64,000 bases of DNA, taken from NCBI GenBank assembly GCA_010015805.1, contig ML978126.1, positions 620,001 through 684,000 of the forward strand. The letters are read 5' to 3'. Positions 1 through 64,000 of the stretch are shown in pieces. Source of the DNA: Rhizodiscina lignyota. Lineage: Eukaryota. Every line of letters starts with the position of its first letter. Within the stretch, counting starts at the first letter, position 1. The translations under genes and the position numbers were made by a program. The notes beneath the pieces were generated by a model that ran no database searches, had not been told where the DNA came from, and was given only the letters and a program-made list of their open reading frames with translations.

Positions 1-2304
1 GCGCGGAAGCTTCTTGGAGTGCTGAAGACAATTATAATAGAGCAGCGCTGTACGCCGTTTGCTCGCTGAAAACCAGCTCCGTCGTAGACGCGAATGACAG
101 GCGCTCGCTAGATATGTCGTGCCGCTGACGTCGCCGCACACTGCAGTAGCTCGAGGTGTCCCTTGGTTGGCCTGTCCCATGAAGTCGGACCGTAAATCGT
201 ACCTAAGGCAGATACCCGCGTCACACGGTCACAGTCGTCCCATGCCACGATACATATATTGAGCAACAACAAACATCCCAGCTCCAGCGCTGCGTCTCAT
301 ATCTCGGGACGCGCTGCAGTCTGTAAGCAATCAGCCGCGACCATAGAACAACGCGCGAGGCTAAGAATGCAGCAGGCTTGCATTGCTGGGTGCTCGCTGC
401 CCAAGCAAGGCGTGTGCTGCGGACGTGACGGAGACGACAGAAGGAAAGAGTCAGAAGAATGAGATAAATGTCGTGGAACGTCACTTAGCCGGGCTCTTAA
501 GACAGTCAGCCAACTCTCAGCGCCACGGTGCGTGCGTGTGTAATTGAAAGACGAGCTTGAGAGGCATGAGACGGCGGCTTTCCATCTTGACGATGGTTGG
601 ACTTACACGTGGCATTGCATATCACGCCTGCCCGAGAGATGCCCAACGCCGAGCAAAAGCGCACGCTGATGGGACGAAACGGCGGCGCATGCTGGACTAA
701 GCTGCCATACATGCACACGTTGGGCCTCGATTGAAAAAATAGAAAAGTGGTGATTACATGGGTGAGCGTGAAAAATGAGGCTCCAGAATTTTCGCCGGGT
801 AAGGCGTGCAGTGGGAAAGGCATTGACCGCCCTCGAGACGAATGACTGTTCGCACAGTGGAATAAATAGCACACGAGTCCTCGAAATTGCGTCTGTAGAC
901 TTCAATTCAAACTTACCACTCAATTGCTGCTGCGTCCTGCACCGTCCGCTAGCACTCCGTCCAGCAGCTGGCTAGCGATTGCACGACGTCTGTTCCGGAT
1001 GTATTTGCCCAAAGCTTCATATCGACTTCGCAGATACAGATACCGGCGGGCCATCGAGCGAATAACGTGAACTGGCGGGGCTGATTGGACTGGCGCACAG
1101 TGTCCTCTGGAGCGCTGTCCCTGTCACTGCTGGGGTTGGCACTCAGGCGTTGTGGCGAGCGCTGCCCGAAGCCGACTCGAAAACGACTCGAACACTTCCT
1201 CTTGCGGAGCCTCTGCCACCCTGAGCGGCTTCAGGAGGCCTATATCAAGCCTCCATTTGGATTAGGGCGTGGTGGTGTCCGGGCTGGATCGAGAAGCTTC
1301 TCTCCAATCTCCGGCACTGCGCTCCACGTCTCCTTGCCGGTACGTATCCAATGCCCATCAGTATCGCGAGGCGCATCTCGTGCAGCAAGAGTCGTCATCT
1401 TACGCTGACCCTGCCAGCAGCGCCCTATCCCCATCCTATCCCAGGCCTTGCGGCAGAGCAGGATCCGCAGGCATTCACAGTGCTCAGTCGCGGCACGCAA
1501 GGGCAGCGCGAAGCTTGAGTATATCATTGTCGCTAGCGCCGCCTCCCGAGCCAAGGAGCGAGAGCGAGTGGAATTCGGGGCCCCTTATTTGCGCGCAGTT
1601 AGTTGTGGCCTGGTATTGTTAAGCCAGCCGCCGCCTCATTTCGTCTCGCGCGCCCGACGCTCGTCGCTGCAGAGGCCCACTCGACTTCCCCACCAGCAAA
1701 CCTCTCTCAATCCCCCTCCTGACGCACTTCTTCGCACGTCCATCCATTGACTCCTTCACCTTCACTCCTCCTGTCGCCGCCACCCCAAACAGCAGCGTGC
1801 CTCCAGGTCTGGCAGCGCATCCTTGCCTTGCTTCGGCCTGTTTCTCGCGCAGACGAGGGGCCGCTCACCGTCCACTCACACCACGCGCCCGCGCCCTCTG
1901 AGACACGCCTCTGCCATCAGCCAACACAGCAGAAACACCTCCCCTGAGCACTGGCCAAAGCCGACGAGCAGCGAAATCCGCCTGCGCCATCTCAACCACT
2001 TCTCGTTGTTGACGCTCTCCTCGCCCGTTTATAAACAAATCAGCGGGCACACCCGGCGACGGGCATTGGACGCATCGAAGCGCGCTACAACAACGTGCAG
2101 CGATCGAGCCCGTACTGGCCGAGCTTCGTGGGGCTAATTGCGCATTGGGCTGTCACGACAACCATCTGACATTCTCGCTCCACGCTACGCACTCTACTTG
2201 ACCGGTGACCCGACACAACACTCGAGTGACTTTATCCCGCTCTTGCCCTTTCTCTGGCAGAAACGGGCAAGGGTGAGATAGGTGCTCTTTAACTGCCTGC
2301 TTCC

Positions 2305-5036
2305 ATGCCGTAAGTCTGCCCCTCGCCCGCTGCTTGCTCACCCTCTGCGCAAATCCCACTGTCGCTTTTGTGCTTCACCCAATGTCACCGCCCGTCGCTC
2401 GCAGCGTCCCACTGTCGTCGCCTCACTGCACAGCACTCCAGCAAAAAGTCGCATCCTCTTTCGCGCACTCTGCTAACGCAACACCGCGTCTATAGGCTGA
2501 CGATTAGAGTTAGTGAACACTCGCAATCCACTGGCTCGGCCTCAGACGAGCATACTGACGACGAGGACTACGCCGGTGTGCGAGGCTTCTCCGACGTCCA
2601 CCGCTACCACCACGCTGGTGTCCCGCTTGAAGACGACTCGCTTTCAACAGGGAGCCAGCTGGACGCCTCCGAAGACGACGACATAGCCGACTCGTACGTC
2701 CACGTCCACCGAGGACCCCGCCGAGGCAGCTATCGTCACGTACGAAGGCCACCCACACATGAACTAGACGACATAGACCCGTCCGACTCTGCATCGCGAC
2801 CCGCAACAAGCCGTCAGTCTTCACAACAGCGAAGCTCGGAAGGTGTGCCTGGCCGGGGACACTCTCGTCTCCGCAACCCAGCGCCAGACCCTCCGCCTCA
2901 CCCGCGGCCCGGCGCACGGGGCCCGTCACCGAGGATAGCTAGGGATCCTCGAGGGCCAGGACCGAGACCAGAGTCCTTCCACTCCGACAGCCTGGATCAA
3001 GACGATTACCCATACCCACCGGGGGGCGTGCCGTTTGGTCGACCCCCCACCGGGTGGGGCCATGTGCCGCGCTACAATGGCTACCCCGACCCTGGGGCTT
3101 ACGGCGACCCGAGCATCTTATCTGCGCCAGATCCCTTTGCCAGACAAGACATGCAGCCATACAGAGATCCAATGTATGACGCCAATCCGTTCGCTCCCCA
3201 GACACCCGCGTTCGATGATTTCTACGACGGCCCGCCTCCACAACAACGACAGCAGCGACCACGTCCGGCATGGCGACACTCAATGTCAATGGCACCTCCA
3301 CGAGAGTTTGCGCTCATGCCGTATGGTGGCCGGGATCCATATGGGTACGATGCATATAGGGACCCCTATAGAGACCCATACGCCTATGGCAGGCGACCAC
3401 TATTGCCGCCAGAGTTGCGTCCAATCTCGCCAGAAAAGCCTGTCGCGCCAGCAGACCCTTCCAAGCCGCCGACTCCAGCTGCCCCACCTCCTGCTCCAGC
3501 AGCACCGCCGTCCGCACCACCTTCGGCGCCACCATCAGCGCCACCTCCCGGGCCCTCTCCCGCGGAAGAACGTTTGATCGCGCTCGAAAAGCTTATACTG
3601 GCACAGACGGAGGAGAGCAGACAGCGCCAAGCAGCAAAACAGGCGCTGAAAGATGAAGAGGAGCGAAAGAAGAAGGAAGCCGATGAGAAGACGCAGGCGG
3701 AGAAACTGATCGCACTGGAGAAGCTGCTCCTGAAGCAGAACGAGGCGGCTATCGCGCGTGAGAAAGCCATGGAAAAGAAGCGGGAGGAGGCGGAGCTCTC
3801 TGCTGCTGCGAAATTCGCCAAGGAGGCAGCAGAGAGGTCGGCGACCGAGAAGATCCAAAAGGAACTGGACGAGGCTGCTGCCAAGGCAAAGAAGGCTGCC
3901 GAGGATAAGGCTGCAGCGGAAGCGGCTGCGATAAAAGAGGCTGCTGAAAAGGCTGCAGCTGACGCAAAAGAGGCTGCGGACAAGGCCACGGCTGAAGCAA
4001 AGGAAGCTGCAGAGAAAGCTGCAGCTGAACTAAAAGAAGCTACAGAAAAGGCTGCCAAGGAGGCTAAAGAGGCATCAGAGAAGGAGCTGGCGGCTTTGAA
4101 AGAGAAACATGAAGCAGAAGAGGCTGCTCGAAAGAAGTTTGAGGCCGAAGCCGAAGCGCTGAGGCCAAAGGGCGTACCACCGCCTATCAAATTCAAGGAT
4201 GCGGTGGGAAGGAAGTTCCAGTTTCCCTTTGACATTTGCAAGACTTGGAAGGTATGTGAAGAATTCCTGCCCATTATCTCCTCTTGAGTGGAACGATGGA
4301 GCTGACCTCGTGACTTTTACAGGGAATGGAAGGCCTTATCAAGCAAGCCTTCCTCCATGTCGACCTCCTTGGTCCACATGTGCTGGAAGGCCACTACGAC
4401 CTCATCGGCCCAGACGGCGAGATCATTCTCCCGCAAATCTGGGAGACTATGATCAAGCCCGATTACACCATCGAGATGCAAATGTGGCCCATCCCCGAGC
4501 TAGAGAAGGGCAAAGAGAAGGCCCCGCCGCCGATGCCCATGCCGCCGGGAGGCCCACCTGGCGGTATGCCCTTCTTCGACGACCTATTGAAAGGTCTTGG
4601 CCCCATGCCCGGGAAACACATGAAATCGGGAAAATCGGGCAAAGGCAAGAAGGGCGCAGCAGTGGAACTCCCTCCAATGCACCACCGTCCGCCACCTGGT
4701 ATCCTTCCTCTTCCCCCCGGTGGACCAATGCCACCCATGGGTATGCCGGGCGGCATGCCGCCAATGCCTGGTGGGATTCCTCCGCCGCCTATGGGACCCA
4801 TGGGACACATGGGTGGCGGACCTCCAGGCCAGCCGCCGATTATCGACATGTCTGCGCTGAGCATAAACGGCGACAAGCCCGGCAAGAAGAAGAAGAGCAG
4901 CAGCAAGGGGGAGGTGCCGGCGCTCATGCGGTGGGCCGCCGGCGGGAACAGATCGTCGGGAAAAGGAAGTAAAAAACTGGAGCTCGGGGTTGGGACGGTG
5001 CCGTCGAAGAAGAGCCGCAGGAACAGCATGTGGTAA
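2305..5036 (+). CDS. Fungal ubiquitin-like-domain protein with Pro-rich and long Ala/Glu/Lys coiled-coil regions; join(2305..2309,2496..4251,4323..5036)
   Basis: 5-nt first exon ATGCC|GTAAGT; branch GCTAAC near 2472; acceptor TATAG at 2495 gives MPLTIRV. Second intron GTATGT..TTACAG joins PIKFKDAVGRKFQFPFDICKTWK to GMEGLIKQAFLHVD..GHYDLIGPDGEIILPQIWE, a motif typical of a Pezizomycotina ubiquitin-like-domain family. Confidence 0.85.
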
Positions 5037-7343
5037 TTGGGAGTCCCAACTTTCTCCCCCGAGTCTTCCTGAGGCATGGTTTTCCTCCCGTTGCGAGCGG
5101 GTCTTTCGTGTCCTCAAACTATGGAAATGGAAACGGAGTTGTGCAAAAAAAGGGAAAAGAGGGATCTGGCTGTTATTTCTGGATTTTTATTCGCAAAGCT
5201 ATACGGGATCTTTCCTTTCGCATTTCTATCGCGGTGTTCTCGAGCTCTTTTTTGAGACTTAGTCTTCGCACACTGGCTTTCTTCGATGGGCGTTGTGAAA
5301 AAAATCATCGGAGTCCAGCATCGCTCGTCCACTGCGGATTCTCAGCTTTTTCTTTCCGTCCTTTCCCTTTCGCTGTGATATCCATTTGTTTATTGCTGCG
5401 AATGCGGGTTCGGCGCCTTGGAGCGTCTTTTTCTTTTTCACTTTCTCACTGGGCTTACCGAAGGTGGTCATTCTCTGCTCTGTGGATGCGGTGGGGACGC
5501 AATGTTTCTCGCTAGGAAGAGGTGCGGTGGTGGGGAGGTGCAGACGGGAGGGTATGATGATGACGACGACGACGATGGCTGATGGTTTGATGAAGAAGTT
5601 CCAACTCGACTCGATTTAATGCAACGCAAGGTGTCTGGTGTGTGCTGCTGCGATCTTAGCGAATTGATATCAGATACATCTCCAGCAATGAAAAGTATGC
5701 AAATCAGCTCCCGTGTTCGTTCTCGTCGCTGTCATGTCTCGAGTGCGGAGTGGGCCATTTCAGCCACGAGCACTTCTGCCAGCTCCAATTTCCCGTGGTG
5801 CTCTTATCAAGACTTTCTCATTGCGTGCAAGCTAGCAAGCTCTCTCTTGTGCAGGGAAGTATGCTTTTTATGTCGAAGTCCCGCTGGCTTTGAAGAGCGG
5901 CATTTCTGGCGCGAACCGTTCCACGACGACAGCTCTGGGCAGAACAGGAGACACCTTCACCAGTTGGGTAACTTGATTTCGTCTAACAGCGGTTGCAGCG
6001 TGCTTTTGCTCGCACAAATTACCAGCACGTTCCAGACACAATGTCGCTACCTTTGTGGAATACCGGTTTGCCCTCGAGCGCGCGGGCGGCAAACGTGTTG
6101 GAGCAGAGCAGGAGACACGGTCAGCAGTGCGATGCTTGGGTCTAATATGACAGTGTTGATAGCCGCGGTCTTGCTCATCCAAGCTGTCTGCATCTTTTCA
6201 AAGCGCCATCTCTATGCCTGTGGAACATCTGCTTGCTGGCGAACTCTCGCCCCAGCGACCTCATGCGTTCTCCGAGAGTGGCAGGCTCCTCCGTGCTTAG
6301 TACGAAAGTCCGGACTCCGATGGCCTTGCAAGAACGTAAGCTACCCACGGCGCGGCCTCAGCATGACAATTTCCAGCAGAGAGAGTCTGCTTTGGCATCG
6401 GCAACTTTATCGAATGTCCTGGTCCGCTGACACGGTCGTGCAGAAATGCGTTTGAATTGAGGACATGGAAGATGCGACGCTGTGAGAGCGTTGTGACTGG
6501 AGCTCAGGAACGGAGTACAGCCAGCGGCATAATAGGAAATCATGTCGCTAGCATAAGGCATGTGATTGGTGGCATAGTACCTGGCCCTACCCCGTGTATG
6601 AATTCAAAATAGCACAGATTGGGAGGCCCGATGGAATGGCTGTCGATTAACGGTGCATCTGCGGCTCTGGAAGTGAGGTTTAGAGATACTCCATCGTATT
6701 AAGACTCCAGCGACGTCGCGCTGTCGTCTTTGTTGCATGTGGGAAGGGGCATCTGCGCTAGCGGACTGGACCTTTCTTACTAACATTCGACTTGCTTCAC
6801 TCTGCTAGTCAGCTGAGAGCCTGAGCCATCTCGTCTTTCTGTCAACCTGCTTAAATCTCTGTTTCCAGCTTGTAGAGGATCAGAAGAGGCTGTCTGCGAT
6901 CGAGGCTCCACCAGCGATCTCGTCGCTGTCGGGTTTGTCGGCGTTGGTGATAGAGCCAACCACCTCATATTCAGACCCCCCACTCCGCAGTCCCCCAAGC
7001 ACTTCAAGCATCTCCACACTCGCATCCTGCATATTCACTCTCTTCCCCGTCCTGGAGCGTACCGCGCTGCGCATACCTTCCCCCCTTCTTCGCAGCTTCG
7101 CTCTGCACTCTTTCCATCTTAGACGCTTGTCTCGGACACAGCGCCACGCTCGCTTGCTTCTGGACATCGCCGCATTCCTTGTTGGTGCCGCCAATTGCCG
7201 CTCTTTGCTTGTTGGCCAACATCACCGCATCACTCGCACCTCTCCCGCGGACCCCCTACGATAGCCTTCCTTAATCCGCGCATCAGTCTTGCCCAATTAC
7301 TCCTGCTTCGAGAGGACCGCGCTCTGTCCCCACCGCCGGCAAG

Positions 7344-8461
7344 ATGTCTCGTAAGTCGTTTCCCCGGTCACGGTCCGATCCGCTTCATCCCCACAGGTAG
7401 TCCTGACCAACATGTCACCACCAGTACCTCCAGAAGTAGAGGCATCTTACTCCGCCATCATTGACTCCATCCTCGCCGCCAGCGACCTCAGCACCATCTC
7501 CGCCAAGCGCATCCGCAAGGGTCTGCAAGCGGCCGTCGACTACGACATCACCCCTCAGAAAGTGAGCGCGTACACCCATCTGCTCCCATGCCCAGTAGAA
7601 ACTGACACGTACACTCCCACAGGATGCCATCACGCAGCTGATCCTCGCGCGCTTCGACAAGGCGAACGAGCAGAACAGCAATGGTGCCGCATCCGTGCCC
7701 GAGCCTGCTCCCACCGCAGTTCCCGCCGCTGGCCCCCCGTCCTCTGCGCCCATGAGCAATGGCATCTCGAGCAAGCCGCACACCCAGGCAATGCATGCAG
7801 ATTCCGCCTCCCCCCAAAAGCGCCCTGCCTCGTCCGACCCGCAAAGCGCCAGCCCCTCCAATGCCTCCTCCCCGCTCTCCTCCGCCGCCCCTGGCTCGCC
7901 AGACCCCACACCTCCGAAGAAGAAGCACAAGAAGACGAACAGCATGGTAGACGAGGACGCAGAGTTTGCGCGGAGGCTGCAGGCGGAGGAGAACAGCCGC
8001 GCGGCGAGGGCGACGAGGGGCGGCGGCGCCAACAAGAAGAAACCACCCGTGAAGCGGGAAAAGACGAAAAAGAAGAAGAGCGCCAAGAAGGTGGACGGCG
8101 AGGACGACAGCGAACTGGACGAGGGCAGCGGGAAGGAGGTGAAGAGGACAGGCGGATTTCACGTAAGTCAACGATTGGATCAGACGCCCCATTCGCAAGT
8201 GCTGATACGCAAGCCCGTCAACAGAAGCCGATGAACCTCTCCCCACCGCTCGCCGAGCTGCTCGGCGAGACACAGCTCTCGCGGCCGCAGTGCGTGAAGA
8301 AGATATGGGACTACGTCAAGCAGCGCGACCTGCAGGACCCCAACGACAAGCGGCAGATCCGCTGCGACGAGCCGATGCGCGCCGTGTTCAAGTCGGATCG
8401 CGTGCACATGTTCACCATGAACAAGATCCTCAACCAGAATCTGTATGCGCCCGACGAATAA
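7344..8461 (+). CDS. DEK-C + SWIB/MDM2 domain protein (Uaf30/Tri1/Spp27-like); join(7344..7350,7425..7561,7623..8162,8225..8461)
   Basis: N-terminal IIDSILAASDLSTISAKRIRKGLQ (DEK-C). C-terminal GGFHKPMNLSPPLAELLGETQLSRPQCVKKIWDYVKQRDLQDPNDKRQIRCD (SWIB). Three canonical introns keep the frame. Confidence 0.92.
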
Positions 8462-8919
8462 AAATCGCGTGGGAATGATACCATTGGGGGCAGCTCGGCG
8501 TTGAATGTCAAACGCGATTAGAGGATCCCGGGAGAGGTAAAACGGGGAAGTTCGATACATGCGCAATATGGGATGGCGGACCGGTCAAAAATGATTTTTG
8601 ATACTTTAGCCAGGCGCTTTTTGGCATTGGACTTCTCCTTCAGGGCTAAGACGCGGACGGAGTCTTGCACGGGACAAAGGGTCAATTGCATAATGGGGTC
8701 GCTTTTTGCTGACACAATCTTGTCGTTGAACTTAGTCCACCAAATGAAACCTTCACCATAAACACGCGATTGTGATTCTTGAGCAATTTATTTCTCATTT
8801 TGGCCGGAGTGGCTTTCATACGACTACAATGCCGGAGATCCTGCGTAACGCCGACCCAATGCCCCCTTCTTCATATCTAGTTATGAATACATGTCTACAC
8901 ACACCCATGCATACGCTCA

Positions 8920-11900
8920 TCAGTCACTCTTCACGCGCCCATTGGCGCTCGCGCTCCCATTCCCCACCAGCTTCGCCTTCTTGCCCTCCTCGCCCGGCCT
9001 CGTGACGACCCAGTTGCGCTCGACAAACTTGAGCACCTCGTCGATCAGGATGATGGGCGCGGAGATGTACAGCACGGCCTGCCACTCGGTCCAGTTGAGC
9101 GGGACGATGCTGAACAGGCCCTGCAGGAAGGGTATGTACAGCAGGGCGAAGTGCAGCGCCATGGACAGGCAGATGGCGTAGACGAGCATCATGTTCTCCC
9201 ACAGCGGCAGCGTGAGCAGCGACTCGGAGGAGGAGAGGGCGTTCATGGCGTTGAGCATTTCGATGACGACGAGGCTGGGATTATCGTGTCAGCACCAGCT
9301 GTATAAAAGAGGTTCAAGTGGGGGTGGGGAACTTACATGGACAGCGAAACGGTGGAAGCGCTCTTCGCCATGTCGTTGCTGAACATCTCGCAGCCAATCT
9401 CGCCGAACTCGGCCTTGCAGCGGTGGAAGTGGCTCAGCTGCCAGAAGGTGATCTTCGGGCCCTCGCTGTACCACATGAACCACCACGCGTATCCACCGAC
9501 CGTTGCAATGCCAACGTACGTGCCGATGACCATATACCGGAAGAACAGCCATCCGCCCACGAGAGCCTCATCCCTCTTCCTCGGCGGGCGCCTCATTACA
9601 TCGTGGTCAGGCGGGTTAAACGACAGCGCCGTGGCGGGAAGGCCGTCGGTGACGAGGTTGACCCAGAGCAGCTGCACTGGGATCAGCGCCTCGGGCATGC
9701 CCGCCGCTGCGGTCAGGAAGATGGACACCACCTCCCCGATGTTCGAGCTGATGAGGTATCTGATAAACTGCTGCGTATTGCTGTAGATAGACCGACCCTC
9801 TTCCACAGCAGCCTCGATGGTGGCGAAGTTGTCGTCCGCGAGCACCATATCAGCCGCGAGCTTCGCCACATCCGTGCCCGAGCCCATGGCGACACCAATG
9901 TCCGCCTTCTTCAGCGCGGGCGCGTCGTTGACGCCGTCACCGGTCATGGCGACGACCTCGCCCGCCGACTGGAGGAGGTCAACGAGCTTGCTCTTGTGCG
10001 TGGGCTCGGTACGGGAGAAAAGCGACGCGCTCTTCGCCGCCTCGAGTTTCTCTGCTTCGCTGAGGTTGTCGAATTCGCGGCCAGTATAGCTCTTGCCGCG
10101 GAGGTCTTCATGCTGGCCGAAGACGCCAATCTGTCGGCAGATGGACTCTGCTGTGTTGCGATTGTCGCCGGTGATGACGACCACGCGGATGCCGGCTTCA
10201 CGGCACTGGCGGATCGAGGCTGCGACTTCTGGGCGAGGGGGATCGAGCATGCCGACAAGACCGATCAGTGTCATGCCCTGCTCGAGTTGCGTGTACTCCT
10301 TTGTCGTCTTGGCCGTCTTCGTCAATGGTGAGTCGACATTGTCGACGGAAGCGATGGCAATGACACGAAGGCCACGGTTGCCATAGTCAATGACCTCTTT
10401 AGAAATGAGAGGGGTGAGTTTGCCGTTCAGAGGAGCTCTAGTGCCGTTCTTTCCAACCAGTGCGTGAGTGCATCTGTCAAGGATAGATTCGGGTGCGCCC
10501 TTGACGAGGAGCTTCTGTGAGTCGCCCTGTTTTACGAGAACAGACATGCTCTTCCTATCACGAGAGAACTCGTACGTCGCCAATACATTGGCGCGTTCCT
10601 CGTAATATTTGCTGTGGTAGTGGACGCACTGTTCCGGCGAGCTGCTCTTAGCAGCGTTGTACTTTGGGTCAGGGGTGCCCATCTTCTCGACCAGCACTCG
10701 TAGAGCACCTTCCGTAGGTTCGCCCACGAGGTTGTACGTGCGAGTCTTCGCATCGAACGACAGCATAGCTTCGTTGCAGAGCGCCAGCGCTTCTGACATT
10801 TGCGCCAGGGTTGTGCAGGAAGCGACTGGATTCTCGAGCTTCTTGCCGTTGGCGTATAGAGAGCCCTCCGGCGCGAAGTTTGTGCCCTCGACGTCAATCT
10901 CTTCAAGACCAGCGCCATCTTCGCTGATGTAGACGACTTTGTTGACGCTCATTTGGTTGGTCGTAAGGGTGCCAGTCTTGTCTGAGCAGATGACACTGCA
11001 GCTTCCCAAAGTCTCGACAGATGGCAAGCTTCTGACGACGGCATTCTTTGCCGCCATTTTCCGCGTACCCAAAGCCAGGCAAGTGGTGATGACGACCGCA
11101 AGACCTTCCGGAATTGCAGCAACGCCAAGGGACACTGCAATCTTGAGGTAGTAGATCGCTCCTTTTGTCCATCCGCCATGCGAGGGATCATTGAAATGCT
11201 GGATGTTGATAAGCCACACCAGCACACAAATGACAGTAATAACCTTTGCAAGCATATCACCAAAGTCATTCAGCTTCTCCTTCAACGGTGTCGGCTGGCT
11301 GATCTGCGCCGTTATGCTCTCGTGGATGTCACCGATAGCCGTTGAGGAGCCGGTCAGAACTACCAAAGCGTTCGCGTGGCCCGTTGAGACTGTTGTACCT
11401 GAGAACAGCATGTTGATCTGATCTTGTTTGACGGCATCCTTGTCCTCGATCGCATATGTCTCTTTGCCCACGCTCTCGCTCTCGCCAGTGAGGATGGATT
11501 GGTCTACGGCGAAGCTGTTACTCTGGATCGAGAGGACGCGGCAGTCGGCTGGGATACGGTCTCCCACGGCGACGGTGATAATGTCACCGGGCACGAGCTC
11601 GTCTGCCTTGACACGCTTGACACTGCCATTCCGAATTACTTTGGCTTCGTTGGCGGAGTATTCTTGTAGAGCCGCGATGGCCTTCTCTGCACTGCTTTCT
11701 TGCGACACGCCCACGACGGCATTGAGGATGAGAATCGTTAGGATCTAGCCGGTAATTAGTACCCTGGGGTTCCTTTCAACAGACTTTTATGTATACTTAC
11801 AACAGCCGGGTCCACAAACGCACTCCAACCATCTCCTCCCTCAAACAGCGCCAGCACAAACGAGACTGCGGCAGACCCCAAAAGGATTATCACAAGCTGG

Positions 11901-12136
11901 TCTTTGAATTGTTCGAGGATCAGCTCCCACAGCGGCGTCGGAGGGTCTTCAGGCAGAGCTACACGAATAAATCAGCCACGCATCCAAGCCATTGACGTGC
12001 ACTGTCCTTTGCGCTTACCGTTGCGCCCATACTTCGACCTCAGATCCCGAACCTGATCATCTGAAAGTCCACTTTCCTCCGTGACCTTGAAACGCGCAAG
12101 CGTATCCTTCACGCTCTGGACGTATGCGTCATCCAT
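8920..12136 (-). CDS. nca-1: SERCA-type (P2A) Ca2+-transporting ATPase; exons 12136-12019, 11958-11801, 11744-9337, 9274-8920
   Basis: Motifs [48 protein letters not shown] and [19 protein letters not shown] (SERCA-like Ca-binding helices). Splice sites are canonical. Confidence 0.96.
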
Positions 12137-12536
12137 GTTGTCACCACGTGAGCCTTTCTTAAGTGCCCGGCGGGGCGTTGTGCGGTTGGTGGGAGTCTAT
12201 CAGAAGTAGTATGGCAGACGTTGAATGTCCCAAAAACGGCTATCGGGGAGTTTGCTGTTGGGGAGAAAGCTGGCTCTGGCGCAGCAAGGCGAATGTCAGT
12301 GAGAAAATGACGGAGGAAGGTAGTGCAAAGAGCGACTAGGGGAGTGAAAGGCTTTGTATGCGAAAGTTAGCTCCGAGTGGTGGTGCTGCCCCGCCACTGC
12401 TTTTCTCCAGGTGGCCTCTTTTCATGGCTTGCGGCTCTGTCTGGCCCTGCAGATCTCCCTTCAACCTTTCGGCTCTGCCTCCCGCACCCGCTAAACTGCC
12501 TTGGGAAGCACGTTCCTGAGATACCGTCGTACTTGT

Positions 12537-12771
12537 CACGGGGGTGACAAACTGTTCGAATCTCCTGAAGTTTGAATACGTGCAACAGAAACGAGATCTC
12601 CTCTTCAACGGTTGCGAGAGCATCTCTGAAAGCTCGATTAAATCTATACTAAACTGTACTTATCCAGGATGCGCGGCTTTATGGTGTATGATTGGTACGG
12701 ACTGACGAGGGTAGGCGTCCTCGCGGTTCCGCATATTACAATCACGACTCAACTATTTTATCACCCACTTG
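12537..12771 (+). mobile_element. MITE-like element, copy A (full length, ~235 bp)
   Basis: Left end CACGGGGGTGACAAAC; right end CTCAACTATTTTATCACCCACTTG (imperfect inverted repeat); core CTCTTC-N8-CGAGAGCATCTCTGAAAGCTC. Segment 12704-12759 matches 46435-46490 at 42/56 ungapped by manual count. Confidence 0.75.
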
Positions 12772-13180
12772 CTTGTGTATCTCGGGCTCAACTGTTGTGC
12801 TATTAATCATCATGGCTATGAGCAACTTCAAGGCTTCCCAAGGGGCGTGACTAGGTATAGAGTATACGAAGGAGCTAGTTTCCCGCGAGCGAACGGTCTC
12901 AGAGCTACTTTACTACAATTGCTTTCAGCACTTCTAAGAAGATTCCGTATAGCATGAGTTTATATTCCAGGTTATTAGGGAGTAGTTTACTAGGCCTGCC
13001 TTAGAAGATTTACTTCTCGTTATCGCGGAAAGGAGACGTCGAATACAGGTCTCATACGCTCACGAGAAACTGGCTCCTCCGTACTTGTGCATCTCAGACG
13101 CAGCTTTTGTACTATCAATCATTATACTACGTAGGCGTGAACAATCTCAGGCCCTCCCAAGGGGCGTGACCACGTATACA
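12771..13180 (+). repeat. Imperfect ~90-100 bp direct repeat (12771-12862 vs 13083-13180), overlapping and bracketing a very degenerate MITE-like copy (~12838-13085)
   Basis: CTTGTGTATCTCGGGCTCAACTGTTGTGCTATTAATCAT..CCCAAGGGGCGTGAC vs CTTGTGCATCTCAGACGCAGCTTTTGTACTATCAATCAT..CCCAAGGGGCGTGAC. Differences are mostly transitions. Confidence 0.75.
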
Positions 13181-13194
13181 CACCTGCTGCAGCT

Positions 13195-13425
13195 CGAGGG
13201 TGTGACAACATAACTGGCGCCCTGCAAGCTGTAACGCCGAAGAGCTGTTCGCTCTTAGACTCCAAGCACACGAGACTATCCTCTAAAGCTCAGTTATACA
13301 TTCTTCAGAGTATACTAATCAATAGCGCACTGTTGAAAAACTTACACGCTTTATTTATTATTGAGGCTATACTCCATTGCTGTTCAGTATCCTGAAAGCT
13401 GTGGCCAACTTTCATATCACCCTTG
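13195..13425 (+). mobile_element. MITE-like element, copy B (full length)
   Basis: Left CGAGGGTGTGACAAC; right CCAACTTTCATATCACCCTTG. Collinear with 59536-59769 at both ends, e.g. GCAAGCTGTAACGCC/GCAAGCTGTAATGCC and GCTATAC..GCTGTTC..AAAGC..GGCC. Confidence 0.7.
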
Positions 13426-13840
13426 AGAGCAGCACCACGATGGGAAGAGCACCCTATAGAGCAGAAAGGCTGCATAGTTGTAGGCCATATAAATTTTTAT
13501 AGGGCTCGGAAACGGAAAAACTCAAAATACTAGCAAATTCCGTTCCTCACTATGCAGTCTTTCTGCTCCATACTCTGCCATCTCCTTCATCAGGGCTTAA
13601 AGATGATAGAATGGTTCACCCTAATAGAGATCGAAAAGATGCATCACAAACGAGTCTTACTCTTCAACCAAGGCAACAGTATCGCCGAGGGGATAGGACG
13701 ATATACTTCAGGCAGTGTATACGGAGTTTGCACGTGTTTGATAAATATACTTTGTCATTGTTGGTGTGCTTATGCACACTCAATCGTCCACGCCTCCTAC
13801 CTACAGCACCAATTTTGTTTGGGCCAACCTGCCCCCTCGC

Positions 13841-16771
13841 TCACGCCGTCTGGCCATCCCAACCCACCTCCTCCATCAGCTCCTCCTCATCGCCAAGCTC
13901 ACCGCCATTCCCACCCTCCGCCCCCTCCTCACCCCCCTCCGAAAAGTGCGTCTGCGCGGCACCGGCCATGGTGTCCGCCTCTGGCATGTCGACATCCATC
14001 ATGTCGGTGATGGTGTCGCTGAGCTCCGAGAAGTCGAAGGGCTCCTCCTTGACAAGAAGGCGACTCGGCGCCTGCCAAGCAACGTCCTCCTCAGCTCCAG
14101 ACTCGGCGTCGGGTTTCGGTACCGCGATGCCGGCGGCTCCGCCGCTCATGCCGTATGCCAGTGGGTATTCCATCTGGCCTGTCGAGACGACCTCATGTCC
14201 AGCCTTGATGGCAATCTTGCGATCACCTGGTCCATCGGCCGGAGGTTCAAGCGTCGTGCAGTTCATCACGCCGGCTGCTTCCCACAACCTCACATTCACT
14301 GCGCCGTGACCCTCGCTTTTGCTCGCAGTCCGCACAACGCTCATGAACGGGTACAGGGTGCCCAGCCAAATGTCGTCCTGGCTCTTCTCACCAGGCTCCC
14401 AACCTTCTCCCAACTTTTCGCGATCCTCCGTCTTTCCGCATGTCTGTGACGTCAACTCGCATTCGCTGTTGAAGTCCTTCCTCACTCTCATATGCTCCGT
14501 CACCACCATATTCTTCTGCACCTTGGCCATGATTGTGTTCAACATCCAGCCATCATATCTCTTGACGTCCATCATCACGGCGGAACCCAGACTCTCCTCC
14601 ATGTCACTCTCGCCAAAAGTGAAAAGGTAGTGCAGAAGTCTGACGACGTTGTTATCGTAGGCCCAAGGCATCGTGTCGTCCTGGTTGTCGCAGAAGATGC
14701 TCTTAAGGGACGGTGCGTCGTCGCTCCACACGCCATTCCAGAGGTGGGTATACGATATCGGATCGAAAGACGGTTCGGCCATATCACCATCCATAATTTT
14801 GCACCAATCCTCGGCAAGCATGGTCTTTTCCTTGTCCGCGGAGAACGCCAACAAGCGAAGAAGTATCAGCAGTGTCAGTTTCTGGTGTTGCGGGATGGGT
14901 ATGCCATCTTGTATACCAACGACACCTTCCGAGTGGGTGATGGCAGTCTGGGACCGCCAATTCTGCTCTATCACTCCCTGCAATGTAAGCTGCTCAAGCC
15001 CAGCTTGACATAGCATAGTGTGTGCTGCACACGAGGCGCTCTCGCGACACTGCGGACTGCAATACGAAACTTCGCTGCAGTCATGACAGAGCTGGAATCC
15101 TCCTGGCCAAGCCGTGTATGGACGTTGGTCTCCACTAGCCTCCATGCCTGTAGAGTTGCCCGGGATATGGGAAGGGGAAGCAAGAGAAGGCTCGGATATA
15201 GTTCGACCATCAGCGCCGAGGTCTTGCACATCTGGTGAAGTTGCGGATGGTGCTGCTTCATTCTCGCCATATCCAGGCGCACCTTCGCCCGAAGCGCCCG
15301 CTCTACCGGTATCGTCCGAATTCGGCGGTGTGATGGTAGTGGAACTGGCCCGCCTCATCCTCTCATCTTCTCTGATTCTTTCGTCAGCATCTTCGTCGGT
15401 TCTTGGAGGCTGTGCCGCGCGAGTAAGATTTTGCATCCTTTGCATCCTCTCACGCTTTTCAATCGCAAGCATCGCCTCTGTAACGTTTTCCTCTGCCTTC
15501 TCCCAGGTCTTCTTGGATATCTTAAGGGCGGAGGCGCAGTGATCGCAGAAGATGAACTTTTCACCGTTCATGGCCGAGGTGACGTTGAAACAGCCGTGTT
15601 CAGCGAACAAGAGAGATCGGTCCTCAATGTCTGCAAGAGCATGGAGATGGAAGGATGGGGTTCGGCCGTCTCGAAGCTGTGCCTTGAGAATGAAGCCGCG
15701 TGCAGCGTTCTTCACAGCGAGGTTTAGGCATTTCAGCTTTTGCGTGGTCGCCTGGTTAGGTCCTCTTGGCACGTCGGCTGTGGTGAGAGTGTGGTCGTCC
15801 CAAGGATAGACCTCTCTCTTGATGCGAGTGAAGCGGCTGTTCAAGATATCCCAGACCTTGAGACCGCCTTCGGGCGATCCAGTTGCCTTCTCTTGCTTCT
15901 GAGCCTCTCGGATAAAATCCCAGATCTTGGTTTCCAACTTGTCAAACTGTGGCGTGTCACCGTCAGCGCTATTTGCAGCAATGTAGCCACGCGCAGTGCC
16001 GATGATATCTATGGCGCTTCTTATCGCGCCACCGCCGCACTTCCAAAGTGCTAGAGCGAGTCTGTACAACGCCTTCATCATAGCATCTTCCGCAATTGAT
16101 CTGTTCGTCTCGGTCATTTTGAACGATTGAGGCTCATTCTTTCCTGTCAAAGGTAACTCTGGTCCGAAGAGAGGCTTCGAGGGCAATTGAATAATAGTAC
16201 CTGTACCGTCCTTTGTGGCGCGCAATTTCAGTCGTTTCGACAATGTAAGGCTCGCGAGCTCTTGTCCAAGTAAAGTCGACTTGTCAGCTAGCACGCAGGT
16301 CGGCTCCGTCGCCCATTTTTCTCCTCGCTCAGCAGCATCTCTTGAGAGAGTGGCGTAGTAGATCAGCCAGTTGATCAGCTTATGTCCAACGCTTGACATC
16401 GTATCCTCTGCCCACTGTGCGGTGATGTAGGCACGATAAGCATCATTCGCTGCAAGGGAAGGATGTCCGAGCACGAGATAGCAGAGCGACCGGTTGAGAA
16501 AGGCTGCTGTATGTCCTGGTGCTATCTCAAGAACGTAGGTGTAATGCTTGATCGCGCCGTAAACCTCTCGCGCGGCCAGTAGCTCATTTCCTCGTACGAG
16601 GTGTGGCTCTAATTCTGTTACTCCGTAAAGTCGGCGTGTTCTTCGCCTTGGGGGAGGACTGATGGGATACGAACGCGGCTGGCTGGCTGGTTGAGAATAT
16701 TCCTCACGCCGCAAACGAGGTCGAGCTCGAGATGGTGCGGGTGGAGGCTGTTCAGGAGCTGGCTCATCCAT
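13841..16771 (-). CDS. TPR + split MYND zinc finger + degenerate SET-like (SMYD-like) protein, ~976 aa, intronless
   Basis: TPR-like GNELLAAREVYGAIKHYTYVLEIAPGHTAAFLNRSLCYLVLG; zinc-finger halves FCDHC and CHDCSEVSYCSPQC..H..C; SET-like LHALADIE..LFAE and IKAGHEV. ATG at 16771 (the ORF track starts at an upstream GTG). Confidence 0.8.
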   Translation of the reverse strand: MDEPAPEQPPPAPSRARPRLRREEYSQPASQPRSYPISPPPRRRTRRLYGVTELEPHLVRGNELLAAREVYGAIKHYTYVLEIAPGHTAAFLNRSLCYLVLGHPSLAANDAYRAYITAQWAEDTMSSVGHKLINWLIYYATLSRDAAERGEKWATEPTCVLADKSTLLGQELASLTLSKRLKLRATKDGTGTIIQLPSKPLFGPELPLTGKNEPQSFKMTETNRSIAEDAMMKALYRLALALWKCGGGAIRSAIDIIGTARGYIAANSADGDTPQFDKLETKIWDFIREAQKQEKATGSPEGGLKVWDILNSRFTRIKREVYPWDDHTLTTADVPRGPNQATTQKLKCLNLAVKNAARGFILKAQLRDGRTPSFHLHALADIEDRSLLFAEHGCFNVTSAMNGEKFIFCDHCASALKISKKTWEKAEENVTEAMLAIEKRERMQRMQNLTRAAQPPRTDEDADERIREDERMRRASSTTITPPNSDDTGRAGASGEGAPGYGENEAAPSATSPDVQDLGADGRTISEPSLASPSHIPGNSTGMEASGDQRPYTAWPGGFQLCHDCSEVSYCSPQCRESASCAAHTMLCQAGLEQLTLQGVIEQNWRSQTAITHSEGVVGIQDGIPIPQHQKLTLLILLRLLAFSADKEKTMLAEDWCKIMDGDMAEPSFDPISYTHLWNGVWSDDAPSLKSIFCDNQDDTMPWAYDNNVVRLLHYLFTFGESDMEESLGSAVMMDVKRYDGWMLNTIMAKVQKNMVVTEHMRVRKDFNSECELTSQTCGKTEDREKLGEGWEPGEKSQDDIWLGTLYPFMSVVRTASKSEGHGAVNVRLWEAAGVMNCTTLEPPADGPGDRKIAIKAGHEVVSTGQMEYPLAYGMSGGAAGIAVPKPDAESGAEEDVAWQAPSRLLVKEEPFDFSELSDTITDMMDVDMPEADTMAGAAQTHFSEGGEEGAEGGNGGELGDEEELMEEVGWDGQTA

Positions 16772-18984
16772 TTCGATATCGAACGCAAGCTTGAAAGATT
16801 GCACAGAAAGTTATGGAAGGAGAGAGTGTGTGTGAGGTTGAGAAGATGCAGGAGAAAGAACGAGATCTGATGAAGGCAGAAGTTCATGTTGAGAATAACA
16901 ACACCAGAAGGGCGCTAAGAAAAATTCTCGCGTGTTAAATTAGCGGGTGTTGGAGTGTGTCCAAAACAGGCAGTGACGATTGAGGTTGTTCTTCCCGTTT
17001 GGTGTTATACGCCGCCTCCACTGAAGCCTTTCATACCAAAACAACCACAACCACGACGCAGCTAAGGCAGACCGGCAATCCATCAAACAAACTTCCAAGC
17101 TTTTGTTCTGCGTTTGCTCCTTTGTCTGTTCTTGGATTTCATATATCGTCGCGAAAATGATTCAGGGGCTCCAATGACTGACTGACAGTACTCATGAACA
17201 GCGTGCAAGACGTTCTACTCCATCCAGCACCTGCCTTACCGTTAGGAGAGAAGGGCTTTCCCTTTATTTTCAGAGTCCATTCTCATGATCGCTTTCGTTT
17301 TCTTATTGCGCCGGTGACGAATGATTCCCATAAAGTCTTCTCAATTTCCTCAGGCCTTCGAATATCTCTTCTCCATACGGAACTCCCCATCTCCTGCGAA
17401 CGAACCTGCATCAGCATCGCTCTATCAGTTACGATCGGTGCCTTCCACTTTACACTCTTAGTAGAATGTGGTTGATTGCAATAGAAGGATGTTAAAAGCT
17501 ATCCGGTCTGTGAGACGACAGGAAGACCGTCACAGGAATGCGCTGCGTTGCAAGGGTACTTGTCACCTGCATATCGATCACCGGAAAGCGAAAAGCTTGA
17601 CTGAAACAGACCCCTGCGGGACCCATCTATAGCCTGGGGTAATAAGTAGCATCACGGTCAACCAGACAGTCTGTTCGATGGAAAGAAATCAGAAGACGAG
17701 ACATCTGCACCCCACGAGCACACAAGTCGACGTCGAGGAATGGACGGACGCGTGATTCATTCGGCCCGTCCTCGTCTGATTGGAGCAGCAGATAAGCTAC
17801 AAAGCGGACAGTGCGATGACATAGCGGGCGGCTGGTTTACCAGGCTCCCCGGCGAAACCGTGGACAATGTTTTGGAAACTATCTCGCCGACTTCACGACG
17901 GCTGCGGAGAATGGGGTATCATTGAGGGACTTGGACATGTATATACCACATCTCGGAGGCCTCTATGTGCCGCATAACAGCCTCTAGAAGCGACTGATAG
18001 GCGCAAGTCCGGAAGAGTCACATTCCCTGCGAGCAAAATCTTCTTCAGCATCATGGCAGCGGATCCCCGCGCCATGTCTGCAAGCGGCATAGCTTCCTTT
18101 GCTCACCTGCAGCTCTTCCCTCGCCCGCCGAAGCTCAATCGCTTTTCAACTGAGCTGCTGCCCGCCCACTCGCCTGCACCCAGAAGCAAACCCACCACCA
18201 CTTCCCGCCTTCACAGCTCCTCCAGCCTCCACCACCTCACCTCGAGTGCCCATCGCTCTTTCGACGCGCCAATCCAGCATTGTGAGTGTCCACTCTCTTT
18301 ATTTCACCTCAATCGTGCCGTACGGGCGCCGCTGAGGCTCATGCCGGGCTGTCCCGCGTGCCTCGCGCTGCGTTCGTCGTTGGTGGGACTCGTCCAACCA
18401 GCTCTGCCGCGGTGCTTTGCTTTCTCAGCACCACAACACAGCTCCACGCTCCCCATCGTTGCGACCACGAAAAGCACTCAATTGCACCCTGCAGCACTTT
18501 CAATCCCCTCAATTATCTCATTGGCATCTGTATCGACGTTCTGAGCTTTTCAAAGCCATCGATATCGCTGTTTTGCCAGAGCCCAACACGCGCTAACAGC
18601 CTGAACGCCGCAGCATAAGCCCGCAGAGGTCTTTTCCGTCGAACGCTCGAGCAGTTCAATTTCGGAAGACATCGGACAAGCCTGTCGATTGTTGTGTTTG
18701 CAAGGTACGCACTGTCTCGCAAAGCGGCGTTTCAAGCGCAACAAAATCGCGCATCTTACCACGCCAATTCCATTTTTCTAGCTGCGTTATCCTTGTCGCT
18801 TTCCTCGCACCTCGCTGCTTCATCAACGCTTTACCCGCGTCCACATCAACACATCAAACTTCGTCGCATCCCGGCCTTCGTTTCGCGTCGTCTTCTTCCC
18901 TCAATTGCCTGTACTGACGCGCCTGTCGAGCAGCCCCAATTCCACACATCTCCGAACATCTCCGCTCAACGCACGACGTAAACA

Positions 18985-19176
18985 ATGGCCGCGATCGATC
19001 AGTCCCTCATCTCCCGCGAACTGCACGAGCTCGTGAAGCGCAAGAAGAACTGGGCCGCCAGGGAGCCGGGTGTCATTCTCGTGTTCTGCATCGTCTTCGT
19101 CGTCGCCTCGCTCCTCATTGGCCTTTTCCTGTGGAAAAAGTTCCAGGCACGACGCGCGGCCAAGGCGGACATCTAA
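18985..19176 (+). CDS. 63-aa single-pass membrane microprotein
   Basis: Good start context (AAACAATGG) and strong C/G-ending codon bias. Hydrophobic helix GVILVFCIVFVVASLLIGLFLW is flanked by basic residues. Upstream 5'UTR introns are predicted at 18282-18613 and 18705-18933. Confidence 0.8.
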   Translation: MAAIDQSLISRELHELVKRKKNWAAREPGVILVFCIVFVVASLLIGLFLWKKFQARRAAKADI

Positions 19177-19949
19177 ATGGCGTTTTGATAGCAGGGGAGG
19201 TTGGACGGAGTGGATGATGGTGGTGGGATCCATGTGGGTGTTGACAAGAGAGACACGTGAAGGCGAGGGAAGGCGGAAGGGACGGAGCGATGATGTTCGG
19301 ACGCAGCTGGCCTTAATGCTACTCACGACTCTGTGGGAGGTGCGAGGGGATTCTCTGGGCTGGACAAATACGAGGCGGGAAACTTAGGACGCGCATGTTG
19401 CACATCGTCGGTCTTATCCTCAGATACCAGAATCCTCGTACTCGCTCGGCTGGATCCATTGGATCGGCTGGCCTGTTCATATCACTCATTTTCTCATCAT
19501 ATCTGTATACCACGGCTTGGCTCGTAGCAGCCATCACTGTCAGCTAGATCAATGTGCAATTGAGGTTAATTGAATCCTTTCAGTGCGACTCATAATAAGG
19601 AATCAGATTGAGTTGACGGGGCGATTGGAGCTTTGGAAACCCTTACGATCCTTCTGATGCTTGTATGCACGCTTATATTTCCGCCATAACTTTGACAATC
19701 CTCGTCGCCGTAGCTTCCGCATTGATGAATCATGTCGACAGCATCTCAGCATCACAATGCACAGAAAATTCTGCTTTCAAGGCCAATCAATCTAGTTCGC
19801 CAATATGTTACATGCTTTATGTACGTTGCAAGACTAAAAGCATGACCTTGTGAGAATTGAAAGAACTTCCCCCACACGATCAATGCATCTTTTGCAGCAC
19901 CCGTAATTCATCAACATCTTGAATCCCCCACGCACTTCCATCCCAACAT

Positions 19950-21078
19950 TTATGAAAAAGCCATGCTCTTCTTAATCTCCGCAATTGCCAGCGCCGGATT
20001 CAGGCCCTTCGGACACGTCCTGCTGCAGTTCAAGATGGTGTGGCACCTGTACAAGCTCATGCCGTTGTTCAGCGCATCCTTCCGCTCTTCCGTCTTCTCG
20101 TCGCGAGAATCAGCGATCCAGCGGTACGACTGCAGCAGGACGGCCGGCCCCAGGTACTCCTCGGTGTTCCACCAGTACGACGGGCACGAGGTTGAACAGC
20201 ACGCGCAGAGGATGCATTCGTAGAGGCCATCGAGCTTGCGGCGCTCGGCTTGGGATTGGCGGTTCTCGCGGCCCTAGAGAGTTGTTAGTTTGCTTGTGAA
20301 GGAAGGCGGAAACGCAGCTGAAACGCACGTCTGGTGGGGGTGTGTCGCGCTGGAGGTACGGCTTGATAGAACGGTATTGCTTATAGAAGAGAGTCATGTC
20401 CGGAACGAGGTCCTTGACAACGTATGTGTGAGGAAGAGGGTAGATGCGGGTTTCTTTGGCTGTATCGGTGGGAATGCGGCCTGTTTTGAAGACATTGTCA
20501 GCTGAGTTCTTGACTCCCAGTCGCTACTACCTTCGAGCATTGAAGCTCCGCCACATGTAGGCTATAGAATGGAGATGTTGCAGGGCACATACAAAGACAA
20601 GCCAGCGTATTCACACCATCAATGTTCATGGCACAACTCCCACAGATACCCTCTCTGCAACTCCTCCTGAACGTCAGCGTCGGATCGACCTCATTCTTGA
20701 TCCTGATCAGCGCATCCAGGACCATCGGCCCGGTCTTGTTCAAATCGAGAGTATATGTTTGCATTCGCGGCTTGGACGTTGGTTCGTCAGGATTCCACCG
20801 GTAGATGTGGAAGGACTTGATCTTCGCATCTTTGTCCACCACCGGCTCTTTGACCGTCGAGGTCTTGGATTCGGGGACCACGGGTCGATTTGCGGTAGTC
20901 GTAGTTTGTCCTGCAGCACCCACAGGCTCCACGGAGGCGAATGCGCGCCTCCAGATGGGCTGCGATACTGGTGGCGTGAAGGTTAGCGGGGTGTATGGCG
21001 GGGCCATTGCGAAGATTGGGGAGACATACCTCGTGTTGCCTGGAGCAGGCGAGTAGTAGAAGTGCGCAGCGCAGCCAT
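19950..21078 (-). CDS. SDH2: Succinate dehydrogenase iron-sulfur subunit; exons 21078-21030, 20967-20593, 20480-20329, 20273-19950
   Basis: [17 protein letters not shown] (2Fe-2S), [39 protein letters not shown]; mitochondrial presequence. Confidence 0.98.
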
Positions 21079-22621
21079 TGTTAGGAGCGGAGAGTGGTGG
21101 CACTGTTGTGTGGTGAAGAAGAGGTCAAGAGCGAGTGGTGTCGTCGACGATACTCAGGCTCGTGCCTCGGAAAGACGGTACGGCGGTTTTAGGGAGTTAT
21201 TACCGGCCAATCAGCGCGAAGCGGATACTCATCACCATCGACTTACACTTTGGAAAGAGTATAGTCCTTCTCTCGACAATTTCCAAGGAGAAAGGAATAT
21301 ACAGAGAACTCCTGCAGCTTCGAATGCACAGCTCTACTGCAGTTCAATTCTGTTTGCACCCTCCTTGATGACTGAGCGAGCTTCGAGCGTCTTGCAAGAC
21401 TGGCATTTCAAGAATGACTGTCTGGTAGCCTGCGGCATGGAAACATCTATTTTGCAAACGTCACCAGAGCATGTTGGTCTGTTTGTCTACAAAGTGTTGA
21501 AGCCTTGGTCCCAGCTATGGTGGTATGGTCGAACTTCCGGCCCCGCCAGGCAAAGGCCCCATTCACTAAGTTGTACACCTAGGATTACTATTTTGCACCT
21601 CGCTTCTCAGCTTGTATGTGATTAAGAATGGAAGCTGTGTAATCCTTTGCAGCTTGTAGTGCTAGAATCTAATCTGTTCTATATAGACTGAGCAGAGCAA
21701 ATTCTCCACAGTATATAGAGGCCGTATTCCCTGCGTCACAGAGTAAACAGTTATATTTCTCCTCTCAGTGTCAAGCTTCGATTCGATTATATACGGGCGC
21801 TCAACTTGCAGTTTGTACATTTAGATCGAGCGCCGCCTCAGTTAAATGCCGTTACTTAACTCCCAACTTGTACATAAAGATCGAGCTCTCGATTGAGTTG
21901 GAGTGGAGGCTACACGAGACTTTCAATATTTGTGCATAGCCTAAGATGCTCGAATTATCACAGCATCTCGAAACAAGCGGTAACATAAAGTTGACGGGTG
22001 GATGGATGTCTCAAGAGATTCTGCCAAACATTTCGTTGACCTGCCAATTCGTTCTGCTCTACACATCTGTTAGCCTCCACAAGATGCAAGACATCGCAGT
22101 CGTATAGCTAGCTATTTACGTAACTCTTGCAATAGGCTCAGAGCGGGAATTCTCTTCTGCTACGCTATATACATCAGGTAGGAGAGAACATACATGAAGA
22201 TCTTCGTCGTACGACGAGTCTTCTTGTTGGTCCTAAACGACACCCACCCCATTATATATAAGGCATGAGAGAACAAGAATGCCGAACTCAGGGAGTCGGA
22301 GAGCGCCACACGATCAACTCCGCTGGCAATTGAATGTAAAATTCAGAGATAGTGCGAAACCTGAACAGCTCTGCTCGAGCGGGCTGTCCTGTCTATTGGA
22401 AGATCGAATACTTTCTGTGGCGGGTATGTGCAACACCATTGGCACTCAAACATTATCATTTCTTTTGTGAAAATTAGCAAAGGAATTTGCCGCCCTCGGG
22501 CAACAAGGCAAGTGTCTCTCGCGCCTGGGTCGAACGCCGGCCCAATGAGTAAATTACATGTTTTTTTATCCTCCCTTCCCCCTTTTCCCTTCCCCCCAAA
22601 CTCCCTCCGCACCTTCCTCCC

Positions 22622-25600
22622 CTACACCACCCTCCTCGATCGCCCCTTCCTCATCGCACCCCAGTCATCACCCTCCACCTCCGCGTCGTACTCCTCATCC
22701 TCCGCCCCGTCGAACCCACCCACGCGCTTGTCGCGCTTGTCGCCAACGCGGCGCAGCAGGCCCATGATGCTCTTCTTCTTCTCCTCCTTCAACTCGCCCT
22801 GTGCGGCAGGAGCGGCCGGTGCCGGTGCCGGCGATGGGGCAGGCGCGATCGATGCCGTGTCACCGACGACAGTGACAGGCCGATATCGGCCTGGGATTCC
22901 GATGTTCGAGCGCTCGGAAGGCGCGAGGGACGGTGCGTAGCCCATAGGAAGGCCAGGAGGACCAGGGACTGCGAGACCTTGGTTTGGGGAGCCGGCGATC
23001 GAGGGGAGCTGCTTGCTGCGGGCCTCTGCTGCGGCGCTCTTGTACTGCTTCTGGGCCATCGGTCTGCCCATGCCGTTGTTCATGCCCATCTGATTCGGCA
23101 TCATGCCCATACCGTTGCCGCCGGCCATCGTGTTCGGGTTCATGTTCATGCCCATCTGGTTCGGGTTCATGTTCATACCCATCTGGTTTGGCATCATGCC
23201 CATACCCATCTGATTCTGCATCATGCCCATGCCCATCTGATTTGGCATCATTCCCATATTCATTTGGGGGTGCATTTGGGGGTGCATTTGGGGGTGCATC
23301 TGGTTGTGCATCATACCCATGCCCATCTGGTTCTGCATCATACCCATGGCCATTGGGTTCTGCTGCATCATTCCCATGCCCATGCCCATTCCTTGCATCT
23401 GTTGCTGTGGCATTCCCATGTAACCCATATTCATCTGCGGGTCGAACATCGGAGGGGCCATGTTGGGCAGAGTCATGGTGCGTCCTTGATGGCTCTGCTT
23501 GCGCCACTTCTTCATTTTGTCCTCCTGCTGCAGCGTATCCAACAGAGTGGGAGCGCCGACTGTGCCGCGAGGAGCCTGACCAACATAACCTCCACCGAAG
23601 TTGCTCTGGTAGGAGACTTGGGGCTGCTGGCCGCCGTATTGCTGTGCGTATGGATTTGGAGCGCCGGGAGCGAGCATGCCACCTTGAGAGGCATACATGA
23701 GCGGCAGATCGTCTGGGAACGGAAGTCGTTGAGCGAATGGCGGCAGTTTCTTCGAGGCACGACTGGTTGGTCTCGAGGCTTGCGATTGGCCGGAATCTGG
23801 CCTATTCTGAGTGCCAGTCGGCATGCCATACACACTTGGAGCGATAGACGCATGGCCACGAGCGAGAGAACCGGCCATGGAGAGGCGACGCATTGATTCA
23901 GGATCCTGGCCGAGCGTCTTCGCTTGCATCAGAACGCCGAGCGGCGTGTCATCGTCTTCATCGCTGCTTGCCTTGAGCTTGCCGCCCGTAAGGCTTGGGG
24001 TGCTCTGGTGAGCAGGCGTCTTGCGGTAGTCGGCAAGGGATGGAGGTTTCATGTCTGGCATGTTATGTGCGTATTGAAGGAGGTGGACGTCCTTCTTCGT
24101 CATGATTTCCGGGCTTGTTGACGCTCGGTTGTTTGGAGGGGGACTGGCTCCTGCTGCAGTGGAAGTTGATGAATCAAAATTGATAGACGAAGCAAATGTG
24201 TCTGAGACATCACGACCAACGGATTTAGCCACAGACTGTCTGTGCACTTGCAACAGGGCTTGCTGACGCTCCCTCTGCTTTCGTATCTTCTTCTGCTCTT
24301 CCTCGTCATCTAGATCATCGTACTCGGTAATGTCCTCGTCCTCGTCCAGAGTCTCGCCGCGGCGGATTCGAATCTTTTCATCGTACTGCTCCTGCTGCTT
24401 TGCAGCTTCGAAGTCCTTCTGCGTCATTTTGCGAGTGCCCATCTGGGGGGAAGATTGCGTGTATGTGAGAGCGGAGGTATTGAAGGATTCAGCGCTGCTA
24501 AGACGAGAATGGCCGAAGCCTTTGTTGGCCGGCGCATCACGTGATGGGAGATCACGCTGAATTACGGTAGAATGAGTAGAGACCTTGCTGGGAGTGTCTG
24601 TTGGCTTAGGGAAGATGATTTCATTCTCGCTCGTAGAACCGAAAGTCTGGCGGCTGGATTCGTTGCGGATAGAGGGGGATTGCTCCATATGAGCTGGAAC
24701 TGGTGGTGGGGATTCGGGCGACGATGGCCCACTTGTAGAGGAGTACATGAGTTGATCCGTAGACTTGCGGTTGAAGAGATCTGGAGATGCAGCTGGTTTT
24801 CCAGCAGAGAGCGATGTATCGACGCGCATGGGGTTTGGCATGTGAGAAACGTCGGATCGAATTCCTCCGATAGGCTTGCGCGTTGTCAATGTAGGTTCAG
24901 TGTCCTAATGTTAAAACTGTCAGTATGGGAGGTGGAGCTGAATCTGTGCCAGCAGACGAAACATACCGCTCTGAGGAAGGCGCGTGCCGGTGGCTGCGTC
25001 AATGGCTGGGGAGTCGCGTTGTTGCTCTTGCGTTCTCCAAGACCGGCAAACATATTGTCAAAATCGCTCTCGAAAGAAGTCTGGCCGACAGGAATCGACG
25101 TCTCAAGCTTTGGTGCAACTGCTGTGCTCGCGTAGCTAGATGTAGTCAAGGCCCGCTCGCGCGACAATTGGCTTCGCTGATGCTGCTTCGTACTGCTGTC
25201 GAGTTCGAGCTTTGGTTCTGGAGAACTGTGAGGCGAACTGCGACTAGCGGCACCATTCATGTTAGTTTGACCTGCGGAAAGATGTTAGCTATTCAGTCTC
25301 ACCAGATGTGTTAAGTGAGATCGGAGCATCTACTTACGCGAATGAGGCAATGTATCGTCAATCTCGAACGATGACGGTACAGTGGATGCACTACTGTACC
25401 TGGGAGAAGAAGACGTTGCAGTGTCGCCACCGACGCGAGTGAAGGCACTGCTGGCATGAGAGCCACTGAAAACTATCAGCGCGTTGTAAACAGTTTATAT
25501 CAACCCAACTTACCGCATTCGAGAATCAGGCTTGTCGTCGAACGAGATCACCGGCCGGCCTTTCTGGGGCAGGACGCGAAAGGAGGATTCTGCGGGCAGT

Positions 25601-25713
25601 GCGGTAGTGGAGGGAGATGTGGTAGATGGAGAAGTCGAAGCCTCGTCGAGCACGTTGCTGGCCGACTTGCGTCTGAAAGCTCCTGCGAGCTTCTTGCCCA
25701 CGCCGGGAGCCAT
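22622..25713 (-). CDS. Large low-complexity fungal hypothetical protein (Ser/Pro-rich; Met/Gly/Gln/Asn-rich C-terminal tract); exons 25713-25514, 25465-25338, 25271-24967, 24904-22622
   Basis: Three canonical introns join short ORFs in frame to the 755-aa ORF. Motifs DDDTPLGVL and PSLAPSERSNIG..RYRPV resemble ones I recall from uncharacterised fungal proteins. Confidence 0.8.
23065..23400 (-). repeat. Coding minisatellite encoding (N/Q)QMGMGMM-type repeats plus QMHP x3
   Basis: Recurrent ~24-nt units such as CATCATGCCCATACCCATCTGATT on the + strand; GGGGTGCAT recurs three times at 12-nt spacing. Confidence 0.85.
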
Positions 25714-28700
25714 CTCGGCCACGAGAGGGATTTATCGAATGTGAGAAGATTGTCCAACGAATGTCAAAGAAGTGTGTGTGCTATTTGTTGCGGGTGTGTT
25801 GTTGGTTGAAGGTTGGTAGGCCGCGGGGGAAAAGCGGTAGGAAATAGGCGCACGGGTGCGGTTGAAAGGGGCGACGCGATTGCGCTACCGCTTCGTTGTA
25901 GACATAACAACGTATTAGACTCTATGAATACCGAAGTGATTGTTGGAGATGCAATCGTCGTCTGCGTCGTCGTTCCTCTTCGTGTCGTTAAAGAGCGGAA
26001 TCCAAATTGTTATTAAAAAGTACAATATCTGCGAGCGTGGACGAGCCAATGTCAGCCTATTGATCTGAGCAATATCAACGCTACGGGTATGGCCCAAGCC
26101 AACATCCTATGAAGTTCTCAACAGGACCATGGTGGGACGTCGTCGTTGGAGAAAAGATGTGACCGAACAGGATCTGCAGGCCACCGTTGGGGCGGAAGTA
26201 TAGATGGCGGTGCTGCTTATGTTGGAGAGACGACATCGTGACTCCCTCGCGTCTAGTCGATGCCCAGGCTGGCCGCCACGATTCCAGCTATTATCGTCGC
26301 CGTGGCGCGTCCGTCTGGTCCGTTGTCGTTCTGTTGTCCTTCTCTTCGACGGCCGTCGTCCGAGCTTGGCGGTGATGGATGCACAGGGGAAGGAAAGACG
26401 GACTCACCGAATGGAAAAGAGGGCAATGGCAATCCAAATGAAGCTCCCAAAACGTCCGCAGTAAAGAAGGACGGCACGCCTGTAACGAAGGAAGAGGGAA
26501 GAGTGGTGAGTGATGAGGTTGGAGACCAGACGACGACGACACTTCTGTCCCGTCAGGAGCGCACGCCAGCCCACGTCCTTGAGCACAGGCTTTTTCTCGG
26601 CTCCAAAGAACCCTTACACCTCCGTCATCCGCATCAGGAACCAGAACAACAACAGACTGGCTGGGACCGAGCGCAATTGCAATTGCTGAGATCGTCAATC
26701 TCCGCGAGGCTGGGGACTTTCATTATTATAATTGAGGATTCATCATCGCTGGCTTGGGGGCGGCTGCGCGCGACAGCCATGGCTCTGGAGACCGTCCTGC
26801 CACACTGCAGAAGGAGAAGCACGTTTACGCCACATCCTCCGCTAGGACCGTCTGGTGCAATAACAGCCTGGAAATAGACTGCTTGCGCCGGCTGGGGATG
26901 CTGCACGATCGCCGCCATGGGAACAGCGGAACCCTACAAACTTTGCGTCCACACTTCTTCAGCGGCATATGGTGACCGCTTCACAGCCGCAAAGCCGTCG
27001 TATGCTTCAGCAGCATTATTCTTCTCATCGTCTTGCCGTGCAGACTGCGCGCAGCTGGCTCCCAGGTCACTGGTCAGCCTGCGGAACACGATGGCGTGTC
27101 CCGGGATGCAGCCTGCATGTGAGAAGAGGCGTTCCACATCCAGCGATCCATGGCCGATCCCTGGTCAAACTCCACCCCATTTTGGGACAGGGTCGTTAGC
27201 CGCCTCGTCCACGCCACGATGAGCTGAGAGCCGCTGCAGCTGCTTGTCGACTGTCTTGCTTGACACCAGACGAGTTTCATAAGAACCGTCTTCTTCTTCT
27301 TCGCCTCTGCATCTTCCGGGCGCTCTGGATGTGATTGTTTCAAGTCACGAAGGGGACGACACAAGCGGCCGCGGTGGTCCGAATGGCTGTAAGCCAGCTG
27401 GCCATTCGAAAAACATTGAACAGTGCGCAATACGACCTAGCATCGGCACTCTCACGATCCCGATGCAGTCGCCATACTAATTTCCTGTCGACCGCACGCG
27501 TTCCTGGCGGATCCTTGACATCTGACTGCCGGAACTGGCATCTTTCAAGAAGGTGACTGGAAACAAGGCAGAAGGTATAATATCCTGGCGTCCCCGCCTC
27601 TTCCAGTTCCAGAATGACAAAGCGGCCGCTGCAACCATTCGGAGACTCGACGTTATGGCCGGACAGATCGCGACTTGCGAAAGGGGTTCGCAACGGCGTG
27701 GCAATGCGTACCACGACACCGGTATCCCAACGAATGAACGCACTTTTAGTTCTCATCCCATCCTGATTTTCCGTTTTCCATTTTTTGCCGGTCCCAGTCT
27801 TTCCAAGCTCTTGTCGAGTTGTCATGCAAGTATCGTAAATCCCGATGTATTTTTCCAGATTTCGTCATGTTCCCTGAATTTTCCCATCACCCCCTCCTAT
27901 GCATGGAGATTTTGCTGCTTATCGCAGTATATTCCGGAGCATATACAGATGGTCATGGGTACTTTGCGTGGCCCTTGAACCCCATCTGCAGAGACAACGC
28001 ACGCGATGTCAGGAAGACTCGGAGCGACGGCCGCTGGATAGACATTGGCTTGGACCCCTTCAACGCCCAGGTCTCTACTCCGTACTGTTTGCAGGACTTG
28101 CGATGGCATCCATGTAAATGTCGAATCTCGCCTCTGCAGATTGCCCTAGTCTGTGCGCGGATGTTGCGCGATTCAGTGGAGCAGAAAGTGACATGCTTCT
28201 AGACTGAGGAAACTGAGGAAAGCGAAGAAATTGGAGTAGCCCTCGTTCTACTTCGTGCTTGCTGGGCGGCGCGAAGTTTGAAGTCTAGGGGATCAAACCA
28301 AACATACCTATTGGCGCGTGGCTTTACCCTTTGGTAGGTTGGATTTGTCCATAGGTTTACTGCTAGCTGTGGAAGACGTGTCGGCAACCAAGGCGCATAT
28401 CATCTCTCGTACTTCCAGTCGAGGCAATGTAAGGCACATTGGAGTGGGACTCCAGAGCGGTTAGGCGCATCTAACGTAGTGGTAAGACGTAAATGGATAC
28501 TTCATCACTACGGCAACGCGCTATGGTTTCCTCCACTGGGGGCAGTCATATATCTCACCAATATGTATATTGCAAATGGCGTATCCGATTGCGAAGATCA
28601 GTGGTAGATGTTGCGGATTACAGCCCTCGCAAGAGTTATCACCGAGTGGCCACTCTGAATACCAGCGACTACGACTCCGTCTCGAGTGCGACCATGACGA

Positions 28701-29961
28701 GCTGGCTCTACGAAGGGGAGCACAGGGTTGTGATGCTCTTGTTCCATTCAATAACGTTATGGGGAAGATTGTTGGTTGATGTGGTTGTCTCTTTGTGTCG
28801 CCGGATTTGGTAACTACCTCGAGTCGGGGTGTGGACGAGACAAGAAGTCGCGTCGAGTAGGACAATTGTCAAGATTCTCGATGATGAAGAGGAAGAGCAG
28901 GCAGAACGAATCTCTGCGGGCGTGTCGTCGCTGGTTCTCTAGTGTTGTCGGGAGGAAAGGCGAGGGTGCTTCATCGGCTGCTAACTGCATTAACGCCTGG
29001 CCAAAGTGTCGACGGGACTTGAGACTCGATAATGAAAGAGGGAGAGAGGATAAATCGGGTCTCTGCTGTGAGCGAGCTGTTGTTTGTTCTCTGCTGGTGT
29101 GAGGAGGAAAGAGGAGGATGCTTTGCCAACTAGTAATGGCATCAGAGCGCAGTCAAAAGTCGGCGGCACTCAAGGATAGAGAAATGCACACGTTATCTGC
29201 CTCAGCCAGGAATAGATACGGACGGTCTCCTGGAAACGTGTCATGTAGCGCGATATTCGAAGACTTTGGTAGAGTGTCAAGTTGTTGACTCGGCCTTTGA
29301 TTCACGACCAACATCCACGTTCACCGAAGCACCGATTGTGTTATGGATCAAGCGGAACGCTACTATTCTCCAGGAACCTCATTGTCTTGGATCTGGCCAA
29401 GTCTGCGATGGTATCTACATACATTTGTAGCGGCTCCATCAAGCCCAGCAATCATTACAGAATCAAGAGTGGTCTCTCTTCTGTTACCCTGCTGCTTGGT
29501 GCGCGTGCGGTCGTGTATGATGTTGTCAGAGGTTTCCTGTGACACTAGATTTACAACATGCTACACCACCGCGCACCCACCAAGATTCCAGGCCGAAAGC
29601 ATCTCGTCTGCCGTCGGTGCAACGAGAGCCAGCTGCAGTTCTAATTCTCCTTTGTGTAAAAGAGCTCAGCTTACTCCTTTTACATTTGACGGAGCACCAA
29701 CAGAGCACTATCAATCCTCAGACCAAGCCAGAGACAAGCTGCACAAGTCCACAGTGGGGTATACGTCGCTTCTACCCAGTCGAATCGGTCGCAATCGAAA
29801 GTTTCCACTGGTCTAGGGCTTATAATACCAACTGTTCCCTTCGAAGCAACTGCGGCTTGTTTGGACGAGCAACCAAAGTCAATCCCGTTGGTAACTCTGC
29901 TCCAACTTACGTGTGGCTCATACGTTCAGTAGCTGTCAGACTATGAAAACATTACTAGGTA

Positions 29962-30386
29962 CTACCAGCGGCGAATATACACCCTACCCGAACCCCTCCC
30001 TGCTCCTGCTCCGACGAAGCGCATCGGGTGGTCTTTGTACCACTGCAGTTGCACCCTAAAGGCGTCATGCTTCCGCTTCTCCTCCGTCAACTCCTCCTCC
30101 GACTTTACTTCGAGCTCCGTGGACTCTTGTCGTTCGTCGCAAGGTTTCATCCAGACATCCTGTATCCCCATCTGCCGCCGAGTCTGTTCGTTGAAATAGC
30201 GCGTAAAGCGTTCTTCTCGCCACTCTGTAGCTGGTAATAAGCATATCGAGGAATGACGAGGATGAGCTACCTACTGTCACCGAAGAAGAACACAGCAAGG
30301 GACATCCACCATTGGTGCCTCATCCCGGCCAGCAGCTCCTCGTTCGTCATGTCCTCCACTGGCTTGGCCTTGAAGATGTTGACCAT
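29962..30386 (-). CDS. Small hypothetical protein (~126 aa); exons 30386-30275 and 30230-29962
   Basis: ACACAATGG start context; MVNIFKAKPVEDMTNEELLAGMRHQWWMSLAVFFFGD. A 44-nt GTAGGT..CAG intron restores frame with the 69-aa ORF. Confidence 0.55.
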
Positions 30387-31065
30387 TGTGTTGGCTTGTT
30401 CAATGTCAATAGTATTTGAGAATCTCAATTTCGTCAAGGTGGTTGCCGACAGTATTGATGATGTTGGCAGTACGACATTGGTTGCTGAAGGGAGTCAGGA
30501 GCTACATTATCCTCTTATTTTCTATGGGGGTAGCTCTTTGGACACGTGTGATGCGTGAAGTGTTCGGGGTTCCACAGGCAGCTCATGTGGCCGAGCACGG
30601 TCTTTACAACATCATCATCCACTAGATTCAGCGGGCTCACGAAAGGGGAGAGCTTCCAAGGAGGCACTAAACCCCCAAGATACCTGCAGTGCCTGTCCAT
30701 CATCGAACAAATGGCACCGGCTTACTGACACGAATACCGGAGATGGTTTCAGAATGTACAAGCTCTTCAACATTTGTACTTCGCTTCAGGAATAGTATAC
30801 GTATCGGTTGAAATGTGATATAGCATTACAGAACGGTAACATCACGTTGAGAGCATAGGGTTAGGGGCTACAATGTTGGAAATTCAATATTCATTTTTAT
30901 TTTGTTGTTTTTGGCTTAATTACTCCAATACTTCCAGTCATGTTCCATGCTGAAGTGCTTGCCATGATCCGTAATCCAGAAACGCCGCGCCATGCCTCGG
31001 AATAGAATCAAGCAGAGCCTTCTCTCCCAGAGCCTGCTACGCAAGCGACTGCGGCGGCTAAGAAA

Positions 31066-31416
31066 TCAAGGATCTGCCGAAATGTACATCACTGAGCAAG
31101 TTAGCCTAGCCATCAGTGACGAGATTTCTCAGACAAACCATTGTTCCCTCGAACGAAAGCATCGCCATAGTTTCGATGCAGTTTGCCGTTCACAAACTCC
31201 TTCGTCTGCTCGAGGGCAATGTTCATGTAGCCATCGACTGATTGGAGTTCTCCTATTCTCAGTATTAATATGGAAATGAAGAGGTATGTATACGTTTTGA
31301 AGTTGGTCATCACCTTTGTAAACGATGCCCGAGTTCAATTTGACGGTAACCGGTGCACCTATGATCTCGGCGAGAAAGCTTGAGGGATCTTTTGTATCGC
31401 TGTTTCCGTTCTCCAT
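31066..31416 (-). CDS. LSM6: U6 snRNA-associated Sm-like protein LSm6; exons 31416-31314, 31252-31139, 31091-31066
   Basis: DPSSFLAEIIGAPVTVKLNSGIVYKGELQSVDGYMNIALEQT..YGDAFVRGNNVMYIS (Sm1/Sm2 motifs). Confidence 0.95.
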
Positions 31417-31720
31417 TGTCGTACCGATTTTCAAATCCTCTTGGCTTGTGAATATTTCCACAACCGGCTGTCAACTTTTGCCAATCCGAATAGTGCGGTG
31501 GTGTTGTCGGCGCTTTTCGATGGCGAAACTTCGGCAATGTTGCGGCAATGGACCCATTTTTCTCCGATCTTCGCCTGGGGCTAAACGCGTTCACGGACTT
31601 TAATTCGCGACTTTTTAGCGGAACCCCGCGACATTCACTTCATCGCATTGTCGCGTTCAGCATGTCCTTTCACGGACTGATGGTATAGGACATACACAAA
31701 TCTGACGTTCTCACCCGACT

Positions 31721-33079
31721 ATGAAGCGATCCTTCTTCTCCAAACCCGCCGCCGCCCCCTCGCAGAGTGTCCAGAAAACGGAAGAAGACGCTACGGACCT
31801 CTTCCGCCAATCCAGCAATGTCTACAGCAGCATTGTTGCCGAGAGAGAGCGTAAACTGAAGGAGAGGAAAGAGAGAAAAGCGAAAGCAAAGGCAAAAGTA
31901 GAAGAGAACAGTGACGAAGATTGGGAAGGCTCAGGCGCAAAGAAAAAGAGGCGAATCAGCTTGGAGGATGAGGATGAGGATGAGGATGCGCATGATGTCA
32001 AGCCTCAGACGACGCCAACGAAGCGGACACGATCTCAGACAAATACGCCGGCGAAAGTGAAGCAGTCGCCTACGGACCTGTCTGCGAGATACAATGATGC
32101 GATGGCCGCGGCGAAGGACGCGTCCAAGCAAACCGATATTGTCGATCTGGGTGGATCTTCTCCGGAGCCTGAGCCTGACGACGACGATTTGTATGTGCCA
32201 CCGAAGCCGAGGTTGACACCACAGAAAGACAAAAGCAACAAAGTCATCGAGCTTGACGAGGTGGGGACAGATAACATGGATCCAGAAGAGAGGGAATACC
32301 TTGAGCTCATTGAGAGAGCCAAAGAACGTATGCGCCTCGAAGAATTAAAACAAGCCAAAGGCAAGCCTGCTTCCTCATCCTCCACTATTCAACAAATAGT
32401 GCCTGTTGCACCGAATCCTACAGATCCTCCAGTGAGCATAATGGTTACTTCCGACATAGAAGGCGTCAAACCGCTTGTCGTACGAATTCTTCTGTCCAAG
32501 AGAATCAAGGACGTACGAGTGGCTTGGTGTGGCTATAACCAGCTTCCCGGGGATCAGAGCGCGGCAGTGTTCATGACATGGCGCGGCTTGAAGCAGTGGG
32601 ACATCACGACATTGAAACGCATGATGGACAGCGTCGTGGATATATCTGTCAGCGAAGACGGCACATTTAGTTGTGTTGGACGTGGAGACGGCATCACGGA
32701 AGACTACTCGAAGATACACCTCGTCGCGACTACACAAGAGCTATTCGACGAAGCGAAGAGGAACGAGGAGAAGAAGTTGCAGGAGCCAACCGAAGAAGAC
32801 GTTGATGCCAATGTCCTTGAAAGCCTTGACGATATTCCGAAAACGAATGACCTCATCCCCATTCTGCTGAAGGAGAATGGAGATTACGGAGAGCTCAAGA
32901 TCAAGGTCAAGCCACATACAACTTTTGAGCGCCTTATTGCTGCATTTGTGAGGGCAAAAGGTGTTCCACCGGGGAAGAACGTCTTCTTGATGTATGAAGG
33001 CGAAAAGCTTAACCCCGACGACGAGATGAAGGACTCGGAGATTGAAGAAAGGGATGTCGTTGAGGTATATGTCCGGTAA
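31721..33079 (+). CDS. SUMO-like-domain protein of the Esc2/Rad60 (RENi) family
   Basis: Acidic/basic N-terminus with SIM-like DIVDL and VIELD. C-terminal SUMO-like domain LKIKVKPHTTFERLIAAF..LMYEGEKLNPDDEMKDSEIEERDVVEVYVR. Confidence 0.85.
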   Translation: MKRSFFSKPAAAPSQSVQKTEEDATDLFRQSSNVYSSIVAERERKLKERKERKAKAKAKVEENSDEDWEGSGAKKKRRISLEDEDEDEDAHDVKPQTTPTKRTRSQTNTPAKVKQSPTDLSARYNDAMAAAKDASKQTDIVDLGGSSPEPEPDDDDLYVPPKPRLTPQKDKSNKVIELDEVGTDNMDPEEREYLELIERAKERMRLEELKQAKGKPASSSSTIQQIVPVAPNPTDPPVSIMVTSDIEGVKPLVVRILLSKRIKDVRVAWCGYNQLPGDQSAAVFMTWRGLKQWDITTLKRMMDSVVDISVSEDGTFSCVGRGDGITEDYSKIHLVATTQELFDEAKRNEEKKLQEPTEEDVDANVLESLDDIPKTNDLIPILLKENGDYGELKIKVKPHTTFERLIAAFVRAKGVPPGKNVFLMYEGEKLNPDDEMKDSEIEERDVVEVYVR

Positions 33080-33240
33080 TTCGTAAGGGCAAGGGTTTTG
33101 GAGTAAGGCTCTCGCATGGGGGTATGGTCCATTTTAAGCTGGATATGATACCCAAAACTTTTGCAAGTAGGCGGGTGTTGGCTGTTCAAAAGGTTTACTT
33201 CATTCTATGTTAAACGAACCATTGGCAATGCATCCTCTAT

Positions 33241-34764
33241 TCACTCGTCACTGTCGTCACTTTCGCTACTTGATACGTCTTCTGCGCCTTCTTCCTCATC
33301 ATCTCCGTTCACAGTGGCATTACCCTTGCCAATCATCAGGAATGCCTTCATACATGTGATTCGATTCGTCGTCTCGTATGTGCCCAGCAACCTCCCCACC
33401 TGCTTAACTGTTGGTAGTGGAGTCGTAACGCTCTTTGCCTCCGGTTGCTCCTCTGAGCCCAACTCCTGGATGTCAACTGTCCAGAGATTAACAGCCCCGT
33501 CGCTACAGGCTGTGACGACAATGTAGGTGATTTGATCATCGCCATCATTAACAGAACGCATAGGCAACAGATCAAAATCCTTGATGCGTGATAGGATACC
33601 AGCGTCGCGCCCACCGAGTTGCGCAAGCAGTTCGCAATCCGGGATTGTATCATCTTTCGGCGCGCTTGCATCCGCTATATCTGACTCTGTTTGCGGCTCA
33701 GGCCTGTAGAACAGTATCCGGCCATCCTCGGTGGACACTGCTAGTATGTTCTGCTTGGTGCTGGGCAGATATTGCATCTGATGCACCTTCGTCAATGGCC
33801 GTGGCAGTAATTTCGCCTTCGGTTTCGAGTCCATCCCGAATACGACGGCACCGCGCTCAAACCCAACGACGTACTCTTCGCCATCGTTCGGCTCCCACAC
33901 TACTTTTCGGCCCTCACCGCTTCCGAATCTTCCTTCTCCGACCTGCGCCAATAGACTCTTGCTAAACTGTAGCACTCCGGCCTTCTTTCCTGTCACAAGA
34001 TTCCACAACCTCATGCAGCGCTCTCCTCTTCCAACAGAGACCATGAGCTTCAGACTCGGGTGAACAGCCAGGTCATTGACGCCGGCCGGGACCTCTCCTG
34101 GTGCAGCAGTATCTCCGCTCGGTCTTCCCGCGGGTTTCGGTATTGGCGCACGCAGACTGGACAGGACAGACCAGTCCCGCGTGCGGAGGATGGCGATGGA
34201 GTTGTCTGCGGCGGAGGAAAGCAGCTTTGTGCGCGTAGGGAAGGTGAGCGTTGTGACGGTGCTGGCGTGGTGATTGAGCGTGCCGAGTTCCTTGTTAGTT
34301 GGGTTTGTGGAGGTTGGTTTGATGATGCTGGTGAGGGCGGAAGGCTTTCGCGTGCCATTTTTGGGAGCGTCTTTCGATGGAGGTGGTGGAACGGTGGAGA
34401 GCGAATACAGGTTGATTCGCTCGTCGGTACTGCCAGTCGCCAGGATGACTTTCTGAGAGTCTGATTGTGGTGATATGGCTAAACAGCGGATGGCAGAGGT
34501 ATGAGCATTGAAGAGGAAGGAGTCGGAGAACGACACAGAGGCTTCCGTGTCGTCATTTTTGCCTTGAAAGGAGTCTAAGGGTATCGTCGCTATGATGCCA
34601 TGCAAAACGCGTTCGTAGGAGCCGGTGATTATTTGAATTGATACTGGAGCTTTAGTGTGTGGTGCGTCTTCATGTGAGGCCGAGGACGTCAAATCCTGCT
34701 TTGTGGCCTTTCCATTTGGCGCACCGCCCTCATTTTCACTCTGGTCGCGCTTGCGCTTCCCCAT
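33241..34764 (-). CDS. MAK11: WD40 60S ribosome biogenesis factor Mak11/PAK1IP1
   Basis: IQIITGSYERVLHG, FLFNAHTSAIRCLA, LATGSTDERINLY, CMRLWNLVTGKKAGVL, RITCMKAF. ATG at 34764 (MGKRKR). Confidence 0.92.
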   Translation of the reverse strand: MGKRKRDQSENEGGAPNGKATKQDLTSSASHEDAPHTKAPVSIQIITGSYERVLHGIIATIPLDSFQGKNDDTEASVSFSDSFLFNAHTSAIRCLAISPQSDSQKVILATGSTDERINLYSLSTVPPPPSKDAPKNGTRKPSALTSIIKPTSTNPTNKELGTLNHHASTVTTLTFPTRTKLLSSAADNSIAILRTRDWSVLSSLRAPIPKPAGRPSGDTAAPGEVPAGVNDLAVHPSLKLMVSVGRGERCMRLWNLVTGKKAGVLQFSKSLLAQVGEGRFGSGEGRKVVWEPNDGEEYVVGFERGAVVFGMDSKPKAKLLPRPLTKVHQMQYLPSTKQNILAVSTEDGRILFYRPEPQTESDIADASAPKDDTIPDCELLAQLGGRDAGILSRIKDFDLLPMRSVNDGDDQITYIVVTACSDGAVNLWTVDIQELGSEEQPEAKSVTTPLPTVKQVGRLLGTYETTNRITCMKAFLMIGKGNATVNGDDEEEGAEDVSSSESDDSDE

Positions 34765-35068
34765 CGTAATTGTGTCTTCAGAGCAAGGCGCAACAGGAGT
34801 GTTGTCGTGTTCCCGAGGTTGATATAAAAAATTGGACGAACCGCGAACACGGCTTTCACAATCCCCAAAAAATCCAAAGCGTGAAAAGCACGGGCCGCTT
34901 TCGCCCAAGTCCGCTCCTCTTCCGCCTCCCTCACGGCGAACGGTCGCACCTCAGTGGCATTCGTCCAGCACATCAACAACTCACCCAAACCATCAAGACT
35001 CTCGATTTCCATCAAAATTCCATCTCGATGCGGGCGACGTATGTCTTCGCATCGATCATCTCCCTTCT

Positions 35069-38000
35069 ATGTCCGTGAACCTCGTCCGCGATGCCGTCCT
35101 CGACGAGAGAAAACAGCAGATTAAGTGAGTGTCCCGTGACCTACGCGTTTTTTAACCTTAATATCGGTACCGACTGAAAGCTTGCACCATGCGACAAGCG
35201 CCTGTCGAGTTTTTAACGTTTGTTTTCGCGGCGTTGGCGCGTTCTAACGTGTTATATCCAGTGCTGCTACGGTCGCGCGCAAACGGGGGCTTCTCGCCTT
35301 GCTACGCGCCAGCCGGCACCCCCCAAACTTCGGTGCACCTCCGCTGAGTCCAATCAGCCCCGACGAAGAGCGTTTTCTCGAGGACAACGATATCGAAGCG
35401 TGCGTATTTTCTCGTTGTTTCCCTGAAGATTTGCGCTCTCACAATGATTTGTAAATTTTCTTATCGCTGTTATACTTCGCTAACACTATTGTTCCTACTG
35501 TAGAGGCCGATACTTCGATGAGGCTTCCCTTCCTACTCACAATGTTAACACACCACAGCCTTCAAAAGAAGGCACGTCCGCCCACGATGCATCGATTGCA
35601 CCTTCTTCGCCGGTTTCTCCTGGTGCAACACCGTCTCAACACGCTGCGCTTCCCTCTACTAAACTTCCGCTTCCCAAAAGCCCAGCGTCGATCTCAATTC
35701 CTGAACCAAACAAGACCGACATACTTATGACCGATGCCCCGCCAACACATCTACGCGGCGATACAGATCACAGCCTAACTGTCAAAGAGAAGAGTGCAGA
35801 ACCAGCTGGACAACTGGCGGGATCAGGCAAGGAAGCATCTGCGCGACCACAGGACATTCAACATCCTACTTTAGATGATGCGATACAATTACCTGATCCA
35901 AGCGCTACAAGTCAAGGAGATTCGGCCGCTCGTCAACCAAAGACTGTCAAACTTCCGCCCAAGGATAGTCAAGAAAAGCATGTGAAAGAGATCGAGTCTG
36001 CGCAAGAGGACGCAAGGCGAAGGGAGCGCAAAGAAGACGAGGCTCTGAATACGCTTGCTGTCGCTCACCCTGCAGACGTGGCTTCGTCTCCTTCCTCAAC
36101 AATCGGCGCATACTCGAATTCATTTACCCCCAAGGCGACAAATATCTCGCCGGATACAAGCCCCGACGTCGAGTCAAGAAGAGAGAGGAACGTCGAAGGA
36201 ACTACTTCTGGCACCAACGGCGCTGCATTGAAAGAGCAACGGGACAAGGCTCTCAGGTTGCAGATGGATGCTGCACGAGACGCAGTGCAAGATTCAAGCT
36301 TAGCTGGTCCAGATGCTCAATTGCGTCTTGAGGAACAGGAGGCTGCGCGTCTTGCACAGAGCTCTGTTTCGGGTCGAAAGCCTCCAAAGGACTCCGAACT
36401 CACCCAAGATGCGGAGGATTTCGTCGAGGAGGCCAAAGAAGCCGCCAAGGAAGCTGCCAAGAATGGTCTAGCAAGCGCAAATGGCCAGGATGGCCCAGCC
36501 GGTCAACCCTTAAGCTCAACAGCACCTCTCACGAATGGAAAAGAGAAATCAGACGATACGATCGTTGTGAGGCGTCGAATGGAGGGTGGGCCTGAACAAC
36601 CCAGCCAACAGGATACAGAAATGGCAGACGCCGGCCCAAGCACTTCCACAGACGAACAAACAGCGGCAGCAGTAGCGAGCGCTACGACTCAAAGACCAAC
36701 CTTGGAAAAAATGGCCACTCGTGTCTCGTCTGGTGCCATGCGCCAGAAGTCTGTATCCGAGATTATTGGCGAAACTCGACCGTCGAGTCAACATCAGAGC
36801 ATAAGTGGAAGTACTGGTGCGTCTTCGAGACAGCTAGCCATGCCTGCCCAGATACGAACGTCAAGGCCATCTGCTTCTTCTGCACTCATAACTCACGCCG
36901 ACAGCACGAGATCAACACAATGGATCCGTCATTTTTCCGATGATTACCTTGCCCTTAGAGGAGCTTCACAAGACGAAGACAAGGACTATCTTGGACCCCT
37001 GTTTGTGTACCAGGCCCATCAGGCACCCCGCACACAGCCACTTCAAGATCTTATCCAACAAGCAAACAAAACTCTCAGTACGCTCAACATGCAGGCTGCC
37101 GCTCGAGAGCAGCAAGATTATCGGATACTAAAGCGCATTTACCAGTTGCAGAATGCCAATCGTTGGTCCTTCCGACAGATGGAAATGTGTGCAGAACCAG
37201 CCCGACCTGCTTCCCATCTTGATCATTTACTGGGGGAAATGAAATGGATGCGGACCGACTTCCGTGAAGAACGCAAGTTAAAAGCCGTCGCTTCGAGGAA
37301 GCTTGCCGTTTGGTGTGCCGAATGGGTTGCTTCGCCATATGACGAACGAGAAGCACTTCAAATCTCAGATACGAGGGAAGAAGCCAGGGACAGACGAAAT
37401 GAGTCAAGTGGTATCGCAACCCAGACACCCGACGCTATGGATCAAGTGCCCGACCTTGTTCCCTCAAAGGCGAATGAGACCGATAGCGAAGGTTCTCTAG
37501 AGGAGCCGCTCGTTACTGGTCTACCGCCTTCTGCGATTGGGTCACTTGCTTTCGACGATTTCATGTTCGAGCTGGATGACTCAGCACTTGCTGAGAGCTT
37601 TCTCCGCGAGTTACCCTTGTACAAGCCAAAGATGCTCCCAACAGAGCACTCTACCAAGGCCACGCTACCAGTCGCAAAACTACTGAGCGCCAAGCTTGTT
37701 TCGCAGTCACAGGGGCCTCCCCGGAAGCGAAGTCGGTTTGAGTATGAAGAGGAAGACTCTGATCCTGCCACGGTGAGGAACAAGCCAAGAGAGTCGGAGG
37801 GGCCTTTCTCAGGGACGCCTACACGACGCTCTCCCAAACTTGAATTGCCACCTGATGAAGATGACTTAGCTCTGTTCATGCCAGAAAACAAGCATGTTCG
37901 TGATCGCCTGCACGCAAGCCATGCGTTTAGGCCGCCATCTGAGTTCGGCATGCCATCTACAAGCTTCTTTGAATCACGATCTTCATCACAGTGGACATGG

Positions 38001-39909
38001 AATGAAGACCAAAAGTTGCGCTCTCTCGTCAAGGAGTTCTCTTACAACTGGTCGCTCATATCCGCGGAATTGGCAAGTCCTTCCCTATTCACTGCGCAAT
38101 CGGAGCGTCGTACTCCATGGGAATGCTTTGAAAGATGGGTGCAGCTGGAGGGTCTTCCAGCGGAAATGTCAAAGACTCAATATTTCAGGACATACCAAGC
38201 TCGGCTAGAAGCAGCTGCTCGGACTGTTGCTGCGCAACACGCACAACAACAACAGGCGGCCCAGCAGGCGGCAGCACAAACACCAGGTCAAGGAATCCTC
38301 GGCCCGAGAAGGAGGACAACACAACCGTTCAGAGTTGAACGTCGCAAACAAGTGAGGTACCTTGCTATCATCGACGGCATGCGCAAGTTAGCACGGAGGC
38401 GAGAGTCCAACATGCACAAGCAACAAGAAAGTTCGTACTTCCCATTCCCCCAAATAATTCCGCAACGGTCGATTGTTAACTTTCAGAAGACGCTAAAGCG
38501 GCACAAATGCGCAAAGCACAGGAAGTGCCGCAACCAAAGGGTGCTGTGCAAACACCAGCGGAATTCAGTCGCCTCAGATACGAACGAGACGTGAAACTAC
38601 AAGAGAGAGCCGAGCAAGCTCGGGCGCAGTGGATTCAGCAACAGCAAAGGGTACAGAACTCTTCAATACCCGCGCCCAATTCATCACTGACAAACTTGTC
38701 TAGAACGCCGCAATGCAGCGTCAACTCGCTGCAGGTGGTCAACCACAGGCCGCACAAGCCGGAGCAATGCAAGCCAACGCACAGCAGCAACGTAATGGTG
38801 TTCCTAACGGCCAGCAAGGCCAGGCTCAGAGCGCTGCAATGGCTACCGCGCAGAACGGTCAACTCCAACCCAACAACAACATGCAAGCTCGTATGCAAGC
38901 ACAGAATGCGACAATGCAAAACAATGTGCAGAACGGCACTGGCATGGCTACTGCTAACATGCAGATGGCAGGCATGCAAGGAGTGCCTCAAGCGCAGATG
39001 CAAGCTGCGATGATGGGCCAGCAGAGGGTCAGCTCTCCGGAGAATATGCGTATTGCCATGCAGCAACGCCAAATGAATGTTGCTGCTGCTCACGCGCAGG
39101 CTATGCAACTACAGCACTTAAGCCAGCCTGGAAACCTCGCAAGTGCACACCTCGCCGGCAGTACCGGGCTCGGAAACGTTCAAAATGCAGCCATGTATGC
39201 TGCTTTGCAAAAACAGATGGCACAGAATGGAATGAATGGCATGTCATCTGCCTCACCCAGAATGAATCAAATGGGTGGTGGTGGTGGTGGTGGTGGTGGT
39301 GGTGGTGGTGCTCCACAACAATTATCCAGTGGTCACGTTCCTGCCATCAACCAGCTTGCATCCCATATTCAATCGCAGAATCCACAATACAGCCCCGAAA
39401 CTATCAATCGAATGGCTGCTAAACAACTACAAGGCCAGATGGTTCGTCAGAACGCTCTCAACGCCGCCGCCGGTGCCTCAGCGACTGGAATGGGAGGAAA
39501 CATGGGCATGAACATGAACATGAACATGAACATGACAAACATGAACATGGGCATGGGGATGAATGGTAACTTCGCGCAGATGGGTTATGGTCAAAATGGC
39601 AGTCCCAACATGGCTAACATGAACATGATGGCCAGTCAGCCAGGAAGCGTTTCTCCAGTTCAGCATTACAGTCAGGCAGTGAGGATGCAGCAACAGCAGC
39701 AGGGTGGGAGGCAGATGGCTGGAAGCCCAGTGATGGGAATGAGCATGAATATGGGAAGTGGTGGGAGCCGTAGCGCGACTCCTCAACAAGGTCAACAGGG
39801 CCATCAAAGGATTGGAAGTGGCAGTGCCATGGAAGCCAGTCTCAGCCCTGGTGGTCAGGGACGGCCTGGATCGATGAATGGGCCTGGTAGCGCACCAGGC
39901 AGCAGATGA
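35069..39909 (+). CDS. EAF1: NuA4 scaffold Eaf1/Vid21 (HSA + SANT/Myb, Gln/Met-rich tail); introns 35125-35261, 35400-35503, 38431-38486, 38651-38703
   Basis: FLEDNDIEAGRYFD; ILKRIYQLQNANRWSFRQ..HLDHLLGEMKWMRTDFREERKLK (HSA); WTWNEDQKLRSLVKEFSYNWSLIS..RRTPWECFERW (SANT). Confidence 0.93.
39274..39309 (+). repeat. Perfect (GGT)12 microsatellite encoding poly-Gly in EAF1
   Basis: Read directly from the sequence. Confidence 0.95.
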
Positions 39910-40310
39910 AGCCGTATGATTTTCCTGTAAATACTATTGGGTGAAGCGCTTCGACCTCACCCTCCATCTTTCGTTTCAGCACGAGTAGATTCGATACCCC
40001 AGTGGTCGGCGGGGTTGGCAATCTGATTATGAGCAGCAGGCAGGGCAGGTCGTTCAGGATATCTGAGGCTCAGAAACGTCTCGACTGCATTGGGAATTAG
40101 AAAAATTAAGCTGTTGTAATCCTTCTGACTTTGCCACTACTCATTGAAATTATATTGTGTTAAAGAGTTTTTCAAACTCTAGCACAAACCGCTCACGAAT
40201 CGAAACCTCATCGAATTGATATCACGTGATGTGAGTCTATCTCGACCGCATGAGTCGCGATCGCTCACGGCAGGGCTCAAAGAATCAACGTTTCATCCTC
40301 GAGATTCACG

Positions 40311-41101
40311 ATGGCACTTCCAACCGCATCTATGGCCATCTCACGCTCCCTCGTACCGCGCGTTGGCCTCTATAGCTCCCATTTCCGTCCAGCAGCATCG
40401 GTATTCAACCTCACTCAGCATGAGAGACATCAGCGACTCAGTGGGCGACGTCCATTCTCCGCAACGGCGAAACCGCAGAGAGACCACCACTTCGACACTC
40501 TCAAGTTCGTCGAGAGGTTACAGAGCGAGGGTTTCACAGAAGAGCAGAGTGTGGCGATGATGAAAGTACTGAGCGATGTCATCGAGGAGAGGTATGCTAC
40601 ACTATCACACATATTTAGAAGCATTTAGATTGGAAAACCCCATACGGAAAGCTAACAACTCCATCTCCCAGCATCCAAAACCTCACCCGTACAATGGTCC
40701 TCCGTGAAGACCAGGAACGCGCAACCTACACCCAAAAAGTCGACTTTGCCAAGCTGCGCTCCGAACTTCTCACCGCCGACTCGACAGAGTCCTCGCTAAC
40801 CCGAGCGTCGCATGAACGACTTACGAACGAGCTGGCGAAGCTGAATTCCCGCCTGCGAGATGAGATATCACGAACCCAAGCATCTGTCAGATTGGATCTG
40901 AACTTAGAGAAGGGACGGATCAGGGAAGAGGCGAATGTGCAGGAGCTGAAGATTAAGGAGACAGAGACGAGGATCGAGCAGGAGACAGCGGTGCTGAGGG
41001 AGAGGTTGGAGGCTGTAAAGTTCAGTACGCTGCAGTGGTTGATGGGCGTGTGTACAGGAACGGCGGCGTTGATCCTGGGTGCTTGGAGGTTGTTGATGTG
41101 A
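40311..41101 (+). CDS. FMP32: Mitochondrial DUF1640/CCDC90-MCUR1 family protein; intron 40592-40671
   Basis: HHFDTLKFVERLQSEGFTEEQS, QKVDFAKLRSEL, VRLDLNLEKGRIREE; C-terminal TM LQWLMGVCTGTAALILGAWRLLM. Confidence 0.9.
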
Positions 41102-41649
41102 TTGATTGCAGTTGGATTGAGATCTCCTCTTAGTGGGTATTTGTCTCACCACTAGACATGAGTTGAGCGCGGAGTTAGGACGAACGTTACGTTAACCTGG
41201 TATTGGTATACCGAGATGGACCAGCGGTTGGGTGAATTCTTTGCCCAGGGCACCATATCACCTCCGTCTTCTTTCCAAATGGCTGATTATCTCAAGAAGA
41301 TAGGACTTCATATATCAGAGCTTCAGTTTATGTGTTGTGTTGTTGTTCAGCACACTCTTCGCGTCTCGTTCCACAGCCTATACATGTTTGGGTTAACGGA
41401 GTTCTCTCTTATACATTTTGGTGAAGCGAGCTCTTTGCGTAGTGCCGCAGGTAGCCGATAGCGTACTGGACCCTGACGCATATCTGCGGGTTTGCTGCCT
41501 GGCGGCTAGGTAGATGAGCTCGTTGGAGCTTGGACATCAATTTCTTCTCTTTCAAACTATGCCACCGACAACTACAACCACCACTTCCTCTTAGAAATTC
41601 CTCCCTCCTCTACCTATCTCTGCAATCACCTCTACACATCACATCCACC

Positions 41650-42561
41650 ATGTCGACCTTCAGCGAATTCCTTCAAAACGAGACCATTCGTTACCTATCC
41701 GGGCAACCACCTCTGGACACCCCTCAGACGTTCATAATAGAATCCATCCCTGAGCCAGAAGCAGTCCCTGTTCTCAAAGGCAAAGATCTTCGATATGTCC
41801 CAGCGAGGGATGAACAGCTCCGCGGCGGAGCACCCGTCGAAGCAGCAGAGCTGGAATGGCCCCCGGCGGCCGCAGACCCAGGAATTCTCACCACGTACGA
41901 CTGCAATCAGTGCGGCCTGACATGGCTCTGCGGTAATGCGGGTGAAGACGCGGGCGAGAAGCACCCACAACACGCCGCCCTGTCGACTTCGCATGACGAT
42001 ACCCGCGCAACTCGATCTATACTTGTATACGTCAGCGGCGCGGCGCGCCAGAGGGGCAATGCGGCCGGCAAGATGGCGGTGGGCGCGTTCTTCGCGCAGA
42101 CCTCACATTTCAACGTCGCGGAGAGCTTCTCGGGCGTTGATGGCCCTGCTGGCGGCGTGACGAACCACAAGGCGGAGGTTATGGCCGTCGGGAGGGTGCT
42201 GGAGGATGTCAGGAAGAGGGTCCTGCCGCAGTATCGCGGCATGCTGGATTACACGCCCGGCTTGGGTGAGGTACGTACCAGGCTCCAGATGAAGTACCTA
42301 CGTGTTATTATTGCCACAGAGTCGGAGTACCTAGTGGAGAGCATGGAGAAGCTGGGCGGCGTGTGGAGGGTTGCAGGAGGGGACCGGGTAGTGCTGGATA
42401 GGAAAGGCAAGGAGGTTGATGTCAAGAACGCGGCGCAGTTCTTGACGATCAAGCAAGAGGCGGAGATGCTGGCGGCGGCGGGGGTACAGGTAGTATACTA
42501 CCTTGTACAAAAGAAGTTTAACAAGACGGCGGCGGGCGGCGCGAAGGCTGCTCTGGGATGA
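41650..42561 (+). CDS. RNase H1-like fold protein with a degenerate active site (303 aa)
   Basis: ILVYVSGA (cf. VYTDGA), VGAFF, TNHKAEVMAV (cf. TNQRAEL.A), VIIATESEYLV (cf. I.TDS.Y), VKNAAQF, NKTAAGGAK (cf. N..AD.LA). Confidence 0.75.
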   Translation: MSTFSEFLQNETIRYLSGQPPLDTPQTFIIESIPEPEAVPVLKGKDLRYVPARDEQLRGGAPVEAAELEWPPAAADPGILTTYDCNQCGLTWLCGNAGEDAGEKHPQHAALSTSHDDTRATRSILVYVSGAARQRGNAAGKMAVGAFFAQTSHFNVAESFSGVDGPAGGVTNHKAEVMAVGRVLEDVRKRVLPQYRGMLDYTPGLGEVRTRLQMKYLRVIIATESEYLVESMEKLGGVWRVAGGDRVVLDRKGKEVDVKNAAQFLTIKQEAEMLAAAGVQVVYYLVQKKFNKTAAGGAKAALG

Positions 42562-43382
42562 AGTAGGGGGCTCTGTGGGTGTGGGAGGGGACTTGTTGCA
42601 CAGTGGTTTGGAGTGGGAGACGAGGCCGTCAGTATAGATACCCAATGAATGCAAAGAACATCGGCCAGGAGTGAATTCGAATACTCATTGCAAGTACAGC
42701 AGGCTCTGAAGAAGGCCTCTCATCTGATTTATGTGCATTCATGCATCGTGCACGGTTGATCGGAAGATACGTTTCATCAATTACTTGTATCCTTTCACGT
42801 GCTGTCGAACGAATCTCACATTAAACCGTTGAAATTAGTGAGCATTCTCGAAAAGGCTTAGAAAGCTTGTGAATTAAAGGATTGAGAGGGCTAAGGGAGG
42901 AGAGGGCTCCCTGACCGATTATATACACTAAAATAAGGAGAAAGGCATCGGAAATTAGGCCTCCGAAGCCCACGGCGACTCCGAGCCGTGCCAGTTGACT
43001 GACTCGTTCAATACGTGCAGTGTCAGGTCAGAAGAATGGACGGTATTATATACCATGTTATTCGCATATCTCGAGAGGCCATGAGGCCTTTAACACCTGT
43101 ATACTCCCTTGCAGAAGAACAGATACCGACCTGGAGTTACAGTTCTTCACTCCAATTACGAAGAGCCAGGTTCTCATGAGCGAATGAGACCTGCAACTGC
43201 GTGTCCTTTCCGGCACACCGAGAAGCAAAGGCAGGCCTAGCAAGCTACTCCATAAAAGCTTTCAATACACATTCAAGAACATATAGAAGCTTCCTGGAAG
43301 TGCTGAAAGGCGACCTAGTAGAGTGGTTCTGTGGACTGTTCACTCGGTGGAAAATAGCTCCTTCGTACCAGGAATAAATCAG

Positions 43383-46039
43383 TTAACCTGCGCTCAGAGA
43401 TCTTAGAGTCTGCGTGGCGGCTCCATTGCTCTCTTCTTCAACTTCAAACTCTATAGGCAGGTTGTAGAGTTCCCGAAGAATCTTGATTTCCATTGCACCG
43501 AAGCCACTGAGAACCATCTCCTCTATCACCCATGCGCTTCCTTCAATAACATGGAGCTGACCACATCCTCCTTCTTCGGCAGTAAAAGTTTGCCAAGCTT
43601 TTTGGTGTTAACCGCTGTCATGAAGATGTAGCCAACTATAAACGGAAGTTGGTTTTCGGTTTCCATGTAGCCAGGGCCATATATTCGCTTCACTTCGCTG
43701 TCAATATGCTTCTTGATGGTACGAAGCAGTAACCAGCAACTACGGTGAAGGCGGAAGTGGTCAAAGGTCAATGCGACCTCTTCGGATATGAGTGATTCAC
43801 AAATCAACATGGGCGCGTCTGGTGTCGTGTTTGTTTTCTGCTTCTGGGTCCTTTCCCGTAAGGCATTTGGGTCGGTATTGGCAGTATCGAAGTCGTCATT
43901 CTCCTTTAGGCACTTCTCTAGGACCCGTTTAATGTCCGGAACGCTCCTCCCGATATCTTCGAAGGAGGTATATCCGAACCGCAATTCATTTGCGACTGGG
44001 CTTATAGTCGTTCCCTCGATCCCTCCGCGTGGGCCTTGCTGTGACTCAATCGGACGAGAGTGTGGCCGCCTGCCACCGCGGGCAAAATTTTGTGCCGAGT
44101 AGCCCATAGACAGACAGAAGCGTTTGAAGTATTCTTCTACGTCATTTGGCTTACTGCCAGCAAACATTGCGGTGTCGCCGTAGAAAGCCAGAGCAAGATT
44201 CATATCTTGCCACCCCTTCTCTAAAAACTTCTCTTTAAGGGCAGCATTATAGAGTTGCGCAGTGTATTTAGCGGAGCCCCAAGCGTTAAGGAAACCAGTA
44301 CCGGTATATTGCATGTCGAGCTTCATGCCGAAGAGGAGCGAACCGCAGAGCCAAGGATGACCGATGAGGAAGGAATGTGGTATTGTGGGTGGGTGGAGCG
44401 GCTGTGTAATATTAGTGGTGGGTCTGGAGATTCACTAATGGTGGCTTACCAGGTCATTTTCGGGCATCTATTTCCAAGTCAGTTAGCTGGAGCTAAACGT
44501 CAAGAACGAGACTTACTAGTTTCGCCTTTTCCCTTTGCATTGTGTCTACTTCAACCAACCGCCCAACCTTGCTCAAGATGACTCTCAGAGCCTCATCATT
44601 CTGTCGCGGCCAGTTCTCAATTCTGAGTTTTTCATGGAGTTCGAAGTTTTGTTCCAAAGAGGCCTTGGCATTGCGAGCATACTGTCGAAAATCAACCCAG
44701 GCCTGACCAGATTCGCCGCGGAAGATATGTCGGATATCTAAATAGATTTGAGCAGCAAAATCTAGTGCCAGCGTATGACGGCCTTGGTTCTTGAATCTGC
44801 CAACAGCCACTGTGAACTCGTCAGTAGCCGATATACCAATTTTCCTATTGATGTAGTAAAAGAGGAGTATGTCTGATAGTGTTTCCATAAGGATGGCTCT
44901 GTCCTCGTCCCACTTTTCTGGGCCAGACATCTTTGCTCGATCTTTTGTTAGGTCGTATACCCCGAAGTATCCTGATTTATACAGTGGAAGGGGATAGTCA
45001 AAGAGCGAAGAAGGATATGGGTGCTACGAAGAGAGGGTTCCACGAGCCCATAGAGGCTAAAATTGGTGGGATCAGATCCTCGCACAGGTTCCTTCGGGTC
45101 CTGTCCTTGTGATAAGCATTGCGCTGCAAAGAATACATCTCTGGCGTGCATTGTGCTCGGCTGTGATGGATAATCCTTCAGAAATTGCTCTTCTAACTAT
45201 TGTGCTAGTTGAATTGCAACATTGGTGGTAGCAGCAACTGAAATGAGGGTAGCTGCCCCCTGGGAATACATATGCCAGATTTGTTTGATGGTACTTCGAA
45301 TTTTCGAATAGTCCTGTAAGAGAGCGGCAATTCCGAGATAGAGCTCATACATGTCGTCAATGTGCTCCACTTCGTAGACAGCATCAGCTGGCTCAACCTT
45401 TGCGGCACCGGGTGTGGCATCCGGGGCGTTCAGGAACTCTTCGGACGGCTCTTCAACTGTCAGGGCAGCAAACATATTCTCCAGGCGAGCTTCAGTAGCT
45501 TTATCCTGATCCGGTATCGCAGTAGAAGCGTCCTTGGGCTGAACAAGGCCAGCTGGTAGGCGCGGTCTGAGAACTTCTCTTACTTTCTCCAAGATTCCCA
45601 GAAAATAAGAGTGACCCTCCTCAGAGCTCGAATTTTCAATGACATCCGCTTGTTCGACAGCGTGATAATCGTTGTGCACCGTCCGCAGGCGTATTGCCCT
45701 TTCCATCGAGGCCCAGAACTGGACGGGAATCTCGAGGTCAGGCTTGGGTGCCAAATACTCCGCCAACATCACAAAATCCTTGACGCCAATGGTGTATTTT
45801 GGTAGGGAATTCGCATGTTGCTTAGTCCCATTCGCGGAACTGCTTTTGGCTGTTGCTTTCGCTGAGTTCCGAGCCTTTCCTTTGAGGCGTTGGCTCTTCT
45901 GGACTTTGCTTTGTGCATTACCAGTGAGGCGATCTGCGGAGAATCCAAATTTCTTTGCGGTTGTCGCAAGCCATATTGCAATATCGTCGGTATCCTGTTT
46001 GTACCGACGGTATGTGTCGGCCAAGAGTGATGGAAGCAT
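43383..46039 (-). pseudogene. DUF6604-family pseudogene
   Basis: N-terminus MLPSLLADTYRRYKQDTDDIAIWLATTA and H.YFLGILEKVREVL are typical of DUF6604. In-frame TAG at 45197-45199, with the frame continuing beyond it. Frameshifts near 44995 and near 43530. Two intact introns flank an 18-nt exon near 44450-44468. Confidence 0.8.
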
Positions 46040-46269
46040 GATGATGGACAAGGAGATTTGACTGATGGACCATGAACATATGCCTCGCACACTTAAATAG
46101 GGATGTTGAGCACGGAAGAAAGCATCTCAGAGGTGTTCTGAGCTTGTTGATGAATTAGGAGAGAAAGCCAGGAGAGAAAGGCTAGTTATACGCCTGGTGC
46201 GGTAGGGCAGGAGGGGTGGGTACTGTCGGTGCGGCACGGGAGCTAAGTAGTGTAAAACATCTCGAGTGT

Positions 46270-46503
46270 CCCTGGTGTGACAAAATAGTCGAGACAGATG
46301 AACTGAAACGCTTAAGTAAGAATGAGTTTTGTTCTTTAACATGAATGAGAGCATTCCTGAATGCTTAATTGAATATATAATAAGTAGCACTTATGCGAAA
46401 TACGTAGCTCTGGCGTGTATAATCTGTATTGATTAATGAGGATATGCATCCTCGCTGTTCGACATATCGCAGCCACGATTCAACTTTTTTGGTCGCCCAC
46501 TTG
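46270..46503 (+). mobile_element. MITE-like element, copy C (full length)
   Basis: Left GGTGTGACAAAATAGTCGAG; core TGTTCTTT-N8-TGAGAGCATTCCTGAATGC; right TTCAACTTTTTTGGTCGCCCACTTG. Collinear with copy A. Confidence 0.75.
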
Positions 46504-46643
46504 CACCCTTCGACAAGGGCTTATTCTCTCGGCATTGTGAGAAAAGGCCTCGGAAAACTGCGCCAGAAGCGTTCATTTTCGGAGACAGATTTGCCAGGAA
46601 CCTACGCTGAGGTGCAGTATCTGCAGTCAGACTTACCAAGCTT

Positions 46644-46745
46644 AATGGTAACAAAATAGTTGAGCCCGATTAGCTGAATGCCTGTAGTAAGGAGTTTTAT
46701 TCTTCCACACAGACGAGGATATCTCTGAAAGCTCAGTTAGAATGG
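46644..46745 (+). mobile_element. MITE-like element, copy D (left half only)
   Basis: GGTAACAAAATAGTTGAG..GAGTTTTATTCTTC-N8-CGAGGATATCTCTGAAAGCTCAGTT. Confidence 0.65.
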
Positions 46746-47766
46746 CAGGAAGCACCCTCTAGCAAAATCAATACATTCAGAAGTACCCAAATGCTTTTGA
46801 AGTGACCCTAAGGGACCGAAAACCCCTTGCTCCTTGTCTCTTGCGAAAGACGATCATTGCACCATAAACGCCCGAACACCAGGACTGCAATATGCGATTT
46901 TCAAATGCATGTATTCTCCTCCACGCTGAAATGTCTAAGGTTGGGCCGTTGACATCGTCCTACGCCTCGTTCGTTTCGACTCCTGAGGTCCTCAGAAGTT
47001 GAAGAACAGCTTCAGGACCTCGAAGAGCACACCACCGCAGAGTACGAACGCCAATAATACTAGAACACGATACGTTAGCTCCAGTGCTACCCAAGAGCAT
47101 CCATCGAAGGAATCCAATGCATACTTATCCATGTCATCGATATTGGCGACTTCTGATCATCCTTCTTCTTCGACAAGCTCTCTGGCTTCCCTCGCTTCGC
47201 CTCCTCTGCGCGCGCGAATTTCATGTTTGCGCGACGTTGTTGCGGTGTTTGTGCCTATACGAAGGAGCATAATGATTAGCTTCTGCTTCTATACACATTG
47301 CAGCATTGGAGCGCGCGAAGAAATACCATTTTGAACCAATTGAGTCGAGCTGAACGCTGTTGTGAGACTTGGAAAACCGCAGTGTTGAGAGTTGCTCCTG
47401 TATATATATTCAACTCGTAGATGACTCGGTCGTAGAGGACAAGTGGTGGCAGGCAGCAAGTTTAGTTTCGACTCAGGAGCTGAAGATGGGATGCAAGATG
47501 GGGAATTTCCAAAGCGAATTACAGGTGACGTTGCATTTCTGTGGTTCCGCGCGCTGCAGCTGGTCCTGGCTCGCGAATCGCGTGGCGCGAATTCAGCACC
47601 GCCCGAGCCAGTTCTTCACCCATGCTCCGCAAAGCTTCTTCCCCCGTCGACCTCTTTCCAACTTGCTATTTCCGGAAGCTGCTCTGTCGTTTGACTTGCC
47701 CGTTCGATACGCCGGAGTCACACGAGAGACAATTGATCTTAGAAACCTCCGAAGCTTACCGCAGTC

Positions 47767-48202
47767 ATGTTGCGACGCATTCATGCCAACGTGTCTCCTC
47801 CGCAGCTCCTCCGCACCTCTATGCAGTTCCCAACGTACAGGCAAGCGCGACTAAATTCAACGCCCTCGTACCAACCGCCAAATCCACCACAGAAAGCTGC
47901 CACTCCGAACTCGTCGGAAGAATCAGACCCACGGGGGAGTGCCGCGAAGCCGCATGTATGTTCCACCCCATACATCTAACGCATTGCAAAACTGATTCGA
48001 CATTTCACAGCGCGCGTTCTACTCCAACTTCGGAAAACCGCTCTTCAAGACCTTTCTCATGGCGTTGTTCACATACCAAGTACTGTACTGGGGGTGGCTG
48101 AAGCTCGAGAGCATCGAGATGAAAAGGGATAAGGATGCGGAGGTTAAGAGCCTGGAGGACGAAGTGAAAGGGCTGCTCAAGAGCAAGACAGAGAAGAGCT
48201 AG
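47767..48202 (+). CDS. Small mitochondrial inner-membrane protein, INA17-like; intron 47956-48010
   Basis: Presequence-like N-terminus; exon 2 FYSNFGKPLFKTFLMALFTYQVLYWGWLKLE followed by a coiled coil. Exon 2 is missing from the ORF track. Confidence 0.75.
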
Positions 48203-48451
48203 GAATGGCCAGTCAGATTGGATTCATCACCAGGGGGCCATCTGAGCTTTTGGACGCTGTCGCATGCTCGGCTCCGCAAGGACCCCATCGTCGGGTGCGA
48301 GATATTTAGAAGGTGGCATATTATTCTCCTGAAGACTATGGCTGCACCCTGAGGACGCCAAAAGACCATTGAGAGCTTCAATGTTGGATATTGGCCGCTT
48401 CGTCTCTCAAACCCATCCTCGCTCGAGAACATCTAGAGCAAGAGTTGTGCA

Positions 48452-49011
48452 CTCGAAGATGGACAATCATTGAACGCGAGAGCGCTGTAGCACTATGCGG
48501 CAAGCTAGTGTTGCTCTTCGACACATACGAGAGCATCTCTGAAAGCTTGATGGAATATGCTTGGACGGCGTCTATCAACATCGCCGAGCAAGGCCGTAGT
48601 GCTTCGCAGCGAGCCGTTGTTGCTCTTCGATGCAGGCGAGCGCATCTCTGAAGGGTCGAGTAGATATACTATAGACAGTATTAACGAAGAATACCCGACT
48701 CGTTAGAACGATTCAACGCAAGCCAGCATGACTCTACGAGGTCGACGAGAGCGCGTCTCAAAACCCGATTGCATTTGCTTTGGACACTGTCTATCAGGTT
48801 CACCAGGCAGTGCTGTAATACTTCGTGGAAATCCGGTGTTGCTCTTCGGGACAAGTGAGAGCATCGCTGAAAGTATGATTTAACATGCTTTGGAGCGTAT
48901 TCGTGTGAGTTACACCGCTGCGACATCCATTGTTTGTCTTAGCGAAAAAGCATATTTGCTTTGGCCTTTCAATACCTCGCACTGCGACGTAACTTTCTGC
49001 GCGCCTCCCGA
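48452..49011 (+). repeat. Expanded MITE-like copy H with four internal ~109-bp tandem units
   Basis: Core CTCTTC/CTCTAC at 48514, 48623, 48732 and 48842, each followed 8 nt later by (C/T)GAG.GC(A/G); degenerate TIR-like ends. Confidence 0.8.
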
Positions 49012-49255
49012 CTGTATGGTCCCGTCGCTGCGTTCCATCGGGTGTCGTCCGATGACGTGTACTTGAAGGCCGGCACGGGCATGTAAAGAACCATGCATTT
49101 GTTGGATGACAGTCGTCAGGATCGTTGCTTCTAGCGTAGTGTACTTGCAGCCAGTAAAACATAACGACGTCTTGTTGTCTTCTTTTGAACGTATCCTGTG
49201 ACCTCTGAAATTGGAGAATTGAAAGCTTCTTGTAAGATACAACAGCAGCGACTTC

Positions 49256-50470
49256 GGGGAGTGTTATTTATATTCACCATAGAAGCCGGAAATGACTTGG
49301 TCTACTGCTTTTCAATTGCTTAAGCAGATGTCATTCAACTCGTCGGATATGATTTCAACCCAACCACATGCCATGGAGTAGTCACCGTAATCGATCAATC
49401 TCATTATCCGATTTCCTGAAGCCGTTTTGAGGTCTAAGTACATCATTGCTTCTCCTGTGAGTGGATAGAGTACCGATGCAGTACCAAAATTTTCAAGAGA
49501 GGCGTAGCATAGCCACCAGTAGTCCCAGCACTAGAGATTCAACAATGCCATTCAGTAATTAATATCCATTGAATTCAGCACAGGGCTGTGTTAATGTTCA
49601 GAGCGTGGTATTTCGCCTCAGATACTCTCTGTGAGATGCGTTCCAAGGGCCTCTCCGGCCATACCCGCTATTATGTACAATATTCCATCCAATTGACTCC
49701 AAGACCGGTCATAATATCATCTCAGGACTTTGCATATAAGTCCATTACGTGCTGCAGCGTGTAAACAAGCTGCTCAAATCATTGCTTTCCAATTTCCACA
49801 GCCCGATCACCAGAGATCGATTTGCTGCGGAGTATGATGTCGTTCAAGGCTCTTTCTTCTCGGATGCAAATTCAGACGTATTTGCTCCGTGGGCGATTGG
49901 GGTTCAAGTTGCAGTGAATGTTTCCGACAGTGGCACCGCTGATGCTTCTTTTGCGGTGTCTTTGGTATCGTGATGCTGAGAGGACTTGACGGGGTATCTT
50001 GAACCCACCCATCGCCTGCGCAGTATTCTGCTAGTGCCGGTTCATCACAGTTGCAGACTGATAAGATAAGTTAGTCAAATGTTGTCCGAGGCTAATCGCT
50101 ATGCACACATACTTGGCTTGGATGTCTTTACATTTTGTGGAATTGGGGAGGGACTTCGTTCCTCGTTTGGGGTGGTGATGCTCTGATTTTCTGTCGTCTC
50201 CGATTTGCTGTCCTCTTGAAGTAGAGGGACAACAGTGATTGAGAAGCCTTTTTGCTCTTCCGTGGACTCAATGGGATAGGCGTTTTCCAATGCCTTCGCG
50301 CATTGTGCGTCAATGTAGGCGAGTTCGTCTCTCTCAGCCTGCAGAATTGCTTCTGCTGCCGAGGAGTCGCAATTCAGATAGTCATTCCAAAGCAAGCCGT
50401 TCCAACCATCGAACCGTTTTGGCGTAGGTCCGTAGTTGGGAATGTTCGGTTGAGTTGCAGTAGAAATCAT
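49256..50470 (-). pseudogene. Probable decayed lineage-specific gene
   Basis: 123-aa ORF with a canonical intron at 50112-50058. Protein-like frames downstream (e.g. WDYWWLCYASLENFG..RLIDYGDYS) are broken by several TGA/TAA stops and frameshifts. Confidence 0.4.
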
Positions 50471-51985
50471 GTGGAAGGTTGTTTGAAGGTTATTTGATGA
50501 GATTGATGCTCGATTGAATTGATTGTGCTTTGTGATCTGTGGAGTCCAGAATGTGGCAATTACCTTCTCGTTTAAATATGTAGCACTGTATAATTGTTTC
50601 GATTGAAACCATCACTGGTCATGCTCTCATGACACTTACTGAATAGGAAAGATATCTTGTTTGGGGTTCACGAGGTGACAATCGGACCATGCCAAAGCGG
50701 CCTCTCCCGCCGAGTGGTTCGAGACTCATCGTGGCGTGACTGATGAGTGTGTTGGTCATTGGTCCATTTCCGATCACACCACGTTGGCGGCCGGCGCCTA
50801 GCGCCGCAATCATTGGCGCTAGACAATGCCATGCTCTTGGTCCATCACGGGAATCGACAAACGGCATTTTCATATCGCTGATTGCAAATCTGTGCAAGCT
50901 GAAGATAGGTAATGTCGAGGAGAAATCTTGCAAGAAGAAAAGAAAAGGCGGGAGACTCGGGGATTCTCCCATAATCTAACCATTTTGGGACTAGATGATT
51001 TTGACACTCCGTAGTCTCAGACAAACTCAACTTCAATTTCGTTCGGACACATTCCATGAGCTCTTTTACCTGTTCCGTTCCTCGGAATCATTCAACTGAT
51101 ATTCGTTAAACCATTTTGCGTTCGCTAGAGTTTTCTACTCAACCTCCCACCTATTCAAACGAGGCACAAGACCTACCTACCTCCGGCCGTCACCCAGCCA
51201 TGATAATGATCCGATGTGGTCGATAGCATCAAGAGTAGCATTTTCGTACGACCCCAAAGCTTATTCGTCCGATCAAGAGTAAATAAGAGATTCAGCTTAT
51301 GCTCAGAGCGATGCTTGGGCGATAGTAGAGAGGCAATGAAAGAACGACCAAGTGGTGAATGACGCCGGCCATAGAAGCATGCTCATGCACAAGTGAATCG
51401 ATGCCTGAGCAACCGTGGGCCAAGCGAGGACGAACGACTAACGCAATCAAGGGTGAAGTCTAGGAATCTATACTTTACTGTGGAAGAACAGCCGTTCCAG
51501 TTCAAGGAAATGACCGCTGCCACGTGAGCGAAAAGCGGCCATCTGCTATGAAAGTGATGTTACAGCTGTTGAGTCAGCTCTGCAGAAGAAAGCCTAGCTC
51601 GTTCAGGTTGACAGTTAAGTATTGTGCGAATCAAAACCAAGAGGCGCCGTCTCCCTTCGAACCGGGCTGCAACGCTCGCGTGGAAGCAGTGGAAGAACAG
51701 CAACTCCAGTTCACAATTATGATGAAGCGGCCGCTGTGATGCAATCACCGAATGACCATCCACGCTGAGATGTTCCGAATTTCGCTCGAGTGAGGCGTAA
51801 CGACCACCCCAGCTGACATCTAGTAGCAAGGATTTGTTTACACGGAAAGTAATTAGAGGGCTCGGATATCGCGAAGTGCATCTAGTCTCGATGAATTCTG
51901 GCATTTGAAGTGTTACATTCCGCAGCCCGCGGGTATATCCTGATCTACTGGGATGTCATTGGTGTGCACTGCAGTGCTTTTGCGC

Positions 51986-52794
51986 TCACACACAGCGGCC
52001 GCCATCAACCTCAAGGTTCACACCGGTCACGAACTCTGCCTCATCACTGGATAGGTAGCAGCAAGCATTTGCGATATCACTTGGCTTCGAGTCTCTTCCG
52101 AGCGGGACCGTGGCGATGAAACCCTTCCGATTCTCTGGCGTATCTGCCTTCCCGAGGAAGAGGTGACTCCTTTGGAAATGTTAGCGAGCTAAGATACGTC
52201 AATGGAGAAAATGGGTACTGACAATCCCGTGCTGCCAGCGAATACCGGGCAGACAGCGTTGAAGCGAATTCCCTTTGGACCATACTCCACTGCCATTGCC
52301 TTCGTGGCATTGCTGACTGCCGCCTTCGATGCGTTGTACCAGGCCAGACCGGGACGAGGCCTGATACCTGCGGTGGAAGCGATGTTAATGAACACACCCG
52401 GTCTCTTGTTGTCCAGGAAGTACGGGAGCAGGACGCTCGTTGAGAGGTATATCGACCTCACATTGACATTGAAGACGAGATCGAAGTCTTTATCAGTCAC
52501 TGTCTCGGTGGGCTTGTTGGCGTACGTCGCTCCAGCATTGTTGATGACAATGTCAAGCTGGCCGAATTTATCAAGAGTTGTTTTCAGGACTGCGTGCCAG
52601 TCGTCTCTGTTCGTCACATCACCCTTCGTAAATTCGCATCCAATCTCTTTCGCAGCTGCACTGCCGCCGTCTGCGGACAGATCGGTGATGATCACTTTGG
52701 CTCCCTCCTTTGTGAACTTCTCCGCAATTCCTTTGCCGAAACCGGAAGCTCCTCCAGTGACGATAGCTACTTTGCCTTCGAGACGACCACCCAT
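51986..52794 (-). CDS. Classical short-chain dehydrogenase/reductase (FabG-like); intron 52222-52170
   Basis: TGGASGFG, INNAG, catalytic S..YNASK; exon 2 ends ..EFVTGVNLEVDGGRCV*. Confidence 0.93.
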
Positions 52795-53382
52795 GGCTGC
52801 TGATTTTGGTTACTGGAAGAGAGGTAGAACTTGTTTGGTATCAGATGAGAGCTCCTGGAGGACGTTTCAAGTAGATGACGATAATAGTGGGCGGATGTTG
52901 CAATTCCATTTAATCGAGCTTTTATGCGGTCCTTTTTCGGGCCAAGGTTACCTTCCCGAGCATATGAGAGTGTTGTCATGAGGGGCAAGAGCGGCCTAAG
53001 GGCCCCATCAGGGCGGTATCGCGGGGTATCTCCACGATGGACACAAACGGACAGAAGTGCGAGGCTCGTGATCACAAGCTCTCCATTATATCTCCAAATG
53101 TAAACATATGCATGTCTCTGCCGGTATTGCGCACCTTTTTCAAACAATTGATAGTGGTTATTAGTTCAGAGGGCATAGTTATCTCCCCACGGTTCGGTAC
53201 AACAGCTGTATATTGCCCCGCAGTAAGCCAGGTACGCGGAAGTACTTACTTCTTTTGATCCTAGAACTGCGCTTGTTATCACATTTTATATTTCAAGCTT
53301 CTCCTTTTGGCCTTGAACCAATATCTTGGGGCATTCAATCGTCTGAAGAATCAAGCGTTGCTTTGCCGAGTTACAAGCCACC

Positions 53383-53934
53383 ATGTCAATACCAAACGAT
53401 CTTCCGCCGGTAAACCGATACATCACGACTCATGACTCCGAGGGCAAAGCAGTCTTCTCCACTGAACTCTCCGAACAACCGCCGCGTGTTCACATGGGCG
53501 AGCGCGCTAGCTTCGCCTTGGCCTATACGACATCGGGATCTCCAGTCAAGCTCAACGACGATGCCGACATAGAAGGCTACAAACCATACCTGGCTTCTCC
53601 TCCTGGCCTGACGGTATCGAACGGGACTGTATGCCGCATGGTTGACTTCGCCCCAGCACGTCCAAAGGGGGCCATGCATCGGACCGTGAGCATTGACTAC
53701 GGCGTCGTCATTGAGGGGGAAATAGAATGCCTGCTGGATTCCGGGGAGAAGAGGATTATGAAGAGAGGGGATATTTGCGTGCAACGGGCAACAGCGCACG
53801 CGTGGAAAAATCTGAGCCAGGACAAGTGGGCGAGGATGATGTTTGTGTTGATGACCAGCGACAAGCCCACGGTCAATGGAAAAGAGTTGGGTGAAGACGT
53901 GCATACCGTTGAAGGAGTAAAGAAGTCGGGTTGA
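53383..53934 (+). CDS. Cupin-domain protein
   Basis: RYITTHDSEGKAVF; MHRTVSIDYGVVIEGEI..GDICVQRATAHAWKN..WARMMFV. Confidence 0.9.
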   Translation: MSIPNDLPPVNRYITTHDSEGKAVFSTELSEQPPRVHMGERASFALAYTTSGSPVKLNDDADIEGYKPYLASPPGLTVSNGTVCRMVDFAPARPKGAMHRTVSIDYGVVIEGEIECLLDSGEKRIMKRGDICVQRATAHAWKNLSQDKWARMMFVLMTSDKPTVNGKELGEDVHTVEGVKKSG

Positions 53935-54375
53935 TAGTTTTAGACTAACATAGAGGCAGTCATTATCGTTGAATACCTCCGCCGGGTTGTTTAATGACTT
54001 CGATCTTCTCAATTCTCACTTTGCCTTTCAAGCCAGTAGGTTACAGTTGAGTTGGCGCCGGTGGGAGTCAGTTCGAAATGCGTTACGCTGCTACACTTCG
54101 CATACTGTTGCTCTCGCAGTCTGCCTGCTACTATTCCGCCAATCCAGTAAATTGCGTTGGAATGGAGATTGAACGAAATCTGCTTCATAATTTTTGCACC
54201 TATCCTGGATCAATCAATCAACCTGTACTAACTTTGGCTCCTCTATCTCACTGTTTTCAGTAAAATCAAAGTGTTTAAGCTTCCTGGCTTCGTGCGCTAC
54301 CACGTTTATTCGCACAGAGAGCAGCTGCGCCACAAGGAACGACGGATGAATTGAGAAGGACAAGTATCCCATCCG

Positions 54376-56407
54376 TCAAAAATTTCCGCCAGTCGCATTC
54401 TGGCTATCGCTTGTCGGTTTCATATTCAAATGGAATCTGTATACGAAATCAATAACGCGGTTGCTGCTCAGTAGCCCTGCCGATAGAGAAAATATGCTGC
54501 GAATTTGTTAGTGACGATGGGAGAACGTCCGAAGTAACTCTTACAACTCCGTCCAATTTAACGTGGTCACTCCCACAGCCCTGCTGTCGAATCGAATATT
54601 TCCCGGACGATGCGATATTATGCCCTCGCAGGTGACTGCGATGGACGTAGCTAGCCAAAGAGCAGCCACGACGCCTTGAGCATAGCAACACCATCGAGGG
54701 ACGCCAGGAGTCCTACTCCAGCGAGACTCAACAAACATAAGCGTCAAGCTCCCGAATATAGCAAGAATGGACTAGCGTGCGTCAGCATCTAATCGTAGGA
54801 CAAGCAAGAAACGAATCATACCATCGTCACGGTGACACTCCAGGCCCATACATGAAATGCAAAATTCCCTGAACAAGCGAGGGCGAATAATACGATCCCA
54901 AATATGACCTGCCACACCCGAAATTTGAAGTACCAATCATCGACATACTTCACACTATCATCGCACGTGCCGCAAAGATTTCCATCGTCGTCGGCGGAGA
55001 ACGATTCCGCGTTTGAAAGCCTGTCACAGCGAGGGCAAAGAACCATACACGCGGTACCTCCCCCTACCATAAACCGCTGGCCATGGTTAAATTCGCCCCA
55101 TTTTCGCTGGCACACAATGCATGAGCGGTTGCCTTCGTGTCCAGGTAGCTGCCCGTCTCGAAACCATTCCTTCTGCCTGATGTGTTCGCAGGACCAGCAC
55201 ACTCGCTGATCACTCGTAGAGATTTGCTGCTCTTCTTCTCGCAAGACGGACTTGTGCAAATCGCGTCTCTCCTGCAGTGTCGATCCAGATACGAGATAGT
55301 TGTAGAAATTGCATGTCATGCCTAACCTGCGTACGTCGTGAAAATCAAGAAAGCTGACAATTATCAGCTGGAGTTCATTTGGTAGCATTAGCAGCGATGC
55401 TGATTGCTCCTTCCGATAACCGCATCCGAGCTGTTGCAGGTAGAGGCTCCATTGACTCCTCTGGCTCTTTGAAATTTTGGTTGTGACTTGCTTCTTCTCC
55501 TTCGGCTTCTCCCTTGTAGCTGAAGAACCACGGACGATGCGATGCCGGCGATCTAAACCATGTTTCTTGCTATGGTAACTCCACCAATAGATGAATATAA
55601 TGAGGATGACAGGGAAGACGAGGACTACCAAGAGGATCATTATTTCCACAAATGGATATTGAGCTGTAAGAACTGCTGATATCCGAGCCGAATCTTGGGA
55701 GGAGATATTCTGATGGTCTCCAGTGCGAATGTCCAGCCACCCTCGGTAGATTCCCGCATCATAGACTTTCAGAGTCCTCTGCCACCCGCACCAAGGGACA
55801 GCATCGCTTTCCCAGTCGAGCATTTTAAAACCGGCGCCCGCAAGAGCATGATCGAGTTGATCGAAATAGTGAATGCCCCATACAGTTCCGAGGTGATAGA
55901 TAGCGCCCCCGGTCTCGTTGGATGAAACGTCCTCGAAGTACATGTGAGAGCAGTAGATACAGCCGCACCAGCAGCTTTGAGGACATGACTGATCAATGCA
56001 GTTATTAGAATCTCGTGCAGATAATGGTATGAAAGGTTAGTTGAGAGATTCAACACGAGAAAATAAACGCTTACAGATCCTGCCATACTATCAGGAGTCG
56101 TGAAGGCGTCAATCTTCGCTCCACTAATGACTGTGTATACATCTGCAGCGTTGCCAAAGATTGCTGTCATTTCCCCTCCGTTGTTTGTGTTGGTTTTTAG
56201 AGAAGGTTGGAAATATGGTTCTGAAGAAAAGACAACCCCATTGAAAATCAGAATAAAATTTCAGAGTGAGGGTAAGAACGTTGATAGGCGCGAGGAGCCA
56301 GTAATGTTCCTCGTGAATGCGACCCGCGATGCCTTGTGGGATGCAGCATCCCCGCAAGGCTGAATGTGGAACAGAGAGAAAGAAGCCTCGTCCACGTGTA
56401 AATACAT
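54376..56407 (-). CDS. Membrane-embedded F-box protein (5' end uncertain, possibly frameshifted); introns ~56279-56221, 56074-55989, 54821-54772, 54544-54497
   Basis: TM helix IMILLVVLVFPVILIIFIYWW; F-box LLMLPNELQLIIVSFLDFHDVRRLGMTC; four CxxC pairs; further hydrophobic helices in the 3' exons. Predicted splicing keeps the frame. Confidence 0.65.
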
Positions 56408-56965
56408 GTTATCGTGCTGTAAAAGCTCTGGATAAGAGATACAAGGCTGAATATGCATCGTGAAGAAAGAGTTCGAGAATGATTCGTGCTATTCTCTCGT
56501 ACGGTGTTCTCAGCCACCCGGCTTGTCGGAGTGCTACATCCTGCGGACCTGATTGATAAATTGACCAGCCGGTCAGTCCTTCGCGTGGGGATAGTGGCTG
56601 ATTAGCCTCTAATATCAGAGTTTTGCGAGGGGAGTCGGTATTGGTGAGACACATTGGTGATGTTGGACATGATTCAGGGCTGCCGACGGCTATTGAAGTG
56701 AAGATTGAGGAACAAAAAGGGATTAGTCGGATGCGCAGTTTCAAACCTCACAAACTGAGCCAGGGCTTGGTAATAAGTGCTCTCGGTCTGCCTTTGCACT
56801 AGTACTGCGATAGCATGCAGGCATGAAATACGTCGCGTCGTGGTCGTGTCACTCTCTCGCAATCGCACGGCAAGTGACCCCACTTTTCGGCAATTCCGAA
56901 GATGCCCCCTTTTCATCGCCTTCGCATCCCAAGCAGTGGAGTCTTCCTTTCGTAGAGTGACGATA

Positions 56966-57663
56966 ATGGCGAACGACATAGCCTTTGAAGGTCAGTATAC
57001 TCGCAGCTAGGCTCAAGCAAATCTTGAAAGTGTTTAGAATGGCGCGAGCTGAGCCACATCACGTTCGAATGGGCAGATAGCTATGATTCCAAGGCTCGGT
57101 AAAGAAGACGCCTGATCGGTCCGTTTTGAAGGCTGATGGACGCAGTGCTATCCATACCTCCAATTGGACACCTTACTGAACAGAAGAAGGACTTCAGCCG
57201 CCTTGAGGCTATCATTGCCCCTCGTATCACGGTGAGCACGGGAGCACCAAGGGCATGACCACGCGGCGTAGCCACCAGTACTGAAGATTAATAGCTAGAC
57301 TATTCCGATGCCTTCGGCACGAAGTATGAGAATATATCAGCATCCGCTTTTTTAAAAATGTCGAGTCATCCCAAGCGGCTCGGAGGCTTAGTAGACTGTA
57401 TTCATCTCATCGGGAGTTCAAAGTTTAAGCGAACTGGTCCCAATTCAGTTACTGGGTATCATCAGATCAGGACAGAATACAAACGATGGAAGACTATGGA
57501 CAAGAAAGAGGTAGAGGCCACTGGCCAGGGGTTGGCTATGATGCTGCACTTCTACGAAAAGATTGATGGGAAGTGGAAGCTTGCAGGGACAAAGCCGACA
57601 GGGAGGATGAGCGAGTTCAACTTTGAGAACATCTTCAAAGACAGCGACGTTGCGAAACTGTAA
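56966..57663 (+). CDS. Scytalone-dehydratase-like protein; introns 56991-57037, 57094-~57189 (non-canonical GC donor), 57232-57294
   Basis: FEWADSYDSK, L..IIAP, LDYS, HLIG, GYHQIR, HFYEKIDGKWKLAG.KP..R.SEFNFENIF. Confidence 0.78.
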
Positions 57664-57997
57664 TGAGAAGAATGAAATTTAATAGGAGACATCCTATTAC
57701 CCTTGTACTGTACATAGGTACATTCAATATTCCACTATTGGAAGAGGAGCCCAGGTATGACCGCCGGGCGGGGAAAACCCATGGCAAGGATTGTCCACTT
57801 CCCAATACGGTGCTGTTGCGACACGGCTATAAGCGAGGATTATATGAAATTAAGCTTCTGACCTTGAAAGATACTACTATATAAGATGAGTGCTGTGCTA
57901 AGATTTGCGGTGAAGACTCGTAGACGGAATCAACTCTTTTCGCGGCGCGATCACCCCCCTTGGTACCCCCGATAACCCAGCCCAAGTTAGAGAGTAA

Positions 57998-59519
57998 ATG
58001 GCAAATATGGCGACAAACACAAGAATAGTGATAGCAGCTACAAAGGACAAGGGTAACGTACACGCGCAAAATGTACTGCAGGTGACCGCGGACAAGGTGT
58101 CTGAGCTGTTGATGAAGAACCACGAGCAATTCCACACCTATTTCTTTGCCAGCGCGCTGCATAGTATGTACCATGCTACCTAGCAATTCATGAAATGGGG
58201 ATGTAATTGACAGAAATCAGATCATATCGTGCATCATCTACTAGCTCTGTACGCCCTTGGAGCAACTCCTGATGAAGTCCAAAAGGGCTACGATGTCAAC
58301 AGCACATATCAAACCCCGGCTATCGTACGTAGCGCTCAAGTATCTCAAAAGCTGAACGACCCCGAGCAATTCAAGAACCGCATGGGACAGGGAGAGTTCT
58401 ATGACGACTTCATGAAGTTCTTCAGCGAAGAGTTAGCTGCAAATGGAGTCCAAGACACAGTAAATAAGTTCATTTTCAGAGGGGACGACCTGGCCGATGA
58501 TATGCTTGCGCGCCTCTTTGGTGGTAAAGTAGAAGACTCCTCATTGAACGTAACACATCCCTGATAAGAACATCACAGGCTTCCTGCACCCCATAATCCA
58601 CCTTGGATACGCTCTTGAGTTTGACCAACCGGTCTTGGTCGCGGAAGCGCTTGCCTCGACTGCAGTCCACGACTCCTGGCCCTCAGTCGTCTTTCTTCCA
58701 GCCGAAAAGTTGGCTCATCAGAGAGAACGACAGCCGGGTATCACACTCGTTTCTCTTCTGGGCAGGCTACGAGAAGACCCAGTCGTTTCAACAGCGGTTC
58801 GATCGGACGACCCGCCAAACAAAGTTACGGGCGGACTCCTCCCTCGTGCCGGCGACAGATTGGCAGAGTATCTCTCAGCATTCACCGTTGCGCCAGACGA
58901 GCTGCAGCGAAAGACGGCAGAGATGATCAACGCTGCCATCTACACGGCAGCCTGCGCTCAACGCCCTGGCAAGATGGAGATGTTCGACTTCTTCCTCATG
59001 CATTCTGTCAACACCTCCATATTCGTTCCAGTTATCAACCAGCAAGAATGGATTTCGGCTGCGAATAAATGTCGACTGCTAGAGCGGAAAGCGCGCCTCG
59101 ATCTGGCACTCTATGCAGCGTGTCGCACGCCCAAGCTATATCCTGAACGGGTTTTCCAGTATCAGGCAAAGACACCAGGAGACTGGGAAAGCATCTTTCG
59201 AAGGGCTACGAGCTACCAGGATGATGGACACACCTCGAAGCTCATCCGCGCATTGAAGAACGGTGAGGAAGTCACACGGCCATACGCGGGGGCACCAGGC
59301 TTCCAAATACCGCCAGAAGCATTCCTGACTATTGCTCATATGGTCATGGATTCAGTCGAGCGCATGGATGAGCCAGATTACAAGTTTCCAAAGGCCCTGT
59401 CATATTTCAGGGATATGAACGAGCAAGTCATTCGAGTGACCCTTCGTTGGATACGATGGTGTGGACTGGATGAGGCATGGGATGATGTGCCAGCTTTGCC
59501 AGGAAATGCGATGCTTTGA
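57998..59519 (+). CDS. Questin oxidase-like / HypA (AflY, MdpL family) protein; introns 58164-58220 and 58524-58578
   Basis: HNHIVHHLLALYALGA, GFLHPIIHLGYALEFDQP..AEALA, FDFFLMHSVN, DDGHTSKLIRAL, WIRWCG..EAW. Confidence 0.9.
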
Positions 59520-59535
59520 GTAGTGCTTCCAATGG

Positions 59536-59769
59536 CGCGGGTGTGACAAAACATTTGGCAGCCGGGCAAGCTGTAATGCCTAAGGGCGAGCAGCTCTTGC
59601 TCTTCAAGGTAATCGTCACTATGTCTGAAATTTTAGTTCAACGTTTTTCGGAATGTATTGAATATCAGTGTACCTTTGAAAGACTCGTAATTTGTATTAA
59701 TTGTGGACGCTATACGTCGTAGCTGTTCGATGGCTTTAAAGCCGCGGCCGATTTTTCGGTTGCCCTCCA
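59536..59769 (+). mobile_element. MITE-like element, copy E (full length), in the 3' gap between convergent genes
   Basis: Left GGGTGTGACAAAAC; GTGACA-to-CTCTTC spacing is 57 nt, as in copies A, F and G. Right part aligns ungapped with copy B. Confidence 0.72.
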
Positions 59770-59824
59770 CTGCGGTTGGGATCAGAGTCGATTCTTCATG
59801 TCGAATTGTGAAGCTTTCAGCATA

Positions 59825-61219
59825 TCAACCAAACGCTCTCCTTTTCGTCAGTTCTTGATACACGTCTTCTAGTACTTGTCTCTTCCTCTTCCGTTCGTCT
59901 TCCCTTTCTCGTTGTTCTTCATTCTCCCATTCTTCGAACATTGCATCTTCTGACGTTCTTGGCTTCCACGCTCGAATCATGCCGTCTCCATGGGCAGAGT
60001 ACAGCTCAATCTCATGTGCGCGCCATGCTAGCGCCATCGTGCGGTTCTTCACAACTCGACCGGTTTTCGCTGGCGCGTCGTTTGGCATGTCTTGTCCAGT
60101 TCGCGGCGTTCTCAGCCGCTTCATCAACCGCCCTTCAAACACTTCGTACATAAGGACCTCTTTCTCGCTCGGAAAGAACAACACATCCTTGCCAGGTGCC
60201 GTCGTAGACATTGGTGCCATGAGCGGAAGGAGCGTCGATAAGCCGGAGTTCTTAATGATCGGCCCAAAATTCGCAAGCGTATTTGCGCCTCGTATGACAT
60301 CCCATACACGAATCTTTTCATCGTGTCCAACTGTCACAACATGTCTCCCGTCTTCAGTCCAGACCACGCCATTAACGGGGCCATTGTGAGCCTTTCCGCG
60401 CTGACGACCACGAGCACCTCTTCCATGTCCATCATAGCCGAGTATGCCCACCGAGTCCTCCTTGTCTAAGACCCCAAGTGAGCTGTTGCTCTTTCGAACA
60501 TCCCAGAATCGCGCCGTGCCATCTGTACCTGCACTGCAGAGTACATGCTCTTCTACGGGGCTCCAAGCGACACTGAGAACTGCACCATTATGGCCTGCGA
60601 GGGAATGTGTGCTGGAGCCGGAACGCAGGTCTACCAGGCGTACAGAGGGATGTTGGATGGCGCATGCAACAAGGAGATGTGAGGCAATCGGGGAGAGGGC
60701 ATGCGAGTAGACGATTGCATCAAGTGAGAATGATGCTGATGGTTGCAGCGTCTCTGATGACCATATCTTCACGGTATGGTCGTATGAGCTGCTGAGGAAG
60801 GCCAGCGAGTCGAAGGGGTAGAAGGAAAGGTGGGTTACGCCATACGTGTGGTTCGCTTCGGACTTTGGTATCGTTCCTAATGGCCTGTGTGATGGGGGTG
60901 AAGTTTCTGCTGGCTGTTCGAGGTCCCAAATCGCGATGGTTGCATCTGCGCCGCCAGATAGAAGGCTGGTCGTTGTTAGCTTGATCCAGAAAGGATCTTT
61001 GCATGGCACGTACTATTTGCCCTCGAATTTATCAATGACTATTGTGTTTGTGCCTCCATTATGGGCAACTTCGTCTTTACTGTCGTCAAGAGTCGTTACC
61101 AACCTATCGAACTTGATTTGGGTGGGTTGAATCGCGTGAAGTAGACGCGCATGTTCGTTGTTTTGCAATTCTCGAGGGCTCAGTGAGCCCAAAGAGCGGT
61201 TGAGCAGAGAGGTATTCAT
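59825..61219 (-). CDS. WD40 DNA excision repair protein CSA/ERCC8 (Rad28/Ckn1-like); intron 61013-60966
   Basis: YLLSGGADATIAIWDL, FYPFDSLAFLSSSYDHTVKIW, VRLVDLRSGSSTHSLAGH, KAHNGPVNG. Confidence 0.9.
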
Positions 61220-61321
61220 CCATCTGGTGCTTTCTCAGAAGGTTGGTAGTTGAGTAGACTTAAACGCAGACCCCTCTCCATGACTCGATGTGAAGTCGCG
61301 ACGTTAAGAACCACTCACTTA

Positions 61322-61557
61322 GTGGGGGGTGACAAAATAGCAGTCCCTGATGGAGGTTGACAAGATGCGACGCGAACGAGTTTTACTCTTCAACACAAGT
61401 GAACGCATGCATGAAAGTTGAATTTCAATATTGTTTTGTTAACATTTATTGAAATTTCGCCACTTTAATAAAGATGGGTTAATTCCTGGAAACGATTGCA
61501 CAGGTTAAGAATTCGACATTGCAGTTATCGTACGGTGCAACTTTTTTGTCTCATCAC
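61322..61557 (+). mobile_element. MITE-like element, copy F (full length, flanked by TA on both sides), inside the CSA/RRN10 divergent promoter
   Basis: TA|GTGGGGGGTGACAAAATAG ... CAACTTTTTTGTCTCATCAC|TA; core TTTTACTCTTC-N8-TGAACGCATGCATGAAAG. Confidence 0.72.
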
Positions 61558-61684
61558 TAGTCGTATTGTTAAGGAGCCGCCGAATCTAAACTTAACTTTC
61601 ACGCGCTTCCCCGTGACTTTGCATATCCCTTTCAATACACGAACGTCATGCTTTCGTTCTGATTTACCTCTCAATCTGACCACC

Positions 61685-62475
61685 ATGGAGACGGATGAGC
61701 CAGCAAAGAAAAGACCTCGCCGAGAAGTAACAGTGTACGATGCTGTTGCCGGTATGCCATTCTCGAATACCGCAAAACAGATGCTAATCATTCATGTACA
61801 GGAAGAGCATCAACTCGTGGTTTTCTTCCTAGCGAAATCTACACGTCTTCAACTAGAGACACGGCGACAGTATCAAATGCGCCAATACGACCAGAGGAAG
61901 TTCTGTTTAAACGAAAGCACGCTCCCGCAAGGTACGAGGAAGACGACATCTACTTTCAAGAGCGCCATCTGCCTCCAAATGTGAAATTGCCCGACTCGGA
62001 TCTTATGAAAGCGATTCACACATATGCTTCTGATTTCTACGGAAGTGAGGCCGTACTCAGGGGTAAGACTCGGGCGAAGAGCAAGGATTGGGAAAGCATG
62101 GACGAGACTGCTCTGATGGCAATGGGCATCTTGCTTGAAGAGGCAGCGGCAGAAGCGCTCGGCGACTCCGGTTATCTCGCGTTTCTTGAAGAGGATGGCA
62201 CGAAAGAAGATGATGCACCGCTAGTATGGAACGGTAGACGCTGGGTGAAGAGTGTGATTCGTAGTAGACGTGAGCATCGTGGCATTGGGGTCGAACCTGA
62301 TGGTAGCGAAGATGATGAGCTTCGGGCACAGGATGATGGTGGGGAGATGGAAGACGAAGCGACATCTTCAGATCAAGAAGAGACAGGGGCAGAACAAAAG
62401 GGAGACAAGAAACGTAGAGCCCTCCCAATCCTTCGGGCAAAAGCTGGAGGTATGTGGACAGCAATCAATGATTGA
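61685..62475 (+). CDS. RNA polymerase I upstream activation factor subunit Rrn10-like; intron 61752-61801
   Basis: VTVYDAVAGR, PEEVLF, LPDSDLMKAIHTYASDFY, SMDETALMAMGILLEE. Confidence 0.75.
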
Positions 62476-62499
62476 AGGAGGGAACCATCAGTCCACTGC

Positions 62500-62685
62500 T
62501 CTTGATGCGTGTTCTCTTCAGTTAATGCAGGCGGCGTGCGTTGGAGCCGTGGATTTTCAACAAATACTCTCCGAAGCATATTGAACCATGCTATTAAAGA
62601 TGTTCTCGATTGTGTTGAAGAGCAGTGCTCGGTCACACGTTAAGGTACCGTCTCGTCTGGATTAGACGTGTCTTGGCACGGCTTT
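62500..62685 (-). mobile_element. MITE-like element, copy G (minus strand, right end lost)
   Basis: Reverse complement reads GTGCCA-(57-nt spacing)-CTCTTC AACACAAT CGAGAACATC..AATATGCTTCGGAGAGTATT. Continues in ungapped, transition-rich alignment with copy C. Confidence 0.68.
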
Positions 62686-62797
62686 GGTCCTTAAAGAAGA
62701 TGGATGCACGGCGCGTCCAGTGCTGTCCATCAAAGAACGACCAAGTGAACCGGAAATTTCATCCACATTCGGTTCCATTACGTATATTGAGAATACA

Positions 62798-63520
62798 ATG
62801 GTAAACTCCCAAAGAAATATTGATGAAATTGCCTATGTTGCTGACGTTTGAGACCAACAGGCACCCAAGTCCTTACCATCTGCTGCGAAGCAGGCCATCA
62901 TCCACAACTACTTCCTCAAATCTGGTGTCGCACACAGTATTAAAGACCTCGAGAAGGCTCTTCCATCCGTTGCGTCCATCAATGGCATGCAAGTTAAGGA
63001 CTTTCTGCAAGCACTTACCGACGACAACAAAATTAATGTCGAGAAGATTGGCAGCGGAAACTGGTACTGGGCATTCCTTAGCGAGGCGAAGAAGGACAAA
63101 GAAAATCTGCACGCAAAAGCCACTGATGAACGGGAAAAGGCTGCTGTTGTTGTGTCAGACCTTCAGGCGAAGGTCGATGAAGCTGGCGTGGCCCGTGAAG
63201 AAGACGAAGACATGCTGCTAGAGTCTGGCAATGATAGGAAGTGCTTGACGACAAAGCACGCTGGTCTGACGAAAGAGCTGGAGCCGCTGAAGGTGGAGCT
63301 TGCCGGATACAGCGAGAATGATCCGATTGAGGTGGAAAAGAAGCGACAGCGAACAGAAGCTTCGAAAAGGGATGCGGAAAAGTGGACAGAGCAGATCCAG
63401 TGTATGGAAGGTTATATTAAGGGTCTGATAGGGGGTGATCGGGAACAGCTATTGAACATGAAGAGGAACTGGTACGGCGACCAGTTCGATGAGGAAGAGC
63501 AGGGTCTGAAGGAGCTCTGA
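62798..63520 (+). CDS. MND1: Meiotic nuclear division protein Mnd1; first coding exon is ATG only, intron 62801-62860
   Basis: AHSIKDLEKALPSVASINGMQVKDFLQALTDDNKINVEKIGSGNWYWAF, coiled coil, YSENDP. Confidence 0.93.
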
Positions 63521-64000
63521 ACTCATTCAACAGGCACAGTCTTCCCCGGAACAGCAGATGCTTGGAAACGATGTGATTCGTCTCTTAAGGGACGAAGTTT
63601 CCCACGTCATCAATGACTGACTGGGCAGAGGAGAGTTGCAGGCTACCTCTTTTGCTGTCTCGTTTTCAGATTCGAGTCATACATGTACGAGATAGGTTAT
63701 TAGAAGTGCGCACCTTCTTGTTCAGGCGTCTGCGGTGAGGTTCTATGACTCTGATCAAACGCCGAATATGGCCTGCGCCACAGTGTGCCTGGGTGTATCA
63801 AGCTGAGTGACAAATCACACGGCGAAGCTCCAGACATTTCCACGGAAGCTCTAGCTGCCCCATTACTTGCCAAAGCGCTTGACTCAGCATTCATATTGAT
63901 TGTCCTTATGATAGAGTTTGCCACGGCCCAAAGCTGAAATTTGTACCTGTCAATCTTGCACGTTGTGCCACAAACGAAAATCCCCCACTTCGCGCACAAA

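Follow-up and report, generated by a model that had tools for sequence, protein, structure and literature searches.

A Dispersed Repeat Family between the Genes of the Window

The 64-kb window, by which we mean the whole stretch of Rhizodiscina lignyota DNA analysed here, carries ORFs whose best protein matches are from Dothideomycetes, the top one (99% identity) being named from R. lignyota, and dispersed among them is a real family of repeats. The element is about 232 bp long and occurs at nine loci (Table 1), seven of them full length, including one with a fourfold internal tandem expansion, and two partial. Full copies measure 225-240 bp and the expanded copy, E, measures 563 bp. ORFs backed by Pfam or by homologues flank the copies, none of which is inside a Pfam-supported ORF; the earlier claim of the sequence-only reading that all copies are intergenic and non-coding is consistent with these ORF and Pfam maps. 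Three of the nine start 17-21 bp past the stop end of an ORF. Between the end of copy N and the stop end of a minus-strand 989-aa ORF there are 17 bp, copy H lies 21 bp past the ORF at 61699-62472, and copy F occupies most of a 311-bp gap, 19 bp past a questin-oxidase-like ORF and 54 bp from an ERCC8-like WD40 ORF, whose product has an 85%-identical counterpart in a relative. Eight of the nine loci point the same way (binomial p 0.039), and orientation relative to the neighbouring ORF shows no consistency among the copies.

Table 1. Copies of the repeat family and their internal features, in window coordinates.
Feature	Position	Strand	Description
Copy A	12537-12771	+	Full length, 235 bp; subfamily with C; nhmmer E 2.1e-56
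Core of copy A	12594-12633	+	Hairpin 1 followed by CATCTCTGAAAGC; 12 core instances aligned
Hairpin 2 of copy A	12703-12726	+	Equivalents at 46434-46457 (C), 13762-13785 (N) and 48943-48966 (E)
Copy B	13195-13425	+	Full length, 231 bp; subfamily with F; nhmmer E 1.1e-52
Copy N	13602-13826	+	Full length, new here; nearest copy is G; non-seed nhmmer E 3e-9
Copy C	46270-46503	+	Full length, 234 bp; 143 bp upstream of a DUF6604 ORF
Copy D	46647-46744	+	Partial, left end and core (profile positions 6-103); non-seed E 9.2e-11
Copy E	48452-49014	+	Full element, core segment four times in tandem, then right half; four nhmmer segments
Copy F	59536-59773	+	Full length; between two convergent ORFs
Copy G	61320-61559	+	Full length; between divergent ORFs; sole copy with TA on both sides
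Copy H	62494-62646	-	Partial (profile positions 48-181); only minus-strand copy; non-seed E 8.3e-15

An nhmmer family profile seeded with five copies (those at 12537, 13195, 46270, 59536 and 61322) matched seven further segments of the window. Among these were 48805-48999 (E 4.6e-15), 48590-48700 (E 1.1e-11) and 48485-48561 (E 2.1e-9), together with the segments 62638-62504 on the minus strand, 46648-46742 and 13612-13809, which belong to copies H, D and N and whose E values are given in Table 1. Inclusion of copy N in the profile improved its E value from 3e-9 to 3.3e-42. With the --max option the profile found 12 segments in the window at E <= 7.7e-5, the next best match having an E of 0.29, and 20 dinucleotide shuffles of the window yielded a single profile match, at E 0.14, so the family matches are significant against shuffled DNA. 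Searches with single copies also recovered one another (A-C, E 6.9e-20; B-F, E 1.5e-19; G-N, E 1.9e-6). Homologous sequence is present at all eight loci from which the family had originally been described; the total of eight has to be raised to nine, a full copy (N) having been overlooked. The first observation of the family is in this sense partly confirmed.

The proposed layout of a left end, a core and an inverted right end is present, and the ungapped block of copies A and C, with 42 of 56 positions identical and 10 of the 14 differences being transitions, is exact. The spacing from GTGACA to CTCTTC, said to be 57 nt in four copies, has this value in three (12537, 59536 and 61322); spacings in the others are 52-58. 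Preservation of spacing more generally is not supported, as gapped pairwise alignments require 4-16 gap events. The tandem units of copy E start at about 48462, 48581, 48701 and 48798, with a period of 109-110 bp (spacings 109, 109 and 110). TRF returned no rows for this copy because its units are too diverged.

Termini, Sequence Decay and Genome-Wide Spread

The two ends of the consensus are inverted repeats, about 19 bp long (bounds of about 19-25 bp) and starting with CA(A)GTGGG; when the left end is read against the reverse-complemented right end of the consensus, 17 of 19 positions are identical and a single 2-nt gap is needed. The profile right end matches the left ends weakly, in reverse. 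When each of the seven full copies was compared with shuffles of its own sequence, the two ends paired better than expected in three: copy A (score 11, with shuffles averaging 5.0 and attaining it in 1 of 500 cases), copy C (15 of 500) and copy G (26 of 500). The ends paired no better than shuffles in the other four. Conservation among six full copies is highest at the ends, with a value of 0.66 at both, 0.57 in the core and 0.40-0.49 elsewhere. Tc1-like termini have the form CAGT...; the right ends here begin with CAGT (E and F), CAGG (N), CAAG (A, B and C) or TAGT (G), and the left ends are more decayed; the right end of copy F, read as its reverse complement, begins CAGTGGAGGGCAA.

TA adjoins the terminus at one of the 14 ends. 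The copy at 59536 had been described as flanked by TA on both sides, which it is not; the copy that can be so described is the one at 61322, under one choice of boundary. The right end of copy E is CAGT.. followed by TA, and in copy A each boundary carries CTTGT, a 5-bp direct repeat. A scan for duplications of 2-10 bp, with boundary shifts of +/-4 bp, found no consistent target-site duplication across the seven copies, all heavily decayed, the best agreement (0.57 at 2 bp) being at noise level. Decay could hide a TA duplication at the copy boundaries.

Pairwise identity among the copies is 0.42-0.65, which bears out the view that the family is old, and several subfamilies are recognizable (A/C, B/F and G/N). 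Repeat-induced point mutation (RIP) leaves a high TpA/ApT and a low (CpA+TpG)/(ApC+GpT). The RIP proposed earlier for these copies finds no support, since their indices are normal by the usual thresholds (0.86 and 1.16 over all copies, and 0.62 and 1.31 over the whole window) and the excess of transitions over transversions is small among the closest pairs (about 1.4:1) and absent from distant ones (about 1:1). The order A, B, N versus C, F, G suggested an old segmental duplication, but C, F and G are separated by conserved genes and the idea was not retained.

About 60 further contigs of R. lignyota (34.2-Mb contig set) resemble the copy A core with a likeness of at least 80%, an estimate based on 178 contig pieces at that threshold on 12400-13900, a stretch that includes a second MITE, unrelated to this family. 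Converted into contigs, the summed depth amounts to about 60 over the core of copy A and to about 24 over its right arm, and the bin 12604-12654 reaches a summed contig depth of 8694 versus about 131-160 per contig. The core (hairpin 1 and CATCTCTGAAAGC) is the most widely shared part of the element in the genome. The claim that the family is abundant is thus upheld both by the nine loci in 64 kb and by this spread. Metagenomes scanned for an 18-nt motif from the core gave 43 loci and no relatives of the family; the family profile matched six of the 43 (E 2e-4 to 6e-3), and we regard these matches as chance because each is confined to the motif itself.

Two Internal Stem-Loops

Hairpin 1 lies within the core and has 7-bp arms of the TGCTCTT/GAGAGCA type with a 10-nt loop. 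Across the 12 core instances, 70 of 84 arm cells pair when G-T pairs are counted on the plus strand, a value reached in 42 of 2000 trials of an arm-swap permutation. The pairs were counted on the hmmalign alignment, as MAFFT misplaced a one-base gap of copy B. Hairpin 2, about 50 nt from the right end, has a stem of 6-7 bp and a loop of 4-6 nt, and its stem sequence varies by subfamily, differing between A, C, N and E. In A, C and N no other 28-nt window of the entire element is as stable; the fold z scores of hairpin 2 are -0.94 (A), -2.74 (C), -4.42 (N) and -2.77 (E), and its native folds average -5.9 versus -2.9 kcal/mol for arm-swapped chimeras. These pairing and folding calculations point to modest covariation of the arms between subfamilies in both hairpins.

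A GTTCGA after hairpin 2 prompted a pol III A/B-box reading, which was abandoned since any A-box-like motif lies about 190 nt away; a snoRNA box C/D reading was abandoned because the GATGA and CTGA motifs vary among copies. Sub-threshold Rfam matches resembling let-7 and MIR529, within 12500-13850, sit on a separate foldback.

Origin of the Family and Its Known Counterparts

The copies are most probably fossils of a non-autonomous cut-and-paste DNA transposon family (MITE). In an excerpt of PMC5579170, MITEs are defined as elements of less than 500 bp; the family here has full copies below that size (apart from the expanded copy E) without coding capacity, terminal inverted repeats and many dispersed copies, and the earlier description of it as MITE-like stands. 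We propose that a transposase encoded elsewhere would have bound both ends, cut the element out and inserted it again, mostly into short gene-free gaps of a compact ascomycete genome. A Tc1-like enzyme resembling impala is the most likely candidate, given that CA(A)GTGGG at the termini is like the start of mimp and impala ends. Subfamilies A/C, B/F and G/N may have amplified, their ends and internal core being kept similar, we suggest, because the source elements needed them, and after insertion each copy would have decayed neutrally.

Assignment to Tc1/mariner, also made in the sequence-only reading, can be kept tentatively. The terminal sequence may speak for it, together with a match at 12 of 16 positions to the published mimp terminus regex (from excerpts of PMC5579170, PMC7576743 and PMC3599309) in four of the 14 ends, compared at the aligned terminal position. 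No end matches the 16-nt regex in full, and 10 of 14 fall below 12 of 16. Against the assignment, TA is found beside the terminus at one of 14 ends, and the TA target-site duplication expected of Tc1/mariner was not recovered. Other findings fit the MITE model poorly as well: the ends of four of the seven full copies do not pair beyond shuffles, the shared orientation of eight of nine loci is unexpected under random insertion, and no transposase domain was found in the 56 ORFs scanned among the 97 window ORFs of at least 130 aa (the other 41 overlap longer ORFs in other frames).

The plain MITE model also leaves the arm covariation of the two internal hairpins without an explanation. Source elements might have been selected to keep both stem-loops, the core hairpin beside CATCTCTGAAAGC and hairpin 2, with propagation or expression depending on a folded single strand, although we judge this unlikely. 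The folded strand, if needed, could be a DNA hairpin in transposition or an element-derived RNA; such an RNA might be the precursor of a small RNA, or a scaffold resembling a guide RNA and inherited from a parent transposon that carried a nuclease. Such a dependence, if true, would be out of the ordinary among Tc1-like MITEs.

The hairpins could alternatively be RNA helices, the element encoding or deriving from a small structured RNA that is SINE-like, snoRNA-like or a hairpin small-RNA precursor. The pairing of hairpin 1 and the covarying arms of hairpin 2 are what such an RNA would show, but RNAalifold found no consensus pairs in six full copies, the z scores of hairpin 2 are equally strong on the opposite strand, and the T-run of the right end merely mirrors the A-run of the left inverted repeat. 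Rfam gave no match at the gathering score across the window; at E <= 5, in the two copy-rich stretches searched, there were chance-level matches in 12500-13850 (OxyS, 16.9 bits; Afu_294, 18.7 bits) and none in 46200-49100. We consider an RNA origin very improbable. It is also very unlikely that the copies, or modules of core and hairpin, were recruited as cis-elements in promoters, 3'-UTRs or terminators and are held in place by selection. The short distances to stop ends, the convergent gap nearly filled by copy F, the narrow range of full-copy lengths and the wide sharing of the core would suit such a role; however, nearness to ORFs is expected anyway because gaps are short in a compact genome, the copies are inconsistently oriented with respect to their neighbouring ORFs, and the gap events already mentioned argue against conserved spacing. 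Most directly, divergence is uniform along the element in the three closest pairs (A-C, B-F and G-N; chi-square p 0.37, 0.28 and 0.07), and the terminal repeats and core show no higher conservation than the remainder of the element (Fisher p 0.39, 0.89 and 0.56). Exaptation as a cis-element had been raised previously, with uniform decay named as the outcome that would speak against it, and it is left without support because this is what the pairs display.

There is also a small chance that the family is a MITE of another superfamily, hAT-like with YARNG ends or PIF/Harbinger, rather than Tc1/mariner. The CAGTG terminus also fits YARNG, which we take to be the hAT terminal pattern, TA duplication is lacking at 13 of 14 ends, and copy A has its 5-bp direct repeat; yet no consistent 3-, 5- or 8-bp duplication occurs across the seven copies, and the likeness to the 16-nt mimp regex reaches past the first five bases. 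Overall the family looks like an ordinary, degenerate fungal MITE family and not a recruited regulatory element.

Plant Stowaway-type MITEs, which are derived from Tc1/mariner, and Guest of Neurospora are short TA-targeting inverted-repeat elements in gene-rich DNA. The family resembles them in general description rather than in compared sequence, and differs in that a TA duplication was not recovered. The mimp (miniature impala) elements of Fusarium oxysporum, which depend on a Tc1-like impala transposase and are about 180-220 bp long according to an excerpt of PMC5579170, are similar in size class, in being non-coding with inverted repeats near genes, and partly in terminal sequence. In contrast to the family, mimp ends are followed by TA in 150 of 158 cases (excerpt of PMC3599309); the host here moreover belongs to a distant class, and the family copies are far more diverged. 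The EFT elements of Epichloe festucae, described in part of PMC3227409 as abundant, old, degenerate MITEs enriched near genes whose autonomous parents are mostly lost, are alike in abundance, degeneration and closeness to genes, although they come from a different fungus and were compared by description and not by element sequence.

The family appears to be undescribed for R. lignyota: the main text of the genome paper contains neither 'transpos' nor 'MITE', and a full-text literature search for the genus with 'transposable' returned only unrelated papers. Fungal MITE families are still sparsely described, and knowing this one should help repeat masking and the calling of gene boundaries, given that copies come within 17-21 bp of ORF ends. 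A new biological question would arise only if the internal hairpins prove functional. The mimp-like termini, for their part, hint at past impala-type activity far outside Fusarium.

Copies of the repeat family in the window

A profile built from five copies of the dispersed, non-coding element of about 232 bp returned seven further segments, six at E values of 4.6e-15 to 3e-9 and one at 0.074, and searches with single copies recovered the remaining copies (A-C, E 6.9e-20; B-F, 1.5e-19; G-N, 1.9e-6), whereas 20 dinucleotide shuffles of the window gave a single match, at E 0.14. The repeat family is therefore real and occupies nine loci, in 12 segments. The copies proposed in the sequence-only reading are homologous, being collinear in alignment with a mean column identity of 59%, and the loci listed there were borne out; the list had missed one full copy, N. 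An independent repeat finder placed the 43-nt core at nine sites and flagged the extra copy near 13604. Neither an iterated profile nor a filter-free search of the window added a locus (next best E 0.29). Copy E contains four core units in tandem, repeating every 109-110 bp; TRF made no call here because the units are too diverged.

Main-family copies (seven full, two partial) and other features of the window
Feature	Position	Strand	Form	Right-end start
Copy A	12537-12771	plus	full	CAAG
Copy B	13195-13425	plus	full	CAAG
Copy N	13602-13826	plus	full, new	CAGG
Copy C	46270-46503	plus	full	CAAG
Copy D	46647-46744	plus	partial	
Copy E	48452-49014	plus	full, expanded	CAGT
Copy F	59536-59773	plus	full	CAGT
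Copy G	61320-61559	plus	full	TAGT
Copy H	62494-62646	minus	partial	
Second MITE-like family	12865-13083		219 bp	
Second MITE-like family	43200-43367	minus	copy, by alignment	
Foldback	13455-13572			
41-nt direct repeat	12819-12859 and 13138-13178		80% identity	
Inverted match to copy D left end	12782-12815			
989-aa ORF	13844-16810	minus		
27-nt tandem repeat	23077-23368		6-7 units	
33-nt tandem repeat	3923-4087		4 units	

Anatomy, hairpins and decay of the element

The consensus opens with the left end GGGTGTGACAAAATAGTTGA, has a core made of a hairpin with 7-bp arms (hairpin 1) followed by CATCTCTGAAAGC, and carries a second short hairpin (hairpin 2) about 50 nt from a right end that inverts the left end at 17/19 positions with one 2-nt gap. 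Extended outward, the ends reach CA(A)GTGGG. The two ends of a copy pair with each other above shuffles in A, C and G, and not in B, F, E and N. The GTGACA-to-CTCTTC spacing, claimed to be exactly 57 nt in four copies, has that value in three and not in four, and the TA reported on both sides of copy F was instead seen at copy G (61322). TA adjoins only one of the 14 termini, and no target duplication was recovered in a scan of lengths 2-10 with boundary shifts of +/-4, which yielded noise alone.

Across 12 core instances, 70 of 84 cells of hairpin 1 are paired, against 26-47 of 84 in slid registers; its pairing is kept through double changes in B, N and D, and when arms were swapped between copies the observed value was reached in 42 of 2000 permutations. 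Hairpin 2 has stems of 6-7 bp whose sequences differ among A/C, N and E (z scores -0.94 in A, -2.74 in C, -4.42 in N and -2.77 in E); in B, F, G and H it is weak or absent. In A, C and N no other 28-nt window of the element is as stable. On both strands the mean z is lowest in the aligned region, and native folds average -5.9 kcal/mol compared with -2.9 for chimeras. RNAalifold found no consensus structure for six full copies, and Rfam gave no match at gathering score in the window and only sub-threshold, chance-level ones in two copy-rich stretches. There is modest evidence that the source elements kept both palindromes; an alternative, neutral explanation of the pairing is templated correction of quasi-palindromes.

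Pairwise identity among the copies is 0.42-0.65 over match columns, and among the six full copies the mean is 0.66 at either end, 0.57 in the core and 0.40-0.49 elsewhere. The three closest pairs diverge evenly over the length of the element (chi-square p 0.37, 0.28 and 0.07), with ends and core conserved no more than the remainder (Fisher p 0.39, 0.89 and 0.56). We take this pattern to mean that the source elements were under constraint, which accounts for how the subfamilies differ, and that the copies decayed neutrally once inserted. The even divergence, in three pairs and at low power, leaves the suggested exaptation as a cis-element unsupported. Length is preserved only roughly: full copies measure 225-240 bp, yet aligning them in pairs takes 4-16 gap events. 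The reported A-C block, with 42/56 matches and transitions at 10 of 14 differences, is exact. Transition:transversion counts are 46:32 and 46:34 for the closest pairs and approach 1:1 when distant copies are compared, and the RIP indices of the copies are 0.86 and 1.16, so that RIP, which had been considered, is not indicated.

Classification and genome-wide spread

The element behaves as a MITE would and has the testable defining features of one, target duplication aside. Its termini are similar to those of mimp, the miniature impala MITE of Fusarium oxysporum, with 12 of the 16 positions of the published mimp terminus pattern matched, in terminal position, at 4/14 ends; however, the full pattern is matched at 0/14, and we therefore rejected mimp identity. 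The Tc1/mariner origin proposed earlier is favored by this terminal similarity, but TA is missing, and the family can be placed there only tentatively. Abundant degenerate MITEs near genes are already known in fungi (PMC3227409). The main text of the genome paper has 0 occurrences of 'transpos' or 'MITE'; a full-text literature search on the genus and transposable elements gave only unrelated papers, and titles and abstract openings on MITEs in Dothideomycetes held nothing on this taxon. We found no description of the family, which, as judged from this literature, appears to be undescribed.

Copies were counted in the 34.2 Mb of contigs from one public run of the same DNA (depth about 131-160 per contig), matched to 12400-13900 at at least 80% likeness (178 pieces). 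Summed depth reaches 8694 on the core of copy A (about 60 contigs), 3584 on its right arm (about 24) and 982 on its left arm (about 6); copy B is matched by 2-5 contigs, and copy N by none besides its own. Since just one of the eight other window cores is at least 80% identical to that of A, the true copy number is probably in the hundreds. When metagenome contigs were scanned for an 18-nt core motif, 43 loci came up, and the profile test showed every one of them to be a chance match.

Genomic setting and neighboring elements

The window is ascomycete nuclear DNA (GC about 0.48-0.60 per 2 kb). Its ORF domains are eukaryotic or fungal (SERCA-type ATPase, DUF6604, questin-oxidase-like, Mnd1, SWIB/DEK_C), an ERCC8-like ORF has WD40 domains and ERCC-8 names among its protein matches, and the top protein matches are from Dothideomycetes; one match, at 99% identity, bears the name of Rhizodiscina lignyota. 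A scan of 56 of the 97 ORFs of at least 130 aa turned up no transposase domain; the other 41 overlap longer ORFs in other frames. Copies of the family sit between ORFs; N, F and H start 17-21 bp past the stop end of one, and F takes up most of the 311 bp that separate two convergent ORFs. The nine loci form three groups of three and lie on the plus strand in eight cases (binomial p 0.039); this strand bias and the hairpin covariation are unexplained points of the MITE reading. The pairs A-C, B-F and N-G keep one order and orientation, with A, B and N in the first cluster and C, F and G spread over the later loci, which we treat as coincidence.

Between copies A and B lies a member of a second, unrelated MITE-like family with 27-nt inverted ends (85% complementary), over which the summed depth of contigs from this genome rises to about 6200, or about 40 contigs. 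It is flanked by the 41-nt direct repeat, which holds CAAGGGGCGTGAC, resembling the left end of the main family. These repeats and the inverted match to the left end of copy D are probably solo end fragments, which would make the 12.5-13.8 kb gap a nest of small elements. The foldback between B and N, whose 24-nt arms are 92% complementary with 70 nt between them, may be a third small inverted-repeat element. Its two strands score 27.7 and 25.6 bits, below threshold, as let-7 and MIR529 precursor-like matches, which any long hairpin may give. The 989-aa ORF, 17 bp from copy N at its stop end, has no Pfam domain and only distant relatives, at 26-34% identity, under the names of Glonium stellatum and Zopfia rhizophila; it encodes a fast-evolving, lineage-restricted protein. 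In-frame tandem repeats occur in the minus-strand ORF 22625-24904, which has no Pfam match (27-nt period), and inside the long ORF 2314-4284 (33-nt period).
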